This document shows positions 1 to 64,000 of a DNA stretch of 64,000 nt, piece by piece (the stretch's first letter is position 1; every line of letters starts with the position of its first letter). This stretch comes from a virus, in the IMG/VR virus record IMGVR_UViG_3300025141_016680, positions 34,045 to 98,044 of that record. One strand, written 5' to 3'. The translations under genes were made by a program, and so were the position numbers. The notes beneath the pieces were generated by a model, which saw only the letters and a program-made list of their open reading frames with translations, had not been told where the DNA came from and did not search any database.

Positions 1-1
1 C

Positions 2-1318
2 TGATTCGAACCAGTTTTTAGTCTCCTCACGAAGAATAGAAGGAGCGAAAGGCCTATACCACTGCCGATGCTTGACTTTCTCATTTATCATATCTTTCAT
101 GTGTGGGCTCCTGGGATCTGCTAGTATGCTTCTATTACCAAGTGCTCTACGACCTGACTCCGATCCTCCTCCAAAAACAGAAACTATATTTTGATCAGCA
201 AGAAGTTGAATTACTTCTGGATCATCTGCACTTCTTGTTACAACACTCTCTGCCTCTTTCTCGAGACAAGTCTTTATTTCTTCTTCTGTGTATGTCTTAC
301 CAAGATATGGTGTAAAGCTATCATTCCATTCTATTCTCGGATTATCTAGCACATGATGCCAGACAAATTGTGCTGCACCAATTGGAAGACCACCATCATG
401 AGGAGTGGGTGTAACATACACATTTTCGATATGAGGAAACCAGTCCTGTATCTTTCCCACCATTACAGAATTTAGGGATACGCCTCCAGCAAGACAAAGA
501 TTTTTAGTTGGTACCTGTGACAATATTGTCTCTAGCACATTTTTAAATAGATTTTCTGTAGCTTGTTGTAGACCGGCAGCTAGGTCAAACCTATCCTGCT
601 CACTTTGTTCAGCAATCATGGCCCAGGGATTTAGATAGGGATGTTTTGGATCCTTACCTGGGACCAGTGCTCCCTTAGGCTGATTTGTGGGCTTGTGTGA
701 AGCAATTTGTAGATCCACAGTCAGCATTTTTTCAAAATCATTGACAAATCTTTCTGGATTACCCAAAGCTGCCATAGCCATAACTGATCCGGCTTGGTGG
801 CCTCGGGGCCAGCCAGATTGTAGCTGAAAAATATATCGTGTTGCCCGGGTCCATAATCCGCCAAGATTAATTTGAGAAATGGGAAAGGAGTGAAGATGCT
901 GGATCTTATTGTCATTTCCTGTCCAAATTGTGAAGGCTGTTACAAAATTATTCTCTTCGGCGCCCCCGCCATCCATTGTTATAATTGTTGCCTCGGGAAG
1001 ATTGCTTGAAAAGAAGGTATTTGCTGCATGTGACTTATGATGCCCTATCACATATAAATTTCCCCCATTTTCACCTATGACTTCTTTTATTTTTTGAAAT
1101 GATTCATCGTAGTGTGTAGTTTTTGACACAGGTGAACACAGTGCAAGATGCTTTATCTCAGAAAAATTCTCATAATTCTCCATCAAAAAAGACAGAGAGT
1201 CTCCGGGTGGCTCCTTCTCTCTAATAAATCTCTCATACTCATCATGACGCACGGGTCGACCGTCTTCCATAATAAAGTAAGAACAATCATGCCCTGACCA
1301 AGATCCTGCAATTTTCAT
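2..1318 (-). CDS. Carbamoyltransferase (NodU/CmcH family), truncated by the window edge
   Basis: Missing from the ORF track. My translation from ATG at 1318 gives MKIAGSWSGHDCS...GHHKSHAA...TMDGGG...LCLAGGVSLN...HDGGLPIGAA...SESGRRALGNRSILADPR...VKHRQWYRPFAPS, the NodU/CmcH motifs. The frame stays open to the window start. Confidence 0.93.
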   Translation of the reverse strand, partial: MKIAGSWSGHDCSYFIMEDGRPVRHDEYERFIREKEPPGDSLSFLMENYENFSEIKHLALCSPVSKTTHYDESFQKIKEVIGENGGNLYVIGHHKSHAANTFFSSNLPEATIITMDGGGAEENNFVTAFTIWTGNDNKIQHLHSFPISQINLGGLWTRATRYIFQLQSGWPRGHQAGSVMAMAALGNPERFVNDFEKMLTVDLQIASHKPTNQPKGALVPGKDPKHPYLNPWAMIAEQSEQDRFDLAAGLQQATENLFKNVLETILSQVPTKNLCLAGGVSLNSVMVGKIQDWFPHIENVYVTPTPHDGGLPIGAAQFVWHHVLDNPRIEWNDSFTPYLGKTYTEEEIKTCLEKEAESVVTRSADDPEVIQLLADQNIVSVFGGGSESGRRALGNRSILADPRSPHMKDMINEKVKHRQWYRPFAPSILREETKNWFES

Positions 1319-1322
1319 TTTA

Positions 1323-2291
1323 TTATCTTTCCTTTAATCTATTCATGTCACATTCAACCATTCTTGTTACAAGCTGATCAAATGTTGTTGTGGGCTCCCA
1401 GCCCAGTGTATTCTTTGCCTTTGAATAATCTCCAATCAAAACATCTACCTCTGCAGGTCTCATGAATCTTGGATCTTGCTTGACATATTTTTTCCAATCG
1501 CTTATTCCTACACACAAAAATGATTTTTCTAAAAAATCCTCTACAGAATAGCATTCACCGGTAGCAATAACAAAATCATCAGGGTTGTCCTGTTGTAGCA
1601 TCAGCCATATCGCTTCTACATAATCAACAGCGTATCCCCAGTCACGCTTGGCATCGAGATTGCCTAGAGTTATATGATCTGACAAGCCTGATGCGATTCT
1701 GGCAACTCCATCTGTGATTTTACGAGTTACAAATTGCAAACCTCGCCTCTCAGACTCATGATTAAAGCAGATTCCCGAGCAATTGAACATGTCATATGAT
1801 TCTCGATAATTTTTTGTAATCCAGTGCCCGTATAGTTTAGAAACTCCATATGGGCTTCTTGGGTAAAAGGGTGTGGACTCGCTGGCAGGGCACTCAACAG
1901 CCTTTCCAAACATCTCTGAGGTGCTTGCCTGGTAGAACTTAACAGGCTTCTTGTACTCTCTTATTGCCTCTAGCATTCTAAGCACACCCATTCCTGTTAC
2001 ATTTGATGTGAGGCTTGGTGTGTTCCAGCTCTCACCAACAAACGATTGTGCTGCAAGATTATAAACCTCATGTGGCTCAGAATCAGAGAGTGCTCTGAGG
2101 AGTGAATTTTGATCTGTTAGGTCTCCAGAAAGAAAATTTATCTTTCCGACAAGATGACCTGTGTTAACTCTCTCTCTAAATGAGATGCGTCTTTCAAGAC
2201 CAAATACCTCGTAATCTTTCTCTAATAAGAGGTCGGCAAGATGACTTCCATCCATGCCATTTATACCTGTGATGAGTGCTCTTTTCTTCAT
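1323..2291 (-). CDS. gmd: GDP-mannose 4,6-dehydratase
   Basis: ALITGINGMDGSHL, YNLAAQSFV, FYQASTSEMFG, PRSPYGVSKLY, LGNLDAKRDWG, RPAEVD. Confidence 0.97.
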   Translation of the reverse strand: MKKRALITGINGMDGSHLADLLLEKDYEVFGLERRISFRERVNTGHLVGKINFLSGDLTDQNSLLRALSDSEPHEVYNLAAQSFVGESWNTPSLTSNVTGMGVLRMLEAIREYKKPVKFYQASTSEMFGKAVECPASESTPFYPRSPYGVSKLYGHWITKNYRESYDMFNCSGICFNHESERRGLQFVTRKITDGVARIASGLSDHITLGNLDAKRDWGYAVDYVEAIWLMLQQDNPDDFVIATGECYSVEDFLEKSFLCVGISDWKKYVKQDPRFMRPAEVDVLIGDYSKAKNTLGWEPTTTFDQLVTRMVECDMNRLKER

Positions 2292-2364
2292 TTTTTACCC
2301 ATACTATTTTTAATCTTACCATCCTCCTATGAAGTCTTTTAATTTATTTCTAAATTTGAATGAT

Positions 2365-3285
2365 TCACTTAGCAAAGACTTCACAGAACATATCAAGATA
2401 CTGTTGCTTGTGAATCTTTATCTCATACTGTTGACAGTTTTTAAAGCCCTGATGAATATCATCTTCTGATGGGATATACTTCTGTGCTAGAATATCTCCA
2501 ATACAGCTTTTAGTAAGAATATTTTCAACAATTCCCACATCTGTTGAGATTATTGGAACTTTCATAGCAGAGGCTTCAAGTGCTGATTGTGGGCCGCCTT
2601 CGTACCTTGATGAAATTACGTAAAGATCACAACTTGCATACATCTTTCTTAATGTTTCAATCGATGCAAGTTCAAAATAGGTGTACTTGACTCCTGCTGA
2701 TTCTAATCTTTTGATAACATACTGTCTTCTGAACCCGCCCAATAAAACATGAAGATTATTGGTGTCTAAAGAATCAATGTAGTCACAAAAAATATCAGGA
2801 CCCTTCTCTAGTTTCGGAGTTATTAGATCGCTTCCCTCTGTGTCCCTTTGGAATGATCCGACTATATAATCATTCTCAGGTAGCGAAAGGTCCTGTCTGG
2901 CTTGCAACCTATCTTCAGGATACCATTTTGATTCATCATACCAATAGCTAATTACTTTAATTTTCTTATAGGTGAGCTTCTCGAGGTGAGACTTGGTCTT
3001 TCTATTTGGAACATGGTAGCAGTCAACAAACTGGTCTCTTATTAAGAAATCACGGGTTTTTTGTCGATTCATCTTTTCTGGAACAAAATGATGAACAGTT
3101 ACTATTACTTTTTTTGACTGCAAAATGCTAGGGGATATGTGATTCCAGCACCAGCCTGCAAGCAACCAAATAACGTTAGCTTCAAGAATATTTGGTGTGG
3201 TTATCTCTTTGTTGTTCTCCCACCACTCTTGCGCAATTCGATCACAAATCCAGCTCTCATTTGGTGCAAGAACAAAAATTTTCAT
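2365..3285 (-). CDS. Glycosyltransferase, GT-B fold (GT4-like)
   Basis: SSRYEGGPQSALEASAMKVPIISTDVG (EX7E motif); start overlaps the upstream stop (TGATG). Confidence 0.85.
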   Translation of the reverse strand: MKIFVLAPNESWICDRIAQEWWENNKEITTPNILEANVIWLLAGWCWNHISPSILQSKKVIVTVHHFVPEKMNRQKTRDFLIRDQFVDCYHVPNRKTKSHLEKLTYKKIKVISYWYDESKWYPEDRLQARQDLSLPENDYIVGSFQRDTEGSDLITPKLEKGPDIFCDYIDSLDTNNLHVLLGGFRRQYVIKRLESAGVKYTYFELASIETLRKMYASCDLYVISSRYEGGPQSALEASAMKVPIISTDVGIVENILTKSCIGDILAQKYIPSEDDIHQGFKNCQQYEIKIHKQQYLDMFCEVFAK

Positions 3286-4271
3286 CAGTCTAGCAACCAC
3301 TCTTGTATGTGATCATCATCCTCTTCTTCTGATTCCACTATTTCGTAAACGATCTCGTAATCTTCTCTCGATGCTGCACTAATATCAATGGGATTTTTCT
3401 TCCATTCACCAAAGTCATCTATGGGCGCATTCCAACCAATGGGCTTTGCAAGCTCCTCTATTGAATATGGTCTACTTGGTGATTCTTTCAATTGAGAGAT
3501 ATCCACCCACTCATAATATTGATCATTGTCAGCAGACCAATATTTTCCAAATCTCTTATTTCCCCTAACTCTTGCATTTGTTCCTCGAGGATCCGTAAAG
3601 ATTCCCACACATACTGGAATCCACGGCAAATAAGTCTTCATCTTTGACGAGAATTTCTTTTCAATCTTCTCACTTAGATTTACCTCAGCATTTCCACCAT
3701 GTCCTGGTGTTTCCCAGCCGCCTACAGAAGCAATGACTGACCTTCTATATCCACAATCTCCGGCGCCGTTTACTTTAGATCGAGAGGAATCTAGACAAAA
3801 AATTGAATTATTTACTCTTATCTTTGTAAACATCGCTGCATTTAATCTTACTTTTCTTTGGCAGTCTATCAAAACCGATCCCACATCATCATTCTGCTGA
3901 AATAGGGAAACATAGTCCTTTAGCCACCCTTTTCTAATAAACTGACAATCTCCCTGGAGGGGAAATATTATATCTCCTGTTGACTCCTGAAAAATAATAT
4001 TGAGGGCTTCACCAAATGCGCTGATATGGTCTACATCATTTTTTCCTATCTTGCCCTTTTCTCCCGACCTATAGTCCTGCTGATTTATTACCTTCCATCC
4101 CTTCTCACGTAGTAAACCCAGGTATTCCTGTGTTCCTGGTTCTTCGCTATTATCATCTACACAGATAAATTCTACGTCATCATAATCTGAAACAGATTCC
4201 ATCAATGACTCTGCACAACTTCTAAGATAAAAAAGTCTATTGTAGTTATTGATTCCAAATGTTACTTTCAT
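3285..4271 (-). CDS. Glycosyltransferase family 2 (GT-A)
   Basis: INNYNR...ICVDDNSEE...LQGDCQF. Confidence 0.8.
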   Translation of the reverse strand: MKVTFGINNYNRLFYLRSCAESLMESVSDYDDVEFICVDDNSEEPGTQEYLGLLREKGWKVINQQDYRSGEKGKIGKNDVDHISAFGEALNIIFQESTGDIIFPLQGDCQFIRKGWLKDYVSLFQQNDDVGSVLIDCQRKVRLNAAMFTKIRVNNSIFCLDSSRSKVNGAGDCGYRRSVIASVGGWETPGHGGNAEVNLSEKIEKKFSSKMKTYLPWIPVCVGIFTDPRGTNARVRGNKRFGKYWSADNDQYYEWVDISQLKESPSRPYSIEELAKPIGWNAPIDDFGEWKKNPIDISAASREDYEIVYEIVESEEEDDDHIQEWLLD

Positions 4272-4312
4272 CTAAGCTTCCTCTTGATAATTCTAAGATA
4301 AAAAAATAAGCT

Positions 4313-5224
4313 TTACACATTATCGAGTAAATCTACAAAAACAGATTTATACTTTTTTGCAACTTCAGCGATATCAAAATTTACGCTATTTTCACTTTGA
4401 ATTGCTCTACTAAAATCCATCTCTGGAGGATTATAAAGTCTCACAGGAGAAAAATCCCAAAGATCTTCTTCTATTATCAGGCCAGACTCATTGACAATCT
4501 CATGTGTTCCACCTGCAGCTGAACAAACGACAGAGCATCCACTTGCTTGTGCATCAATTACCACGTTTGGACAATGATCTAGCCATGCTAGGTGTAAGAA
4601 CTTAGTAGATCGCTTAAACAGCGAGATTAAATCTTGCCATGGCATCTCTCCTGCGTATAGCACTCTATCATGACTTACTTGAAAGTCTGGATTTTTTCCT
4701 GCAACAACCAGGCAAGCATCTTCAGGTGCAAATTCTAAAAAATAGCGTACGTTTTCTGATAGTCTTTTGTGAGGCCTCCAGGCTGATGCGCATGACCACA
4801 CACCATTAAATTTATCAAGCACTGGATGCTGTATGGGTTTTATTTCTGAAATGAGGTCCAAGCATGTACCGTTGTGAATCACATTTCCATTCTGGTGCTC
4901 ACCAAACCATTTCTCAGTTAGCACTTTATTGAAATTAGACTGATAAATTACTGCACTTGCTGCATGAAATGTTTCACATATAGGTGTGTTGAGATGCTGA
5001 TAATCCTGGTCCGAGTTAAAATAAATTCCATCTAGCCTCTGGACGATGGGTGCAACCTTATAGGAAGCTGCTATGAATGATAATTGTATATCAATCTTTT
5101 GAGAATTAGAGATGTTGCTAACAGAATTTACGTCTAATTCAGTAAATGCTCTTGCTAATTTTCCAGCAAGAGCATTGGGACCTGAACTTGATTCAAAATC
5201 TACATTGTCAAATAGCACATTCAT
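4313..5224 (-). CDS. Glycosyltransferase, GT-B fold (GT4-like)
   Basis: VIHNG, WRPHKRL, DHCPNVVIDAQASGCSVV...GGTHEIV. Confidence 0.8.
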   Translation of the reverse strand: MNVLFDNVDFESSSGPNALAGKLARAFTELDVNSVSNISNSQKIDIQLSFIAASYKVAPIVQRLDGIYFNSDQDYQHLNTPICETFHAASAVIYQSNFNKVLTEKWFGEHQNGNVIHNGTCLDLISEIKPIQHPVLDKFNGVWSCASAWRPHKRLSENVRYFLEFAPEDACLVVAGKNPDFQVSHDRVLYAGEMPWQDLISLFKRSTKFLHLAWLDHCPNVVIDAQASGCSVVCSAAGGTHEIVNESGLIIEEDLWDFSPVRLYNPPEMDFSRAIQSENSVNFDIAEVAKKYKSVFVDLLDNV

Positions 5225-6750
5225 TCTATCTTATGAATCTCACCAGAATTTTTGTCGACAAGCATTCCTTTTTTATATTTTGTGTAGCGATGGTCATTTA
5301 TTTCTTCCCAAGCCTTGTCTCTTATCTTTTCTAGCTCGTCCGACGGGACAATCGTATTGATCATATTTGCCTTTTGCCAGTGCATTTTATCAGGATCATA
5401 ATCAGTTGAAAGATTTCCATCTCTCATAGCAGAGTCAAACATTGGAGTTCCTGGGAGCGGCATCACTAAAAAGAAGCTAGCAGCATCAAGACCATTATTC
5501 ATGCATTCTTTAGCAAAATTAATTGTATGTATAATTTCTTCTCTTGTTTCATCAGGGTACCCTATCATGTAGTTACCTGCAATTCTTAAATTATAATCCT
5601 TTAATGCCTTTAATAGGGCAGGAATATTTGACTGCTGAATATTCCATTTGCTTGACGCATACTTCGATATTATTCTAGGATTAGCAGATTCAAATGGCAG
5701 TGCTATATCTCTAAATCCTGCTTCTGCAAGTGTTTCTATTACTTCAAAGTCAGGTTCTCCGCTCTTTAGCAGATGAATAACATTGACTCCATTTACATCA
5801 AGAATTTCAAAATCTAAATTTCTAATCTTTTTAATTAGCTCAATTGCTCTTCTCTTCTTTCCAAAGATTGAATCATCTTCTATAAAGATTTGCTTAACTC
5901 CAAGTGACTTTAAAATATCAAGCTCTTTAAGAACTCTTTGATCAGATTTTATTCTAAATTTTCCAATAGGTCCTGACATTGTTCCCTTCCGTTCACCTGC
6001 TATATGACAGTATGTGCAGGAAAATGGACAGCCCAATGACGTCATCATTGAAGCATATTTTAATTCCTCATCAGGTTCAAAATGACCTCCGTGTGGCCTT
6101 CTAATTTTCCAATATCTGTCATTTGGAAGAAGGTGCCATGCTGGCAAAGGTAAATCATCAAGATTCCATATTATATCACCTATCGCACTGCTTTGCTTTG
6201 GTGTTCCATTTTCAAGGTATGCTACCATTGGAATGTGAGTAAAGTTTCTACTTCCGCTTTCTATAGTTCTTACTATTTCTACAATTGTTTTTTCTGATTC
6301 AGAAGTGCAGATAAGGTCAACACCATTATCAAAAAACTTTTTTTGTCTATGCCTTGCATTGACACCTCCTGCAACTATAAGCTTATCAGGAAATGTTTTT
6401 TTAATAAGCCTTGAAGTATTTAAAACCATTGTCTCCTGATGTGTGAAAATAGAGGTTAAGCCGACTATATCTGAATCAGCTACTTCTTCAAGAATTCTTT
6501 CATCCGTCACGCCTGTCCGCTTCATTCCTGTGGGTAAATCAGACGAAGTGTAAAATACGTCGTCTAGATTATCACTTTCATTTCCTACACATGCATCAAA
6601 TATTTTTACTTCTGTGCCGTTTTCTATCAGAGCTCCTCCTAGCATGGGATATGCTAAAGATCCGTTCGGCTTGCACATCATCTCGGGCCAAGTTTGCTCA
6701 GGAGGATACAAAAGTGTTACTTTGACTCTCTTTTTTGGAAAATTATGCAT
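5221..6750 (-). CDS. Cobalamin-binding radical SAM protein (putative methyltransferase)
   Basis: N-terminal B12-binding-like region (DIVGLTS, IVAGG), SLGCPFSCTYC (CxxxCxxC), MIGYPDET, PLPGTP. Confidence 0.9.
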   Translation of the reverse strand: MHNFPKKRVKVTLLYPPEQTWPEMMCKPNGSLAYPMLGGALIENGTEVKIFDACVGNESDNLDDVFYTSSDLPTGMKRTGVTDERILEEVADSDIVGLTSIFTHQETMVLNTSRLIKKTFPDKLIVAGGVNARHRQKKFFDNGVDLICTSESEKTIVEIVRTIESGSRNFTHIPMVAYLENGTPKQSSAIGDIIWNLDDLPLPAWHLLPNDRYWKIRRPHGGHFEPDEELKYASMMTSLGCPFSCTYCHIAGERKGTMSGPIGKFRIKSDQRVLKELDILKSLGVKQIFIEDDSIFGKKRRAIELIKKIRNLDFEILDVNGVNVIHLLKSGEPDFEVIETLAEAGFRDIALPFESANPRIISKYASSKWNIQQSNIPALLKALKDYNLRIAGNYMIGYPDETREEIIHTINFAKECMNNGLDAASFFLVMPLPGTPMFDSAMRDGNLSTDYDPDKMHWQKANMINTIVPSDELEKIRDKAWEEINDHRYTKYKKGMLVDKNSGEIHKIE

Positions 6751-7540
6751 TTTTAGTAATCCACTCGTCGACTCTTTGCCTCCATCTTAAGATAATTGGA
6801 TCAGTGTGAAAATTTCTATATGATGAACGACCAACATGTGTAAATACAGGCTCTCCATTAATTTGATGTTCCTCACCTCTCATTCCTGCAGTCATAAACT
6901 TGGATCTTTCATCATTTGAATTTATTAAAGGTAGTGCTATCCCATCTCCGCCGCGTATCTTAATTTTAAAAGGTAGTTGCCAACCAACATCTAAGTCAAT
7001 AATATCCCCAGGATCCCTTCCAAATACTCTAGCATTTGTAGAATCAATTGTTATCTGTCTTGTCTTTGCAGGAGTAAATGATATACTGCTGCACATCTGC
7101 AATGCTTTCACTCTAAACAAACAGCATATAGCATTGGGAAATTTTAGATATTTTGATCCACTATACTCTGAGCCTATGATAACGATATCGTCATGAATTA
7201 AGCTAAGCATTTTTTCATCCCAGCTCTTTGCAAGAAAAGCGACGTCTGCATCAACTATCATTCCAAAATCTTCTGTCATATTGCTGAATAGTAAATCGAG
7301 ACAAAGTCCATGATCATGACTAGATATTGGATTATCATTTATTGCATCAATTATTTTTATCTCTGAGTCTGTGTCTACGGTTAATATTTCATCGGTATCG
7401 ACACTTTTATCATTTATTGCAAGTATAAATTCAACTCTTTTTTGATCACTTACAGTCATATTTGATGACCATATTAAATGTTTAACATAGTGCTCTGAAT
7501 TGATTCCACACGGAATCCCTATTTGAATTTTTGATTCCAT
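6743..7540 (-). CDS. Putative GT-A fold glycosyltransferase
   Basis: HGLCLD...IVDADVAF (DxD), DVGWQL; sits inside the glycan cluster. Confidence 0.6.
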   Translation of the reverse strand: MESKIQIGIPCGINSEHYVKHLIWSSNMTVSDQKRVEFILAINDKSVDTDEILTVDTDSEIKIIDAINDNPISSHDHGLCLDLLFSNMTEDFGMIVDADVAFLAKSWDEKMLSLIHDDIVIIGSEYSGSKYLKFPNAICCLFRVKALQMCSSISFTPAKTRQITIDSTNARVFGRDPGDIIDLDVGWQLPFKIKIRGGDGIALPLINSNDERSKFMTAGMRGEEHQINGEPVFTHVGRSSYRNFHTDPIILRWRQRVDEWITKNA

Positions 7541-7546
7541 TTTAAA

Positions 7547-8644
7547 CTAAAAACTATTAACAGCTTCAACAACTGTTTTCCTATCCTCTTCTGTTAACCA
7601 CCATCCGACAGGAATATTCATCATTTTTGAACAAAATTCATCAGTCCCTGGTAAGTCATCTCTTTCAAACTTTTTATACACAGAGTATCTATCATTTCTT
7701 ACATGAACAACATCTGTTGCCACACCTTTGCTTGCCATATGACTCTTAAATTCATCCCTATTATCTACAAGAAGACTGTAGATCCAGCATGCAGACTCAG
7801 AATTTTTTGATCTTTTGAGCTTTTTAACACGTGAATTATTAATATTTTTATCAAAAAATGCACTATTATCCTGGTGACTTTTAATAAGCGACTTTATTGT
7901 CTTCATTTGCTCAAGCCCGATTAATGCATTTAAGTTGTTCATGTGAAACTTATATCCCCACTCTGTGACGTCCTGCTCCCATCGAGATTTTCCTGTCTTT
8001 GCAGTATACTTTCTGTCTAAACCAAACCACCTAAGGCTTTTTATCCTTTGGTCATCATCGTGGTTTTTTGAGCAAATTGCACCGCCGTCCGCGGTTGTTA
8101 AGTGTTTTATTGCCTGAAATGAGAAGCATGTAAAATCACTATGACCCCCTATCGGGATTCCATTGTATGTTGCTCCGAGAGCATGTGCAGCATCTTCAAT
8201 TACCTTTATATCAAAATCTCTTACAATTTTATTAATTTCATCTATCTCAAATGGCTGGCCGGCCCAATGGACAGCAGAAATAGCCTTTGTTCTAGGAGTT
8301 ATCTTTCTTTTAACATCACATGGGTCAATATTCCCAGTCTCAGGATCAATATCTGCCCAGACAAGCTTTGCACCAAATACAGATGCAGGCTCATTTGTTG
8401 CCATGCATGTCATAGGTGTAACAATTACCTCATCATCAGGCTGAATGTCACAAAGTCTAAACGCTAGTGTCAAAGCTGATGTGCAGCTATTGACAAGTGA
8501 ACAATTTTCATTCTCAACATATTCAGAAAACTCTTTTTCAAATCTATCTGAATATTCTCCTTCTGTCACCATGCCGTTTTCAAAAAGCTTATCTATTAAT
8601 GGTCCTAGTGTTCCAGGATTATGAACTTTAAAAAGATTTATCAT
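7547..8644 (-). CDS. DegT/DnrJ/EryC1/StrS PLP-dependent sugar aminotransferase
   Basis: NSCTSAL, VIEDAAHA, FSFQAIKHLTTADGG. Confidence 0.95.
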   Translation of the reverse strand: MINLFKVHNPGTLGPLIDKLFENGMVTEGEYSDRFEKEFSEYVENENCSLVNSCTSALTLAFRLCDIQPDDEVIVTPMTCMATNEPASVFGAKLVWADIDPETGNIDPCDVKRKITPRTKAISAVHWAGQPFEIDEINKIVRDFDIKVIEDAAHALGATYNGIPIGGHSDFTCFSFQAIKHLTTADGGAICSKNHDDDQRIKSLRWFGLDRKYTAKTGKSRWEQDVTEWGYKFHMNNLNALIGLEQMKTIKSLIKSHQDNSAFFDKNINNSRVKKLKRSKNSESACWIYSLLVDNRDEFKSHMASKGVATDVVHVRNDRYSVYKKFERDDLPGTDEFCSKMMNIPVGWWLTEEDRKTVVEAVNSF

Positions 8645-8864
8645 TGCTGTCTCCTATTTTTTGACTGTACACTTTTCCATACGAAATACGATTACACGTC
8701 CTTTCAAAGAAATAATATATGATAAAACCGCTAATGTTCATGTAAAACGCATTAATAATAGCCCTTTCTGACACATCTGACACAAGAATAATAAAGCTAT
8801 TAAGTATAGCAATAATTCTCCATATCAAAGATTTTAAAAGGCTTCTAGTTTTTGTTTCAATCAT
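8628..8864 (-). CDS. Small membrane protein, DUF2061-like
   Basis: ETKTRSLLKSLIWRIIA...YYFFERTCNRISYG pattern. Confidence 0.65.
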   Translation of the reverse strand: MIETKTRSLLKSLIWRIIAILNSFIILVSDVSERAIINAFYMNISGFIIYYFFERTCNRISYGKVYSQKIGDSNDKSF

Positions 8865-9829
8865 TGCTGTTTTCCAAATAGCTCTTCAAAGACCTTAATA
8901 TTATAGTAAGTCTTATCGTCAAAGCTATATGTTGATAAGTCTATATTTCTTAAAATTTCATTAACAGAGTCTCCAGGAGAAAACTGAGGAACGAAATCAA
9001 GCTGATCTTTTATCTTGTTATTTGTTACTTTATAGTTTCTACATTCTGGAATATTTTTAATCTCTATGTCTACAGTGATCCCATTATTTAATAACTCATC
9101 TCTAATTTCATCAGCTAAGCGGCCCATTGTGTAATTGTCATATGATACATTAAATACACCTGTTATTTCTGGGCTTGCTTCAATTGCCCTGATGTATGCT
9201 GTGGCGATGTCACGTACATCTGTTAAAGGTCGCCATACACTAGGGTTATTTACAACTATCTTTCCCTCTGTCAGCGCAAACTTTGTCATTGTGTTTACAA
9301 CAAGATCATATCTCATTCTCTTGGAATACCCACCTACCGTTCCCTTTCTAAGAGATATTGGTCTAAATGTTTCATCTTCAAAGCTCATAACAGCACTCTC
9401 ACCCAACATTTTTGAAATACCGTATGGAAATTTTGGAGAAACATGAGAGCTCTCATTCATCAATTTATCAGCTGTATATCCATAAATACTGCATGAACTT
9501 GCATACACAAATCTTTGCACGCCTGCTTCCTTAGAAATAAATGCAAGATACGTTGGTGAGGATGCATTCTCAACAAAGTTCATAGATGGGTTAAAGTTTG
9601 CCATTGGATCATTTGACACACCAGCCATAAAGATGACAACGTCAAATCCAGAAACATCGTCTGGAGTTAGTGACCTAATATCAGCATTAATTATATTTGT
9701 TTCATCTGGAAGACTATTTCCAAACCACAGTAAATCTACAACAGTAACATCATACTGTCTTTCAATTAGTTTTGGTACTAAGACTGAGCCGATATATCCT
9801 GCGCCGCCTGCAATTAGAATTTTTTTCAT
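8861..9829 (-). CDS. NAD-dependent epimerase/dehydratase (extended SDR)
   Basis: GGAGYIGS, YASSCSIYG, YGISK. Confidence 0.92.
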   Translation of the reverse strand: MKKILIAGGAGYIGSVLVPKLIERQYDVTVVDLLWFGNSLPDETNIINADIRSLTPDDVSGFDVVIFMAGVSNDPMANFNPSMNFVENASSPTYLAFISKEAGVQRFVYASSCSIYGYTADKLMNESSHVSPKFPYGISKMLGESAVMSFEDETFRPISLRKGTVGGYSKRMRYDLVVNTMTKFALTEGKIVVNNPSVWRPLTDVRDIATAYIRAIEASPEITGVFNVSYDNYTMGRLADEIRDELLNNGITVDIEIKNIPECRNYKVTNNKIKDQLDFVPQFSPGDSVNEILRNIDLSTYSFDDKTYYNIKVFEELFGKQQ

Positions 9830-10407
9830 TATTTATCCTTAAAATTAAATTTTGGATTATTTCTATATTCAGAAAAAGACTGTGCTGCCGAATCCTTTTC
9901 TGATAATATTAAGCTGCTTTTATCAATGCCCCAGTCAATATTAAGCTCTGGATCGAGTGGGTTTATTCCGGATTCTCCATCTGAGTTATAAACTGCTGTG
10001 CACTTGTAATGTAGCACAGTGTTATCTTCAAGAGAAATAATTCCATGAGCATAGCCCGGTGGAACCCATAGTTCTTTTTTATTTTCTGCCGTTAGCATAA
10101 ATGATTCATAAACTCCATACGTTGGTGATCCTTTTCTTACATCGACAATGACATCCATGATTGCACCGCTTGCCACCTTGACAAATTTTCCCATTGGGCC
10201 GTCCCACTGATAGTGTAGGCCTCTTATTACATTCGCCCTTGATATAGAAAAATTATCTTGGACAAATATTTCATTAAATCCCGCTTCTTTAAACGTATTC
10301 TCATTATATGATTCGTAAAAACACCCTCTGTGATCATGAAAAACCCTTGGTGTAAATACAAAAACATCATTAAAATTTTTACTTTTTTCCTTTGCAACTT
10401 TCTTCAT
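9829..10407 (-). CDS. rmlC: dTDP-4-dehydrorhamnose 3,5-epimerase
   Basis: DHRGCFYE, VQDN, IRGLHYQ, VDVRKGSPTYG, VPPGYAHG, LSEKD. Confidence 0.95.
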   Translation of the reverse strand: MKKVAKEKSKNFNDVFVFTPRVFHDHRGCFYESYNENTFKEAGFNEIFVQDNFSISRANVIRGLHYQWDGPMGKFVKVASGAIMDVIVDVRKGSPTYGVYESFMLTAENKKELWVPPGYAHGIISLEDNTVLHYKCTAVYNSDGESGINPLDPELNIDWGIDKSSLILSEKDSAAQSFSEYRNNPKFNFKDK

Positions 10408-10877
10408 TTAGAAATCTCCATCTTCATCTCAATTCTCTTAATTTTTTCTTTGCCCCTGAACACTGGGTCGGTTTTTTTGTTTGTTCTTTTAAATCCAACT
10501 TTTTCGTAGAGAGAAATTGCTCTAACATTAAATTCTAAAACGTATAAGATAAACGTCTTAAACCCAAAAGATTCTAACATAAAGTTCATAAACTTAGGGT
10601 ATGCCAGCTTTGCTATTCCCATTCCCCGGTATGTTCTATGTATGTCACATCCTATAAACACACTGCTTTCATCTTCATTCCATGAAGATGTTCTAAAATA
10701 CCCTACATCATTGTTATTATGAGTCAAAATATAAAATTTTGGCTTGCTTTTCCTGAACCATTCGCGGCATTGATTAATTGTAAATCTAGTATTATCATCA
10801 AGAAAATCGGCACATTCATTTCGTATGGCAATAAAAAATTCAAGATCATCTGCACACATTTCTCTAAAGCGTATCAT
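10404..10877 (-). CDS. GNAT N-acetyltransferase
   Basis: YRGMGIAK acetyl-CoA motif, NVRAISLYEKVGF. Confidence 0.88.
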   Translation of the reverse strand: MIRFREMCADDLEFFIAIRNECADFLDDNTRFTINQCREWFRKSKPKFYILTHNNNDVGYFRTSSWNEDESSVFIGCDIHRTYRGMGIAKLAYPKFMNFMLESFGFKTFILYVLEFNVRAISLYEKVGFKRTNKKTDPVFRGKEKIKRIEMKMEISK

Positions 10878-11597
10878 CTACTGATCTTCTTTCTTGGCGA
10901 TAAATCCTCTAGCTCTTACAAGGTTTATTGTTGAAATCTGCCTCATCTCAGCCCAATCTCTATCATTAACTGACACAGAGTTTATGTTGTATCTATAACA
11001 TACAGTGTCTATATACTTTCTCTTATTTGAAACGCTTAATATCGGCAACATTAAGGCTTGATCATATCCACGCTTGAACCATTTTAACTCTTCGTCCTTA
11101 AAATTTTTATCAGATATTTTTTTTAACAGTGCACACCTGAACGTTCTTAAATGAGAACTGCACCATGGCCAAAAATACGGATCTACATTGTCTGGCATAT
11201 CATTTGATATATTGCTTCCGTTTATATCCCATTCATGAGCAGTCCAAACAACATCGCTACCATTACTATACTCATTATTAACAATTGACACAGCATCGTT
11301 ATTGCACAAAAAATCATCTCCATCAATTGTTGCGATAATGACATTATCAGCAACATCCTGAAACAGTCTAGATGTTTCAACAATATTTCTTAATGCAAAC
11401 TTTTTAACTGAATTTTTTCTACACGAAAACCTGCTGTCGTTTGTGCAAATTTCAATCATTTTTTTCCAGGTATCATCTTCTGACATGTCATCAACCATAA
11501 TACATGTCCATCGATCATCAGACTGAGACTGTAATGATGAAGCAAGCTTGTCAAGATTTCTTTCTGCATTAAAGCATGGAACTACAAATATTATCAC
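10878..11597 (-). CDS. Glycosyltransferase family 2
   Basis: VVPCFNAE, VDDMSEDDT, IDGDDFL. Confidence 0.9.
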   Translation of the reverse strand: MIIFVVPCFNAERNLDKLASSLQSQSDDRWTCIMVDDMSEDDTWKKMIEICTNDSRFSCRKNSVKKFALRNIVETSRLFQDVADNVIIATIDGDDFLCNNDAVSIVNNEYSNGSDVVWTAHEWDINGSNISNDMPDNVDPYFWPWCSSHLRTFRCALLKKISDKNFKDEELKWFKRGYDQALMLPILSVSNKRKYIDTVCYRYNINSVSVNDRDWAEMRQISTINLVRARGFIAKKEDQ

Positions 11598-13519
11598 TTT
11601 TTATCAATCCAGTTTCTTATAATCTCTGGATTACCCTGTGACAATTTCATGTGCGGGGTCTTTTTTGAAAAATCTACCTTTGTATGAAAAATCCATCCGC
11701 CCATCTCATTTGCAAGCTTTTCTGCGAAATTATCCAATTCCTCATCTGTTGTCTCAGACCAGGGCTTATTAAAAAACATATTATTTTCAGCAGTGTCAGC
11801 CTGGCTTATATTGTATAGACTTTGCCAGTGCTTCGACCAGTAATTTTTATATGTTCTTATTTTTCGCTTAATATCGAACCATGAGTAATGATGAACGCTA
11901 GGAAGATTATTTGTCATCTCCTGAAACCACATCTGATAATTGCTCAATGCTTCCTTGTCAGAAAATGCTTGATTTCTCAGTGCATCACTTTCTCCGGTGT
12001 AAAAGTTTGCAAATTCAACTCTTTCAAACGTGTCACTTCGAATATAATCACAACCATCAGTACCAGGTAGAGAGTACATTTCTCCACTCTCATCGAACTT
12101 TCTAAGCTCTTTTGGAATGCCATGTGTGATGTGCGGTTTATTTCGACTAAATCTCCACTTCCACGGTGTGACATCTATTCTTATCTTTTCATGCCCACCC
12201 CAGTATTCAATTACGGGTAGTGCAAGAAGGTCTATATTTTTTGGAAGAATTTTTGATAAATTCGCAATCTTGTCATAATCGTCCTGATGAATAATCTCAT
12301 CTGAATCCTGCTGCCAGCAAAATTCACCCGTGCAGAGAACTCTTGCAAATGCTTTTTGTAATCCATCAAATACTGCAAATCTTGGATGATTCCAGTCCCT
12401 TACATTCTGGTGCACAAGTAGCTTTTCGTGCTTCTCTGTCAGCTTCTGAAGCTGCTCCCAGGTCCCGTCCTTGGAACCACCATCAACAACAACTACCTGG
12501 TCACAGAAGGCAAGCATGGACTTTATGCTCTCCACAAAGGGATAATTCTGCTCAATACAATTCAATGTGGTAGTATATCCACTGATTGTTGGCTGATATT
12601 CGATTATCTTCTTTATTTCATTCCAAAATCTTTTTCCTGCTGACTTGAGATAACCCTCAACAGCGTTTAAGTCAGCTGTATTAAACCACTCCTCATTAAT
12701 GTGCTGTACATTTTCATTTGTAATGATGTCACAGCCTAATAGCTTTGCCTCTATGATAAGCCGTGGACATGTATCCTTTCCCTTCGGTAGAAAGACTAGC
12801 GCTTTTGCCTGTGAAAGCCTTTCAAGCATATCCTTGTATGGAAGGTCCCAGAGAACCTCGTAGTCAAAATTCTTTTTCTTGCAAAGTGCCTCACCATCCT
12901 GTGTTCCCTTTATCCAGGATGTTGAACCTACAACAAGATACTTCTCTCGATTGACATCCTGCGCTTTTATTCGCAAGTAATCAATCTCACTAAAGAAATC
13001 AGAGTTGAATACAGATGATAGAACGGTATTTTTAATCTGCTCAAGAAATGGAAATGCCTGATGATACTTTTGCATCTGCTGCTCTGACATCCACCAAAGA
13101 GACTTTGCTCCATAGTAAAATGCTGAAACCATCTTTCCATACATTTGATTCTGACAGTCGCACGGCATGTTCTCTGCCTGCTCATGCTTTTCTGTTGATC
13201 TATACTTACAATATTTGTAATCAAACTCAATAATTGAATAATTTAAGTTTGCAACAATTGTTGGAATGAGATTCCAGTCCATTGATGAATAGTTTCCAAA
13301 AATCCAGTGCTTTCTTATTCCCTGTGACAGAAGTTCTGCTGTCACCTTGCTTGAGTGTAATTTAAAAACTTTATATGTCGATGAATCAATTATTGCATCA
13401 GTTGTTAATTCTGCTCCTCCAAGATGATCAGACGAGAACATATCTCCAACAAAGACAATGTCACAGTCATCTGGTACACTTGGAGGAGGCTCTATATTAA
13501 ATGGACTACGATTGAACAT
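11594..13519 (-). CDS. Two-domain glycosyltransferase (N-terminal GT-B + C-terminal GT2)
   Basis: GGAELT, DTCPRLIIEAKLLGC; then VVVDGGSKDGT, QQDSDEII. Confidence 0.85.
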   Translation of the reverse strand: MFNRSPFNIEPPPSVPDDCDIVFVGDMFSSDHLGGAELTTDAIIDSSTYKVFKLHSSKVTAELLSQGIRKHWIFGNYSSMDWNLIPTIVANLNYSIIEFDYKYCKYRSTEKHEQAENMPCDCQNQMYGKMVSAFYYGAKSLWWMSEQQMQKYHQAFPFLEQIKNTVLSSVFNSDFFSEIDYLRIKAQDVNREKYLVVGSTSWIKGTQDGEALCKKKNFDYEVLWDLPYKDMLERLSQAKALVFLPKGKDTCPRLIIEAKLLGCDIITNENVQHINEEWFNTADLNAVEGYLKSAGKRFWNEIKKIIEYQPTISGYTTTLNCIEQNYPFVESIKSMLAFCDQVVVVDGGSKDGTWEQLQKLTEKHEKLLVHQNVRDWNHPRFAVFDGLQKAFARVLCTGEFCWQQDSDEIIHQDDYDKIANLSKILPKNIDLLALPVIEYWGGHEKIRIDVTPWKWRFSRNKPHITHGIPKELRKFDESGEMYSLPGTDGCDYIRSDTFERVEFANFYTGESDALRNQAFSDKEALSNYQMWFQEMTNNLPSVHHYSWFDIKRKIRTYKNYWSKHWQSLYNISQADTAENNMFFNKPWSETTDEELDNFAEKLANEMGGWIFHTKVDFSKKTPHMKLSQGNPEIIRNWIDKK

Positions 13520-13577
13520 TTATGGCGCTCCACAAAGAGATTTTACAGCTCAATTTAGAGAAGTTTATAAAATATTG

Positions 13578-14891
13578 CTACCCAGCATGGTAGGTGCATG
13601 CTATCAGCTTTGTAGTCTCTGACTCCTGTGACCAATCAACTGCTTCTAGTGCCTTTGCAACTGTGTAGTTGTGAAGGAGATCGTCAGATTGCTTCATACC
13701 ATGACCGGCAACATTTGATGAGCAAATATAGTCACCTGTTGATATATTTCCGCCCTCAGAGCAGACAAGTATGTTTCCATCACCAACTGCGTAGACTTGA
13801 TGTGATATTGATCCATCCATGTCCTCTAACTCTCCTGAGTAGACTCCGATCACAGCTCTATCATTTGCAGATGTTGTCATGCTCATATTATAGTGTATGT
13901 GTCTGTTAGTTTTTTCGATGCTATCAACCTTCAACAAAATTCCGTAATTACGAGCGTCTTCGTCCTCTACAGTTCCAAAGTGACCACCTGTAAATTGATT
14001 ATATGAAACTGTGGAGCCGGTGAAAGTGATATTTCCTATCTCTGTCCCATCGCCATCACGGAAACTCATTGCAGTGTTTGTTCCTGAGCTTCCTGTTGTC
14101 CCACAGTCTATGCGAATGCCCCTTCTGTTTGTATTATCTCCATGGTGCTTGACATAGAATCCATAGTTGTTTGTAAAGTCTGTCTGGACCTGAACTCTTC
14201 CAATACTTCCAAACGTGGTGACACCTGCTGCGCTGTCTAGAAATCCCATCTTGCCACCGCTCACACCTGCTTGCACATAGAAGGCATGGGTATTACTGGT
14301 GGCTTCGACACGAAAATTGTTGGAACCGTTGGCTTCTTCATTTATGACAACGCCGGTGGAGTCAACATTGAGGGCTTGCGCATTTGTACTTTCGATAATT
14401 GTTTCAAAGGCAGTATTACCCTTGTTGATGTAGATTGTGTTTGCGCTAGAGTCTATAAAAAATGCCTCATCCTCTCCATCTGTCTCAATTCTAAAGTCTA
14501 CATTGGCGTTGCTATCCTGATTAAAAATTGCACCGCCTGGGCCTATTGTCATTACAACATCATCATCGTTGTGGAATGACGCTGTGAAGTCATTCTCGCC
14601 TTTATTAATATAAAAGCTGTTTTGACTGGCATCGAGGAATAGTGCCTCATCCTCTTTATCAGACTCTACCCTGAAATCTACAATGTTGCTTCCTCCTTCG
14701 TTGACGACTACAGTTGCGGTGCCGTCGCCAGCATCGAGTGTTATGCATTCAAGAAGAGTGCCGTCATTAATTTGAGAGAGCTTCATATCGGCGTCTTCTA
14801 AGACGATACCTCCGGAAGGCTTAATCGCACCCGTCACATTCAATGAAGAGACGTTTCCAGAAACATAAAGATTGTTTGTAACTAAAGCCAT
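13578..14891 (-). CDS. Tail fibre/spike-like protein with a C-terminal intramolecular-chaperone-like domain
   Basis: Repeated INE..DFRVE/IE beta units; C-terminus FTGGH...GDYICSSNVAGHGMKQSDD...TVAKA...IACTYHAG, typical of phage fibre ends. Confidence 0.7.
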   Translation of the reverse strand: MALVTNNLYVSGNVSSLNVTGAIKPSGGIVLEDADMKLSQINDGTLLECITLDAGDGTATVVVNEGGSNIVDFRVESDKEDEALFLDASQNSFYINKGENDFTASFHNDDDVVMTIGPGGAIFNQDSNANVDFRIETDGEDEAFFIDSSANTIYINKGNTAFETIIESTNAQALNVDSTGVVINEEANGSNNFRVEATSNTHAFYVQAGVSGGKMGFLDSAAGVTTFGSIGRVQVQTDFTNNYGFYVKHHGDNTNRRGIRIDCGTTGSSGTNTAMSFRDGDGTEIGNITFTGSTVSYNQFTGGHFGTVEDEDARNYGILLKVDSIEKTNRHIHYNMSMTTSANDRAVIGVYSGELEDMDGSISHQVYAVGDGNILVCSEGGNISTGDYICSSNVAGHGMKQSDDLLHNYTVAKALEAVDWSQESETTKLIACTYHAG

Positions 14892-14894
14892 GAT

Positions 14895-17800
14895 TTATTC
14901 CTCTATCTCCTCAAGCATCATCTTGAATCTCTTTCCTGTCTTATTGTTGACAACACATAGGTAATCCTCTTCCTCAACGATTGTCCAGTTGCCTCTCTCA
15001 TTCTTAAGATGAAGGTCTGCTGTGTAGACGTTTGCCCATCGAGTCGCATCTGATCCTATATTGTAAACATTGTGGGTGCCTGGTAAGACATCACCGTTGA
15101 AAATTGCAGCTGTTGAGAGTGTTCCCGCTGATGACCCGGTCGGGCCGACCCTAAGTGTTCCGCTTATAACTGCATCGCCTCCGAGAACAGTTGTTCCTCT
15201 TAGTCCTGCGCTACCTTGTGAACCAACAACGCCGGTGACATATAGAATTGTATCATCACCAGTTATTCTCGGAGCTCCGATGAGAACCTCACCTGAGGCG
15301 CTGGCTACCAGCGTATATACTGGAGGTAGTACTCCGTTAGCAACTTGATGTGCAGCTCTAAATGTACCACTTACAATGGCATCACCTCCGAGAACAGAAG
15401 TTCCTTTAACAGAGCTACCTTGTGAACCAACAACTCCTGTAACATAGAAGATCGAATCAGTGCCTGGGGCGAATGGTTCTCCTACGAATACATTTCCATC
15501 GTGAGTAATTCTCATTCTCTCAGTGAGATCAGCATCATCATCTGTGTTTGTTGCAAATGTGAGATTTGTATCGCGTTTTGTTGTTGTTGTTCCCGCAGAT
15601 GAGTCTCTTTCTGCACGAATTGCAGCACCTATCGCATCTATATCAATCTCTGAGGAGACATCGAATGCTATTCCTGCAAACTCATCTATTCCAACAACCC
15701 TATTCTTTAGAACCAGTGTGAAGTCATTGAGTGTGTTTTCTGGCATTGACGGATTACTTGCTGACATCTCAACCATCAGACGGCCGTAAGGTGCTCCTGT
15801 GCTCGCTATTCCGATGCCGACACGATCATCATACCCATTAACGTAAAGCATGTGTGTGCTGTTTTTAGACTCAACTCTAAAATCGACTTGTTGATCTCCA
15901 TCTTCATTGATGATAACTGATGGTCTTGTAATACCTGTCATTCTCAATACATCGCGAGAAGTACCGCCATCATTAATATTAAAGATAATGTCTTTGTTTT
16001 GTGTTGTATTGTAGATGTTCCAATCACCAGAATTTCCATGAGAAAATTGTAGAGGATAAGTTCCAGCATCTTTAAGATAGACGTCACCCCCATCTACATC
16101 TAATATGATATCCCCTGCAACATCAATAGTGAGATCGCCAGAACTTAGATCTATTTCTGTTCCGTCGATTGTAATGTTGTCGACCTTCACTCCGCCGTCG
16201 GCGGTAAGCACCCCATCGACATCAAGTGTACCGGTTATTAGCATCTCAGACACGGTGCCAGACAGATAGAGATTATTGCTTATGAGAACACTATCTGATG
16301 AAATATGTGTCTGTGTGCCCTTAATTGACCCTGTCAACGTGATGTCAGAGACATTTCCAGAGAGATAGGTTCCAGCTGGCCCGACTGATAGAATCGTGGT
16401 TCCATTAGCCTGGAGTGCGACGCTGGAAGCACCATCTAGTGTGAGTGAGCCTGTTGACTCTATCTCTGTTGCGACAGACGACTCGATGACCTTCGATGCG
16501 CTGTTCTTAATCGTTCCAGTTAGATTGAAATCTGAAACTGATCCAGAGAAGTGTGCATTGTCTGTGGTTGCCAGCTTGGCGACTGTGAGCAGATTAGAAG
16601 TTTTGTTGAATACGAGACCTGAATCTCCAGCAAATGCTCCACCATCATTAAATTGAACCTGGGTATCTGATCCCGCTGGAGTTCCACCGGTTGCTGAAAT
16701 TGTTAAAGCACCTGATGAACCCGTATTAATTGTGACATTTGTTCCAGCGATAAGATATTCAGATCCATTGGCCAAAGTTGTTAGCGATCCACTTAGTTTG
16801 TCAGCAAAGACTGAACCTGAGAGGTACATGCTATTATCGACCTTGATCGAATCAGCAGATATATGTGTCTGTGTGCCTTTAATAGATCCTGTCAGTGTGA
16901 TATCAGAGACATTTCCAGAAAGATAGGTTCCGGCTGGACCAACTGACAAGATCGTGGTTCCATTTGTCTGAAGGTTGACACCTGTTTTTCCGTCTAGTGT
17001 GAGAACACCAGCTGTTGTCTCTATCTCAGTTGCCACAGAGGACTCTATGACCTTAGAAGCACTATTTTTAATAGTTCCTGTCAGTGCGAAATCTGAGAGA
17101 GATGATGAGAGATAGAGGCCGTTTGTGATACCAACACCGATGCTCACATTTCTTTGATCATCGATAGCTATTACAGTTGTTCCATCTTCCTGAAGATTTA
17201 TACCTGTCTTACCATCTAGTGTTAGAATACCCGCATCAGTTTCTATCTCTGTTGCAACTGAAGATTCGATAATCTTGGTTGCACTGTTTTTAATAGTTCC
17301 TGATAGTGCAAAGTCTGATACAGATCCTGAAATGTGCATATTTCCGTCAAATAGAGACGGTGCAAGTATATGCATGTTTCTTCCATGTGCACCTGAGACA
17401 AGAAGTCCCTGCTGAATGTATGCACTACCTGAAATCGATAGTGAGCCAGTTGATGTTGCATCTATCTCTGCGACAATCTTCTCTGCATAAAATGTTCCAG
17501 AGACGATAACATCGCCACCAAAAACAGCTGATCCTGTATTTGATGTGTTTCTTGATCCCGCTGTACCGCTTACAAAGAAAAATACGTCAGATCCCACATC
17601 AGTCGTATCATATATTAACCCTAATCCTGGCCCTGCTATAGAAAGAGAGCCTGTGGAAGTTGCCTTATGACCTCTATCATTGAAGACAGTACTACTTCCG
17701 CCGCCAGCGATTCCGGTGAATGTGATAGTGTCACTGGTGGCATTTGTTGTGATTACCATGTTTTGTGCTGCAGCAAAGGTGATTGTATCACCTGACTGAT

Positions 17801-20800
17801 CTGCGACAACATCATCCTGTCCAGATACTGCTACTGTTCCAAATGCATTGCTTGCTGCACCAAGGTTGAGTGTAACTGATCCATCTGAACCTGTCGTTAT
17901 GGCAAGACCACCGTGTCCAACCAGATATGGATTTCCATTTGCCAAAGTTGTTAGTGATCCACTTAGCTTATCAGCAAAAACTGATCCTGATAGATGCAAT
18001 TCACTTTGAATAGCTCCGGACACGTAAATATCAGGTGGTGCAACACCTAGCGTATTTGAACCGCTCAAATCACCAATTGTAATTGATCCTGAATTTAGCT
18101 TAATGTATGAACTACCGCTGTGCTGGAGATCAACTCCTGCTGCCCCATCCAGTGTCAGGGTGCCTATAGCTGTTTCGATCTCTGTTGCGACTGAGGACTC
18201 TATAACCTTGGCAGCACTGTTCTTAATTGTACCAGTAAGTGAGAAATCAGAGACTGAAGATGAGAGATACATTCCTGCAGGTCCAACTGATATAATTGTT
18301 GTCCCATTGGCCTGTAAGTTGACACCGGTCTTTCCATCAAGTGTAAGTGCTCCAGCATCTGTCTCAATCTCTGTTGCGACTGAGGATTCAATTATCTTAG
18401 CGGCACTATTTTTAATTGTGCCTGTTAGGGAAAAGTCTGACACAGATCCTGAAAGATAGGTTCCAGCAGGTCCAACTGAAAGAACTGTTGTACCGTTGGC
18501 TTGCAAGCTGACACCGGTTTTGCCGTCTAATGTAAGTGCTCCAGCAGCTGTCTCAATCTCTGTTGCGACTGATGACTCAATGACTTTCGATGCTGAATTT
18601 TTAATTGTTCCTGTTAGAGCAAAGTCTGACACAGATCCTGAAAGATGTGCATTGTCTGTTGTGTGTAGTTTTGCTGCTGTTAATAAGTTAGAAGTCTTGT
18701 TAAATGTTAGACCAGAATCTCCACCAAAAGATCCTCCGTCATTAAACTGAACCTGTGTATCGTCGCCGCCAACTCCAAGCCCTGTGGCTGAAATTGTCAG
18801 AGCTCCGCTTGAGCCTGTGTTAATTGTGATATTTGCACCGGCGATCATGTACTCGGTGCCGTCGGCTAGTGTTGTTAGAGATCCGCTTATCTTATCTGCA
18901 AAGACCGCACCTGAAAGATGCAGCTCACTGAGAATGGCACCTGAGACGTATATGTTCGGTGGTGCAACTCCAAGTGTCTTTGAGCCACTGAGATCGCCCA
19001 GGACAATTGACCCTGAGTTGAGTTTGATGTATGCACTTCCGCTATGTCGTAATTCAACGCCTCCGGCGCCATCTACATTAAATGATCCGCCTAGTGTCTT
19101 AATTGTGGTTCCAGCAGAAGCCTCTAGTGCAACAGCTGTATCACTCTTTATTGTTCCTGTGACAAGGAAGTCAGAGACTGATCCAGAAAGATAGACGCCC
19201 TTGGGACCAACCGAGAGTATCTGTGTTCCGTTAGCCTGGAGTGAGACGCCTGCCTTACCATCTAATGTCAGGGCACCAGCATCTGTCTCAATTTCTGTTG
19301 CGACTGAGGACTCTATGATCTTAGAAGCACTGCTCTTTATTGTGCCAGAAAGTGTAAAGTCAGAAACTGAGCCTGAGAGATAAATTCCCTGTCCGGCGGC
19401 TCCAACTGTTACGTTTCTCTGATTATCAATAGCTATTACAGTTGTCCCATCTTCTTGAAGATTTACCCCAGTTTTTCCATCTAGAGTTAATGCACCGGCA
19501 TCTGTCTCAATTTCAGTTGCGACTGATGATTCTATGACCTTGGCAGCACTATTCTTAATGGTTCCTGTGAGTGCAAAGTCTGACACAGATGATGAGAGAT
19601 AAGTTCCAGCAACCCCAATAGAAAGAACTGTGGTACCGTTAGCCTGGAGATTTACTCCAGTTTTTCCATCTAGGGTTAGAGCACCTGCATCTGTTTCGAT
19701 CTCAGTTGCGACTGAGGATTCTATGACCTTTGATGCTGAGTTCTTAATGGTTCCTGTGAGTGCAAAGTCTGACACAGATGATGAGAGGTAGGTTCCGGCG
19801 GGTCCAACTGATAATATTGTTGTTCCATTTGCCTGGAGAGCGACGCTAGATGCTCCATCTAGTATGAGTGATCCTGTCGACTCTATTTCTGTTGAAACAG
19901 ATGATTCGATAACTTTAGCTGCGCTATTCTTAATTGTTCCTGTGAGTGCAAAGTCTGAAACTGATCCAGAGAGGTGAATCTGTTTACCTGCTGAACCAAT
20001 TAGTACATTTCTACCTGTGTCAATGACTATTACATTGGTTCCATCTTCTTGGAGATTTATCCCAGTCTTACCATCCAGTGTCAGCGCTCCAGAATCGGTC
20101 TCAATTTCTGTCGCAACAGAAGACTCTATGATCTTAGATGCACTATTTCGTATTGTTCCTGTTATTTCTAATCCAGAAACGGATCCTGAGATGTATACAC
20201 CCTCTGGTCCAACAGAGAGCATTGTTGTGCCATTTGTCTGTAGGTTGACACCGGTCTTTCCGTCTAGTGTCAGTGACCCAGCATCTGTTTCGATCTCTGT
20301 TGCAACAGATGATTCGATGATCTTAGATGTGCTGTTTCTAATTGTTCCAGTTAGCAAGAATCCTGATACTGATCCCGAAAGATAAACACCTGCAGGCCCA
20401 ACTGCGAGCATCTGTGTTCCGTTGGCCTGGAGTGCAACGCTGGAAGCACCGTCTAATGTAAGCGATCCTGTCGACTCTATTTCTGTTGCAACAGAAGACT
20501 CTATAACCTTTGATGCTGAATTCTTGATTGTTCCTGTGAGTGCGAAATCTGATATAGATGACGAGAGATAGGTTCCTGCTGGGCCAACAGAAAGAACTGT
20601 TGTTCCATTGGCTTGGAGATTTACCCCAGTTTTTCCATCTAGAGTTAATGCACCGGCATCTGTCTCAATTTCAGTTGCGACTGATGATTCTATGACCTTG
20701 GCAGCACTATTTTTTATTGTGCCTGTGAGCGCAAAGTCAGAGACAGATCCTGAAAGTTGAATCTGCTTGCCTGCTGTGCCAATTATTACATTTTGCCCGT

Positions 20801-22193
20801 TATCAATGGCTATAACTGTCGTGCCATTTTCTTGAAGATTTATTCCTGTCTTACCATCTAGTGTAAGTGCTCCAGCTGTTGTCTCAATCTCAGTTGCTAC
20901 AGCTGATTCAATTACCTTAGCAGCAGTATTCTTTATTGTTCCTGATAGAACGAAGTCTGATACAGAGCCAGAGATGTAAATACTGCCAGAGCCAACTGAC
21001 ATCAGCATAGATCCACTAGTCTGTAGAATGACTCCAGTTCTTCCGTCTAGTGTCAGTGCACCGGCGGCTGTTTCTATCTCAGTTGCGACTGAGGACTCAA
21101 TTACCTTAGTTGCAGAGTTCTTAATCGTTCCTGTTAGTGCAAAATCTGAAACAGAGGATGAGAGGTAGAGACCTTTTGTAGCGCCGACACCGATGCTCAC
21201 ATTTCTTTGATCATCGATAGCTATTACAGTTGTTCCGTTTTCTTGGAGATTTATACCTGTTTTTCCATCTAGTGTTAGGGCACCAGCATCTGTCTCAATT
21301 TCGGTGGCAACAGAAGACTCAATTACCTTAGCAGCGCTGTTCTTAATTGTTCCTGTTAGTGCAAAATCTGAAACAGAGGAAGAAAGATAAGTTCCAGCAG
21401 GACCAACAGATAAAACTGTTGTTCCATTGGCTTGTAAGTTGATTCCTGTCTTACCATCTAGTGTCAGGGCACCAGCATCTGTCTCAATTTCTGTTGCGAC
21501 TGATGATTCTATAATCTTAGATGCACTATTCTTAATTGTGCCAGTTAGTGCAAAATCAGAGACTGAGGATGAGAGATAGGTTCCTGCTGGTCCAACAGAT
21601 AGCACCGTTGTTCCATTAGCTTGGAGATTTACCCCTGTTTTTCCATCTAGTGTTAGGGCACCAGCATCTGTTTCTATCTCTGTGGCCACTGAGGATTCGA
21701 CTATCTTGGCTGCAGTGTTCTTTATTGTACCAGTTAGTGCAAAATCAGAGACATTTCCTGAAATATGCATGTTTCCGTCGAACAGTGATGGTGCAAGTAT
21801 GTGCATATTTCTTCCATCTGCACCTGAGACAAATAGTCCGTGCTGGATGTATGCGCTACCTGAAATTGATAGTGAGCCTGTCGATGTTGCATCAATTTCT
21901 GCAACAAGCTTCTCTGTATAAAATGTTCCGGAGACTACTACATCTCCTCCGAAAAGTGTAATGTTTCCTGGATGTGTTGTCCCTGTTCGACCTCTTCCGT
22001 CTACTGTGCCTGAAACAAACAGAAAGACATCATCGCCAACACCTTTAAACATTGATGTTGCTGAGTATCCACCTTCCAAATTTGAGGCATCTGAGGCACT
22101 ATAGATCGCAATTGATGCATGGGTTCCAGAAATTGCACCTGACGCTATTAGCTGTGAAACCCTTATTTGTTTGGCTGAAAAATCCTTTGGCAT
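14895..22193 (-). CDS. Very long repeat-rich virion fibre protein (2432 aa)
   Basis: About 20 tandem 63-75-aa repeats, two DTQVQFNDGG.F.GDSGL.FNKTSNLL knuckles, and a C-terminus NIGSDATRWANVYTADLHLKNERGNWTIVEEEDYL...KRFKMMLEEI typical of myovirus fibres. Confidence 0.8.
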   Translation of the reverse strand: MPKDFSAKQIRVSQLIASGAISGTHASIAIYSASDASNLEGGYSATSMFKGVGDDVFLFVSGTVDGRGRTGTTHPGNITLFGGDVVVSGTFYTEKLVAEIDATSTGSLSISGSAYIQHGLFVSGADGRNMHILAPSLFDGNMHISGNVSDFALTGTIKNTAAKIVESSVATEIETDAGALTLDGKTGVNLQANGTTVLSVGPAGTYLSSSVSDFALTGTIKNSASKIIESSVATEIETDAGALTLDGKTGINLQANGTTVLSVGPAGTYLSSSVSDFALTGTIKNSAAKVIESSVATEIETDAGALTLDGKTGINLQENGTTVIAIDDQRNVSIGVGATKGLYLSSSVSDFALTGTIKNSATKVIESSVATEIETAAGALTLDGRTGVILQTSGSMLMSVGSGSIYISGSVSDFVLSGTIKNTAAKVIESAVATEIETTAGALTLDGKTGINLQENGTTVIAIDNGQNVIIGTAGKQIQLSGSVSDFALTGTIKNSAAKVIESSVATEIETDAGALTLDGKTGVNLQANGTTVLSVGPAGTYLSSSISDFALTGTIKNSASKVIESSVATEIESTGSLTLDGASSVALQANGTQMLAVGPAGVYLSGSVSGFLLTGTIRNSTSKIIESSVATEIETDAGSLTLDGKTGVNLQTNGTTMLSVGPEGVYISGSVSGLEITGTIRNSASKIIESSVATEIETDSGALTLDGKTGINLQEDGTNVIVIDTGRNVLIGSAGKQIHLSGSVSDFALTGTIKNSAAKVIESSVSTEIESTGSLILDGASSVALQANGTTILSVGPAGTYLSSSVSDFALTGTIKNSASKVIESSVATEIETDAGALTLDGKTGVNLQANGTTVLSIGVAGTYLSSSVSDFALTGTIKNSAAKVIESSVATEIETDAGALTLDGKTGVNLQEDGTTVIAIDNQRNVTVGAAGQGIYLSGSVSDFTLSGTIKSSASKIIESSVATEIETDAGALTLDGKAGVSLQANGTQILSVGPKGVYLSGSVSDFLVTGTIKSDTAVALEASAGTTIKTLGGSFNVDGAGGVELRHSGSAYIKLNSGSIVLGDLSGSKTLGVAPPNIYVSGAILSELHLSGAVFADKISGSLTTLADGTEYMIAGANITINTGSSGALTISATGLGVGGDDTQVQFNDGGSFGGDSGLTFNKTSNLLTAAKLHTTDNAHLSGSVSDFALTGTIKNSASKVIESSVATEIETAAGALTLDGKTGVSLQANGTTVLSVGPAGTYLSGSVSDFSLTGTIKNSAAKIIESSVATEIETDAGALTLDGKTGVNLQANGTTIISVGPAGMYLSSSVSDFSLTGTIKNSAAKVIESSVATEIETAIGTLTLDGAAGVDLQHSGSSYIKLNSGSITIGDLSGSNTLGVAPPDIYVSGAIQSELHLSGSVFADKLSGSLTTLANGNPYLVGHGGLAITTGSDGSVTLNLGAASNAFGTVAVSGQDDVVADQSGDTITFAAAQNMVITTNATSDTITFTGIAGGGSSTVFNDRGHKATSTGSLSIAGPGLGLIYDTTDVGSDVFFFVSGTAGSRNTSNTGSAVFGGDVIVSGTFYAEKIVAEIDATSTGSLSISGSAYIQQGLLVSGAHGRNMHILAPSLFDGNMHISGSVSDFALSGTIKNSATKIIESSVATEIETDAGILTLDGKTGINLQEDGTTVIAIDDQRNVSIGVGITNGLYLSSSLSDFALTGTIKNSASKVIESSVATEIETTAGVLTLDGKTGVNLQTNGTTILSVGPAGTYLSGNVSDITLTGSIKGTQTHISADSIKVDNSMYLSGSVFADKLSGSLTTLANGSEYLIAGTNVTINTGSSGALTISATGGTPAGSDTQVQFNDGGAFAGDSGLVFNKTSNLLTVAKLATTDNAHFSGSVSDFNLTGTIKNSASKVIESSVATEIESTGSLTLDGASSVALQANGTTILSVGPAGTYLSGNVSDITLTGSIKGTQTHISSDSVLISNNLYLSGTVSEMLITGTLDVDGVLTADGGVKVDNITIDGTEIDLSSGDLTIDVAGDIILDVDGGDVYLKDAGTYPLQFSHGNSGDWNIYNTTQNKDIIFNINDGGTSRDVLRMTGITRPSVIINEDGDQQVDFRVESKNSTHMLYVNGYDDRVGIGIASTGAPYGRLMVEMSASNPSMPENTLNDFTLVLKNRVVGIDEFAGIAFDVSSEIDIDAIGAAIRAERDSSAGTTTTKRDTNLTFATNTDDDADLTERMRITHDGNVFVGEPFAPGTDSIFYVTGVVGSQGSSVKGTSVLGGDAIVSGTFRAAHQVANGVLPPVYTLVASASGEVLIGAPRITGDDTILYVTGVVGSQGSAGLRGTTVLGGDAVISGTLRVGPTGSSAGTLSTAAIFNGDVLPGTHNVYNIGSDATRWANVYTADLHLKNERGNWTIVEEEDYLCVVNNKTGKRFKMMLEEIEE
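16380..21760 (-). repeat. Intragenic tandem repeat array (189-bp unit, about 225-bp long variant)
   Basis: Unit SDFALTGTIKNSAxKVIESSVATEIETDAGALTLDGKTGVNLQANGTTVLSVGPAGTYLSSSV; about 20 copies counted, in three blocks. Confidence 0.95.
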
Positions 22194-22203
22194 CTATAAA
22201 TCC

Positions 22204-22452
22204 TCAAACACCAAATGTCTTGCTTATTGCGAGCACATTTACCTCACCGCTCCATGCATTGCTGGAGGAGACTATAATTGTGCTGGCGCCGACACTGTGA
22301 ATAAAAAAGTTTGGAGCATCTTGTGTGCTCCCAGTGATAATCGGTGAAATTGTGACAACAGGGGGTTTATCAAATGCTGTCGTCAGCGTGAAGGTCCCTA
22401 CCGTAGAATTAGAAAAGCTTGCAATTCCGTGCTCTAGACTGATTTTTGCCAT
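22204..22452 (-). CDS. Small beta-rich virion/fibre accessory protein (H-type-lectin/gp53-like)
   Basis: FTLTTAFDKPPVVTIS motif; directly upstream of the fibre gene. Confidence 0.5.
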   Translation of the reverse strand: MAKISLEHGIASFSNSTVGTFTLTTAFDKPPVVTISPIITGSTQDAPNFFIHSVGASTIIVSSSNAWSGEVNVLAISKTFGV

Positions 22453-22460
22453 ATTCTTCC

Positions 22461-22799
22461 CTATTCCGTAATTAGTATCACATGAAAGTGAACAGCACCG
22501 GTAAATTCCTGACTTGCTTCAAATGTTACAAACGTCTTCGTTACAGTGCTAATATAAATATTGACGTCGGCACCATCATTTGAATCTGTATCAACTGCGA
22601 TTGCAGTGACAAAGGGAGCAGAGTCATATATTTCAGTAAATGTATGTGTGGCAGAGCTGGCAGCTGAAAAAGTTAGTGATCCTGCTTCAAGGATTGTTTC
22701 TTTCTCTGACACAAAGGAATTTATAGGCTTTCTCCGAATATACGGATAAGTTTTTCTAAACCTATTGAGGTCTCTCTTTTTAAATGTGGTTCCGGCCAT
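22461..22799 (-). CDS. Small beta-rich virion/fibre accessory protein, paralog of the neighbouring gene
   Basis: HTFTEIYDSAPFVTA...FTGAVHFHVI resembles 22204..22452. Confidence 0.5.
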   Translation of the reverse strand: MAGTTFKKRDLNRFRKTYPYIRRKPINSFVSEKETILEAGSLTFSAASSATHTFTEIYDSAPFVTAIAVDTDSNDGADVNIYISTVTKTFVTFEASQEFTGAVHFHVILITE

Positions 22800-22826
22800 G
22801 ACATTAATCCCAAGAGTAAGTATTCT

Positions 22827-24116
22827 TTAAATTATTCTTGATGCCAATGTTGCCAACTTTGACCTCTCTCCCTTGGTTAGGCCAATGTGACCCGCTAGCG
22901 GTGCATCCTTAAATTTCTCTATAACAATTGTCAATCCATTAGAGAGACTATCAATATAAGGTGTATCAACCTGATCTGTGTCACCCAATAAAACAAGCTT
23001 AGAATTCTGCCCCACTCTCGTTATTATTGTCTTTAGCTCATGAATTGTTGCATTTTGAGCCTCATCAACAATGATAAAAGAATCATTAAATGTTCTGCCT
23101 CTGATGTGTGATAGCGGTGCTATTTCTATTTTACCCTTATCCTTCATTAGCTCAAAGTATGTTACATCAGAAAAAATTTCTCTAAAGTTATCAGCAATTG
23201 GAAACAGCCATGGGGCCATTTTTTCGTTTATATCCCCTGGGAGATAACCAATGTCTCGGCCGACAGGCTGAATTGATCTTGTGATGACAACTCTTTTGTA
23301 TCTTTCCTCATGTAATCCTGATATCGCTGCAGCAAGCGTTAAATAAGTCTTTCCAGAACCTGCAATTCCTGTCAATGTAACTAATGGTAGAGATTCTCTT
23401 GTTAGAAGATCTAGGGCAAATTTTTGCTCCTTGTTTCTAGGCCTAACAGAAACAGACTCACTCACCTCTCCACGAATTTGACAAATTTTATTTCCATGCA
23501 CTGCACCTAACGCTGATTTATTTGCTGATTTTAAAATTGTAAATTCATTTGGTCTAAAATCTTCATCAAATATTGAGACGGGTAAGTGACCCTTTTCATA
23601 AAATTCATCTATTAGATCATCTGTGTCAAGCAAGATTTCAGTTTGACCTGTATAGAAGTCTCCCTCCTCAACATAGATTGCATCCTTATAATAGTCTTCT
23701 GAAGATATTCCTAATGCATCACACTTAACTCTAAAGTTTATGTCCTTTGTGACAACAATTACAGATTGTCTTGTGATCTCAGTTAGTTTAGCTGCTACAG
23801 CTATAATTCTATTATCAGCTGCCGATGAATCGAGTCCTGCGGGTACATTTGTGCAATGGTTTATCTCAACTCGAATAGTCTGATCATTGGATACTGTAAC
23901 TCCTTCATGGAGGCTTCCTGCGCTTCTTAGTTCATCAAGAAATCGATTTACATATCGTGCATTTTCTCCAAGAAGGCCTGGTTTATCCTTAAATCTATCG
24001 AGCTCATCTAAGACAACTAGAGGGATAACTACGTCGCTTTCTGGAAATGAGTGTATTGAACATTTGTCATAAAGCAGCACAGAGGTATCAATTAAAAATA
24101 TTTTTCTTTGGTTCAT
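22827..24116 (-). CDS. phoH: PIN-PhoH (PhoH2/YlaK-type) protein
   Basis: N-terminal PIN (LIDTSVLL, VLDELD, ADNRI, VTKDINFR); Walker A GIAGSGKT; RGRTF, VDEAQN, LGDTDQ. Confidence 0.95.
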   Translation of the reverse strand: MNQRKIFLIDTSVLLYDKCSIHSFPESDVVIPLVVLDELDRFKDKPGLLGENARYVNRFLDELRSAGSLHEGVTVSNDQTIRVEINHCTNVPAGLDSSAADNRIIAVAAKLTEITRQSVIVVTKDINFRVKCDALGISSEDYYKDAIYVEEGDFYTGQTEILLDTDDLIDEFYEKGHLPVSIFDEDFRPNEFTILKSANKSALGAVHGNKICQIRGEVSESVSVRPRNKEQKFALDLLTRESLPLVTLTGIAGSGKTYLTLAAAISGLHEERYKRVVITRSIQPVGRDIGYLPGDINEKMAPWLFPIADNFREIFSDVTYFELMKDKGKIEIAPLSHIRGRTFNDSFIIVDEAQNATIHELKTIITRVGQNSKLVLLGDTDQVDTPYIDSLSNGLTIVIEKFKDAPLAGHIGLTKGERSKLATLASRII

Positions 24117-24176
24117 TTTGTCAACCTAAACTATTTTGGGTATGATTATTAAATACAACAACTACGGACGCAAACA

Positions 24177-24410
24177 ATGAAATGCTTTGAGGCACATGAA
24201 AAGTTTTCTTCATGCTGTGACAAGCAGTCATGTCGCTACTGGATAAACTTTAACACTTCACAAAATTGCACACTCCTTGCATCTAGAAGGGGTCCCATGA
24301 CCCTTCAGGAAATAGGGGATATATTTGGAGTTACCAGAATGCGGATATGCCAGCTGGAGAAGAGAATAATCCAAAAAATGGAAAATCTCATGGGTGAAAA
24401 AATTGATTGA
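24177..24410 (+). CDS. Stand-alone sigma-70 region-4 HTH protein with a Cys-rich N-terminus
   Basis: MTLQEIGDIFGVTRMRICQLEKR matches region 4.2; five N-terminal Cys. Confidence 0.8.
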   Translation: MKCFEAHEKFSSCCDKQSCRYWINFNTSQNCTLLASRRGPMTLQEIGDIFGVTRMRICQLEKRIIQKMENLMGEKID

Positions 24411-24456
24411 AAGAAGCTGTTGACTCAACAGTGACTCCTAAAATTAACTATTGGAG

Positions 24457-24669
24457 TCAGGAGTCATATTTTAAATTTTGACCTCTTTCTAAGTCTAAAA
24501 ATGAACATTCAATTTCTTCTGTTGACAAATCAAGATCATCCTTTAAAATCCACATACATCTTTCTATCTGATTAGACTTTTGGGGACTAAACTTTAAGGT
24601 TATCTTTTTCTCTGTTGGGATCTCATCATCATTCTGCTTCTTTCCAATTAAAAAATCTAATAGCGACAT
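24457..24669 (-). CDS. Hypothetical protein
   Basis: ORF with an upstream GAGGTG Shine-Dalgarno. Confidence 0.5.
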   Translation of the reverse strand: MSLLDFLIGKKQNDDEIPTEKKITLKFSPQKSNQIERCMWILKDDLDLSTEEIECSFLDLERGQNLKYDS

Positions 24670-24855
24670 TAAACACCTCTATTCATCCATACCCAAAAAG
24701 CAATGCAAGTTAAAACAGGCCCTGCCCAACTAAGTACATGATAAGAAACGGCTACTAGAGAAATAACGCAAGCACCACTAAAAATTTTTTCCCTATCTGT
24801 TCTTAGCATCATGGTACATTTAATACAGCACCGGATAAAAAAGTATATGATTAAA

Positions 24856-26049
24856 TCACATACCGCCCAATAATGATATTGCTATGAGCCCTGGAACACT
24901 CTCATTTACGTAAATTCCAGAAAATAGAGTCTCGGTTCTTCCACCCACATAGGAAAGTGCTGACTCTAACTTTTTACTAACATCAGGATCTCCTGCCATT
25001 ACAGAGGTTGCCACAAGTAGCATGGCACCTGTTTTGATAGATCCGGCAGGTTCAGGACATGGGGATGACTTGATGCATCCTTGAAACAAAGCTGACCCAA
25101 GATCTCTTCTGCTTGGATCTCTTGAAATGGTCGATCCCACTATCATTCTTCCTGGTGTTCCCAGGCATCTCTCAAGATCCTTAGAGTCAAATGTCTGAAT
25201 TGGTGAAGACTCTGAGGAAAGCTTTAGAACTTGCGCAATTAGCTTTGCAAAGTTTTTATTAGCTGATGGATACATGTTTAGCATTCCTACCTTGCCTCTC
25301 AGTAGCTGTAACTGTCTCTCATTATCGATGACAATGTGTGGGTGACTTTGCAAACCCTTTAATGCTGATTCATAATTTGTAGAAATTGTAGGATTGAGCA
25401 ATTCTTGAGCTGAGGGCTTTGTTAGAATATAAACAACTTTTCCGCTTGCACCACATGACTTTAAGTGTCGAGTCATGGAATTATGAAGAACAGAGCACGC
25501 ACTTCCCGTTCCTCCGCCTCCACCAGCGAGAACAAATATCCAGTCAATAGAGCCTATTCTTGTTCTAAGGGCATCCTCTAGTAGAGCACTATTTTCTCCC
25601 AGAACCTGTTGCCCAAGATTTACATCTTTTCCAACTCCGTCGGCGCCAGGAATAAGAAGAAAGTGATCAGGTGGAACTCCATCTGGTTGATCCTTAATAG
25701 TGGTATTAACCAAGATTGTTTTGCTGAATCCGAGATCTAGAAAGGCCTTTGCTAGCTTTCCACCGCCGCCTCCAACACCAATAAAGGCACACTTAATGGC
25801 ACTTGCAGCAGAATTTTCTGGGAGCATTCTCTCATCATCTTCTGCGGGATCATCATCATAAGCTTCAACAAAGTCAAACCCTAGATCATCACCAGGGTTG
25901 ATGGTGTCATAAAAGCTATCTTCTTTATTTTCTTCTTTTTCAGACATGTTTTTTTCCTCTTCTGTACTTATAGGTTTCAAATCTTTTGGTGCCTCTAATC
26001 TCTTTGAAGTATGTTTATCTCCACGTAAATTTTTTATAGAGGAAGCCAT
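24856..26049 (-). CDS. Tubulin/FtsZ-family GTPase with an acidic N-terminal extension
   Basis: FIGVGGGGGK, GADGVGKD, signature AGGGGGTGS, IDNE, T7-like FDSKDL; start placed at MASS downstream of an ATATTTA box. Confidence 0.9.
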   Translation of the reverse strand: MASSIKNLRGDKHTSKRLEAPKDLKPISTEEEKNMSEKEENKEDSFYDTINPGDDLGFDFVEAYDDDPAEDDERMLPENSAASAIKCAFIGVGGGGGKLAKAFLDLGFSKTILVNTTIKDQPDGVPPDHFLLIPGADGVGKDVNLGQQVLGENSALLEDALRTRIGSIDWIFVLAGGGGGTGSACSVLHNSMTRHLKSCGASGKVVYILTKPSAQELLNPTISTNYESALKGLQSHPHIVIDNERQLQLLRGKVGMLNMYPSANKNFAKLIAQVLKLSSESSPIQTFDSKDLERCLGTPGRMIVGSTISRDPSRRDLGSALFQGCIKSSPCPEPAGSIKTGAMLLVATSVMAGDPDVSKKLESALSYVGGRTETLFSGIYVNESVPGLIAISLLGGM

Positions 26050-26137
26050 ATGGTCTCTCCATCCTATCGACTTCAATAAATATGAAGCAGCTAAAGTAGT
26101 GACCTATTTCATTGCTAATGATGATAGATCAGTAAAA

Positions 26138-26505
26138 TGGTGGACCCGGCGGGAGTCGAACCCGCGTCCGAAATAGCTTCAAATTCAAGTCATTCACAGG
26201 TTTGTCTAATTTACTATCACAAACTAGAAAAGATAGTCAGCTTTCCCTGCGCTTACTGACCTGTTGCGCCCCACCTGTTTCCAGGAAACCATTATGATTT
26301 TTTATTTTCGCAGGAATCTACCTGTTATTCGATGTTGGGTAACAAGGTCACCGAAGACCCCGCAAATTAGGCCGCTAGGCGGACAGATTCGAAGTGATTA
26401 TTGTTATTGGCAATTATCGTTTTGAAACCGCATTTTAGGTCTGCTATTTCGTGTGACCACCTGCACTATTCTTCTCTACCACCTCGTCGAAGCCATTTCG
26501 GGCCC
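26138..26505 (-). ncRNA. ssrA: tmRNA, one-piece; tag peptide ANNNNHFESVRLAA*
   Basis: 5' GGGCCCG pairs with 3' CGGGUCC-A-CCA with a G3.U Ala determinant; T-arm GCGGGTTCGACTCCCGC; tag ORF 26367..26411 ends in LAA-stop. Confidence 0.97.
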
Positions 26506-26506
26506 A

Positions 26507-26698
26507 TTAGTTATCCTTACCCACGGCAAGAGAAATCTTTACAAGATCTGCTGCTCTTTGCTTAATGAGTCTAAGACCCTTTCTAGCTCGAACACCAGCT
26601 GATTTATTTCCATTTGCATTTTTGTGAACATCAAGATCAAGGCTCTCAACCAAGACCTTGAGCTCTTGCCATTCATTTAATAGATTAGAATCTGCCAT
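26507..26698 (-). CDS. Histone H1-like (Hc1-family) small basic protein
   Basis: DVHKNANGNKSAGVRARKGLRLIK motif. Confidence 0.8.
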   Translation of the reverse strand: MADSNLLNEWQELKVLVESLDLDVHKNANGNKSAGVRARKGLRLIKQRAADLVKISLAVGKDN

Positions 26699-26700
26699 TT

Positions 26701-26943
26701 TTATAACCCCTGGTCTATCTTAATTAATCCGCTTGTTTCGTTTTTATCCTCTATTGATGTATGAACAAGCCTTGCTATTTTATTCATTATCTCTCTATCT
26801 TCCAGCTCAAGAGATAAAAGATAGATAACTTTCTTCTTCTGAAACTCATTTACACCATATCTCATAATTTCTTTTACTATTTCTCGACAGGTTATGGATT
26901 GCTCGACAAGAAGATCCTTTTCAGTCTTACCGTACTTCTTCAT
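26701..26943 (-). CDS. Hypothetical protein
   Basis: GGAGG SD before MKKYGK; operon packing. Confidence 0.6.
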   Translation of the reverse strand: MKKYGKTEKDLLVEQSITCREIVKEIMRYGVNEFQKKKVIYLLSLELEDREIMNKIARLVHTSIEDKNETSGLIKIDQGL

Positions 26944-27418
26944 TATTTCCTCCAGACTCGATCTCATCACGTCTCAAATACACATCAATTTTTATTTTTC
27001 CGGACTCTAAGAGAATCAGATGTTTCATTTGTGTCGATCCTGCAATTCGTTTTTTTGCAATGACTATAGGTGTATCAAAAATATCACACTCAAAATGATG
27101 TGCCACCTGCTCCCAGGTCGAAATATCACATTTATGATTGTCAAGAATGATCTGTATATTTTCAGGTAATGTTAACCTGAGATCCTCAACAGTGATTAGA
27201 GAAAGTGTATCTTCAGACCCATAGAATAGCTCTGATTTACAAAAATCAATGATCTTGTGAATAACTCCGCAGTTATTGCACTTAGAAAACTTTTCAATGG
27301 CTTCACCATCATTGTCACACTTTGAATAAACTACAAACTTATGAAAAAGCGGCTCATCTCGCTTTTTGAATTGCGGCAGCATGCAGTGACACTGAATTAA
27401 GTGTTTGGTGCCGATCAT
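26927..27418 (-). CDS. Hypothetical protein, probably Zn-binding
   Basis: HLIQCHC...CNNCGVIH...FCKS. Confidence 0.6.
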   Translation of the reverse strand: MIGTKHLIQCHCMLPQFKKRDEPLFHKFVVYSKCDNDGEAIEKFSKCNNCGVIHKIIDFCKSELFYGSEDTLSLITVEDLRLTLPENIQIILDNHKCDISTWEQVAHHFECDIFDTPIVIAKKRIAGSTQMKHLILLESGKIKIDVYLRRDEIESGGNNEEVR

Positions 27419-27421
27419 TTT

Positions 27422-27658
27422 TTAAGCTATGTTAAATTCATTCTTTATTTGATTGATAGCTGCCTCGATATCAGTATATCCCATAGCAAATGCCTGTGAC
27501 ACTGTGGCATCAACTAATTCACTAAGGTATGCTAAATCTTTTTCACTTAGACTCATTAGCTCGGTCTGGTTTGCCTGTGCTATGTTTTCTCGTAGCTTTG
27601 ACTTTGTGAAATCAATCAAGTTGCGGACACTAGAATTAATTACAGAATCGATTTTCAT
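27422..27658 (-). CDS. Hypothetical protein
   Basis: GGAG SD; operon packing. Confidence 0.55.
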   Translation of the reverse strand: MKIDSVINSSVRNLIDFTKSKLRENIAQANQTELMSLSEKDLAYLSELVDATVSQAFAMGYTDIEAAINQIKNEFNIA

Positions 27659-27709
27659 TTTTATTCTCCAATGTTGCTAATTTTAAAATTAACACACCTA
27701 CTAGTAAAA

Positions 27710-29077
27710 TTATTTATCTTCAACAAGAGCGTGTCCTATAGAAGTAATAGATCTTAATGAAGACATACTGTTTCGAATAGCCAAGTATGCACTAGCTAGC
27801 GGAATGTATTTCTCTGTTGATTGAAATATGTCTTTAATCACCTTGTCAATTGGTGAGCTTGGTTCTTCTATGTCTATTCTTCCTGCCTCCAGACAGCCAT
27901 GTCTAATAAATGACTGGTACATCCTAAGTGATGTATCTATCTGCTCAATGCATGTTCTTTCTTTGCTTATAAGATTACTTCCCACACTAATCATAACTCT
28001 TTCACCAGAGAGAGACATTATCCTCTTTTCAAACAGACTTCTCGCCTCTCCTGTTCTCTTCTCATCTTTTTCACTTTTTAAATAATCTAGCTGTCTTCTT
28101 ACAGAATTTCTTGAATCAGGATTGAATACTGAAGTCTGATTTTCTGATATATGGATGCTAGAGATCACCGGTAATTCTTCCTTGATGGCTGTGGATATTA
28201 ATTCTCCCTTGTAAGAAGAAACAATATCTGTGCCGCATGTTGCAGCAATATCATTTAAAATATTAACAGTCTCCTCTGTGAGACCAACAGCGATAGGAAT
28301 TACATCTAGGGTTCGTCTTTGTGTGTTTACAAAGATTGTTTGTAACACATCGGGCTTAAACTCTCTTGCAAATATTGCATAAGGCTCTTTATTTTCAGAC
28401 GCTCGCTCTAGCAAGTGATGAATTTCAGAGACAGATTCTATCATTCCATCGATGAGTATAACTCTTACATCCCTTCTCTTCCAGACCTTCTTACCCATTA
28501 AAAAGTGATAGTCTACACCCACATTAAACTGGTAACCGCTTACCTTCTCAATTACTGTGTGTGACCTCTGCGACTTCTCTACATGCATTGATGTATTGGG
28601 CCCTGCAAGCTCTATTGATTTATCTAAGATTTGCTTTGTGCCCGGATCGAGATTTTGACTGCTTGTAATAGTTTTCCAAATATTTCCATCTAGTGTCTGA
28701 CCGTGATTATAGATTTCTTTAAGCCAGCGTTTCTCTGTTTCTTCTAACTCACTAATCATCTGACGATGACTGCACCCACCTGCTAAAAGTTTCATACAGG
28801 GATGAAGTGATTTTACTAAGATCTGAAAGCAAAGATTTCCGCTAGCACCAGAAATCAGCTCAGCGCTTGTGCAGGCATCAAGAATAATTGGCTGTATTAA
28901 CCTATTGTGAAATCCCTTATCCTTAAAATAGATGTAAGATTGCAAAGGCTCTGTGCTAACAAAATTACCTCGAAAGATATTTTTGCTTCTATTAGTTAGC
29001 TCTAGCTTTTGAATTAGATCTACTTGTGCTAAAAGATCCCTTCTAAAAGCAGCCTGGTTTAATCCCTTTACGAACAT
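27710..29077 (-). CDS. Divergent group I chaperonin (GroEL-like) lacking the GDGTT motif
   Basis: Apical-domain match VILIDGMIESVSEIHHLLERASENKEPYAIFARE..DVLQTIFVN, LNDIAATCGTDIVSS, EKRIMSLSG. Confidence 0.75.
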   Translation of the reverse strand: MFVKGLNQAAFRRDLLAQVDLIQKLELTNRSKNIFRGNFVSTEPLQSYIYFKDKGFHNRLIQPIILDACTSAELISGASGNLCFQILVKSLHPCMKLLAGGCSHRQMISELEETEKRWLKEIYNHGQTLDGNIWKTITSSQNLDPGTKQILDKSIELAGPNTSMHVEKSQRSHTVIEKVSGYQFNVGVDYHFLMGKKVWKRRDVRVILIDGMIESVSEIHHLLERASENKEPYAIFAREFKPDVLQTIFVNTQRRTLDVIPIAVGLTEETVNILNDIAATCGTDIVSSYKGELISTAIKEELPVISSIHISENQTSVFNPDSRNSVRRQLDYLKSEKDEKRTGEARSLFEKRIMSLSGERVMISVGSNLISKERTCIEQIDTSLRMYQSFIRHGCLEAGRIDIEEPSSPIDKVIKDIFQSTEKYIPLASAYLAIRNSMSSLRSITSIGHALVEDK

Positions 29078-29080
29078 AAA

Positions 29081-31018
29081 TCATGAATCTCTCCACAGAT
29101 TATTGGCTGCAAATGTTAGCACTTCTTCTGCAGAGTATTCATTATACCCATATTCATCAATTAATGTTTTCACCATTTCTGTGTATTTCTTTTTCTGATC
29201 TTCATCACGAGATTTGCTTCTTGTAACAATTCTTGCAATATCCTTCACAGAGGTGATCAAATAGCCTTCAATTGCTTCCTTGAGTGGGCCGTAACTGGTA
29301 TAATCCACTTTCTTACCACGTCTCATTTTTGCAAACATATAGGCAGTTACATCGCTTCTAAATCCATCTCTAGAAGATCCTACGATTCCAATTTGCTCCT
29401 CAATTGATCGCATAAAAGTTTCATCAGGATCTCTCTCTTCTCTAGTGATTTTATCCTTAACCTTGGCAGCAGTTGTGTAGCATTCAGCATTGTCAAGATA
29501 AGAATCAAATAAAGACTGCGCCTGCTCCTCATACGCTGCTATGAATGCCTTAGCAATTTCATTCTCAAGAATGTTTAGATATTCCTCTCGAACAATTTTC
29601 TGAAGTATTTCAAGATAGAAGTCTTTCTTCTCCTCAGAAACAATTTGCTCTTTAACTTGCTTAATCAGTGCCTCGATGACAGAATTTGGTGTCATCATAT
29701 TCTTTTCAGAATCTGACAAAGCATTATCAAGTGACTTCATTATAAACCTTGTTGAAATTCCATCCAGGCCTTCATGCATGGCTTCGTCTCTTAAATCTCT
29801 GATGTCTATTTTTTTAATTCTTCCATTCTCAATGACATCCTCGCCATTGTATATTTTCATCTTTGTTAGCAAATCACACTTTTGTGAAACTTGCAATCTT
29901 GACATAACAGAAAACATAGAAGCGATTTCAAGTGTATGTGGAGCAATATGTGCTGTTCTAAAATCAGATCTGTTTATCATTTTTTGATAAATCTTTACTT
30001 CTTGATCCAATTCAAGAATGTACGGTACTTCAATTTTAAGAATTCTATCGAGAATTGCCTCATTCGTGTGTTCAGACTTAAATCTATTCCATTCAGCTTC
30101 ATTACAATGAGAAAGAATAACTCCGTCAAAATAAATCATTGCATTCTTTCCAGGTGACGGAACTCTTTTTTCTTGTGTGGCAGTAAGAATTGTGTGAAGA
30201 AACTCTATCTCATTCTTAAAAATCTCAACAAACTCGACAATTCCTCGATTTCCAACATTAAATGCACCATTAAGAGAAAGAACTCTGGGATCATCTTCAG
30301 AGTACATATCTAGCTTTGAAATATCCTCAGTTCCAACCAGGATACTAACATCTTGACTATTTGCGTCCATTGGTGGAACAACAGCTATTCCTCTGCGGCC
30401 TCTTTGTGAGAATGTAGCTGTTACAACAGGAAATTCTTCATACTTTCTTTGGTATTCATTGATTAGCTTGTGACGACATACAGGACATAGATCACCTTCT
30501 ATTTGAATACCGAGCATTTGTCCGAATTCTTCTCTCAAGCTTCTAGGTACTAGATGCAAAGGTTCCTCTCTAATCGGACAGCCTTCAAGATAATAGACTG
30601 GAGGAGCTGTCTCCAGAGCTCTTTTAATATGTTCAACCAGCGCCGATTTTCCAGCACCAACAGGTCCCATTAGCAGAAGAACTTGTCTACTTTCCTCTCC
30701 CTTAAGAGAAGCGGACTTCAAATATCTCATAACCTTAGAAATGACAGGTTCCATTCCAAAAAACTCTTCCCTAAAGTAATCGAATGTTTTGAGCCTTTCT
30801 CCATCGAATATCTTTCTCAGGCGCGGATCAGATTCATCAAGAATGTCCGTTCCCTTGTCAATTATTGATGCATACAACCTCTTATGAGATAGAGTAACAA
30901 TTTCAGGATTTTTTCTTAAAACCTCAAGATAGTCCAAGAGAGTTCCTGTAAATTTTTCAGATCTTGACTCTTTTCTCTTGTTTTGTATTAGGTCTAAGAA
31001 TGATTTATTTTGAGACAT
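29081..31018 (-). CDS. prkA: PrkA/YeaG family AAA+ serine kinase
   Basis: EEFFGME, LMGPVGAGKS, GCPIREEPL, NRGIVEFVE, GISTRF. Confidence 0.95.
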   Translation of the reverse strand: MSQNKSFLDLIQNKRKESRSEKFTGTLLDYLEVLRKNPEIVTLSHKRLYASIIDKGTDILDESDPRLRKIFDGERLKTFDYFREEFFGMEPVISKVMRYLKSASLKGEESRQVLLLMGPVGAGKSALVEHIKRALETAPPVYYLEGCPIREEPLHLVPRSLREEFGQMLGIQIEGDLCPVCRHKLINEYQRKYEEFPVVTATFSQRGRRGIAVVPPMDANSQDVSILVGTEDISKLDMYSEDDPRVLSLNGAFNVGNRGIVEFVEIFKNEIEFLHTILTATQEKRVPSPGKNAMIYFDGVILSHCNEAEWNRFKSEHTNEAILDRILKIEVPYILELDQEVKIYQKMINRSDFRTAHIAPHTLEIASMFSVMSRLQVSQKCDLLTKMKIYNGEDVIENGRIKKIDIRDLRDEAMHEGLDGISTRFIMKSLDNALSDSEKNMMTPNSVIEALIKQVKEQIVSEEKKDFYLEILQKIVREEYLNILENEIAKAFIAAYEEQAQSLFDSYLDNAECYTTAAKVKDKITREERDPDETFMRSIEEQIGIVGSSRDGFRSDVTAYMFAKMRRGKKVDYTSYGPLKEAIEGYLITSVKDIARIVTRSKSRDEDQKKKYTEMVKTLIDEYGYNEYSAEEVLTFAANNLWRDS

Positions 31019-31045
31019 GAGCAGTATTCCACAAATTTAAGTATA

Positions 31046-32353
31046 TCAAATCTCCCAAGGCTCGTCTTCTATTATTGTAAAGAATTTCACGTCCTTGGGC
31101 CATATTTTCTTCAATCCGAAAACAACAGTTTCTGCAAGTTCTAGATCGATATCTCTTCCATCATGATCATGCTGTAAAATTAAATCGCCTGACTTAGATA
31201 TATCAGAAACATAAACTAGTGGGATTGAGTTTACACCGATATTTTGCATCAGTGAATTTCTTATTTTTTTCCAACCCTCTTTATCAGCAACATCATCTAT
31301 CGTAATATACTTTTTCTTCTCAGAGTATGAGAATAGATTTAACTCAAGATAATCCTCATGCTCGAGATAACATCGCAATGCTGATTCATCATCATGAACT
31401 TCTCTGATGAAAAAGCACTCATCTAGTCCGACTTCTCTCTCTATTTTTTGAAATAGAAAAAATCCTAAGTGATACGGATTTAAGCGACCAATGTGTGGCC
31501 TGATTACCTGATTGTGACTTTTTAAAAAAGGTATATGATATTTTTGAGGAAGGTCTATTTCATTCATTAATTTATAGTGCCAAAAAGATGCCCAACCCTC
31601 ATTTAGAATTTTAGTCTTAATCTGTGGTATAAAATAATGAGACTCATCACGAACTATTTCAATAAGATCTTGCTGCCATCCCTTGAAATGAGAGCCAAAC
31701 TCCATTAAAAATGACATGAGATCATAGTCGGGCCTAAGAAGTGTAGAATCGAGCCTGCTTTCATCATAGAGGGCATTCTCTTCATTATTGATCTCTTGTA
31801 TGACCTCTAGCTTAATTTCTTCTCTGCTTTTTCTACGAAGATTACTTCTACTAGTCTGAAATCTTATGGTGTGTAAAACATCCAGAAAGTCTTCGACCTT
31901 TTTGAGCCCAATATTGGGGTCCTCTACATAAGATTGAATTCTTTTTCTTGCGTTTCTAAACTTTGAAACAACATTTTCTGGTCTCGTCTTTTCAAAAATT
32001 CTATTATTCTTAAAAAAATCACTATGCCCGACACAGTGTGCCATTATCAATATTTGAAGATAGACCGGATTCTGTCTCATGAGATAGGCAATTGAAGGGT
32101 CTGAATTGATTATCAGCTCATAGGGCAGGCCCTCCATACCCAAGTTATACATCTGGTGTGTTCTCTCAAATGACTTTCCGTATGACCAGTGTTGATAGTG
32201 AGAAGGCATGCCGTGATAAGACATGTGACCAATCATCTCATAATAATCGCAGACCTCATAGTTGATTGGATACCAGTCTAGCCCATATGTTCGTGCTTTC
32301 TCACAAATCTTGTCATCCCAAATCTTAAGATCATCAAAGGTCCAATCAGACAT
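31046..32353 (-). CDS. spoVR: SpoVR/YcgB family protein
   Basis: HWSYGKSF, YELIINSDP, AHCVGHSDFFKNN, TKILNEGWASFWH, NPYHLG. Confidence 0.95.
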   Translation of the reverse strand: MSDWTFDDLKIWDDKICEKARTYGLDWYPINYEVCDYYEMIGHMSYHGMPSHYQHWSYGKSFERTHQMYNLGMEGLPYELIINSDPSIAYLMRQNPVYLQILIMAHCVGHSDFFKNNRIFEKTRPENVVSKFRNARKRIQSYVEDPNIGLKKVEDFLDVLHTIRFQTSRSNLRRKSREEIKLEVIQEINNEENALYDESRLDSTLLRPDYDLMSFLMEFGSHFKGWQQDLIEIVRDESHYFIPQIKTKILNEGWASFWHYKLMNEIDLPQKYHIPFLKSHNQVIRPHIGRLNPYHLGFFLFQKIEREVGLDECFFIREVHDDESALRCYLEHEDYLELNLFSYSEKKKYITIDDVADKEGWKKIRNSLMQNIGVNSIPLVYVSDISKSGDLILQHDHDGRDIDLELAETVVFGLKKIWPKDVKFFTIIEDEPWEI

Positions 32354-33522
32354 TAAACTTTTCCTCCGAATATCTTTGTAAATTGGGGCCAAATATCATC
32401 CTTGCCACCGATATGAACTATTTTAAATTTTGAATCAGCAATTGGTAAATAGACATCTGCCATTCCCCCCTTGTGCCAAAATCCATCCTCTGTATCTCTC
32501 TCTGGGGTGACCTGAATGAAGCAATATAGTTGACAAATATTCTTTAGTGTCGAAGAGAGATCAATTGCCCGCTGATTGTCTTCTGGCCAGTTATCTCCGT
32601 CCGAACAGTGAAAAGCATAAATGTTCCAAGAGTTCTGATGATATCTTTTGGACACCACCTCTAGACATTTATTGATTCCTGTTGATACGAATGTGCCTCC
32701 GGCGCTACCTTTCTTAAAGAAATCATCCTCTGTCACCTCTTTGGCATCAATTGTATGAGAAATAAAAACTATTTCTGTGTGTGTGTACTTGTGTCGAAGA
32801 AAGTGATAAAGCAGAAAAAAGAAAGACCTTGCCAAGAATTTTTTGTTCTGACCCATCGATCCTGATGTGTCCATTATAAAGAAAATGACAGCATTGCTGC
32901 TTTCCTTAGGTGTGGGTTTGATGTGTTTATATTTCAGATCATCATCATGAAACGGGAATCTCTTTTCACTCTCTTTATCATATGTTCCAATTCTTTCTGC
33001 GACCTTTTGACGCCTAATTTTATTCTTGAGTGACTCCTTCTTAGAAAGCCTGGGTCTAATTCCCTTGCTACGATGCCCTTTTCTTTTCCACTTATCAGAC
33101 ACCATTCTTTTAAATTTTTTCTTTTCCAGATCGGGAAGGTTTAGACTGTCAAAAAGATAATGTGAAAGCTCTTCCAGTGTAATTTCAACATCATAAAATT
33201 CCTCACCAGAATCTTTTCCTGCTTTTCCTTCACCATTTTTATTCTCTTGCTTAGAGCCTACTGATTGGCCTCGTGATATGTTTTTTCCCGGTGCTGAGCC
33301 TACTGTTTTATTTTTTTCATTATTGCCAAATACAAACTTATATTCTTTAATACCTCTCACAGGTATTTTGATTTTCTTCTTTCCGTCCTGACCAATTATT
33401 GATTCATCTGAAACAATATTGTGCACACCATCTCTGATAGCTCTTTTTATCTTTTTCTTGTGTCGACTACGATCTGTGGCCGACCTATCAGCTGAAGTTT
33501 TGTGATTTCTGAAAATTGACAT
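32353..33522 (-). CDS. yeaH: YeaH/YhbH (UPF0229) vWA-domain protein
   Basis: DRSRHKKKI, IPVRGIKEYKF, MDTSGSMG (MIDAS), SDGDNW. Confidence 0.93.
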   Translation of the reverse strand: MSIFRNHKTSADRSATDRSRHKKKIKRAIRDGVHNIVSDESIIGQDGKKKIKIPVRGIKEYKFVFGNNEKNKTVGSAPGKNISRGQSVGSKQENKNGEGKAGKDSGEEFYDVEITLEELSHYLFDSLNLPDLEKKKFKRMVSDKWKRKGHRSKGIRPRLSKKESLKNKIRRQKVAERIGTYDKESEKRFPFHDDDLKYKHIKPTPKESSNAVIFFIMDTSGSMGQNKKFLARSFFFLLYHFLRHKYTHTEIVFISHTIDAKEVTEDDFFKKGSAGGTFVSTGINKCLEVVSKRYHQNSWNIYAFHCSDGDNWPEDNQRAIDLSSTLKNICQLYCFIQVTPERDTEDGFWHKGGMADVYLPIADSKFKIVHIGGKDDIWPQFTKIFGGKV

Positions 33523-33665
33523 TGCTGCCCAGTGTGAAAATTGAATTGTAAATTTTTCTTATTTTTCTATAAACATTTCTTATTGATCTGCTAAGATAAT
33601 AATAATCTAATAATTTAAATCTTTCTTCTTTCTTATTCTTTCTTATTCTACTATTATAATAAATA

Positions 33666-34097
33666 TTAAGTTTTAAAAACCAATGATTCTGCATACTGAA
33701 TAGCTGGTAACAGATAGTCAGGTAGAGATTCAAGTGCTTCTTCAAATGTAAGCCACTCATGACCTGTATGTTCTAAAATTCCTGTATCAGGATTGGGCAA
33801 AATAATAGGATCTTGCATAGTGCTAGCAACATAAGCATAGCCCTTTCCGTATTCTATCGGCTCAGAACCCCATTCAAAATTTAGATCTGTTATGCCAGCT
33901 TCTTCAGCTGTTTCTCTAATTGCTGCATCAAAGGGACTTTCTTCAGGTTCGATCAGACCTTTTGTTATGTCAAATTTTTTATTCCTCTTAAGACACAAAA
34001 TCTTGAAACCATCATCAAACTTTCTAATCACAACAATGCCTGCACTAATTTTGGGCACTTCAGTTTCAATTATTAGTCTTATTATCTCTCTGAGCAC
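33666..34097 (-). CDS. Nudix hydrolase (Ap4A-hydrolase-like) carrying the shared N-terminal leader
   Basis: Nudix box KGLIEPEESPFDAAIRETAEEAGI; EHTGHEWL; N-terminus MLREIIRLIIE. Confidence 0.9.
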   Translation of the reverse strand: MLREIIRLIIETEVPKISAGIVVIRKFDDGFKILCLKRNKKFDITKGLIEPEESPFDAAIRETAEEAGITDLNFEWGSEPIEYGKGYAYVASTMQDPIILPNPDTGILEHTGHEWLTFEEALESLPDYLLPAIQYAESLVFKT

Positions 34098-34107
34098 ATT
34101 CTAATTA

Positions 34108-34473
34108 TTATTTAGCCCTGCCAAAATCATCTTCAACCCTTACCACATCATCGATTTCAGTGGTAGAAACCTCTAATAGAGTAACCTGAGAATCTCTGGC
34201 TTCAAATCTATGAATTGTGTTAGGTGAGACGTGAAAGATCTCTCCAGGCCCAAGAGGACTAATTGTTAAATTACCCTCAGAGTTATTATGATGCAAGAAG
34301 AGAATGCCATCTAGAACTCTAATTGTCTCCTCTTTTTTCTCATGATATTGTAAGCTTAGCTTTTTATGAGGGTGAATATTCAGTATTTTTCCAACATAGT
34401 TTTCAGTTTTTGCCCAAATTTCTTCACTACCCCATGGCTTTTCAACAAATACTTTTTTCATTTTATTCCTCAC
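34108..34473 (-). CDS. Cupin (mannose-6-phosphate-isomerase C-terminal-like)
   Basis: KPWG, LSLQYHEKKEET, HRFEA, EVSTTEIDDVVRVEDDFGR. Confidence 0.85.
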   Translation of the reverse strand: MRNKMKKVFVEKPWGSEEIWAKTENYVGKILNIHPHKKLSLQYHEKKEETIRVLDGILFLHHNNSEGNLTISPLGPGEIFHVSPNTIHRFEARDSQVTLLEVSTTEIDDVVRVEDDFGRAK

Positions 34474-34526
34474 TTAAATGAAAAATAGGGTCTATCACTT
34501 AGTATACCTAATATTAGGACAGCCGT

Positions 34527-35321
34527 ATGAAAAATGTAACTCAAAAAGTAAGATTTTTAAAATTTATCAGATTTCATACTATTTTGATTACAATTTTTGC
34601 TGCATTTTTACTGCTAAAGGATAATCTATGGTTCAAGCAGGAGATGCCAGATAAAAACTTTATTAGTCTCATTATGACTAGAACGCACATGGATCAGTGC
34701 ATTGATACAGGCTGTATAGGAGAATACACAATACAGGATCTTGGAATGGCGACAGCTTCTGGTTTAGCCATAGGAACAATTAGCAATAAGACATACATTT
34801 TAACTGCAAATCACTTTTGTAACTCTGAGCAATATTCTCTGGGTATGTCTCCACTAGACGGATACATTATATCAAAAATTCATGTATCTGATGTCGATGG
34901 TAATTTATGGTCATCGAAGATTGTGTACGCTGATTTAAAATCTGATCTCTGCTTAATCGAATCAGAGATGTCAGCTGTTAATTCAATCAGGCTTTCGAGC
35001 ACGATGCCTGCAGTTGGAGAGAAAGTATTTGCACTGTCAGCCCCAGGAAGCATAGCTATGAAAGAGGTAGGGCTTCACCTAGAGGGATATTTTTCTGGAT
35101 GTGACTATCAAAACATGTGCTACTACACAATTCCATCAACGTTTGGAAGTTCGGGCAGCGTAATTCTCAATAGAAAGAGACAAATCATTGGAATGATTCA
35201 AATGTCGCCAAGAGACTTTAACTTTACGTCAATCGGTGTTGGTCTTGTGGCGATGAAAAGATTTCTTGAAAATGCATCTTCTGATTTAAAGATAGATCTC
35301 ATTAACTGGTCTGTTCAATAA
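34527..35321 (+). CDS. Trypsin-like serine protease with an N-terminal membrane anchor
   Basis: ILTANHFC, SDLCLI, FGSSGS catalytic-triad motifs. Confidence 0.88.
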   Translation: MKNVTQKVRFLKFIRFHTILITIFAAFLLLKDNLWFKQEMPDKNFISLIMTRTHMDQCIDTGCIGEYTIQDLGMATASGLAIGTISNKTYILTANHFCNSEQYSLGMSPLDGYIISKIHVSDVDGNLWSSKIVYADLKSDLCLIESEMSAVNSIRLSSTMPAVGEKVFALSAPGSIAMKEVGLHLEGYFSGCDYQNMCYYTIPSTFGSSGSVILNRKRQIIGMIQMSPRDFNFTSIGVGLVAMKRFLENASSDLKIDLINWSVQ

Positions 35322-35580
35322 TTCTTGCAATATAGATGCAAGCTCTATTTCTTTTATGTGCCTTATTCGGATTTTGACCGTGACCAGAGGTTAAGATTTT
35401 TGCGAGGTGTGGTTCCTGCCTCATTATTTTTCTCCATTGCTTTCTGAATTTCCTTTTCGATATTCTTCTAGCTTCAGAATCCATGGAGCTTAGCATCTCA
35501 ATAAGTTCATGTCCCGTAAATGCAGGAACCACACCCATTTCAAGCATCTTTAGCTTGGCAATAAATGACTTATCGTTCAT
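35302..35580 (-). CDS. Hypothetical basic protein
   Basis: ORF track; Lys/Arg-rich. Confidence 0.55.
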   Translation of the reverse strand: MNDKSFIAKLKMLEMGVVPAFTGHELIEMLSSMDSEARRISKRKFRKQWRKIMRQEPHLAKILTSGHGQNPNKAHKRNRACIYIARIIEQTS

Positions 35581-35696
35581 TTTTAAATACGGTTACTAAG
35601 GATCCAAGAGGATCCTTTTCACCTCTTCTATTATTGTTACTTATCTGATCCAAAAGGATCGAATAATTATAGAATGTTAAAGACGTCTTTACAACA

Positions 35697-36134
35697 ATGA
35701 GTAAAAAACTATACATCTCTAATTCGTTAGATTACACACCCATCCAGATGATGCTAATGTCTGAATTTTGTGTGTTTTGCATGCAACACTTGCCAGTCGA
35801 GGGAGATGTAAAAATATTGGTGGTCGATAACCGTGAAGATCATGGGATTAGCACCACAGGTGTTTACCACATCGGTGAGGGTTTGCTAAAGATCTACGCT
35901 AAAAATAGAGCGCTGGCAGATGTTTTAAGATCAATTGCACACGAATTGACTCACATGATGCAGGATGAGGTCGGGCTGATTCAAGGACCGGTGCAGGATG
36001 CTGGAGGTTTTCACGAGGACCAGGCCAACGCCAAGGCCGGGGAGATTATTAAGCTATTTGCTAAGAGCAAACCAGAGCGGAAAAAGATCTACGAATCAGT
36101 ACTTGCTAAAATGTTACTTGCTTCGCTTACGTAG
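35697..36134 (+). CDS. Putative HExxH zinc metallopeptidase
   Basis: LRSIAHELTHMMQ...HEDQANAKAG. Confidence 0.7.
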   Translation: MSKKLYISNSLDYTPIQMMLMSEFCVFCMQHLPVEGDVKILVVDNREDHGISTTGVYHIGEGLLKIYAKNRALADVLRSIAHELTHMMQDEVGLIQGPVQDAGGFHEDQANAKAGEIIKLFAKSKPERKKIYESVLAKMLLASLT

Positions 36135-36732
36135 AGGCAGGATCATATTTGCTAACGCTTTTAACTGTGATATGAACTGCGTTATTTTCCCGCTCAATTA
36201 AGGCTCTTAGCTTTACAGGAATGTTATCATTTTCTGACACGGCCTTCACCGCAGAGGCAATTTCATCAAGATTTGCACCGGAAACATCAAATGCTGTGCC
36301 ATCGCCGTGTCCAGCACGACCAATAAATCTATTGATTATAAGTCCCAGACCTTTTAGCTTCTTGTGTGCGACATCAAGATCATCGCTGGGCACATTCCTT
36401 TCTTTTGCATAATTCCTGATGATTCTATCCTGGTCCTCTTGTGTTCGAAGGCCTGACGTCAAACGTGATCCCGCAGGCAAATAAGGTTGCAACCACTTAA
36501 AAGCATTTTTTATCGCCGGAGTCAGCTTCACACCATCATTAATTCCGCTCTGATTGCGACTGACCTCTACTGCTACGCTTGTCGTCCTTGCTGGACTTCT
36601 AGCAGTTGTGGCTGCTTTCTCTCCCCGGCCTAAAGTAAATCCGGCGGCGCCCACCTTCTCCTGGAGTTCACTAGAGGTCTCATCAATAACCTCTTTAATA
36701 AGCAGCCTAATTTCCGCGGCAGAGAGAATCAT
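36127..36732 (-). CDS. Leader-bearing protein with an M15/LAS-like peptidoglycan peptidase domain
   Basis: MILSAAEIRLLIKE; LTSGLRTQEDQ, GHGDGTAFDVS, AVHI. Confidence 0.65.
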   Translation of the reverse strand: MILSAAEIRLLIKEVIDETSSELQEKVGAAGFTLGRGEKAATTARSPARTTSVAVEVSRNQSGINDGVKLTPAIKNAFKWLQPYLPAGSRLTSGLRTQEDQDRIIRNYAKERNVPSDDLDVAHKKLKGLGLIINRFIGRAGHGDGTAFDVSGANLDEIASAVKAVSENDNIPVKLRALIERENNAVHITVKSVSKYDPAST

Positions 36733-39377
36733 CAGCTGACCTCAAATTTGTCAGCGTTATCTTCAATCCATTTATGAATGGCATCCAGAGTAGCCTTTCC
36801 GTTCTCAGATGCAGTGATCTTTGTGTATAAGGGACCACGACCAAGTCTAAGGGAGACAATCTTATTATTCCAGCGCATACCGGGCCTCACTCTATACTCT
36901 TCTCCGTCATCTGACTGAATTCTGATTGCCTTGGCTCTTCTCACATCCTCACCCTGACCCCTTCTAAGATCTCTAATATTAAATTCAGGTCCCAGATCTC
37001 TTGAAGCTTTATAGACGTGTGTTCTTCCCTGATTTCTAACAACTGTCCTTGTTCGACCTGTTATAACATCCTCAGCAGCCTCACCAGTTTCGGGATCCTC
37101 AGCGGCAGGCTCAACATCATCAGGTACCCAGTCAGCACTAATCTTTTCAACTTCCTGCGGTTTATCATCCTGCGGCTTGTACTCCTCAAGAATCTTTATA
37201 AAATCTGAAACGTAAATATGTCTGTCTGTTCCGGGATACTTCATATCACGCTGCTGGTTGTAGAATCTTACCCACTCCCAGAATCCAGGGCCAACTCCCC
37301 TGGGTCTGTGATTTAGATCAACCCAAAGTTCTCTGATTCTTCTAGCAGATTCTGTGTCATCAGAGAGGTTAACATACTGTTCCCAGTCCCGAGCATACTT
37401 CTTCTGTGTGCCACCAGCAGCCGGTTCAGCAGTAGCCGCTCCAGCATCCTCAGAACCAGCTTCCTCTTCGGCCTTGGTAGCGGCAGCTTCCTCTTCCGGG
37501 GCTGCCTCGACAGTTTCCTCTTCGGCCTTGGCGGCAGCCGCTTCTTCGGCGGCATCGGCAACCTCTTCTTCATCATCTTTTGTTCCTGGCAAAGGTAGGC
37601 TATCAGGAATTTCGTCCGGTGACGTGAATCCGGCATCTTTAATCGTTGCCTCTTCCCTGATTATCTTAAAGATAGCATGACGAAGTGATGTCTCCTCGAT
37701 GCCCACCACATCCTTTCCCGCCTGCCAGGCGGCTTTGCCGGCGCCAACCACAGTTTCTGCAGCATCAGATGCAGCATCCGTCATGCTGACAGCTTGCATT
37801 CTAGCTAGTGCAGCATTCTTGTCGCCTGGGATTCTCTTTGCCTCTGCTTCAAATTTCTGAATTGCTGTGGTCTTGGAGCCGCCTGCCATTACAGATTCCA
37901 GCGCTGCCAGAACAGCCCGCTTAAGCGCCGCCGCAAAAATATCTTCTTTCTCCCTGCCTATGCCAGCAAGCTGCTTAACTGTCACCCCTGGCTGGAATTG
38001 CTCCGTGATATCACGAATAATTGCTTTTTGGCTTTCTGTATCAAGCATTCCCTTAAGAATGACTGCGGCCTCCTTGCCCATGGGACAGTTTCCCCATTCC
38101 TCCGAAAGGCTTCCCAGCCAGATTGTTCCGTGGTGAGTGGTGAGCCAGGCGACTCCTTTTCCGGCACGTTTGTAGGCACCAGCTCGTGTCATCTGACCTG
38201 GGCTTCCTCCTGGGATCTTCCAGACCTTAGGTCGACCCTTAGTTAGTAATTCAAGAAATTGTCCCGCTGCATCTTCGGCCTGAAACGGGGAGAGACGTTT
38301 AACGCGAGCGGAATGCATTCCTGTACGCTGAAGAAGAATATGGGCCAGGTCTGCCTCGGCCTTGTTTGGATCCTTCTGAAATACTTTGAGAAATTTTTCG
38401 ATATCTTTCTGATCAATACTCTTGAGCGCTCGTTGCGCTGATTTTGTTAATTGCTCACCTACCTGTCTCCCTGCCATCCGACCGGTTTTCTTCCCCACCA
38501 GCGCTACGCCAGCAATTGCAGCTGGTGTGCCTATCCCACCGGAGGCCACAGCTCCCCCGATCAAACCAACTACTGCCACAGCATCCATTGTGTTGAGGAC
38601 AATGTCTAACCAGGGCGTCGGTTCTGTTCTTTGCCCGCCGTAGATTCCCATCATCATCTTTGTCTTTGAAAGTCCCTCAAAATCATCCTTAATCAATTGA
38701 TAGATCGGTTTGGCAACACTGTCAATAAACTCACTAGCACCAGTGACACCGTCTAGTGCAGCTTCGATAGTAGTCGCCTTCGTCTGCAGGCCTTTGCTTA
38801 CGTCAATGATCTTGGCTATATCCTCCTGTGCCGCCCGAGAGCAGGTTTCCGCAGCAGCATGATCCTCACTATAGTCCCTATAGTATGACTTGACATCACT
38901 AGCAATTGTATATGTTGCGGCAACCTTCCATCGATCTAGAAGGTCAGAGTCTTTTATCTCTCCGGCACGATCGATAAACTCCTCCCAGTCCGACCTGCTC
39001 GTGCCGTATCCAAGAATCTTCAAGGACCCTGTTGTGTCTGTAAGGAGACCATTTATTGTCGGCAATTTTGATAGACCTCGAACCTGGGCAGGATTGCCAT
39101 CTTGATCAATTACTGGTCTGAGAACATTAGGTAGATAAAAAGCATTAAGCCACTGCTTAAACTGAATGAGAAAGGTCGAAAACTCGCCATCATCTCCGCC
39201 TTGCACATAGCCACCTGGAGAAGTCAGTAGATGTCTCTGCGCCATCATAATCACCTCTTTTCTCTTGTTGTCCCCTTCATCTGGAATCCAATTAAATCTC
39301 TCAGAAAGTATGACAAGCCTCTTTCTTTCGATTTCCTCACGAATAATCGCTCTTGCTTGTTTTTCGGATAATCTCAC
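36732..39377 (-). CDS. Large leader-bearing hypothetical protein (881 aa)
   Basis: MRLSEKQARAIIREEI; internal SLRHAIFKIIREE; a Gly/Ala hydrophobic hairpin; an Ala/Glu low-complexity linker. Confidence 0.75.
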   Translation of the reverse strand: MRLSEKQARAIIREEIERKRLVILSERFNWIPDEGDNKRKEVIMMAQRHLLTSPGGYVQGGDDGEFSTFLIQFKQWLNAFYLPNVLRPVIDQDGNPAQVRGLSKLPTINGLLTDTTGSLKILGYGTSRSDWEEFIDRAGEIKDSDLLDRWKVAATYTIASDVKSYYRDYSEDHAAAETCSRAAQEDIAKIIDVSKGLQTKATTIEAALDGVTGASEFIDSVAKPIYQLIKDDFEGLSKTKMMMGIYGGQRTEPTPWLDIVLNTMDAVAVVGLIGGAVASGGIGTPAAIAGVALVGKKTGRMAGRQVGEQLTKSAQRALKSIDQKDIEKFLKVFQKDPNKAEADLAHILLQRTGMHSARVKRLSPFQAEDAAGQFLELLTKGRPKVWKIPGGSPGQMTRAGAYKRAGKGVAWLTTHHGTIWLGSLSEEWGNCPMGKEAAVILKGMLDTESQKAIIRDITEQFQPGVTVKQLAGIGREKEDIFAAALKRAVLAALESVMAGGSKTTAIQKFEAEAKRIPGDKNAALARMQAVSMTDAASDAAETVVGAGKAAWQAGKDVVGIEETSLRHAIFKIIREEATIKDAGFTSPDEIPDSLPLPGTKDDEEEVADAAEEAAAAKAEEETVEAAPEEEAAATKAEEEAGSEDAGAATAEPAAGGTQKKYARDWEQYVNLSDDTESARRIRELWVDLNHRPRGVGPGFWEWVRFYNQQRDMKYPGTDRHIYVSDFIKILEEYKPQDDKPQEVEKISADWVPDDVEPAAEDPETGEAAEDVITGRTRTVVRNQGRTHVYKASRDLGPEFNIRDLRRGQGEDVRRAKAIRIQSDDGEEYRVRPGMRWNNKIVSLRLGRGPLYTKITASENGKATLDAIHKWIEDNADKFEVS

Positions 39378-39507
39378 AGCAAACCCCGTGCACTTTTCAA
39401 TAAATATGATGAAAAAGACGTATTATTAATAGATGTGCATAGTTGAAAACTATCATATTTCGTGCAAAAAGTGTTAGTGTATTTTAAAATAAGAGCATGG
39501 AGGTAAA

Positions 39508-40041
39508 ATGGTACTATTCGCAACGATTCTAGCGACCTTTTCTATTGCCCAGGCCAATCACGATCGATTCTTTGAAGATGTGACTTTTCAGACGGTGTCT
39601 CAATTCACGGATAGCAACGGAATCAAGGTAACGTATAAGGGTCCCAGTGAAAAGGACTTCAGTGAATTTAAGAGCGTATTTTTGGAAACAGCGCTTAGGT
39701 ACAGAAGTTTTGCCGACACGGGTGAAGCGGTCTGTAAGAATATTATTCTAACTGTCTATGACATCCCGTATGAGATGCTAAATGACAAAAAGAGAACCGC
39801 ATTTGTTGACTGGGAGGGGAGAAATAGAGTCTATGGATTTTATGATAAGGTGGACGCGGGGCCAGGAGAGGTCGGAATGTTTCTAAGCTACTCAGATGAC
39901 ATCAAGGACTTTCAGCGTCAGTATATCATGGCACATGAAAGCGCTCACTACTGGCAAGATATTCTGTGTCAGGAACGACCTGTAAGTGAAATTGAAGCAG
40001 AAGCCACTGCTTACGGCAAGTATTTTATCAGTCTTCACTAG
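39508..40041 (+). CDS. Secreted HExxH protein
   Basis: Signal-peptide-like N-terminus, MAHESAHYWQ, GGAGG SD, own promoter at 39461-39490. Confidence 0.65.
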   Translation: MVLFATILATFSIAQANHDRFFEDVTFQTVSQFTDSNGIKVTYKGPSEKDFSEFKSVFLETALRYRSFADTGEAVCKNIILTVYDIPYEMLNDKKRTAFVDWEGRNRVYGFYDKVDAGPGEVGMFLSYSDDIKDFQRQYIMAHESAHYWQDILCQERPVSEIEAEATAYGKYFISLH

Positions 40042-40261
40042 TCTCTTTCTGGGGGGTAAAAGCCCGACTAACTTTAACAAGAGAGTCACTAGTGTCGGCA
40101 TCGTAGTGAGGAATCTCTAGCTTGCCAAGCTGGAATTTTTCAGCCCGTGTCTGGATGGGGTGTGAAGCACCATACCCTTTGAATCCTCTCACCTGCACCT
40201 TTCCCAAGTCCTCAACAATGAGGCGGATGTACTCTCTCAATTCTTTCGCATTGACTCTCAC
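40028..40261 (-). CDS. Leader-bearing small protein
   Basis: MRVNAKELREYIRLIVED. Confidence 0.65.
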   Translation of the reverse strand: MRVNAKELREYIRLIVEDLGKVQVRGFKGYGASHPIQTRAEKFQLGKLEIPHYDADTSDSLVKVSRAFTPQKETSED

Positions 40262-40575
40262 AGGATTTCCAAGATTCCCATTGCGATAATTGTGACAGTC
40301 TGCACCACAGCCCAGGTGGTGATTGCAGCCGTTTTAAACGTATTCAGTTTTTGAACATCGGCTGATAGCTCTTTTAACTGTGGTGGGCTAAGAACATCAT
40401 CAATTCTTAACCTCCAGGCTTTTAGATCTTCGACGTCATCTCGAACTCCAATGACATTAGCGAGCTCGGTCTTTATCTCTTCATTGACATTTCGGAGACT
40501 CTCATAGTTTTCGTTTAGTCTCTCTAGCTCCTTGAGAACATGTCGTGACCATTCATTCCAGCCATTAGTTTCCAT
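40258..40575 (-). CDS. Coiled-coil protein with a C-terminal TM helix (holin/XhlA-like)
   Basis: WNEWSRHVLKELERLNE coiled coil; hydrophobic C-terminus. Confidence 0.5.
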   Translation of the reverse strand: METNGWNEWSRHVLKELERLNENYESLRNVNEEIKTELANVIGVRDDVEDLKAWRLRIDDVLSPPQLKELSADVQKLNTFKTAAITTWAVVQTVTIIAMGILEIL

Positions 40576-40804
40576 CACTAGCCTCGGCAGATTCATCTTT
40601 ATCATTTTCACATAATTCTGAAACTATGCGATTGATCTTTTTTCGTGTCGCATCACAGCCTATGCTATTGACCTTGCTAAGTGATTTTTTTAGATCACCT
40701 GAAATCCAGTCAAGACTAAAGCTCTTGGGTGGTTCATTACAGGTGATAAGCTTCTCTGTTAAACTCTTCAAATAATCTAAACCCTTTCTTGACATCTTTG
40801 ACAT
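40565..40804 (-). CDS. Hypothetical protein
   Basis: ORF track; operon packing. Confidence 0.45.
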   Translation of the reverse strand: MSKMSRKGLDYLKSLTEKLITCNEPPKSFSLDWISGDLKKSLSKVNSIGCDATRKKINRIVSELCENDKDESAEASDGN

Positions 40805-40861
40805 CTTCCAAACCCCCGGACGTGTAAACGCTGACTTATAAACGCTAAATTAATTTACTAA

Positions 40862-41116
40862 CTAAACTGACTGACCCTGATCGGACTGACGTAACTTCGT
40901 AACATGAGAGATTAATTTCTCTATGATGCCAGAAACAGGCTCTACCATGCTTGCTAGCTGCTGCTGGATTGCAACTATGTCCTCCTCAATATTCTTGTAG
41001 ACATTTTCACGCTGGCCCTGCTGTTCTGCAGGAATCTCAATCACATTATCTTGCTCTGCAAGATGAATGATCTCCTCACGAATAAGCTGTCTAAGTGTGA
41101 TGCTACTGACTTTCAC
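40862..41116 (-). CDS. Leader-bearing small protein
   Basis: MKVSSITLRQLIREEIIHLAE. Confidence 0.7.
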   Translation of the reverse strand: MKVSSITLRQLIREEIIHLAEQDNVIEIPAEQQGQRENVYKNIEEDIVAIQQQLASMVEPVSGIIEKLISHVTKLRQSDQGQSV

Positions 41117-41199
41117 GCAATCCTCGCTCTCATGAATTTAATTATTTCTGCTACAACCAAATAATTAATTGTTGAATAAATCGTGCAGGGGACTATACT

Positions 41200-42291
41200 G
41201 TGAAAATATCTAAAGAAGAATTAAAAAATCTCGTCCAAGAAGAGATCCAGAAGATCATTAGCGAGAATCTTCTCAATGAGGCCAAGGATGTTAGCGACCA
41301 GGAATACATGGAATTGACGATGGCCAGCACAGAGGGTGACAACGAAGAATTTTTAAGATTGTGGGGAATATATGGTGACCCTAATGAGTATGTCCAAGAT
41401 GAAAGGATGAAGTACATGCTCAATCAGGGGATCGAGGCCAAGCTCCTTGACTCGGAAGGAAGACCTACTGCTCTGGGGGCGGGAGCGGATCCCCTTGCTG
41501 TCAGAGGTCTAGGCGCAGAGAAAAAGTCCTCCCGAACCATTCGAAAAGCAACATACACAATTGAAGATCTCAGGTCTGGAAAGGCTGTGGCAAGAATGGG
41601 TGATCGAGGCGGCATTGTAAAAACACTACAGAACATGTTGCTAACAGTTGGTGAAAAATTGCCCAAATATGGTACTGATAGTGACTTTGGGGGTGAAACT
41701 AAGGCAGCAGTTATATCATACCAGAAAAAAAATAACCTAAGTCCTGATGGTGTAATCGGAAAAAACACTTTTGCCAAGCTCTTTAGTGAGATAGGTGCTA
41801 TGCCTGACATTGACGACGGCACCGATAAGCTGACAGCCGGAGAGGTGCCGGGAGAAAAAGGCTCCAGAGCACTACCTGGTCCTGAATCTCTCTTTAATAA
41901 AGCCACATTTGTTCCGATTCTAAAGAGGGTCATCACCGCCGACATAGCTGATGAACAAGTGGCCTCGATTCATGCCGAGCTATTGTACAACGTTCTGGTG
42001 GGATCAGATCCGGCCGACGAAGCTGCCTTCACTTTCTGGAATGAAATCGACGTCGGTGAACGAGATAGATACCTAAATACTGCTGTGTTGATGGCAAAAA
42101 TGCCCGCTGAGTTTCCGAATCCTGAAGATGTCACTGATATTGTGAGGGGTAACCAAAGCTGGGAAGACGAGTTCCTGGAAGACCAGGCAACCTGGGAAGC
42201 ACCGAAAGAATCACTCGAAGAATCCTCCTCTCAGGATGGAAGCATTCTGAATGAGCGCTGGCAGAGACTTGCCGGAATAGATGTGCTGTAG
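41200..42291 (+). CDS. Leader-bearing protein with a peptidoglycan-binding (PG_binding_1-like) domain
   Basis: MKISKEELKNLVQEEI; GDRGGIVKTLQNML...DSDFGGETKAAVISYQKKNNLSPDGVIGKNT; C-terminus LNERWQRLAGI. Confidence 0.8.
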   Translation: MKISKEELKNLVQEEIQKIISENLLNEAKDVSDQEYMELTMASTEGDNEEFLRLWGIYGDPNEYVQDERMKYMLNQGIEAKLLDSEGRPTALGAGADPLAVRGLGAEKKSSRTIRKATYTIEDLRSGKAVARMGDRGGIVKTLQNMLLTVGEKLPKYGTDSDFGGETKAAVISYQKKNNLSPDGVIGKNTFAKLFSEIGAMPDIDDGTDKLTAGEVPGEKGSRALPGPESLFNKATFVPILKRVITADIADEQVASIHAELLYNVLVGSDPADEAAFTFWNEIDVGERDRYLNTAVLMAKMPAEFPNPEDVTDIVRGNQSWEDEFLEDQATWEAPKESLEESSSQDGSILNERWQRLAGIDVL

Positions 42292-42299
42292 TCGGGGAT

Positions 42300-42641
42300 G
42301 TGAAACCGATAATTGTCAGAAATAGTCTTATTCCAAGGCTAATGAGTGTTTTCATTCGGGTCCACGCAATCACCCTCTGGCCCTTTATCTTTATTAGGGA
42401 TGAGGGAAGCAATACGACTCTTAATCATGAGAGAATCCACATAAGACAGCAGGCCGAATTGTGGATCATTGGATTCTACATCTTATACATCCTGGACTGG
42501 TTCAAGGGTCTAAGAATTTATGATGACGCCGGTGCTGCTTATGCGTTTATTAGATTCGAGCAGGAGGCACATGAAAATCAGAATGATGCTTACTACTGGC
42601 TCACTCGAAAAAAATTTGCCTGGAAGGACTACATCGTATAA
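42300..42641 (+). CDS. Small HExxH membrane-associated protein
   Basis: AITLWPFIF, LNHERIHIRQ, IRFEQEA. Confidence 0.65.
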   Translation: MKPIIVRNSLIPRLMSVFIRVHAITLWPFIFIRDEGSNTTLNHERIHIRQQAELWIIGFYILYILDWFKGLRIYDDAGAAYAFIRFEQEAHENQNDAYYWLTRKKFAWKDYIV

Positions 42642-42871
42642 TTGAGACTCATGATTCCGCTAATGATCATGAGAAGCGCAGCACTAACAATTATAGAGAG
42701 GCATAGGATTCCTGTGAGGAGCGAGCCCTTGTTTAAGCCTTTCCACTCTGCCCACTCACTTATGCTCTTTCGGATCGGGATGTGAGGCAGCTCCTCTGGC
42801 TCACTCTCAATTCTAATTTCCGGAGGAGTTCGTATCAGCTTAAGATAGTCTGGTCTTTCACTATCACTCAT
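42629..42871 (-). CDS. Hypothetical membrane protein
   Basis: C-terminal TM helix. Confidence 0.5.
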   Translation of the reverse strand: MSDSERPDYLKLIRTPPEIRIESEPEELPHIPIRKSISEWAEWKGLNKGSLLTGILCLSIIVSAALLMIISGIMSLNYTM

Positions 42872-43347
42872 TTTCTCTCCGTGGGTGTGTAGACAATTCG
42901 AGTCCCCATGACCCTATCGATGACATCAGACCTAACACCCCAGTTGGCATGTTGATTCTTTCCCATGTGATGGTCATAGTGCCATGGAACATGGATCTTC
43001 GCCCACTCCGGATTCAGGTGAGCTCTCTTGTGAACCTTGTGGTAGTGAAAAGAAGAAACCATATTTGTCAGAACGAACCAGGGAGCGATAGCGATAAGGG
43101 GAAGATGAGCGATGTTAAGAAGGAAAAGTGCCACAAGTTCCTTTCCACCTGCATCCCATCTAAATTTTTCGTAGATAGAATCATAAAATTCATTTTTACG
43201 TGAGTTTCGGTGGTGCTCCTGAAAGTGAAAAGAGAGAACGTGATTATTGGAGGTGCCAAATTTGTGTAAGATGTGTTTGTGGAGCACCCACTCCATAATG
43301 TGGCCGTATGCCCACGCTACGAGGATCTGACAGCCGATCCAGAACAC
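42868..43347 (-). CDS. Fatty acid hydroxylase / sterol desaturase family protein
   Basis: His boxes HKHILH, HFQEHH, HKRAH, HYDHH, NWGV. Confidence 0.85.
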   Translation of the reverse strand: MFWIGCQILVAWAYGHIMEWVLHKHILHKFGTSNNHVLSFHFQEHHRNSRKNEFYDSIYEKFRWDAGGKELVALFLLNIAHLPLIAIAPWFVLTNMVSSFHYHKVHKRAHLNPEWAKIHVPWHYDHHMGKNQHANWGVRSDVIDRVMGTRIVYTPTERK

Positions 43348-43394
43348 CTACACTAAACCTCTCTTCTAATAATACCTATCTGACAGTGAAGTTT

Positions 43395-43904
43395 TTAGGA
43401 GGAGAGAACAGGAGTGCCTATCAGAGTGGCAACCTCAACTGAAACATCAGCGATCTCGCGGTGGATGGGACGAAGCTCATCGGTTATGCCAAGAGTGGGG
43501 TCCAGACGAAACGACTCCAGGGTTCTTTGAACGGCACCCTTCTTGTCGAGATCGAACTTGGACTTACTTGCGATATCCAGCATCTTTTGAAAATTTTTGC
43601 CTTTTAACATCTGCCACTTGGCACCCCGATCAGGAAGTCCAAGAACACCTGACTTAAGTTCCATCATTCCACGCTTCACAGCGTCGGAAAGAAGCTTAAG
43701 AGCCTTATCATAGTCAATTCCATCTTCGTCGGGCTCTTTACCAACTGCGCGAAGAGAAGCAGCAGCAGAGGAGAGATCTGTAGCGACATCATCTAGATCG
43801 ACATCTCCGTCTCCATCCGAGTCGGCAGCCTCTTGAAATATTAGGCCGCCTATCTCGTTGAGAATTAGATCACGGAGAGAAAATTTATCCAACGAATTGG
43901 CCAT
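43395..43904 (-). CDS. Leader-like hypothetical protein
   Basis: FSLRDLILNEI near the N-terminus; DSDGDGDVD Ca-binding-like loop. Confidence 0.6.
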   Translation of the reverse strand: MANSLDKFSLRDLILNEIGGLIFQEAADSDGDGDVDLDDVATDLSSAAASLRAVGKEPDEDGIDYDKALKLLSDAVKRGMMELKSGVLGLPDRGAKWQMLKGKNFQKMLDIASKSKFDLDKKGAVQRTLESFRLDPTLGITDELRPIHREIADVSVEVATLIGTPVLSS

Positions 43905-43910
43905 CTAGCT

Positions 43911-44504
43911 CTATCCTTTGCTAAATTTCTTTATCTTAGGTTCTCGGACCTCATGGTGATGATGCTTTTCGGTTAGAATGGAAAGAGAGCTAGCAGGAAT
44001 GTTTTCGACGAGTGCATCTCCAAACTTAACATCGTACCAGTCAACATCACCGTTCTCTGTTAAGGAGTGCCAGACAGCATTTCCGATTTGATTTGTCTCA
44101 CCCTTGACACCGAATTCATTTTGCTCCTTGAGAGTCTTAAAGGCGACGTGATTAGCACAGGCGTGACCGAGAAGCTTCTTCTGGTCGGCGTTCAGCTTTG
44201 CCTTCACCATACCACTTCCGTGAGGAGCGGCCTTGTCACCTTTCGCGATATTTGCTATTTCCTCCTTGATCATCTCTCTAATGTCAGACATGCTCACGTG
44301 GGCTGTCTCACAGACACCGTGATCATAGGCTTTGACATAGTCCACCTGGTGAACAAGGTTGTCACCCCCGTCAAAAACGTCCTCTCGGGTTTCGATGTCA
44401 CTAACAGACTTACCGCCGAGTGTAGGATCCTTGAAACGATCCTCAGACTTCTTGGCCTCTTCGAGAATCATATCTTTAAGCTCTTCAATTGAAATTTTAG
44501 CCAT
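43911..44504 (-). CDS. Leader-bearing protein (two leader copies) with a His-rich C-terminal domain
   Basis: MAKISIEELKDMILEE; internal VSMSDIREMIKEEI; HACANHV...WYDVKF...EKHHHH. Confidence 0.7.
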   Translation of the reverse strand: MAKISIEELKDMILEEAKKSEDRFKDPTLGGKSVSDIETREDVFDGGDNLVHQVDYVKAYDHGVCETAHVSMSDIREMIKEEIANIAKGDKAAPHGSGMVKAKLNADQKKLLGHACANHVAFKTLKEQNEFGVKGETNQIGNAVWHSLTENGDVDWYDVKFGDALVENIPASSLSILTEKHHHHEVREPKIKKFSKG

Positions 44505-44541
44505 TTTTTGCTCCAATACGTTAGATAAATATCCCACTCAC

Positions 44542-44766
44542 CTACAAATTGTAGGGATCATTTATAAGCATGAGCCACTCGTGGTCCACAGCAATCTCAA
44601 TCTTTCCTCTAAAGTAAATGTCGTAGACAATTCGCGGCTTTTTGTGAAATGTCGCATCTTTTGGATAACCTTCATACTGTCGAAGGATAAGACCAGGAGG
44701 AACACACTCAACAGGCTCCATTGAGTCATGCTTTCGGACACAGACTAGGGACCCAGTTAAGAACAC
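44542..44766 (-). CDS. Small SH3/KOW-like hypothetical protein
   Basis: TGSLVCVR...PGLIL...YDIYF pattern. Confidence 0.45.
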   Translation of the reverse strand: MFLTGSLVCVRKHDSMEPVECVPPGLILRQYEGYPKDATFHKKPRIVYDIYFRGKIEIAVDHEWLMLINDPYNL

Positions 44767-44836
44767 TCATTTAAGTATCGATTCATTTTAAAAATCTACG
44801 ATTTTTAAAAATTCTCTCACTTACGAATAGTGTCCT

Positions 44837-45034
44837 CTAGAGGGGTACGACCCCTGTCATTCCTGTGCAGGTGCCACCGAGAATCACGGCGTAGAAGAAC
44901 CAGCCTCCGAAGACAGCACCACAGAGGAATCCCTCCGACCAGGTGCAGATCGCAGCTAGCCACCAGGCAAGCCTATGATCACCGACCAGGAGCTCATTGA
45001 TAAGATGGGTGATACCCTTTGATAGTCGTCTCAT
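44837..45034 (-). CDS. Small hydrophobic protein
   Basis: Hydrophobic ORF preceded by an ATAGTTA box. Confidence 0.4.
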   Translation of the reverse strand: MRRLSKGITHLINELLVGDHRLAWWLAAICTWSEGFLCGAVFGGWFFYAVILGGTCTGMTGVVPL

Positions 45035-45070
45035 GTAACTAACTATGTCACGCGGCTAGAAAGTAAGTGA

Positions 45071-45682
45071 TCAGAGAAGGCGGAAGATGAGATATTCGCC
45101 GACCTCACGATCCAGCGAGGCCACGCGTGAGATACGGTTGATCCACCACTCCTTGGGTTGCACGGTCAGGTGAGTGCCACCGGACTGCTTATAGGCGATC
45201 TGGAAGATAAAACCGACACTGGCGATGCGCGCGAACTCGTCAAGGGTCTCGTCGATATCCTCCTCAAATATGTGCTCCATCATGTCAAAGGCGGTGATCC
45301 ACTCCACGGAGTTATCGTCAATAGGTACCTCCCAGGCGGGAGCTGTGATCCATGTGACTCCCTCACCCTCTGCGGGACACACCCAGTCAACGCCGATAAT
45401 GGGGTCAATGCCCTGGTCCCTGGCCCAGAGACAGAAACGTCCGTCCCCCGTTCCTATGTCACAGACAGAGCCAACTCCCATCTCGGCGAGATAAGGAAGG
45501 AAGCCGCGAGCGTGAAAGCCGGTGTCCTTGGAAGCACGATTAACTCCCAGTGCATCCTTATAGGAGAATAGGTCCTTATAGTAATTGTAGTAGCCCCAGC
45601 GAGTGTCAAAGAATACTGGGCTCTGCTTATAGGTGAGATCCACTGAGTCCATGGGATCCCGAGTGTCTGAGTTATCAGCCAT
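45071..45682 (-). CDS. Class I SAM-dependent methyltransferase
   Basis: VCDIGTGDG, GVDW, FDMMEHI, HLTVQPKEWW; AGGAGG SD before MADNS. Confidence 0.85.
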   Translation of the reverse strand: MADNSDTRDPMDSVDLTYKQSPVFFDTRWGYYNYYKDLFSYKDALGVNRASKDTGFHARGFLPYLAEMGVGSVCDIGTGDGRFCLWARDQGIDPIIGVDWVCPAEGEGVTWITAPAWEVPIDDNSVEWITAFDMMEHIFEEDIDETLDEFARIASVGFIFQIAYKQSGGTHLTVQPKEWWINRISRVASLDREVGEYLIFRLL

Positions 45683-45773
45683 GTTGTTTTCCTCCTGGTA
45701 ACGGTAACAATTAAATATGGAGTATTCTGAGGGAAGACCGAGCAGCCCGCACCCGTTTGTTGCGCCCGAGCAT

Positions 45774-45800
45774 AAAAAAAGGGGGTGCCAAGGCACCCCC
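45774..45800 (-). terminator. Intrinsic terminator
   Basis: Minus strand GGGGGTGCC-TT-GGCACCCCC followed by T7. Confidence 0.85.
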
Positions 45801-45823
45801 AGTGGTTTTGGATCTCTTAGAGA

Positions 45824-46042
45824 CTATGCGTCAGACGACGGGCTCAGGGTGTCATTGAGGAATCCCTGTAGAGCGCGTGCTTCCTTCACCGTCATGGTGA
45901 GGCTGGACGTGCCAGTGGCGTACTTGTCAGAGCTCGAGCGTGTCGAGATCTTTACGGTGTTAGAACCGGCCTTCTTGGCGATGGTGTTACGGTTGACTTC
46001 GAAGTTGAAGCGTTGTGTTGACTTTGACTTATTATAGATCAC
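45824..46042 (-). CDS. Small basic protein in its own transcription unit
   Basis: AGGAG SD, promoter-like element 46096-46125, terminator downstream. Confidence 0.7.
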   Translation of the reverse strand: MIYNKSKSTQRFNFEVNRNTIAKKAGSNTVKISTRSSSDKYATGTSSLTMTVKEARALQGFLNDTLSPSSDA

Positions 46043-46138
46043 GTAATTCTCCTGTTTTGTTGATACGTGTGACTCAGTTATCTCTGAATCTCGTAATAAT
46101 ACACAGGGTAACCCGGATGAACAAGAAAAAGTGCTAAA

Positions 46139-46330
46139 TTATTGTCCTTGAAGACCCCAGAGCTTTATCACCTTATCCATGACGAATTCCATGCTAACTT
46201 CTAGGTCTTTAATTCTCTCCTCGGGAGATTTTTCTCTCTGGGCCGCTGACGTATGAAAGACGTCCTGTTCTGCGAGAAGTGCGGCCTCTTCTATGATCAT
46301 CTGTCTGAGTTGCTTGCTTGTAAGTTTCAT
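46139..46330 (-). CDS. Leader-bearing small protein
   Basis: MKLTSKQLRQMIIEEAALLAE. Confidence 0.7.
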   Translation of the reverse strand: MKLTSKQLRQMIIEEAALLAEQDVFHTSAAQREKSPEERIKDLEVSMEFVMDKVIKLWGLQGQ

Positions 46331-46384
46331 GATAAGTCTAGACCCATGTCTGGTGTAATGTATCTATAGCTATTCTAAAACGGT

Positions 46385-46790
46385 TTCAAAATCTCTCCGG
46401 AATTTTTTGGGGCGAAATAGCCTTTTCAGATTAAACCGCGGTCCCAGTTTGAGGGATTACCATGTGTCCTGGACGATGGGGAGAGTGAACAGATAAAGGT
46501 CAGTGCTATGAATGAAGAGAAAGGGTCAGCGGTAAAAAGAATCCGGAGATTTTTGTGTTGGAACCTAGCGAGCCCTCCAGGGACCCCCCCTGGGCTGAGC
46601 TTGCAGGGCCCCCTAGAGGGGGCGCCCCCTGGGGCCCTTTTGAGCCCTTTTTTGGGGCGCCCCCCATGGCCCTTTTCTGACGCTAGAGAGGGGCCCGTCT
46701 AGGCCCCTCTGTTTGGCTCCGTAACGGCGCCCCCTGTACCCCATTAGGTTTCATCCCGGGGTGTAACAGGAGCGGGGTGTCGCCACCCAG
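46385..46790. repeat. Non-coding block of A-tracts and GC-rich palindromes
   Basis: AGGGGGCGCCCCCT perfect palindrome, many GGGCCC/GGCGCC, hairpin AGAGGGGCC..GGCCCCTCT, imperfect inverted AAAATCTC..CCGGA..TTTT pair. Confidence 0.7.
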
Positions 46791-46793
46791 TGG

Positions 46794-47195
46794 CTATGAC
46801 CAGTACACCCCGATGACTGCCCCGTTGAAGGGTTCGTGGTAGACACGGTCGCTGTAACCGAGACCACGGATTCCGAGATTCACGTAGTCGTCAATCTTCA
46901 TCCACCTGTCTGTGTTGTAGACGGTGCATCCCTCCGGAGGAATCGGAATGCCGAACTCCTTGTACTCGTAGTAGAAGTCCTCAATATCTGAGGCGTTAGG
47001 AATACCGGACTCACAGTAGATCTCCAGCACCTCTCGGTCATTGACCCACTCACCCGGTCCCCTACCGGCTATGTGAATCTCTGATTTAACCGCCTTCAGC
47101 AGCGGAGCGTCTAGCTCCTTGTCTCCGCAGCCGAACTCGTGGAGGATTCCCTCTCTGTATAGCTTTCTGATTGTGTCACGTCTGATTCTTTTCAT
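46794..47195 (-). CDS. Hypothetical protein
   Basis: AGGAGG SD before MKRIRR. Confidence 0.65.
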   Translation of the reverse strand: MKRIRRDTIRKLYREGILHEFGCGDKELDAPLLKAVKSEIHIAGRGPGEWVNDREVLEIYCESGIPNASDIEDFYYEYKEFGIPIPPEGCTVYNTDRWMKIDDYVNLGIRGLGYSDRVYHEPFNGAVIGVYWS

Positions 47196-47404
47196 CTGTC
47201 TGCGCCTCCTACTGGCACTTAAGGGTGAAACGGGGGAGAACCTCAAAGTCCGTGCAGCCATCCGGTGCACACCACTTCGCGAGTGCGATAGCCGCTTCCT
47301 CACTGATGGCAGTGAAGGACCGCTGCTGGGTGCGGCCGACCCAGTCGATTGGCCGCTGCCATTGAACTACGTAACTGTATGTTTGCCTTCTCATGATGGA
47401 CTCC

Positions 47405-47638
47405 TTAGTCGCAGCTGGGGTGAGAGTTGTGGTAGGCTGCCTCATCACGGACGGCGTAGACGGAGCCCTTTCGAACTTTAAGTTTCGCGGGGCCGCTGCC
47501 GAAGTGGGCATTCGCGATCTCCTCAGCATGAGCGGCGTCACGAGCATAGACCTGATTGTACCCACCGCCTTCCCAGAGAAAGCTGAAGAGGGTGCTGCGG
47601 CCGGTGGACGGATCTTTTCTGTGTGGATTAAGGGACAT
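47405..47638 (-). CDS. Hypothetical protein
   Basis: AAGGA SD; promoter 47684. Confidence 0.6.
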   Translation of the reverse strand: MSLNPHRKDPSTGRSTLFSFLWEGGGYNQVYARDAAHAEEIANAHFGSGPAKLKVRKGSVYAVRDEAAYHNSHPSCD

Positions 47639-47691
47639 CTGTTTATCCTTTTTCGGGGGATTGATTTGGTTGATTACCTCTCTATTATATC

Positions 47692-47895
47692 CTAACTGTC
47701 ATCGATCTGCACGACACTGTATCCCTCCTGACACCATCTCTTTGCCGTCGCTCTTGCGCATGCACGGCTGCAGTAGGGAGAGGGCGAGGGAGCGTCCTGA
47801 CTCACCCCGTTCACCTCGTATGTCCATCCCTCCGGCTCGAGCAGGAGCCAGAGGCCCTTAGCGGGCCTCTGACAGCACTCACACCTGTCCGTCAT
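47692..47895 (-). CDS. Small Cys-rich (Zn-finger-like) protein
   Basis: CECC...YCSRAC. Confidence 0.55.
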   Translation of the reverse strand: MTDRCECCQRPAKGLWLLLEPEGWTYEVNGVSQDAPSPSPYCSRACARATAKRWCQEGYSVVQIDDS

Positions 47896-48276
47896 CTAGG
47901 CCGCTGCCACTCTGACGACGGGAAGTTGCTTCGCGACGGGCCACAGCGCCTTGCACTTCATGGCGATAGCGATCCGTGCACCGCGGGTCATGTAGAGGCC
48001 GCGGCTGGGACGGTGACCAGCCTGCTTCCGCTCATCATCGAGACCGTGACCCACCTGCTTCGGCAGCCGAGGAAGGTTTCCGTTCCAGTTGACCTTGAAG
48101 CGTTCGGGGTACCGCATGTCCAGGTTGTTGGTGGCGACGAAGGCCAGCCGCTTCCCATCAGGGTCGGTGCAGAATCCGCTGACGACCACAGTGCTAAGAC
48201 CGGACTTCGGATGCGCCTGAAGTGCCTCTGAGGAGGTGATTTCGAAGGTGTAGGATGAGTCTGCTGTTCTGGCCAC
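47896..48276 (-). CDS. Hypothetical protein sharing the TRGxRIAIA motif with 53130..53525
   Basis: AAGGAGG SD, GTG start; MTRGARIAIA. Confidence 0.65.
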   Translation of the reverse strand: MARTADSSYTFEITSSEALQAHPKSGLSTVVVSGFCTDPDGKRLAFVATNNLDMRYPERFKVNWNGNLPRLPKQVGHGLDDERKQAGHRPSRGLYMTRGARIAIAMKCKALWPVAKQLPVVRVAAA

Positions 48277-48333
48277 GGTGGCCTCCTTTCTTTTTCGTTT
48301 TTGGTGGGGAACCATTCCCCTTCCGTGTAATCA

Positions 48334-48600
48334 TTATACCAGGCATCGACCACGATTGCACGTGACTGGTGTCGTGCTGACGACCTCGAGCAGTGATGCC
48401 GAACAGCTCTGAACGTCGTAGAGGTCACTGTCCTGGGTGTCACCAAGCTGAACCCACATGAAGACAGGGTAGGTCCGGTCGCCCTCGGGCAGCGTGCCTA
48501 GCTCAACTCCGCAGGGAAGCGTGCCCAGGTCTGTTCGAAAGCCGAGCACCACTGCGTACCACTCCCGCCCTCGACGTTTCACGAGATCACCGACATTCAT
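48334..48600 (-). CDS. MKVGDLV-family SH3/KOW-like protein
   Basis: MNVGDLVKRRG...LLEVVS. Confidence 0.65.
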   Translation of the reverse strand: MNVGDLVKRRGREWYAVVLGFRTDLGTLPCGVELGTLPEGDRTYPVFMWVQLGDTQDSDLYDVQSCSASLLEVVSTTPVTCNRGRCLV

Positions 48601-48630
48601 ATCCTCTCCTTTGCCGCCGAAGCGGGCCTC

Positions 48631-48924
48631 CTAGTGGAGGCCGATGCTTTCGATACGGGTTGAGTCGTAGCCGTAGTCACGCATAATGAACTTCCGAGCC
48701 TGGTCCTCAGAGGCTGCAGCCACCAGAACGCGACGGAAGAACTTCTCTCCATCATCACGGCCGTTGAGGCTGTAATCCCTGAAGACCCACCAGCTGACGA
48801 TGACGTCGTAGACCTTCAGGTCATCAGGGCATCCGTTCTTCTGGATGTGCCGAACGGGGTAGCCAAATCGACAGGAAACCCACGGACGGTCTTGGGGGTG
48901 AACTAGGTTTATTGAAAGGGACAT
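48631..48924 (-). CDS. Hypothetical protein
   Basis: AAGGAG SD; promoter 48949. Confidence 0.65.
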   Translation of the reverse strand: MSLSINLVHPQDRPWVSCRFGYPVRHIQKNGCPDDLKVYDVIVSWWVFRDYSLNGRDDGEKFFRRVLVAAASEDQARKFIMRDYGYDSTRIESIGLH

Positions 48925-48978
48925 GTTTTCTCCTTGGTTGGTATGAATATCATACCACAGCCATCGACCATCTGCACG

Positions 48979-49311
48979 TCACCCTGCGTTGAATGATGCC
49001 AGGATCACACCCCCACTCACGATCCGCAAGGCACCGTCTGCGGCCTCACCGAGCCAGACGACGTCGAGAGATTCGAGGTCCCCAGTCCAGCTGTGGTAAT
49101 ACGACGCTTCATCGTCAACATCACCGTTGGGAAACACCGGGTGCCAGCGGCTGTCTGACTCCACCCAGACCATGCGCTCCTCACCACGCGGGTGAAGACG
49201 TCGAGCCTCACCGGCTGTCGCTGCGACGCACACGAAGGAGTCGAACTCATCATAGCCGATGTTCTCTTCCGACGGTCGGCTCACTCTCCAAAGACATCGA
49301 ATCACAGACAT
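48979..49311 (-). CDS. Hypothetical phage protein
   Basis: YDEFDSFVCVA...ARRLHP...VILASFNAG, a pattern I recognise from small phage ORFs. Confidence 0.7.
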   Translation of the reverse strand: MSVIRCLWRVSRPSEENIGYDEFDSFVCVAATAGEARRLHPRGEERMVWVESDSRWHPVFPNGDVDDEASYYHSWTGDLESLDVVWLGEAADGALRIVSGGVILASFNAG

Positions 49312-49697
49312 ACGTTTTTATCCTCGCTTGTAAGAGTAGACAACAGAATCCACGCTGTAGGGAATGTCCTTCTGAATGAGCTCGTCAATAATCTCATCAG
49401 CCTCATAATAGTCATACGCATATCGTGTCCTCTTCACACCATACTCCGACCATCTAATCATTTTCGGATACTCACATTCACCACAGTTGCAATCAAATTC
49501 GGGTTCCATCATATCTCCTTGATGTCCCAATCATACCACGGTCACTCCGGATCTGCACGCACTCAGTATCCTGGATCTACCGATGGGAGGCCATGCGGCC
49601 GTTCTTGAGGACCTTCACCCACCGGCCACAGTGGCCACACGAGTTATGGGTGAACCCGAGTTTCAGAAGGTGCAAGGCGACTGGGCACCCGCTTCCC

Positions 49698-50111
49698 TTA
49701 CACTTGTTGTTGTCGATGGTCATGTTCTCTCCTGTTGTTATCATATGATAACCTTTCGGGAGAGGCGTCCTCGCCTCCCTCAATCCAACCCTCATGGGCG
49801 GCTCGAAATTCAACGACTGACGGCGGACCAAGATCCGAGACCATCGACAAAAACTCTGCCTGAAAGTCTTCACAACCAAGTGAGGTCATAAAGTAACCCC
49901 CAGGCCAACCAATAAAGATGCGATCTTCTGACATTCTATTCTCTCCCGGAGACTCTTCTATCTCAAATGCGGCCTCACGTCCTTCAGCCTCATCGATCTG
50001 AGCTTTAAGCTCCTGACGAGTTAGACGGCTCTCAGCCTGATGTTTGTGAGGTTTACACATGAGACATCCTGAGCGTGTGCTTTTCGGTCCGCGACGTTTG
50101 TGATTTGCCAT
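49698..50111 (-). CDS. Hypothetical protein with an N-terminal basic CxxC segment
   Basis: MANHKRRGPKSTRSGCLMCKPHK; promoter 50132. Confidence 0.55.
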   Translation of the reverse strand: MANHKRRGPKSTRSGCLMCKPHKHQAESRLTRQELKAQIDEAEGREAAFEIEESPGENRMSEDRIFIGWPGGYFMTSLGCEDFQAEFLSMVSDLGPPSVVEFRAAHEGWIEGGEDASPERLSYDNNRREHDHRQQQV

Positions 50112-50154
50112 GTTGATTCCTCGGTATAGCTATCATACCACAATTGCGCTCGAC

Positions 50155-50421
50155 TTACTCGTTTACCTCTGCGTCAATCCCACCATACTGCCAGAAATCC
50201 CTTGCTCTGTCCAAAGATTCTCTCTGCCTTTTGTGCGCTGCCACAGCCTCTGGCCGGGTCACCCACAGGATGGGTACGTCATCGAAGCCATCATTCTCAT
50301 CGTCGAGGCGCACGACCTCCCAACCCTCTCGAGCTGCTACAATGTGGGCCTGAGCGAGGAATACTCCTTCAAGCAAAAATAGACCAAAATCATTGTCAAC
50401 GACGTCAACTATCTGCGCCAT
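50155..50421 (-). CDS. Hypothetical protein
   Basis: AAGGGG SD; promoter 50447. Confidence 0.6.
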   Translation of the reverse strand: MAQIVDVVDNDFGLFLLEGVFLAQAHIVAAREGWEVVRLDDENDGFDDVPILWVTRPEAVAAHKRQRESLDRARDFWQYGGIDAEVNE

Positions 50422-50477
50422 GTTATTCCCCTTGTTAGGTGATACCATTATACCACAAGGCGCCAGCGCCTGCACGA

Positions 50478-50741
50478 TCACTTGTAGATGGTGTCGCCAT
50501 CCCACGGTGTGTTCTCGATGACAACCTGATCCCGATCGAGCGGGAGCTCGACGAATCGATCGGGAATCTCGTTGTTCCGACGAAAGTCCTCTACAAACAG
50601 CCCGATGTCATCACCTGAGAGCCATCGAATAAGCTCGTTCAGAACTGCCTCATCGGCTTTATAGACGCCGCCCAACTTGTCCTCAAGCTCAGCTAGCAAT
50701 CTCCAGATTGGTTCCGCAAATTCTCCTTCTGCCATTCTCAC
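50478..50741 (-). CDS. Hypothetical acidic protein
   Basis: AGGAG SD. Confidence 0.6.
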   Translation of the reverse strand: MRMAEGEFAEPIWRLLAELEDKLGGVYKADEAVLNELIRWLSGDDIGLFVEDFRRNNEIPDRFVELPLDRDQVVIENTPWDGDTIYK

Positions 50742-50899
50742 CTTCTCCTATGTGTGTGGGTGAATGTCAACTACTGTGTCGCCGATCGCTGCTGCGAGGG
50801 CGAGTGTCCATAGCGCTCCAACAGCGCCAAGTCCTATCGCGATCATGATAACCTCCTATTCCGAAGCAGGAATCCTACAGTGTTTATTGGAAGTGTATA

Positions 50900-51379
50900 C
50901 TACAAGATTGTCATTAACAGCTCATGTCGTCGTGGGTGTCTGATCCCATCTCCTTTTGGCCTGGTGGCAACCGATTCTGGCAGGGTCTCCACTGTAACAC
51001 CAAAGCGCCTGCTGAGGACTCGTTCTTCCCTCGGGGTGAGGCAACAGATGACCTCACGCTTTACGAGGGGAAGAGTTGATTCCTCCTCCACTGTGCCTGC
51101 GATCAGGTCCACCCGTCGAGTGCTGGAGTCTCCCACAGTCTCGTCGAGGGCAACATTCCTCTCCGCTCGATGAGCTGCCCGCGAGATCCGCTGGCGAATC
51201 CACCAGGTCGCATAGGTTGAGAACTTAGTGCCCCGGCTGGTATCAAACCTCTCTGCTGCCTTCAGCAGACCAAGATTCCCCTCCTGAACGAGATCGTCAT
51301 AGGCGATTCCGGACCATGTGTATCTGCGCGCTTGCCAGTGTACGAGTCCTTGATTTTCCGCAACAAGCTGGGTGCTCAA
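50900..51379 (-). CDS. Minimal sigma-70-family factor (region 2 intact, no region 4.2 HTH)
   Basis: NQGLV, DLVQEGNLGLLKAAERFD..RGTKFSTYATWWIRQRI; LTPREERVL..RFG, then diverges. Confidence 0.85.
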   Translation of the reverse strand: MSTQLVAENQGLVHWQARRYTWSGIAYDDLVQEGNLGLLKAAERFDTSRGTKFSTYATWWIRQRISRAAHRAERNVALDETVGDSSTRRVDLIAGTVEEESTLPLVKREVICCLTPREERVLSRRFGVTVETLPESVATRPKGDGIRHPRRHELLMTIL

Positions 51380-51475
51380 TTTGAATCCTTTGAGTGGGTG
51401 AACATTCCTTGTTAACCCTTTCAGTATACCATTTTTAGAATGGGGGCCGTAACGACAGAGTTGTAAAAAAGGTGT

Positions 51476-51820
51476 TTATCGAGACTCTAACAACTTGGCT
51501 GCTGCGATGTGACCGAGCTCCCAAAGGATGAGGGCACCGACACGATCCGCAGTGACCTCGTCCTCAGTTCTCTCCCTGATGTGTGCTAGCTCGTGTGCCA
51601 TCACAGCAAGAATGTGGTCAGCTGTGAACTCATCATCGTGAAGCATGCGGGCATCAAGGACCATCGCGGGCTTCACCCATTCTTCACCCTCACCCCAGAC
51701 AGCGAAGCCTAGTGTCTTGTCAGTCACCAGCTTGATCGCTATCTCCTCATCCGGATCCTCATCCGGATCGACCAGAATCATGAGGACTGTCTCATCTAGT
51801 GGGCACCATGCGTGGTCCAT
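51476..51820 (-). CDS. Small HExxH zincin-like protein
   Basis: AVMAHELAHI...EVTADRVG. Confidence 0.7.
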   Translation of the reverse strand: MDHAWCPLDETVLMILVDPDEDPDEEIAIKLVTDKTLGFAVWGEGEEWVKPAMVLDARMLHDDEFTADHILAVMAHELAHIRERTEDEVTADRVGALILWELGHIAAAKLLESR

Positions 51821-51899
51821 GTTGGCTCCTTATGCCCCCATCATACCATACAGCTGATCCTGTTACACGGGAGGCATTGACTACCACCCACCCCAGGAA

Positions 51900-52115
51900 T
51901 CAATACCAATCATCGAAGGGATCGCTGCCCATGAACGCCTCAGGATAACGACTCATAGTCTGATTCGCCCGCCGCAGGCGTTTATCAAAACACTCATCAC
52001 AACGGTTGAAGGTCTTGAAATCACGCCGATCAGGGGTAGTCGTCGGTCTGACCCCAGGGCCGGTACAGTTGCAATCAATGCAGGTTAGATAGTTCTTGTT
52101 TTCAGACAATGTCAT
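51900..52115 (-). CDS. Small Zn-finger-like protein
   Basis: CIDC...CDEC; AAGGAG SD; promoter 52137. Confidence 0.6.
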   Translation of the reverse strand: MTLSENKNYLTCIDCNCTGPGVRPTTTPDRRDFKTFNRCDECFDKRLRRANQTMSRYPEAFMGSDPFDDWY

Positions 52116-52170
52116 CTCCTTGTTGTTGACATTCTTATTCTATCATAGATAACTGAAGATAACACGTGTC

Positions 52171-52413
52171 TTAGGCATTCACCCCGTCGATGTCCTCGAC
52201 CATCGCACCGGCCATGAGAAAGGACTGATTGATCTGACTCCTCTCCTGAAGAGAGGCTTTTAGAGATTCCCATCGATCAGTGCCTCGATCCTCTTCAAAC
52301 TGCTCTGCCAGAAACTCATCGCGAGCCACCATCAGATTGACGAGTCTATAGAGTAGCATCTTGGCTGCGAATTGTTGTGTGCGTTTCTCAGTTTCTTCGA
52401 AGGGTGTTGACAT
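52171..52413 (-). CDS. Hypothetical protein
   Basis: AAGGAG SD; promoter 52433. Confidence 0.6.
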   Translation of the reverse strand: MSTPFEETEKRTQQFAAKMLLYRLVNLMVARDEFLAEQFEEDRGTDRWESLKASLQERSQINQSFLMAGAMVEDIDGVNA

Positions 52414-52464
52414 GTTTTCTCCTTGTAGGCTTATTCTACCATGTCTTCTAGCTATCTGCACGCG

Positions 52465-52686
52465 CTAGAAGTGTGTGCCGTGCACCTGATTGTAGGCTGC
52501 CATCAGGTCCTCAAGCGGGATGTCCTCCGCCTCACCGTCCTCAACAGCCTTGAAGTCCGAGCACGCCTCCAGCTCTTGTTGTGCTTTGTCACTGACGAAC
52601 GCTATGAAGCATCCATCTACCCCATCGAATGTTGATGCGTCGCTGAGGACCATGTAGGGTCCGTTGGGATATTTTGAACTAGACAT
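52465..52686 (-). CDS. Hypothetical acidic protein, paralog of 55441..55758
   Basis: MVLSDASTFDGVDGCFI vs VILGDGKTWSTIKGCKI; IPLEDLM vs IDISDLM. Confidence 0.65.
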   Translation of the reverse strand: MSSSKYPNGPYMVLSDASTFDGVDGCFIAFVSDKAQQELEACSDFKAVEDGEAEDIPLEDLMAAYNQVHGTHF

Positions 52687-52725
52687 TGTTATCTCCTTAT
52701 GCCCCTATCATACCATGTTTTCTAG

Positions 52726-52911
52726 CTATCTGCACGTGCTAGGTCGTCGAATTTCTGATCTGTGTCGAGGGCCGGCGAGATATTGTCCATCAGCGGGTCT
52801 GACAAGGATGAAGGAGTCACTTTGCATTGTATTCTCCACAACGACGTAACCACCTTGCCATGTTCCAAAGTTTAAAACTTCTATCTGATCGCCTCTAAGA
52901 AAGATTTCCAT
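52726..52911 (-). CDS. Small SH3-like hypothetical protein
   Basis: RGDQIEV..W; GGAGG SD; promoter 52931. Confidence 0.55.
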   Translation of the reverse strand: MEIFLRGDQIEVLNFGTWQGGYVVVENTMQSDSFILVRPADGQYLAGPRHRSEIRRPSTCR

Positions 52912-52971
52912 CCTTCCTCCTTATACCCATATCATACCACACAGATAAGTGTATTGCATGCGATCGGAATA

Positions 52972-53100
52972 GAGAGGAGGGAGTGGCCCCAACCACTCCC
53001 TTCCAGTTAGCCTGGCATCTTGGGGGACACCAGTCCTTCCGCTGTGTGGTCTTGTCCTATTCAGTCGGGGAATCGAACCCCTTCAACCACGCTGCCTCTT
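52972..53100 (-). ncRNA. Candidate structured RNA with a T-loop hairpin
   Basis: GGGG-TTCGATT-CCCC inside a GTGGTT/GACCAC stem, followed by two further hairpins; intergenic. Confidence 0.4.
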
Positions 53101-53129
53101 TTCTTCCTTGTTAATTCTGAGCGCTCACC

Positions 53130-53525
53130 CTATGCAGCGAGCTTGTTAACCAGATCTGACTTTGTTACGCCCTTTGCGTAGTATCCAGAGATTCCGCGTT
53201 CCTTGCACAGCTCTCGAAGCTCCGGAACCGAACGAGCTGTCAGCTCCTCACGGGCCAGCTGGGTGCTTGCGGATTCCTCAAGAGCCACTCGCTTCTGCTT
53301 GAGCACTCGGGCAATTGCGATTCGATCACCACGAGTGAAGCTGGACTTGTCGAGCCGGAGCTTTTTCAGACCACCTTCCTCATCCCGTTCAATAACCTTG
53401 AAGATGGCCTCACCACGGTAATTGATGGACGCTGCCGAAAACGGCCTATCGTCCACACTACCAGTCGCAGCGAATGTTCCATCTGGGAGCTGTTTGAATT
53501 GATTGATCGTAATGTTTCTTGCCAT
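53130..53525 (-). CDS. Protein with the TRGxRIAIA motif and a C-terminal Rho-N/HeH-like domain
   Basis: FTRGDRIAIA; LTARSVPELRELCKERGISG...KSDLVNKL. Confidence 0.75.
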   Translation of the reverse strand: MARNITINQFKQLPDGTFAATGSVDDRPFSAASINYRGEAIFKVIERDEEGGLKKLRLDKSSFTRGDRIAIARVLKQKRVALEESASTQLAREELTARSVPELRELCKERGISGYYAKGVTKSDLVNKLAA

Positions 53526-53591
53526 GATCAGCCTCCTTGGCCGGTTGTTTACCTGCTAATAATACCACAGGCAACTGGTTGTTGCATGTGT

Positions 53592-53996
53592 CTATTCGAC
53601 TTTCTCAAGAAGCTTACGCTTAACGTAGGTCTCCTCACCAGTCTTGGTACACAGAAGCTTGGTCATCCCGGGTGCTGGATTCACCCAGCCAAGACTAACC
53701 CGGGCTCTCGCTCTGAGCACAATATAGGTTCTCTCTCTATAGAGGGGAATCGTTACTGAACGTGGTGCCAGCTTAGGTTCGCCAGCACTGTCATGCCATT
53801 CAGTTCGCCCAGTAGCTACATCCTCACGATGCTTTCGATACCATTCGTCCTGCTCTTCCTGTGTCGTCGGTCGGTAGGACTCGACGATCCCATCACGGGC
53901 TAGTTTGTAAGATGAAATAGGAAAGCGTAGCCCACCACCGAACTCCTCTGTGAAGCACACCTCAATATTGAGCCTGACTAGATCACCCTTCCTCAT
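53592..53996 (-). CDS. MKVGDLV-family protein with a large insertion
   Basis: MRKGDLVRL...KRKLLEKV. Confidence 0.65.
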   Translation of the reverse strand: MRKGDLVRLNIEVCFTEEFGGGLRFPISSYKLARDGIVESYRPTTQEEQDEWYRKHREDVATGRTEWHDSAGEPKLAPRSVTIPLYRERTYIVLRARARVSLGWVNPAPGMTKLLCTKTGEETYVKRKLLEKVE

Positions 53997-54095
53997 TTTA
54001 GGCTCCTGTGATGTAGAGTATTATCTCTGAGAGAACCCACACAATGGGAACGGTCAGAAAAAGAACAGTCACGCCGTAAAAAGTATCATCGCTCA

Positions 54096-54317
54096 TCACG
54101 CCTCCGGGAGCTCGCTCTGACTCATTAGGAAAGTGAGGTCTGCCAGAACTGCGCTAGCCTGCTTGCTAACATCAGCGTGGGACACCACCTCATTAGGCCA
54201 GGCACTCGACACACGCATGAAATCAAGATAGCTGACATACTCCTGGATCACCTCATTAAGTGCCATAGAGCGAGCAAGATTTTCAGAGAAGCGGCTACCG
54301 GTAAGTGACTGAATCAT
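54096..54317 (-). CDS. Hypothetical protein
   Basis: AGGA SD. Confidence 0.5.
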   Translation of the reverse strand: MIQSLTGSRFSENLARSMALNEVIQEYVSYLDFMRVSSAWPNEVVSHADVSKQASAVLADLTFLMSQSELPEA

Positions 54318-54570
54318 TTTTATCCTGTAAAGATATTACCCTAAGGGTTACAATTGTATTAGCTAGGAACCTTAACGCTTCCTCTACATGCCTTTTTCGA
54401 TTGGGACTTCTTCCTATCCCCATGCGATCCGGCACCCGATCTTTGAAATGCGTGAACTGCCAGCCAGTTTCGAGCCTGGAGTTTTCGGCGGTCCTGAGCA
54501 TTGCTACTAAACTTTTTCTTAGCCATGATTGTTTCCTTGATGTCCCCATTATACCAAGGTAATCATGATT

Positions 54571-54798
54571 CTACACGAGATCGTTTACAACAGTACTCTT
54601 CACATGATCGCCTTTCACTAGGGCGACGATCTTGATGAATGTGTTACACGATGCGGTGGTGGGATCTGTCAGCAGGCGCTCGCTGGCCAAGGCCATTGCA
54701 GCTGAACCGTCCATTGGTCCGTGGAGCTGGTGAACATTTGTCTCCACCACACCTCCATTTGAGAACTTGCGTCTCTGTGTGATTACAGTCCAGATCAT
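54571..54798 (-). CDS. Hypothetical protein
   Basis: AAGGAG SD. Confidence 0.6.
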   Translation of the reverse strand: MIWTVITQRRKFSNGGVVETNVHQLHGPMDGSAAMALASERLLTDPTTASCNTFIKIVALVKGDHVKSTVVNDLV

Positions 54799-54810
54799 GA
54801 TTTGCTCCTT

Positions 54811-55095
54811 CTAACAAACGGGAGGGTTGAAGGTCTGGCTACAGTGAACATCGCTAGCTTTGCTATAGTCAGTAAGGTCCTCAACAACAGTGCTGATAGT
54901 TCCCGACTGCGTCCATTCATCCTCCCACATAAGTCCACGGGTGATAAGTGTGATGGTGCGCTCGTCAGTTCCATGTGGAACTTCAAAGTCGATGATGTAG
55001 ACAATCGGATTCTCCGCCTTCCATTCACTGACGAGGTCTTCTACTGACCCGTCAAAGTCATCAAGTGGAGCAACAAAGACTGAGTATCTCTTCAT
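54811..55095 (-). CDS. Hypothetical acidic protein
   Basis: GGAGG SD before MKRYS. Confidence 0.6.
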   Translation of the reverse strand: MKRYSVFVAPLDDFDGSVEDLVSEWKAENPIVYIIDFEVPHGTDERTITLITRGLMWEDEWTQSGTISTVVEDLTDYSKASDVHCSQTFNPPVC

Positions 55096-55097
55096 TA

Positions 55098-55385
55098 TTA
55101 CACCTCCTGCAGCATGTTGAGAGGAACGGTCCACAGTGTATTCTGAACCTGGACCTGAGCACGTGTCCGCTTGATTGCGTGGATAGTTCCTTCTTTATAG
55201 GAACGTTTACCGTTTGCTGAAGGGTCACCGAATGAAACTCGATCACCTTTCCGAAACAGATTTCGTGCAGCACGATTCTGTTGGCGCCGCTTATGCTTCA
55301 GCTCGTGCACAAGTGCGTCATTCAACCGAACGAGATCCGCCACATCGAGCGAACCAAGACCGCTTACCATATTATCAAGGGACAT
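55098..55385 (-). CDS. Protein with a C-terminal SH3/KOW-like domain
   Basis: FRKGDRVSF...GTIHAIKRTRAQV...WTVPLNML; promoter 55409. Confidence 0.7.
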   Translation of the reverse strand: MSLDNMVSGLGSLDVADLVRLNDALVHELKHKRRQQNRAARNLFRKGDRVSFGDPSANGKRSYKEGTIHAIKRTRAQVQVQNTLWTVPLNMLQEV

Positions 55386-55440
55386 AACAACTCCTTTATT
55401 GTACTACTATCATACCACAGCTGTGGATAGATTGCACGCG

Positions 55441-55758
55441 CTACAAGTCGGAGACATTTGGCCACGGATCTGATGACTCGTCCAGGCCACCCTGAATATC
55501 ATTGGCTGTGTCTCCCCAGAGCCGGATGTTGAGGGTGTCAACAATGTCGATGCAGGCTGACATGAGGTCGGAGATGTCGATGATTGTCGCACCCTCTCTG
55601 TGGATGTATGATAGATCCTCACACTCCTCCCAGATCTCCTGGGTGCGCTTATCACAGGCAATGATCTTGCACCCTTTAATAGTGCTCCAGGTCTTTCCGT
55701 CTCCGAGAATGACACTAATCCATTGCTTCTGTTCCTTTTCTTCTTCTTCGTCGCTCAT
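55441..55758 (-). CDS. Hypothetical acidic protein
   Basis: GGAGG SD; paralog of 52465..52686. Confidence 0.6.
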   Translation of the reverse strand: MSDEEEEKEQKQWISVILGDGKTWSTIKGCKIIACDKRTQEIWEECEDLSYIHREGATIIDISDLMSACIDIVDTLNIRLWGDTANDIQGGLDESSDPWPNVSDL

Positions 55759-55995
55759 GCGATTTCCTCCAGCTGCTCTTCCTCATCCTGCAACAGCTCC
55801 TCATCCAAGCAATACGAACACACTATGCCTTCAGATTTTTCTTCATAGCCTTCATAGTCGAAAAAAGGTTGACCGCAGCGGTCACAGTCCATCATGAATG
55901 GCTCCGACTATCCTCACTCGATGGATCTGGAAAGAATCTGTCGAAGATAAAGATGAGGGCAGCGAAGCCCACGAGGAAGTTAAACATTTTATTAC

Positions 55996-56307
55996 CTACC
56001 AGTCAACTGGGTCATTTGGACTTATACGGGTGATTGTTGTTTCCGTTGTGAACCTGGGGTTTCCATCACCACCAGCTTCCGCAATCGCGAGCTCCTCCAT
56101 CTCGTGGAGGGTTGCATCCGCATCACACATAAGGAGCGAGAGCGCTTTGGCACCAGCCCGATCGGTCCTGATGGTCATCGATGACCCCAGCTCGATGATA
56201 ACATTTTCGAGGGTGTCAACAGAGACATTGACTGCCAAGCCACGAACACCCGAACTCTCATTCTCGATTATCATACCGTCGACATGAACCATTTTATAGT
56301 CAGCCAT
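55996..56307 (-). CDS. Hypothetical protein
   Basis: AAGGAG SD; promoter 56330. Confidence 0.65.
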   Translation of the reverse strand: MADYKMVHVDGMIIENESSGVRGLAVNVSVDTLENVIIELGSSMTIRTDRAGAKALSLLMCDADATLHEMEELAIAEAGGDGNPRFTTETTITRISPNDPVDW

Positions 56308-56363
56308 TTATTATCTCCTTGATACCCTTATTATACACCATATTTTTCAAAGTTACACGAAAC

Positions 56364-56588
56364 TCACGAGCGTGGATAGTCACCACCGTGGAGGCTTGCC
56401 TCCACCTCATCCAGTATAGCCTCGACTCGACCCTCAAGATCTGCCTTGGCCTTGAACACCTGGTGGATCCACTCATCACGGGTGGAGTACCCCTCGAAGG
56501 CAGACGGGTCCTCTCTGAACAGTGTAACCATGTCAAGGGCGAACTTCTGTCCGAGGTCCTCAATAATCATTTGGAATGGGTCAGCCAT
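56364..56588 (-). CDS. Hypothetical acidic protein
   Basis: AAGGAG SD; promoter 56608. Confidence 0.65.
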   Translation of the reverse strand: MADPFQMIIEDLGQKFALDMVTLFREDPSAFEGYSTRDEWIHQVFKAKADLEGRVEAILDEVEASLHGGDYPRS

Positions 56589-57144
56589 GTTTTCTCCTTA
56601 TGGCCTCATTGTACCACAGCTGCTGGCGGGTTACACGTCAGCCGGTGCATCTATTTGATCCCACCCCATGCAGGCTTCTATCTCCTCGTCAGTGAGCTCC
56701 ACGTCGAGGTCATCGTACTGTGAGGCACCTTTCCCGACAGGGACGTTAGCACTACTCCACGGTTGACCATTCTTGAAAGGAAGCTTATCGCCACGATTAG
56801 ATTTACTCATGATTTCTCCTTGCTAGCCATTACTTCCTCTCTTCAATGTGCACACGCACATCATTGAAAGCTAGACGATACTCGATGGCCATCTGAAACG
56901 CTTCCTCACGAGTGTCAAACTCGTCAATCTCTTCACTCTGCCAGACTAGAACGTATCTCATCACGACTGATCTTCCTCTTCCACAAAGGGAACAACCCGA
57001 CAGCCGCCCTCAATCATGAGGTTCGTGTAGACCACGATCTGTCCCTCATTGTCCTCGTCGAGTTGAGCTCCTGGGAGCAGTTCTTCAATAGCAAACCGTA
57101 GTTCAGCAAAAGTCATTTGTTTCCTTTCCTCTGTTATTGATATT

Positions 57145-57573
57145 TTACCACAGGTCTGGCGAATCTACATGAATCGAGTACCCACCCAAATCATCAATAG
57201 AGTAGCTGGCAAGAAATACGAACTCTCGAGCATCATAATCCTTTTCCCAGCACTCGATGTCAGCTGTCTCCAAGCACACAAGGTAGGCGAAGGGAGCACA
57301 CCCGTTGAAGTCTAGCACACCACATTTATCCAATAGCTCAGGTTCATAATCACGAAATTCGTAGTCTGCCTTCGCAAGAGTACAGCTGAATGAATGGAAC
57401 CCGCCTCCTGTTGCTGCCTGCGAGATGAGGAGCGCTAGACCAGTAGTCGTGCGCTGCGAGATGTACGAGACCAGACTCGGAACCATGTTGTCAGGATACC
57501 CATCCATGTGGACGTAGCATCCCTGGACTGTTCCGTCTGGGTGCATGATACCGATATTACAATGAGTGCTCAC
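57145..57573 (-). CDS. Phage YxHxDGYP-motif protein
   Basis: MSTHCNIG...YVHMDGYP. Confidence 0.7.
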   Translation of the reverse strand: MSTHCNIGIMHPDGTVQGCYVHMDGYPDNMVPSLVSYISQRTTTGLALLISQAATGGGFHSFSCTLAKADYEFRDYEPELLDKCGVLDFNGCAPFAYLVCLETADIECWEKDYDAREFVFLASYSIDDLGGYSIHVDSPDLW

Positions 57574-57584
57574 CTTATATCCTG

Positions 57585-57848
57585 TCAGCTATTAGGAGTA
57601 GTGTTATAGAGTCGTTCACGAATTGCTACAACTGTACTAGCCAGTCGCTCACGATCTACGGTGTCGAGGTAGGAGTTGAATCTTCCCTCCTCGTCCTGAA
57701 TGAAAACTCGAATGTAGTCATCATCAAGACCAGAAGTGTAGACATTGAAAGCCTGATTCAACTCGCTGCCATTGATGCCTAGAGAATACCACTTGTTGAT
57801 GTCCTGTGCCCATTTGTCAAGCGCTTCCTTGTAGCTAAGATCGAACAT
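57585..57848 (-). CDS. Hypothetical protein
   Basis: AGGAG SD. Confidence 0.6.
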   Translation of the reverse strand: MFDLSYKEALDKWAQDINKWYSLGINGSELNQAFNVYTSGLDDDYIRVFIQDEEGRFNSYLDTVDRERLASTVVAIRERLYNTTPNS

Positions 57849-57856
57849 TATATCTC

Positions 57857-58126
57857 CTAATCATTGAGAACTTTAAGATTGATGGCGGTTCCAAATCCAG
57901 TATTCCAGTAGGACCAATATAGAAACCTACCACCCATTGCTGCAGCCTCCCTCACTGAACCCGCTATAAGAAACTCCAAGGTGTCACCAGCGGGCATTTC
58001 AATCTCAACGATCGGGGGTGGTGATTCCCACACAGGTCCGATTCCGATCTCTGATGCCTCAACAATGATGTCAAATCCTTCGGGATCGTCATCATTATGA
58101 AAGATGTTTTCCTTGGTAACCTTCAT
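57857..58126 (-). CDS. Hypothetical protein
   Basis: AAGGA SD; promoter 58146. Confidence 0.6.
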   Translation of the reverse strand: MKVTKENIFHNDDDPEGFDIIVEASEIGIGPVWESPPPIVEIEMPAGDTLEFLIAGSVREAAAMGGRFLYWSYWNTGFGTAINLKVLND

Positions 58127-58183
58127 TATCTGTCCTTATGCATTTATTCTACCACAGCTACCTGTGTGTTGCACGCAGGCAGA

Positions 58184-58660
58184 CTATGAGATGAATCTTA
58201 CCTCGCACAGCACCCGGTCATCCCTACTACTGACGTGCATCTCGTAGCAACCGTCGCCGTATCCTGAGGAGGTTACAAACCCCTGAGCACGAGCCGCAGC
58301 GTCAAAGTTACCGTAATACGGCTCAGAAAGGGTGACGTTACAGGCACTGGAATATCCCACACCACCGTCACCGTAGTCACCGTCGAGGACATAGCACGGG
58401 TCACTGAAGACAACAGCATCACATCCCTCGGGAATTGTGAGCACAGCGTCAATGGGCATGATCCTGTCGGTGGACATGAGAAGGCTCCCGATGTATGACT
58501 CATCCTCATCAGCGTGATCAACTGTAATGTAGATCTCACGGGTGCCCACTGGCAGTGAGACAACCCTGATGCCGCGAGCCATACTTCTCAGCTTCGTGAC
58601 ATCACATGCAGTTTTCGGAATAATGGCCATCTGGCCGCTGTCAACAAAAAGTCCACTCAT
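58184..58660 (-). CDS. DUF4241-like protein
   Basis: VDSGQ, SDPCYV, SGYGDGCY motifs. Confidence 0.6.
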   Translation of the reverse strand: MSGLFVDSGQMAIIPKTACDVTKLRSMARGIRVVSLPVGTREIYITVDHADEDESYIGSLLMSTDRIMPIDAVLTIPEGCDAVVFSDPCYVLDGDYGDGGVGYSSACNVTLSEPYYGNFDAAARAQGFVTSSGYGDGCYEMHVSSRDDRVLCEVRFIS

Positions 58661-58982
58661 AATATTCTCCTATCCTAGTGATCCTGATATAACATAGTGA
58701 CCGTAGGAACCTGACACTGCGGCCCTGATCTTTGCCTTCGCCTCATCCTTGTCCCGAGCAAGCACATGCCTGACTCCGTATGTAATGCGTCGTGTGGTCT
58801 TGTGTGGGTATTCAAATCTAACCTGCCACCTGATCATTGTCCGGCTCCTTGTGTACCTATTGTACCACAGCCCCAGTGCTATTGCATGTCAGTGGGCAAG
58901 GGTTGATGGTTTGTTCCACACCTGGGACACCTGTGCCAGAGTCGATACTCTGTCCTGGAGCCACATCGTCTACACTTATAGA

Positions 58983-59174
58983 TCATTGACTTTTACTGAT
59001 CAACTCGACTTCATCGAAACAGTACGTGGTCTCAGCTCCGGTGTCAAGCATCTTTACCCAGACGTGCCCGCCTCCATGCCAGTGGCCATTCGCGATGCTC
59101 TCTTCCTCGTGCACCTCTGTCACCTCGCAGTAGCTTCCGGACTGGTTGACCTTGACAATATCACCTACTTTCAT
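58983..59174 (-). CDS. MKVGDLV-family SH3/KOW-like protein
   Basis: MKVGDIVKV...EVELIS. Confidence 0.7.
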   Translation of the reverse strand: MKVGDIVKVNQSGSYCEVTEVHEEESIANGHWHGGGHVWVKMLDTGAETTYCFDEVELISKSQ

Positions 59175-59677
59175 TTATTACACCTGTTCCTTCGTTCCTT
59201 CTTCCACTGTTGATAATCTGGGTCTTCGAATTGTTCCTCACCCAGCCCAGACAACAACAAATCATATTCAGTCTCATGGGTGTCATACCATCCCCATCCG
59301 TTTCGACACTGGTCCAGCATCACAAATCTAGCAACCTCTTTCTTCCAAAGAGCTTCGTACTTTCTGTCACGAGCATCACCATCAATTTTAGAAGCTATCT
59401 TATTGGCTTTCTTCTTCCACCCAGGAAACTGTTCGTCCAGGCTTCGTGGGTCTGGAGGTGGTCGCGGTCGATAATTCGATTTATGCCATTGAGCGTTCCG
59501 TCTAGCTTTTTTCTGATCATGCAAGTAGGACAATAAAAAACCAACAGACCAAACCCCCGGCAAAATCCACCAAAAAGCTTTGTGGTAGACGACCAGCATA
59601 ATCCACCCGATCGGGTGGAGAAACAGGAAGCCCACCGGGACAAAGATCGCACTTGCAACAAACTCAAAGACTTTCAC
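59171..59677 (-). CDS. Membrane protein (two N-terminal TM helices)
   Basis: Hydrophobic N-terminus, charged C-terminus; GAGGTG SD. Confidence 0.6.
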   Translation of the reverse strand: MKVFEFVASAIFVPVGFLFLHPIGWIMLVVYHKAFWWILPGVWSVGFLLSYLHDQKKARRNAQWHKSNYRPRPPPDPRSLDEQFPGWKKKANKIASKIDGDARDRKYEALWKKEVARFVMLDQCRNGWGWYDTHETEYDLLLSGLGEEQFEDPDYQQWKKERRNRCNK

Positions 59678-59864
59678 TAATCACCTCACAACCCCTCTCA
59701 TAAAACGTCATTCGTCGTTCTGGTTCTCCCTGGGGCATGACTATGATCGCATCTCCACACCTTTTAGAATAGTTCGCGTCGACCACCTGATTCTTCTCCA
59801 AGATGATGCCCACTGTACCTTCATAAATCCCCCCTACCCTTCTCACAAGGTCACCGACTTTCAC
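59664..59864 (-). CDS. MKVGDLV-family SH3/KOW-like protein
   Basis: MKVGDLVRR...GTVGIIL...EVISES. Confidence 0.75.
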   Translation of the reverse strand: MKVGDLVRRVGGIYEGTVGIILEKNQVVDANYSKRCGDAIIVMPQGEPERRMTFYERGCEVISESL

Positions 59865-60084
59865 TAATCACCTCTGCGTCACCACGAGAAACATCAAATT
59901 CATCCAATCGCCATTCACCGCAGTCGAACATTACATGCCAGCTATTCATAGGTGCAGGTCCGAGGACAACGCCAATCCTATTAGATTTCCCACCACAAAA
60001 AAAGCACTGACATGCTTCATAGAGGGGATGCAATACATCGAGATGTTTGCATTCTTTTACTTTTACCAAATCACCGACTTTCAT
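59851..60084 (-). CDS. MKVGDLV-family SH3/KOW-like protein with a Cys insertion
   Basis: MKVGDLVKV...CQCFFC...IGVVL...EVISES. Confidence 0.75.
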   Translation of the reverse strand: MKVGDLVKVKECKHLDVLHPLYEACQCFFCGGKSNRIGVVLGPAPMNSWHVMFDCGEWRLDEFDVSRGDAEVISESR

Positions 60085-60236
60085 TACTTGCCACCTTGTT
60101 CTCGATAGCACTTGGCACACAGAGTGCCTTGATCGTGAGATCCGTTAAGAATGTAAAACCAGCCGGTGTCACTATGACTGCAGCGATTGCATGTTGGTGC
60201 GTATATTGCTGCGTATGTCTCTTTCCAATAGTTCAT
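60084..60236 (-). CDS. Small Zn-finger-like protein
   Basis: CNRC...LCAKC; AAGGAG SD; promoter 60258. Confidence 0.55.
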   Translation of the reverse strand: MNYWKETYAAIYAPTCNRCSHSDTGWFYILNGSHDQGTLCAKCYREQGGK

Positions 60237-60398
60237 TGTGACTCCTTGTATGATTCTATTATAACCTACCCTTACCTTTCTTTGCACGCCGCTTTGCCCA
60301 ACGGTAACCGGCCCACGCGATCATGGGTGACAGCACCACCATCACAGCAAGGCTCCAGGCAAACTCCTTCAGGGGAACATGCTCGTGCCTCCTTTTGG

Positions 60399-61163
60399 TC
60401 AATCTGTCTCCAGTGGAGCGAGGGTGATGGTGAACGAGGGCGTGGAGTTCCTCCAGTAGTCCGTCCTCTCCTGAAGCTTTGTAACAGCCTGATCCATTGT
60501 CAGGCGCTCCTTATCCAAGGCAGCATTCAGTTTTTTAACCTTGCTCGGCTTTGCACCCTCAAGCCGATTTCGCAGTCCTCTCTGACGCTCAAGCCAGCTC
60601 TCATCGAGCTCCCGCCGCTTGAGGGCAATCTTCTCCAGCTCCCGCTCGTTTCGGCTCGACACTGATCCCCAGAGCACATTGCACCTGTCCATCGCCCGAT
60701 CCTTCCGCATTCTCGCCTTCTGTCGGGCACCCGGTGACGGGGGATGAAAGTCGTCCGGAGTGAGCTCCTCGAAGTGCAGGACAGCAAAATTCTCAAAACC
60801 TGGGTCAGCGAGCACGAACAGAAAGTCGAGCGCTCCCTTGCGCGTGAGGGTAACGTAATCCGTCTGAAGGGAGTAGTTTTTGTACCTGCCCGAGCCCGAG
60901 CTGATCTTGCACTCCAGCTCGCGATCAAGATCCGGGAGCACGATGTCCGCCTCTCCGGTACGCCCATCCACCTTCACCGACCAACTTTGGGCCAGCTCAC
61001 GCCCGAAGAAGTTCTCCTGCGCCTGGGACATGATGATGTTCCTCCGGCCGATATTATCAGCCAGCGGGAGCCCGTAACGGTCGAAGAGACAGCGCATTTC
61101 TCCCTCGAAGGTTCGCATCCTGGTGAGGGCAGATAGAACCATTTCGCGTGTCAGGTAGCTCAT
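60399..61163 (-). CDS. Putative PD-(D/E)xK nuclease with a C-terminal coiled coil
   Basis: QENFF...GEADIVLPDLDRELECKIS (E...D...ExK). Confidence 0.6.
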   Translation of the reverse strand: MSYLTREMVLSALTRMRTFEGEMRCLFDRYGLPLADNIGRRNIIMSQAQENFFGRELAQSWSVKVDGRTGEADIVLPDLDRELECKISSGSGRYKNYSLQTDYVTLTRKGALDFLFVLADPGFENFAVLHFEELTPDDFHPPSPGARQKARMRKDRAMDRCNVLWGSVSSRNERELEKIALKRRELDESWLERQRGLRNRLEGAKPSKVKKLNAALDKERLTMDQAVTKLQERTDYWRNSTPSFTITLAPLETD

Positions 61164-61164
61164 T

Positions 61165-61404
61165 TTACTCGCACGCAGCGTCCTCTTCGATGTCACCGCC
61201 CATGAACTGGACGCTTGTCATTCCCTCAGATGTGACCCTTCCACCGGGCCAGAGCACCTGATATCGCAACTTTCCTGACCCGTCGAACATGTTCCACTCA
61301 GGCCTGATCACCACTCCAAGCTGTCCGGCACCGCCCTCAAAGACACTCCGACTGGCGTGATTCTTCGCTCTCTTTGTCAACTTAACCAGATCACCAGGCC
61401 TCAT
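61165..61404 (-). CDS. MKVGDLV-family SH3/KOW-like protein
   Basis: MRPGDLVKL...LGVVI...YQVLWPGG. Confidence 0.7.
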   Translation of the reverse strand: MRPGDLVKLTKRAKNHASRSVFEGGAGQLGVVIRPEWNMFDGSGKLRYQVLWPGGRVTSEGMTSVQFMGGDIEEDAACE

Positions 61405-61575
61405 GATTGCTCCTCCTGCTGCTGTAGAAATTGCTCTTCCCACTCAACCTCCCTCAGAAATTGAGTGTGTTCCGGATACTCGTCATTGTCTGAGCAGTGT
61501 TCAAACTGTCCAGAAAGGTCTTCGAAAAGTGGATTATCAGCGTTCATGTTGTCCCCTTATGACGCTATTCTACCA

Positions 61576-61881
61576 CTAGTCCGCAGCCCTTACACGCGTC
61601 CCCTTGCGTGACTTGTTCCGCGAATCTCGTCTCCTGTCCTTCGCTTTTACTCTCTCCTTCCTCTCCTTCGGCTCATTAGTCGAGGGCGAGGGCGATGGTG
61701 GAGCGGTCAGCTTATCGATCATTTTGTTCAATCTCGCCCTCTCTTTTTCAGCACCCTCGCCCTCGCCAAGTCGAGCGTCGAGCACCGCGAGTTGACCCAT
61801 CGCAGTCCGAGTTGTCCTCGCCATCGATCTCTTCTCAGCTCGATGCCGTCTCTCCTCTCTCGCTTCGTGCCCTCGCATCAC
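61576..61881 (-). CDS. Highly basic hypothetical protein
   Basis: QLAVLDARLGEGEGAEKERARL; Lys/Arg-rich tail. Confidence 0.65.
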   Translation of the reverse strand: MMRGHEAREERRHRAEKRSMARTTRTAMGQLAVLDARLGEGEGAEKERARLNKMIDKLTAPPSPSPSTNEPKERKERVKAKDRRRDSRNKSRKGTRVRAAD

Positions 61882-62029
61882 ATCGTCCAGAGGGCGAAAC
61901 CGAGCACCGTGAAGACGATGGCAGCACCCGTGAGTGTGAGTTCGATGGCCGTGACTCGACCCTCAAGATTGTCCATGCATGTTCCTCCTTGTTATTTCAT
62001 CATACCCTATTCCAGGCGATTGTACAAGC

Positions 62030-62248
62030 TGACAATGTGTCAATTGAGTGACAAAATGACGACGCGAGTGACAGTGTGTCAATGCTTTTGTGACAGTTTG
62101 TCATAATTCGCGTGTGAGCGGGGGCTAAGTGCCGACTACCATTTCCGGGCGCTCGATGCTGGGTACTCGATCAGGACGCAGAAAAAGCTGTGTGCTCGAT
62201 GAATGACAATCTGTCACGCATTGACAACGTGTCATTGACAACTGGCCA
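62030..62248. promoter_or_regulatory. Array of 13-bp palindromes TGACA-N3-TGTCA
   Basis: Perfect copies at 62030, 62069, 62091, 62204, 62222; degenerate copies at 62049 and 62236. Confidence 0.8.
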
Positions 62249-62371
62249 CGTGTCCCGGGCGCTAGATCCCGGGTACTCGACGCTGGGCGCTCGATGTTGG
62301 GTGCTAGATGCCGAGCGCTAGATCGGGGTGCTAGATGCTGGGTGCTGGATCAGGTACCCGGGTGCTCGACA
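62145..62371. repeat. 14-bp iteron-like direct repeats (CYGGGYRCTMGATS)
   Basis: Two units at 62145-62172, seven tandem units at 62255-62351, one at 62358. Confidence 0.85.
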
Positions 62372-62373
62372 CG

Positions 62374-63231
62374 TCATCCTATCGGCTCGGTGGGTGGCAC
62401 GGTTGCCTTGGTGATCTCTCCTCTGTCCACTGCTCTCCACTTACCGGCGTGCCACTGCCACGTCACCGTGCTTCCGCCTGCATCCGTGGTCTCCGCTGTC
62501 TCTCCCTCTGAGCCTTCATGCTCCGGTGGGACGTCACCCGCATCTTCACGTAGTAGAGATGCCTGTAGCTCTTCCCTTATTATTCTTTTAAGTTGTCTAC
62601 GCGATATCTTCTGTAGCTCAAACAGGCGTTTTTTAAGAAAGGCAAACTTTGCTTGACGATATTTCCGAGCCGCATCTGCCCAGGGACCAGTGTGAGGCAT
62701 CCAGCGATTCATGCTGAAGACCACAGTGGACCCAGCACCGTGAGAGGCAACCTGCTCCTTCCATACCGGTAGATCATCCTCTGAGTCGAGTGTGCTCCAC
62801 CAGTCTCCGCCTCCGGCGTTGGATACATTCATGTGACCTTTCTCATCAGGTTGCCACTCGAGGTCGTCTATTGGGATTCCGGTGTCGTATCTTCCTGGAA
62901 ATTCTCCAAGTGCGCCGCCATGTGCTTCCCTGATGATTCTTCTTAATTGTCTACGTGTGATGCGCATACCGTCGCCGTCTGTGTCAACTGCCTCATGAAC
63001 TTCTTTAGCTGGATCGAGTGCGCGTGTATACCAGTCTGCTACGTCTTTGGGATCCTCACCGTCCAGCCACTCGTCATATAAGTTTAGCCTATCAACAATG
63101 ATCCCTGCAAAATCCTTGAACGACATGCCATCTTCTCTCTGTGAGGCAGCATGTGATATTGCCTCTTCAGATCTCATCTCACCAACTGTCTCTTTGATGA
63201 GTTTTCTTAACTGTCTACGTGTGATCTTCAT
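62374..63231 (-). CDS. Protein with three copies of the shared leader motif
   Basis: MKITRRQLRKLIKE; MRITRRQLRRIIRE; KISRRQLKRIIREE..LLRE. Confidence 0.8.
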   Translation of the reverse strand: MKITRRQLRKLIKETVGEMRSEEAISHAASQREDGMSFKDFAGIIVDRLNLYDEWLDGEDPKDVADWYTRALDPAKEVHEAVDTDGDGMRITRRQLRRIIREAHGGALGEFPGRYDTGIPIDDLEWQPDEKGHMNVSNAGGGDWWSTLDSEDDLPVWKEQVASHGAGSTVVFSMNRWMPHTGPWADAARKYRQAKFAFLKKRLFELQKISRRQLKRIIREELQASLLREDAGDVPPEHEGSEGETAETTDAGGSTVTWQWHAGKWRAVDRGEITKATVPPTEPIG

Positions 63232-63265
63232 CTCTTGCGGTCAGCCTACGATTATATGTATTCTC

Positions 63266-63826
63266 TCAGCTCTGATCTTTTATTGTTTGACCGCCTGCTC
63301 CCGGTCGAATACCCACAGACGCTGCTGTCTCTGGTGAGATCACCCACTGTGGTCTCACTCCTGTCTCGTCGGTGAATTGCTTGATGATATCATCCACCTC
63401 CCAGCTCATGGGATTATCCTCGAGGTAGTACCTTATATCCGCCACCCGCATCTCACTGGCAACTCCCATCACGATGTTCTTGAGGTACCAGGGGTACACG
63501 TCGGATATCTTCTCATCCGGCAGGAGGTAACGCTCCTCAGGAGCACCCAGACCTCTGATCGCTGCGAGCTCTGGATTCAGCCTGACCAGATCATCGACGA
63601 TGGCGTTGTAGAAACCTGTGGCCTCTTGTGGATCACGTGGCTCCTCCCCCATAATGTGGACCTGAAGTGCCTCTGGTGAGCTGAACTCAGGCGGTAGCTT
63701 GTAGCTGCGGATCATGTTGATCCCAGTCTTCTCGTAGAAGTCACGAGGAGGAGACATGTATTGAAACTCCTCGGCCGCAGCTTCCTCTGACAGGATCTCC
63801 CTGATGTACTCTCGAAGAAGGCTCAT
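63266..63826 (-). CDS. Leader-bearing hypothetical protein
   Basis: MSLLREYIREILSEE. Confidence 0.75.
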   Translation of the reverse strand: MSLLREYIREILSEEAAAEEFQYMSPPRDFYEKTGINMIRSYKLPPEFSSPEALQVHIMGEEPRDPQEATGFYNAIVDDLVRLNPELAAIRGLGAPEERYLLPDEKISDVYPWYLKNIVMGVASEMRVADIRYYLEDNPMSWEVDDIIKQFTDETGVRPQWVISPETAASVGIRPGAGGQTIKDQS

Positions 63827-64000
63827 GACTATCTGCTCCCGCTACATCTATACATATCCCGGGAGCTCTGATCTTTTATGGATCATCAGTCAGCGAGCAG
63901 GTCTCCTACACTGGCGATCTCCTTCAGGCTCTCTAGTATGATGATCCTCACCGGATTTCTTTTCTGCACGTCCTCCATCTTGTGTCTCGCTGCGTCAGTC

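Follow-up and report, generated by a model that had tools for sequence, protein, structure and literature searches.

Why do otherwise unrelated genes of a single phage begin with the same short helix? The question arises in a window of 64,000 nucleotides, the whole stretch of DNA that was analyzed, which belongs to a 98-kb record comprising about 27% of the genome of an uncultured marine T4-like giant phage. The T4-like lineage was recognized from matches to gp6-like and gp25-like baseplate wedge proteins; a gp55-like sigma factor was matched weakly (E = 4.6e-4). The tail and accessory genes of two relatives, G001 and G002, were 40 to 70% identical to those of the source phage and syntenic with them. 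A preliminary description of this DNA had listed about 11 unrelated open reading frames (ORFs) with a common leader. All 11 N-termini were confirmed, and nine ORFs were robust members (starts at 36732, 39377, 40261, 41116, 41200 on the plus strand, 43904, 44504, 46330, and 63231), but the other two, a Nudix gene starting at 34097 and the ORF starting at 63826, were at noise level. The motif, present in 12 copies on the nine ORFs, is M-K-[ILV]-[ST]-x-x-x-L-[RK]-x-[ILM]-[IV]-[RK]-E-E-[ILV]; the helix is amphipathic and about 20 residues long. Its hydrophobic positions (3, 8, 11/12, 16, and 19/20) lie on a single helix face, and its conservation extends past the putative cut to positions 15, 16, 19, and 20.

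When the entire 98-kb record, translated in six frames, was scanned with a profile of the leader, 14 matches reached at least 11.4 bits, noise did not exceed 10.3 bits, and all 14 fell in the window, at 34 to 46.4 kb and 62.3 to 63.9 kb. Ten triplet-shuffled genomes yielded no match of at least 11 bits (best, 8.0), and the reversed genome yielded one. Across five phages (the source phage and four related uncultured phages; threshold, at least 10 bits), 61 matches were obtained versus 1 in reversed controls. Chance was excluded as the source of the motif. The same scan of the record found no copy in the early island (46.4 to 62.3 kb), as had been claimed, and none in the tail, glycan, PhoH, and PrkA regions. 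Elsewhere, the whole genome of a 484-kb relative (LR756508.1) gave 25 profile matches, and in the 75 kb of it that were examined, about 30 leader ORFs lie around the genes for the portal, the protease, the scaffold-position protein, and the capsid protein; 810 distinct protein clusters world-wide carry at least two leader copies. Among the cultured phages that were scanned, no leader was found in Mel-JY01, T4, or four Kyanoviridae, and immuto gave two weak matches.

The start codon was the exact beginning of 43 of the 61 matches, in keeping with the original description of an N-terminal element, but internal copies were also found, and relatives had a few at C-termini. Three internal copies, at 44297, 62967, and 62610, lay outside the first seed set. 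They are accounted for by two ORFs, both on the minus strand: a 197-aa protein (43911..44504) with copies at residue 2 (15.4 to 22.1 bits) and at residue ~68 (44303-44238; 19.9 to 27.2 bits) and an ATATTTA box about 21 nt upstream, and a 285-aa protein (62374..63231) with three copies, from 63231, 62967 (Met kept), and 62613 (26.7, 28.7, and 22.3 bits). The window's best match, at 25.3 to 29.3 bits, was a 63-aa protein (46139..46330, minus strand). On the same strand lie a 77-aa protein (40028..40261; GTG start; variant L-R-E-Y-I-R-L-I-V-E; 13.8 to 21.7 bits), an 84-aa protein (40862..41116; GTG start; second L-A-E site; 21.9 to 26.6 bits; ATAATTA box 22 nt upstream), a 169-aa acidic protein whose leader begins at residue 3 (43395..43904; 13.7 to 23.2 bits), and an 881-aa protein (36732..39377; GTG start; 16 to 17 bits; ATATTTA box 23 nt upstream). 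The last is an orphan for which the homolog search was empty.

Several members carry a domain behind the leader. In the 363-aa protein at 41200..42291 (plus strand), a leader of 21 to 22 bits precedes a PG_binding_1 domain (residues 137 to 194; Pfam E = 1.2e-11), and the protein ends in the tail E-R-W-Q-R-L-A-G-I-D-V-L. In the 201-aa protein at 36127..36732 (minus strand), the leader (residues 1 to 20; 16.6 to 21.9 bits) is followed by a variable linker and a conserved basic C-terminal domain; the homolog P0003 kept leader and domain but not linker. That domain, previously called M15-like, is probably a VanY/M15-like peptidase, judging from an H-x6-D motif with a later His and from protein-atlas neighbors in the VanY/M15 families (0.90 to 0.91). 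The match to VanY itself (12.7 bits; E = 0.11) was suggestive but under the cut-off of 25, the PDB sequence search gave no match, and the fold model (pLDDT 38) was too poor for use. The 143-aa protein at 33666..34097 (minus strand) is a Nudix hydrolase by Pfam (NUDIX from residue 17), so that this identity, like that of the PG-binding protein, was correctly called at the outset. Its leader is truncated (M-L-R-E-I-I-R-L-I-I-E), as is that of the 186-aa acidic protein at 63266..63826 (minus strand; M-S-L-L-R-E-Y-I-R-E-I-L-S-E-E), which has L-R-E-Y-I-R in common with the leader starting at 40261. Both retain the leader's second half only (L-R-E-[IY]-I-R...) and were classed as weak members because the iterated profile gave them noise-level scores (5.4 bits for the 186-aa protein and under 4 bits for the Nudix protein).

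A Sec/Tat signal peptide or membrane anchor was considered and rejected. The leader is charged and amphipathic, the hydrophobic core of 10 to 20 residues expected near the N-terminus was absent, and no leader protein had an N-terminal hydrophobic segment. Hydrophobic segments were found on leaderless island genes and, among leader proteins, only as a Gly/Ala-rich stretch of the 881-aa protein (about residues 259 to 294 by hydropathy).

An ATAnTTA box, enriched tenfold 15 to 25 nt before start codons, was found upstream of the genes starting at 34097, 39377, 41116, 41200, and 44504. It precedes five of the six testable leader genes, and when operon coupling is allowed for, the count becomes 7 of 11, which agrees with the earlier statement that most leader genes have the box. 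Capsid, sheath-size, fibre-size, and gp25-like genes are preceded by it as well. For late expression of the leader genes, of the kind shown by virion genes, this box and the weakly matched gp55-like sigma factor were the features considered.

The conservation might reside in the nucleic acid, if the leader DNA served to initiate translation or as a site of recombination, or if it were a cassette copied recently. GTG starts in 5 of the 11 genes and a DNA stretch common to the three copies in 62374-63231 would fit such an origin. However, identical leader residues used the same codon at a frequency of 0.40 versus 0.37 expected (0.44 versus 0.40 and 0.42 versus 0.44 in two relatives), so that synonymous codons matched at the codon-usage rate in all three genomes, and mean nucleotide identity among leaders was 42 to 52%. 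Internal and C-terminal copies, moreover, lie far from any start. The near-chance use of the same codon indicated selection on the peptide, and an explanation at the nucleic acid level is already disfavored and very improbable.

Alternatively, the leader proteins could be paralogs from a single family of small internal or head-core proteins that evolves rapidly, the helix being the sole part still recognizable and not a portable tag. Most members are indeed small (median, 136 aa) and lack a recognizable domain, and tandem arrays occur. Yet when the first 22 residues were trimmed from the 54 leader ORFs of the five phages, BLAST found no similarity between any two cargo parts. Independent folds stand behind the leader (Nudix, with its weak leader, PG_binding_1, and the probable VanY-like domain). 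The N-terminal extension of the Nudix protein was present in homologs at 79 to 83% identity but absent from distant ones at 41 to 48%. The fused multi-copy ORFs, represented world-wide by the clusters counted above, also resemble joined cassettes. Common descent of this kind thus appears improbable. It concerns origin and would be compatible with a head-targeting function. The cargo island itself is syntenic between the source phage and a further relative, G003, and only the leaderless genes can be aligned; if the cargo is packaged, this turnover between syntenic relatives would mark the leader genes as arms-race loci.

A possible cleavage site lies at a fixed place in the leader. The motif [LIVM]-x-E occupied model positions 12 to 14 in 47 of the 61 copies and fell within positions 9 to 18 in 56, with Glu14 nearly invariant and I or V at -2. 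The remark that a second [LI]-x-E often follows was borne out, since one was present in residues 15 to 40 of 31 of the 43 N-terminal members, compared to 14.9 +/- 2.9 after shuffling; the density of sites per 100 positions was 7.8 in the leader, 3.9 in the next 25 residues, and 1.1 in the remainder. In the capsid proteins of five relatives, LRE, LRE, VSE, ISE, and LKE aligned to the L-T-E cleavage site of T4 gp23. P1' was usually Glu in the leader and Ala, Ser, or Val at the capsid sites of T4 and the relatives. G001 and G002 encode a Gp23-type capsid protein and a gp21-type protease of the Peptidase_S77 family (93 and 86 bits; phrog_207 head maturation protease, 1.4e-52), the enzyme that a cleaved capsid-targeting tag had been expected to go with, and a leader starts the ORF directly downstream of that protease (23.0 bits in G002 and 10.2 bits in G001). 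The 98-kb record contains neither a gp21-type protease nor head genes, and the link between leader and head therefore rests on these relatives.

A further connection to the head came from the other end of a cargo protein. The pattern R-W-x-x-L-A-G-I, which ends the 363-aa protein at 41200..42291, was found elsewhere in exact form only at the C-termini of the G001 and G002 proteins encoded at the scaffold position, and immuto, Mel-JY01, and LR756508 have closely similar versions of it. A scaffold-type C-terminal tail on a leader cargo is a new observation. The gene that precedes the capsid gene is a putative scaffold gene by gene order and end motifs; it had no match in Pfam or PHROGs. From its place on these proteins, we infer that the tail may bind the capsid protein.

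These data also bear on another possibility, that the helix stays uncleaved and acts permanently in docking or oligomerization, as an element of the coiled-coil type. It would tether accessory proteins to a common partner, which need not be in the capsid interior and could be a different part of the virion, the surface of a membrane, or an assembly within the cell. The one hydrophobic face, the conservation past the putative cut site, and the internal and C-terminal copies would all be expected of such an element. Two proteins look peptidoglycan directed. Such cargo is unexpected in a myovirus head because contractile-tail delivery goes to the cytoplasm, and a tail or envelope location would suit it better. 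Nevertheless, leaders cluster near head genes and on the ORF adjoining the head protease in relatives, Glu14 with I or V at -2 fits the protease motif kept in capsid proteins, [LI]-x-E is enriched directly after the leader, and one cargo has the scaffold-type tail. We regard permanent docking as unlikely.

Together, these results make it rather probable that the leader is a capsid-loading propeptide resembling, by analogy and not by homology, the capsid-targeting sequence (CTS) of T4. While the prohead assembles, the helix would dock soluble proteins that are made late onto its scaffolding core. A gp21-type head protease would then cut after the [IV]-x-E that ends at position 14 and in many cases again at the second [LI]-x-E, 5 to 25 residues on, and the cargo, thereby freed inside the capsid, would accompany the DNA out of it when the phage infects. 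An ORF with several copies would consist of cargo cassettes that have fused, or would encode a small polyprotein that is cut at every copy. Points that count against this reading are the conservation past the putative cut, the usual Glu at P1', the mostly acidic cargo (pI 4.5 to 6), the two peptidoglycan-directed proteins, and the few and weak matches among the cultured phages that were scanned. The capsid-targeting proposal of the preliminary description is partly supported, by the T4-like lineage, by the protease and capsid protein of the relatives, by the [LIVM]-x-E at a fixed place in the leader and the [LIV]-x-E at the gp23 cleavage position of the relatives' capsid proteins, by the leader on the ORF that follows the protease, by hypervariable cargo, and by the distant Nudix homologs that lack the extension. 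More tentatively, a whole clade of abundant uncultured marine giant T4-like phages may address proteins in general by means of a single portable helix, perhaps mimicking a scaffold contact. Such a label would bring a large, constantly exchanged arsenal (Nudix hydrolase, cell-wall peptidase, and multi-cargo polyproteins that are cleaved at every copy) into the capsid, to be delivered together with the DNA. The implications all depend on packaging. If it occurs, loading of variable cargo would be far more extensive in this clade, candidate injected effectors (anti-defense factors and enzymes of the first seconds of infection) could be listed by sequence from metagenomes alone, and injected protein cargo would add a modular component of major weight to the conflict between phage and host. 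The leader would also be a ready-made packaging tag, and leader and scaffold-type tail would be candidate tags for foreign proteins.

Short terminal peptides that bind the inner capsid surface are familiar from the C-terminal coat-binding tails of scaffolding proteins and from encapsulin cargo-loading peptides. The R-W-x-x-L-A-G-I tail resembles the former as a terminal peptide, here at the end of scaffold-position proteins and of one leader cargo, but it differs from these systems in that a single cargo has it and no encapsulin is involved. In the giant phages phiKZ, 201phi2-1, and SPN3US, propeptides of inner-body or ejection proteins are cut by gp21-related proteases (gp175 and gp245), and in phages of the phiKZ type many head proteins are processed after Glu, with redundant propeptide cleavage sites (PMC9026906). 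Leader proteins, in which a second [LI]-x-E is enriched, are similar in this respect. The phiKZ-type motif, however, is a small residue-x-Glu and not [LI]-x-E, the cited sources describe no single common leader sequence for its propeptides, and the present lineage is T4-like, not phiKZ-like, by capsid protein and protease. In T4-type phages, internal proteins (IPs) bear a CTS, and at the hypervariable IP loci of T-even phages the CTS alone is conserved (PMC3012670, PMC9026906). In T4 itself, the CTS of IPII and IPIII is MKTYQEFIAE, and a check of the T4 genome confirmed the CTS at two sites. IPI and Alt also carry a CTS. The tag is removed by the prohead protease gp21 and is the textbook case of chosen proteins being loaded into the head and injected, although it covers only a few proteins of a single, well-studied group. 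Like the leader, the CTS is a short N-terminal peptide with an M-K start and an [LI]-x-E end on unrelated, fast-changing proteins, and T4 and relatives of the source phage alike encode a protease of the gp21 family and a capsid protein of the gp23 family. The leader profile found nothing in the T4 genome at an E value of 10 or less, in accord with the earlier view of a distinct tag, and since there is no sequence homology, the resemblance is one of design only. At about 20 residues, the leader is twice as long as the T4 CTS and is conserved beyond its putative cut; it frequently occurs inside ORFs, unlike the T4 CTS; its cargo includes enzymes and is mostly acidic, whereas T4 internal proteins are basic; and its cargo genes number 9 to 11 in 30 kb here, with 25 profile matches in the 484-kb relative, compared to about 4 in T4.

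A profile built from the eleven N-termini that the preliminary description had listed, all of which were found where it had placed them, was searched in six frames against the whole record. It gave 14 matches of at least 11.4 bits, all within window 34-46.4 kb and 62.3-63.9 kb, with noise at or below 10.3 bits; three of them, at 44297, 62967, and 62610, are internal copies absent from the seed set. The best score in ten triplet-shuffled genomes was 8.0 bits, and the reversed genome gave one match of at least 11 bits, ruling out chance or composition as the source of the motif. Nine leader ORFs were robust. The other two claimed carriers, 34097 (Nudix) and 63826, have the second half of the motif only and were counted as weak because they scored at noise level when the profile was iterated on relatives. 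As had been claimed, the six-frame search placed no leader in the early island (46.4-62.3 kb), and the tail, glycan, PhoH, and PrkA parts of the record likewise held no copy. The only false profile matches (window 19499, 20657, and 21476, plus strand) came from an off-frame peptide, H-L-S-Q-F-x-L-R-L-M-I-L, repeated three times opposite a 2432-aa gene and thus reflecting DNA repeats inside that gene. GTG starts occur in five of the eleven leader genes (the weak Nudix gene 34097, 39377, 40261, 41116, and 41200), and since GTG is model position 1 in the four robust members, those start calls are supported; almost all leader genes of the relatives, by comparison, start with ATG.

The record, 98,044 bp long and about 27% complete (CheckV), with the window as its right two thirds, is that of a myovirus; it encodes gp6-like and gp25-like baseplate wedge proteins, a weakly matched gp55-like late sigma factor, and a large glycan island. 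Pfam confirmed a PIN-PhoH fusion (window 22827-24116) and the triad PrkA (AAA_PrkA plus PrkA), SpoVR, and DUF444 (YeaH-like), encoded consecutively at 29081-33522, all kept at 60-74% identity in the related records G002 and G003. The G+C content rises from about 36% in the left part to 44-55% over window 36000-64000, where the cargo and early islands lie. Searching with the baseplate wedge protein revealed 151 related loci in IMG/VR, among which G001 (320 kb, 81% complete), G002 (123 kb), and G003 (108 kb) were examined whole and had 8, 2, and 12 leader matches, respectively. The nearest named genomes, by G001 capsid protein, were Flavobacterium phage immuto, Microcystis phage Mel-JY01, and the uncultured LR756508.1 (484 kb). 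LR756508.1 had 25 profile matches, and the 75 kb of it examined held about 30 leader ORFs, packed around the portal, protease, scaffold-position, and capsid genes. Five phages together gave 61 matches of at least 10 bits, compared to 1 in reversed controls, and 43 of the 61 lay exactly at a start codon. Phage immuto had two weak matches, and the profile matched nothing in T4, Mel-JY01, Syn9, S-PM2, P-SSM2, or HTVC008M. A tblastn search of all cultured phages with a two-copy leader protein was empty, short matches being unable to reach an E value of 1 there.

Over the 61 copies, the consensus was M-K-[LIV]-[TS]-x-x-x-L-[RK]-x-[ILM]-[IV]-[RK]-E-E-[ILV]-x-x-[LVI]-L, with positions 12-14 reading [LIVM]-x-E in 47 of them. 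The leader is an amphipathic helix, and a low-confidence AlphaFold model of one member is likewise helical over residues 5-30. Identical residues shared the same codon at a rate of 0.40 in the window phage (0.37 expected) and at 0.44 (0.40) and 0.42 (0.44) in two relatives; because codon usage alone predicts such rates, it is the peptide that is conserved and not the DNA, and a DNA-level element was rejected. Hydropathy led to rejection of a signal peptide, and the few arginines in many copies led to rejection of an arginine-rich RNA-binding motif.

Some ORFs carry the leader more than once, with three copies in 62374-63231, two in 43911-44504, and three in one G003 ORF. When a 30-column leader profile was searched against 1.84 billion representatives worldwide (E of 0.001 or less), 810 proteins were matched, nearly all with two or more copies, since a lone copy scores too low to be significant against so large a library. 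Among the best 150 of the 810, the leader stood at residue 1 in 134, and Met occupied model position 1 in 113 of 188 internal copies; from their sequences, the multicopy ORFs look like fused neighboring tagged cassettes. Under a T4 model, cutting would also be expected at each leader copy. Five of the matched proteins (P0013, P0014, P0016, P0021, and P0091) are about 1,000 aa long, carry a signal or anchor at the N terminus, and contain 6 to 14 weak leader-like stretches; they are probably an unrelated helical-repeat family caught by the short profile.

The leader had been read as an address tag that packages enzymes into the head, and a search for a gp21-like protease had been proposed. Such a protease (Peptidase_S77, gp21) is indeed encoded by G001 (93 bits) and G002 (86 bits; G002:67581-68207), with a phrog_207 match at 1.4e-52, as is a Gp23 capsid protein. 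Both relatives keep the T4 gene order of portal, conserved protein, protease, small ORFs, large acidic protein, and capsid protein, and the leader opens the ORF directly after the protease, with scores of 23.0 bits (G002) and 10.2 bits (G001). When the capsid proteins of five relatives were aligned to T4 gp23, LRE, LRE, VSE, ISE, and LKE lay opposite L-T-E, the known gp21 cut of T4; the protease preference for [LIV]-x-E therefore seems to be retained in the lineage. The frequent second L/I-x-E of the preliminary description was borne out, as [LI]-x-E was present in residues 15-40 of 31 of 43 members, versus 14.9 ± 2.9 after shuffling, and its density fell from 7.8 per 100 positions in the leader to 3.9 over the 25 residues behind it and 1.1 beyond. 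These sequence patterns point to capsid loading of the leader proteins with cleavage as the probable reading. The main rival retains the amphipathic helix but takes it to be a docking helix that is left uncleaved, which, beside the [LI]-x-E counts, we consider unlikely.

A check for the leader on scaffold proteins had also been proposed. Here that check was negative: the profile scored at best 1.6 bits against the scaffold-position proteins (those whose genes directly precede the capsid gene), so that a leader copied from a scaffold segment is unsupported by sequence. The scaffold-position proteins share an N-terminal region among the relatives, and their C-terminal tails are also alike, reading R-W-Q-L-L-A-G-I in G001 (G001:123491-123529, minus strand), R-W-A-R-L-A-G-L in G002 (G002:71693-71722, plus strand), R-W-Q-K-L-A-G-I in immuto, R-M-K-K-L-A-G-I in Mel-JY01, and R-M-Q-K-L-A-D-I in LR756508.1. 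The 363-aa cargo (41200-42291), which has the leader and PG_binding_1, terminates in E-R-W-Q-R-L-A-G-I-D-V-L (window 42256-42291, plus strand). Six-frame translation of about 720 kb contained the exact R-W-x-x-L-A-G-[ILV] only three times, each 9 to 12 residues before the stop, in two scaffold-position proteins and in the 363-aa cargo. This common tail is a second, independent link of the leader to the head, and by likeness to other scaffolding proteins R-W-x-x-L-A-G-[IL] is a candidate capsid-binding tail. The scaffold-position proteins and post-protease ORFs matched nothing in Pfam or PHROGs.

Upstream regions of G000 to G003 contained ATAnTTA in 45 of 335 cases, against 1.4% expected (about tenfold), most often at a distance of 15-25 nt from the start codon. 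The box precedes the G001 capsid gene, G002 genes of sheath and fiber size, and the gp25-like gene of the window phage, and we regard it as a candidate late promoter of the lineage; the record has only two instances of the T4 late promoter TATAAATA. The claim that most leader genes have this box was partly upheld: it was true of five of the six with an intergenic upstream region (e.g., at window 39400, 41145, 41160, and 44525) and not of the right-hand genes 46330, 63231, and 63826, which have TATAGAT or TATAAT-like boxes instead. In the early island of G003 (G003:22000-38500; L123 and L124), many small genes are preceded by a pair of boxes, CGTGCAA at about -50 and TATAATA at about -27 nt relative to the start; CGTGCAA likewise precedes window genes 55098-55385 and 57857-58126.

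Without their first 22 residues, 54 leader ORFs from the five phages had no mutual BLAST similarity, except for overlaps within the same ORF. The cargo island (window 33.6-46.4 kb) and G003 43.6-51.7 kb are syntenic, both lying beside the PrkA/SpoVR/DUF444 genes. Leaderless island genes (trypsin-like peptidase, DUF6055-like, and membrane protein) have 36-57% identity to G003, and none of the island's leader genes aligns to it, each having been replaced or having diverged past alignment. The leaderless genes include the trypsin-like peptidase (34527-35321, plus strand), which has a hydrophobic segment at its N terminus, a mannose-6-phosphate isomerase-like cupin (34108-34473, minus strand), and a methyltransferase (45071-45796, minus strand). 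Hydrophobic segments, present in leaderless island genes, are absent from leader proteins except for one Gly/Ala-rich stretch in the 881-aa protein (39377). Most cargo is acidic, and the domains recognized in it by Pfam were Nudix and PG_binding_1. The M15-like peptidase assigned to the 201-aa cargo (36732) is a probable VanY/M15-like domain, although the match was not significant; AlphaFold on a 3-sequence alignment gave a pLDDT of 38, and a PDB sequence search was empty. In a homologue of this protein, leader and domain are retained and the linker is not. The Nudix N-terminal extension is kept in homologues at 79-83% identity and gone at 41-48%, and searches with either cargo, Nudix or 201-aa, returned only a few homologues. 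The 881-aa cargo had no relative in cultured phages or IMG/VR and matched only itself in a 5.8-billion-protein set, and a role as tape measure was rejected because the syntenic G003 has no homologue.

A full-text literature search found T4 and giant-phage precedents and no description of this leader. The T4 capsid targeting sequence (CTS), an N-terminal peptide of 10 residues, directs IPI-III and Alt, as well as foreign proteins fused to it, into the scaffolding core, and gp21 cuts it off; the T-even internal proteins are a diverse set with the CTS alone in common (PMC3012670, PMC9026906); the CTS sequence, MKTYQEFIAE, was verified at two places in T4. The leader has the same design and context, but sequence homology to the T4 CTS is absent. 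The leader is also twice as long, occurs on many more genes, and is often repeated within ORFs, and its mostly acidic cargo includes enzymes, whereas T4 internal proteins are basic. Sharing design and context without homology, the leader would be CTS-like in action while not belonging to the T4 CTS family by sequence.
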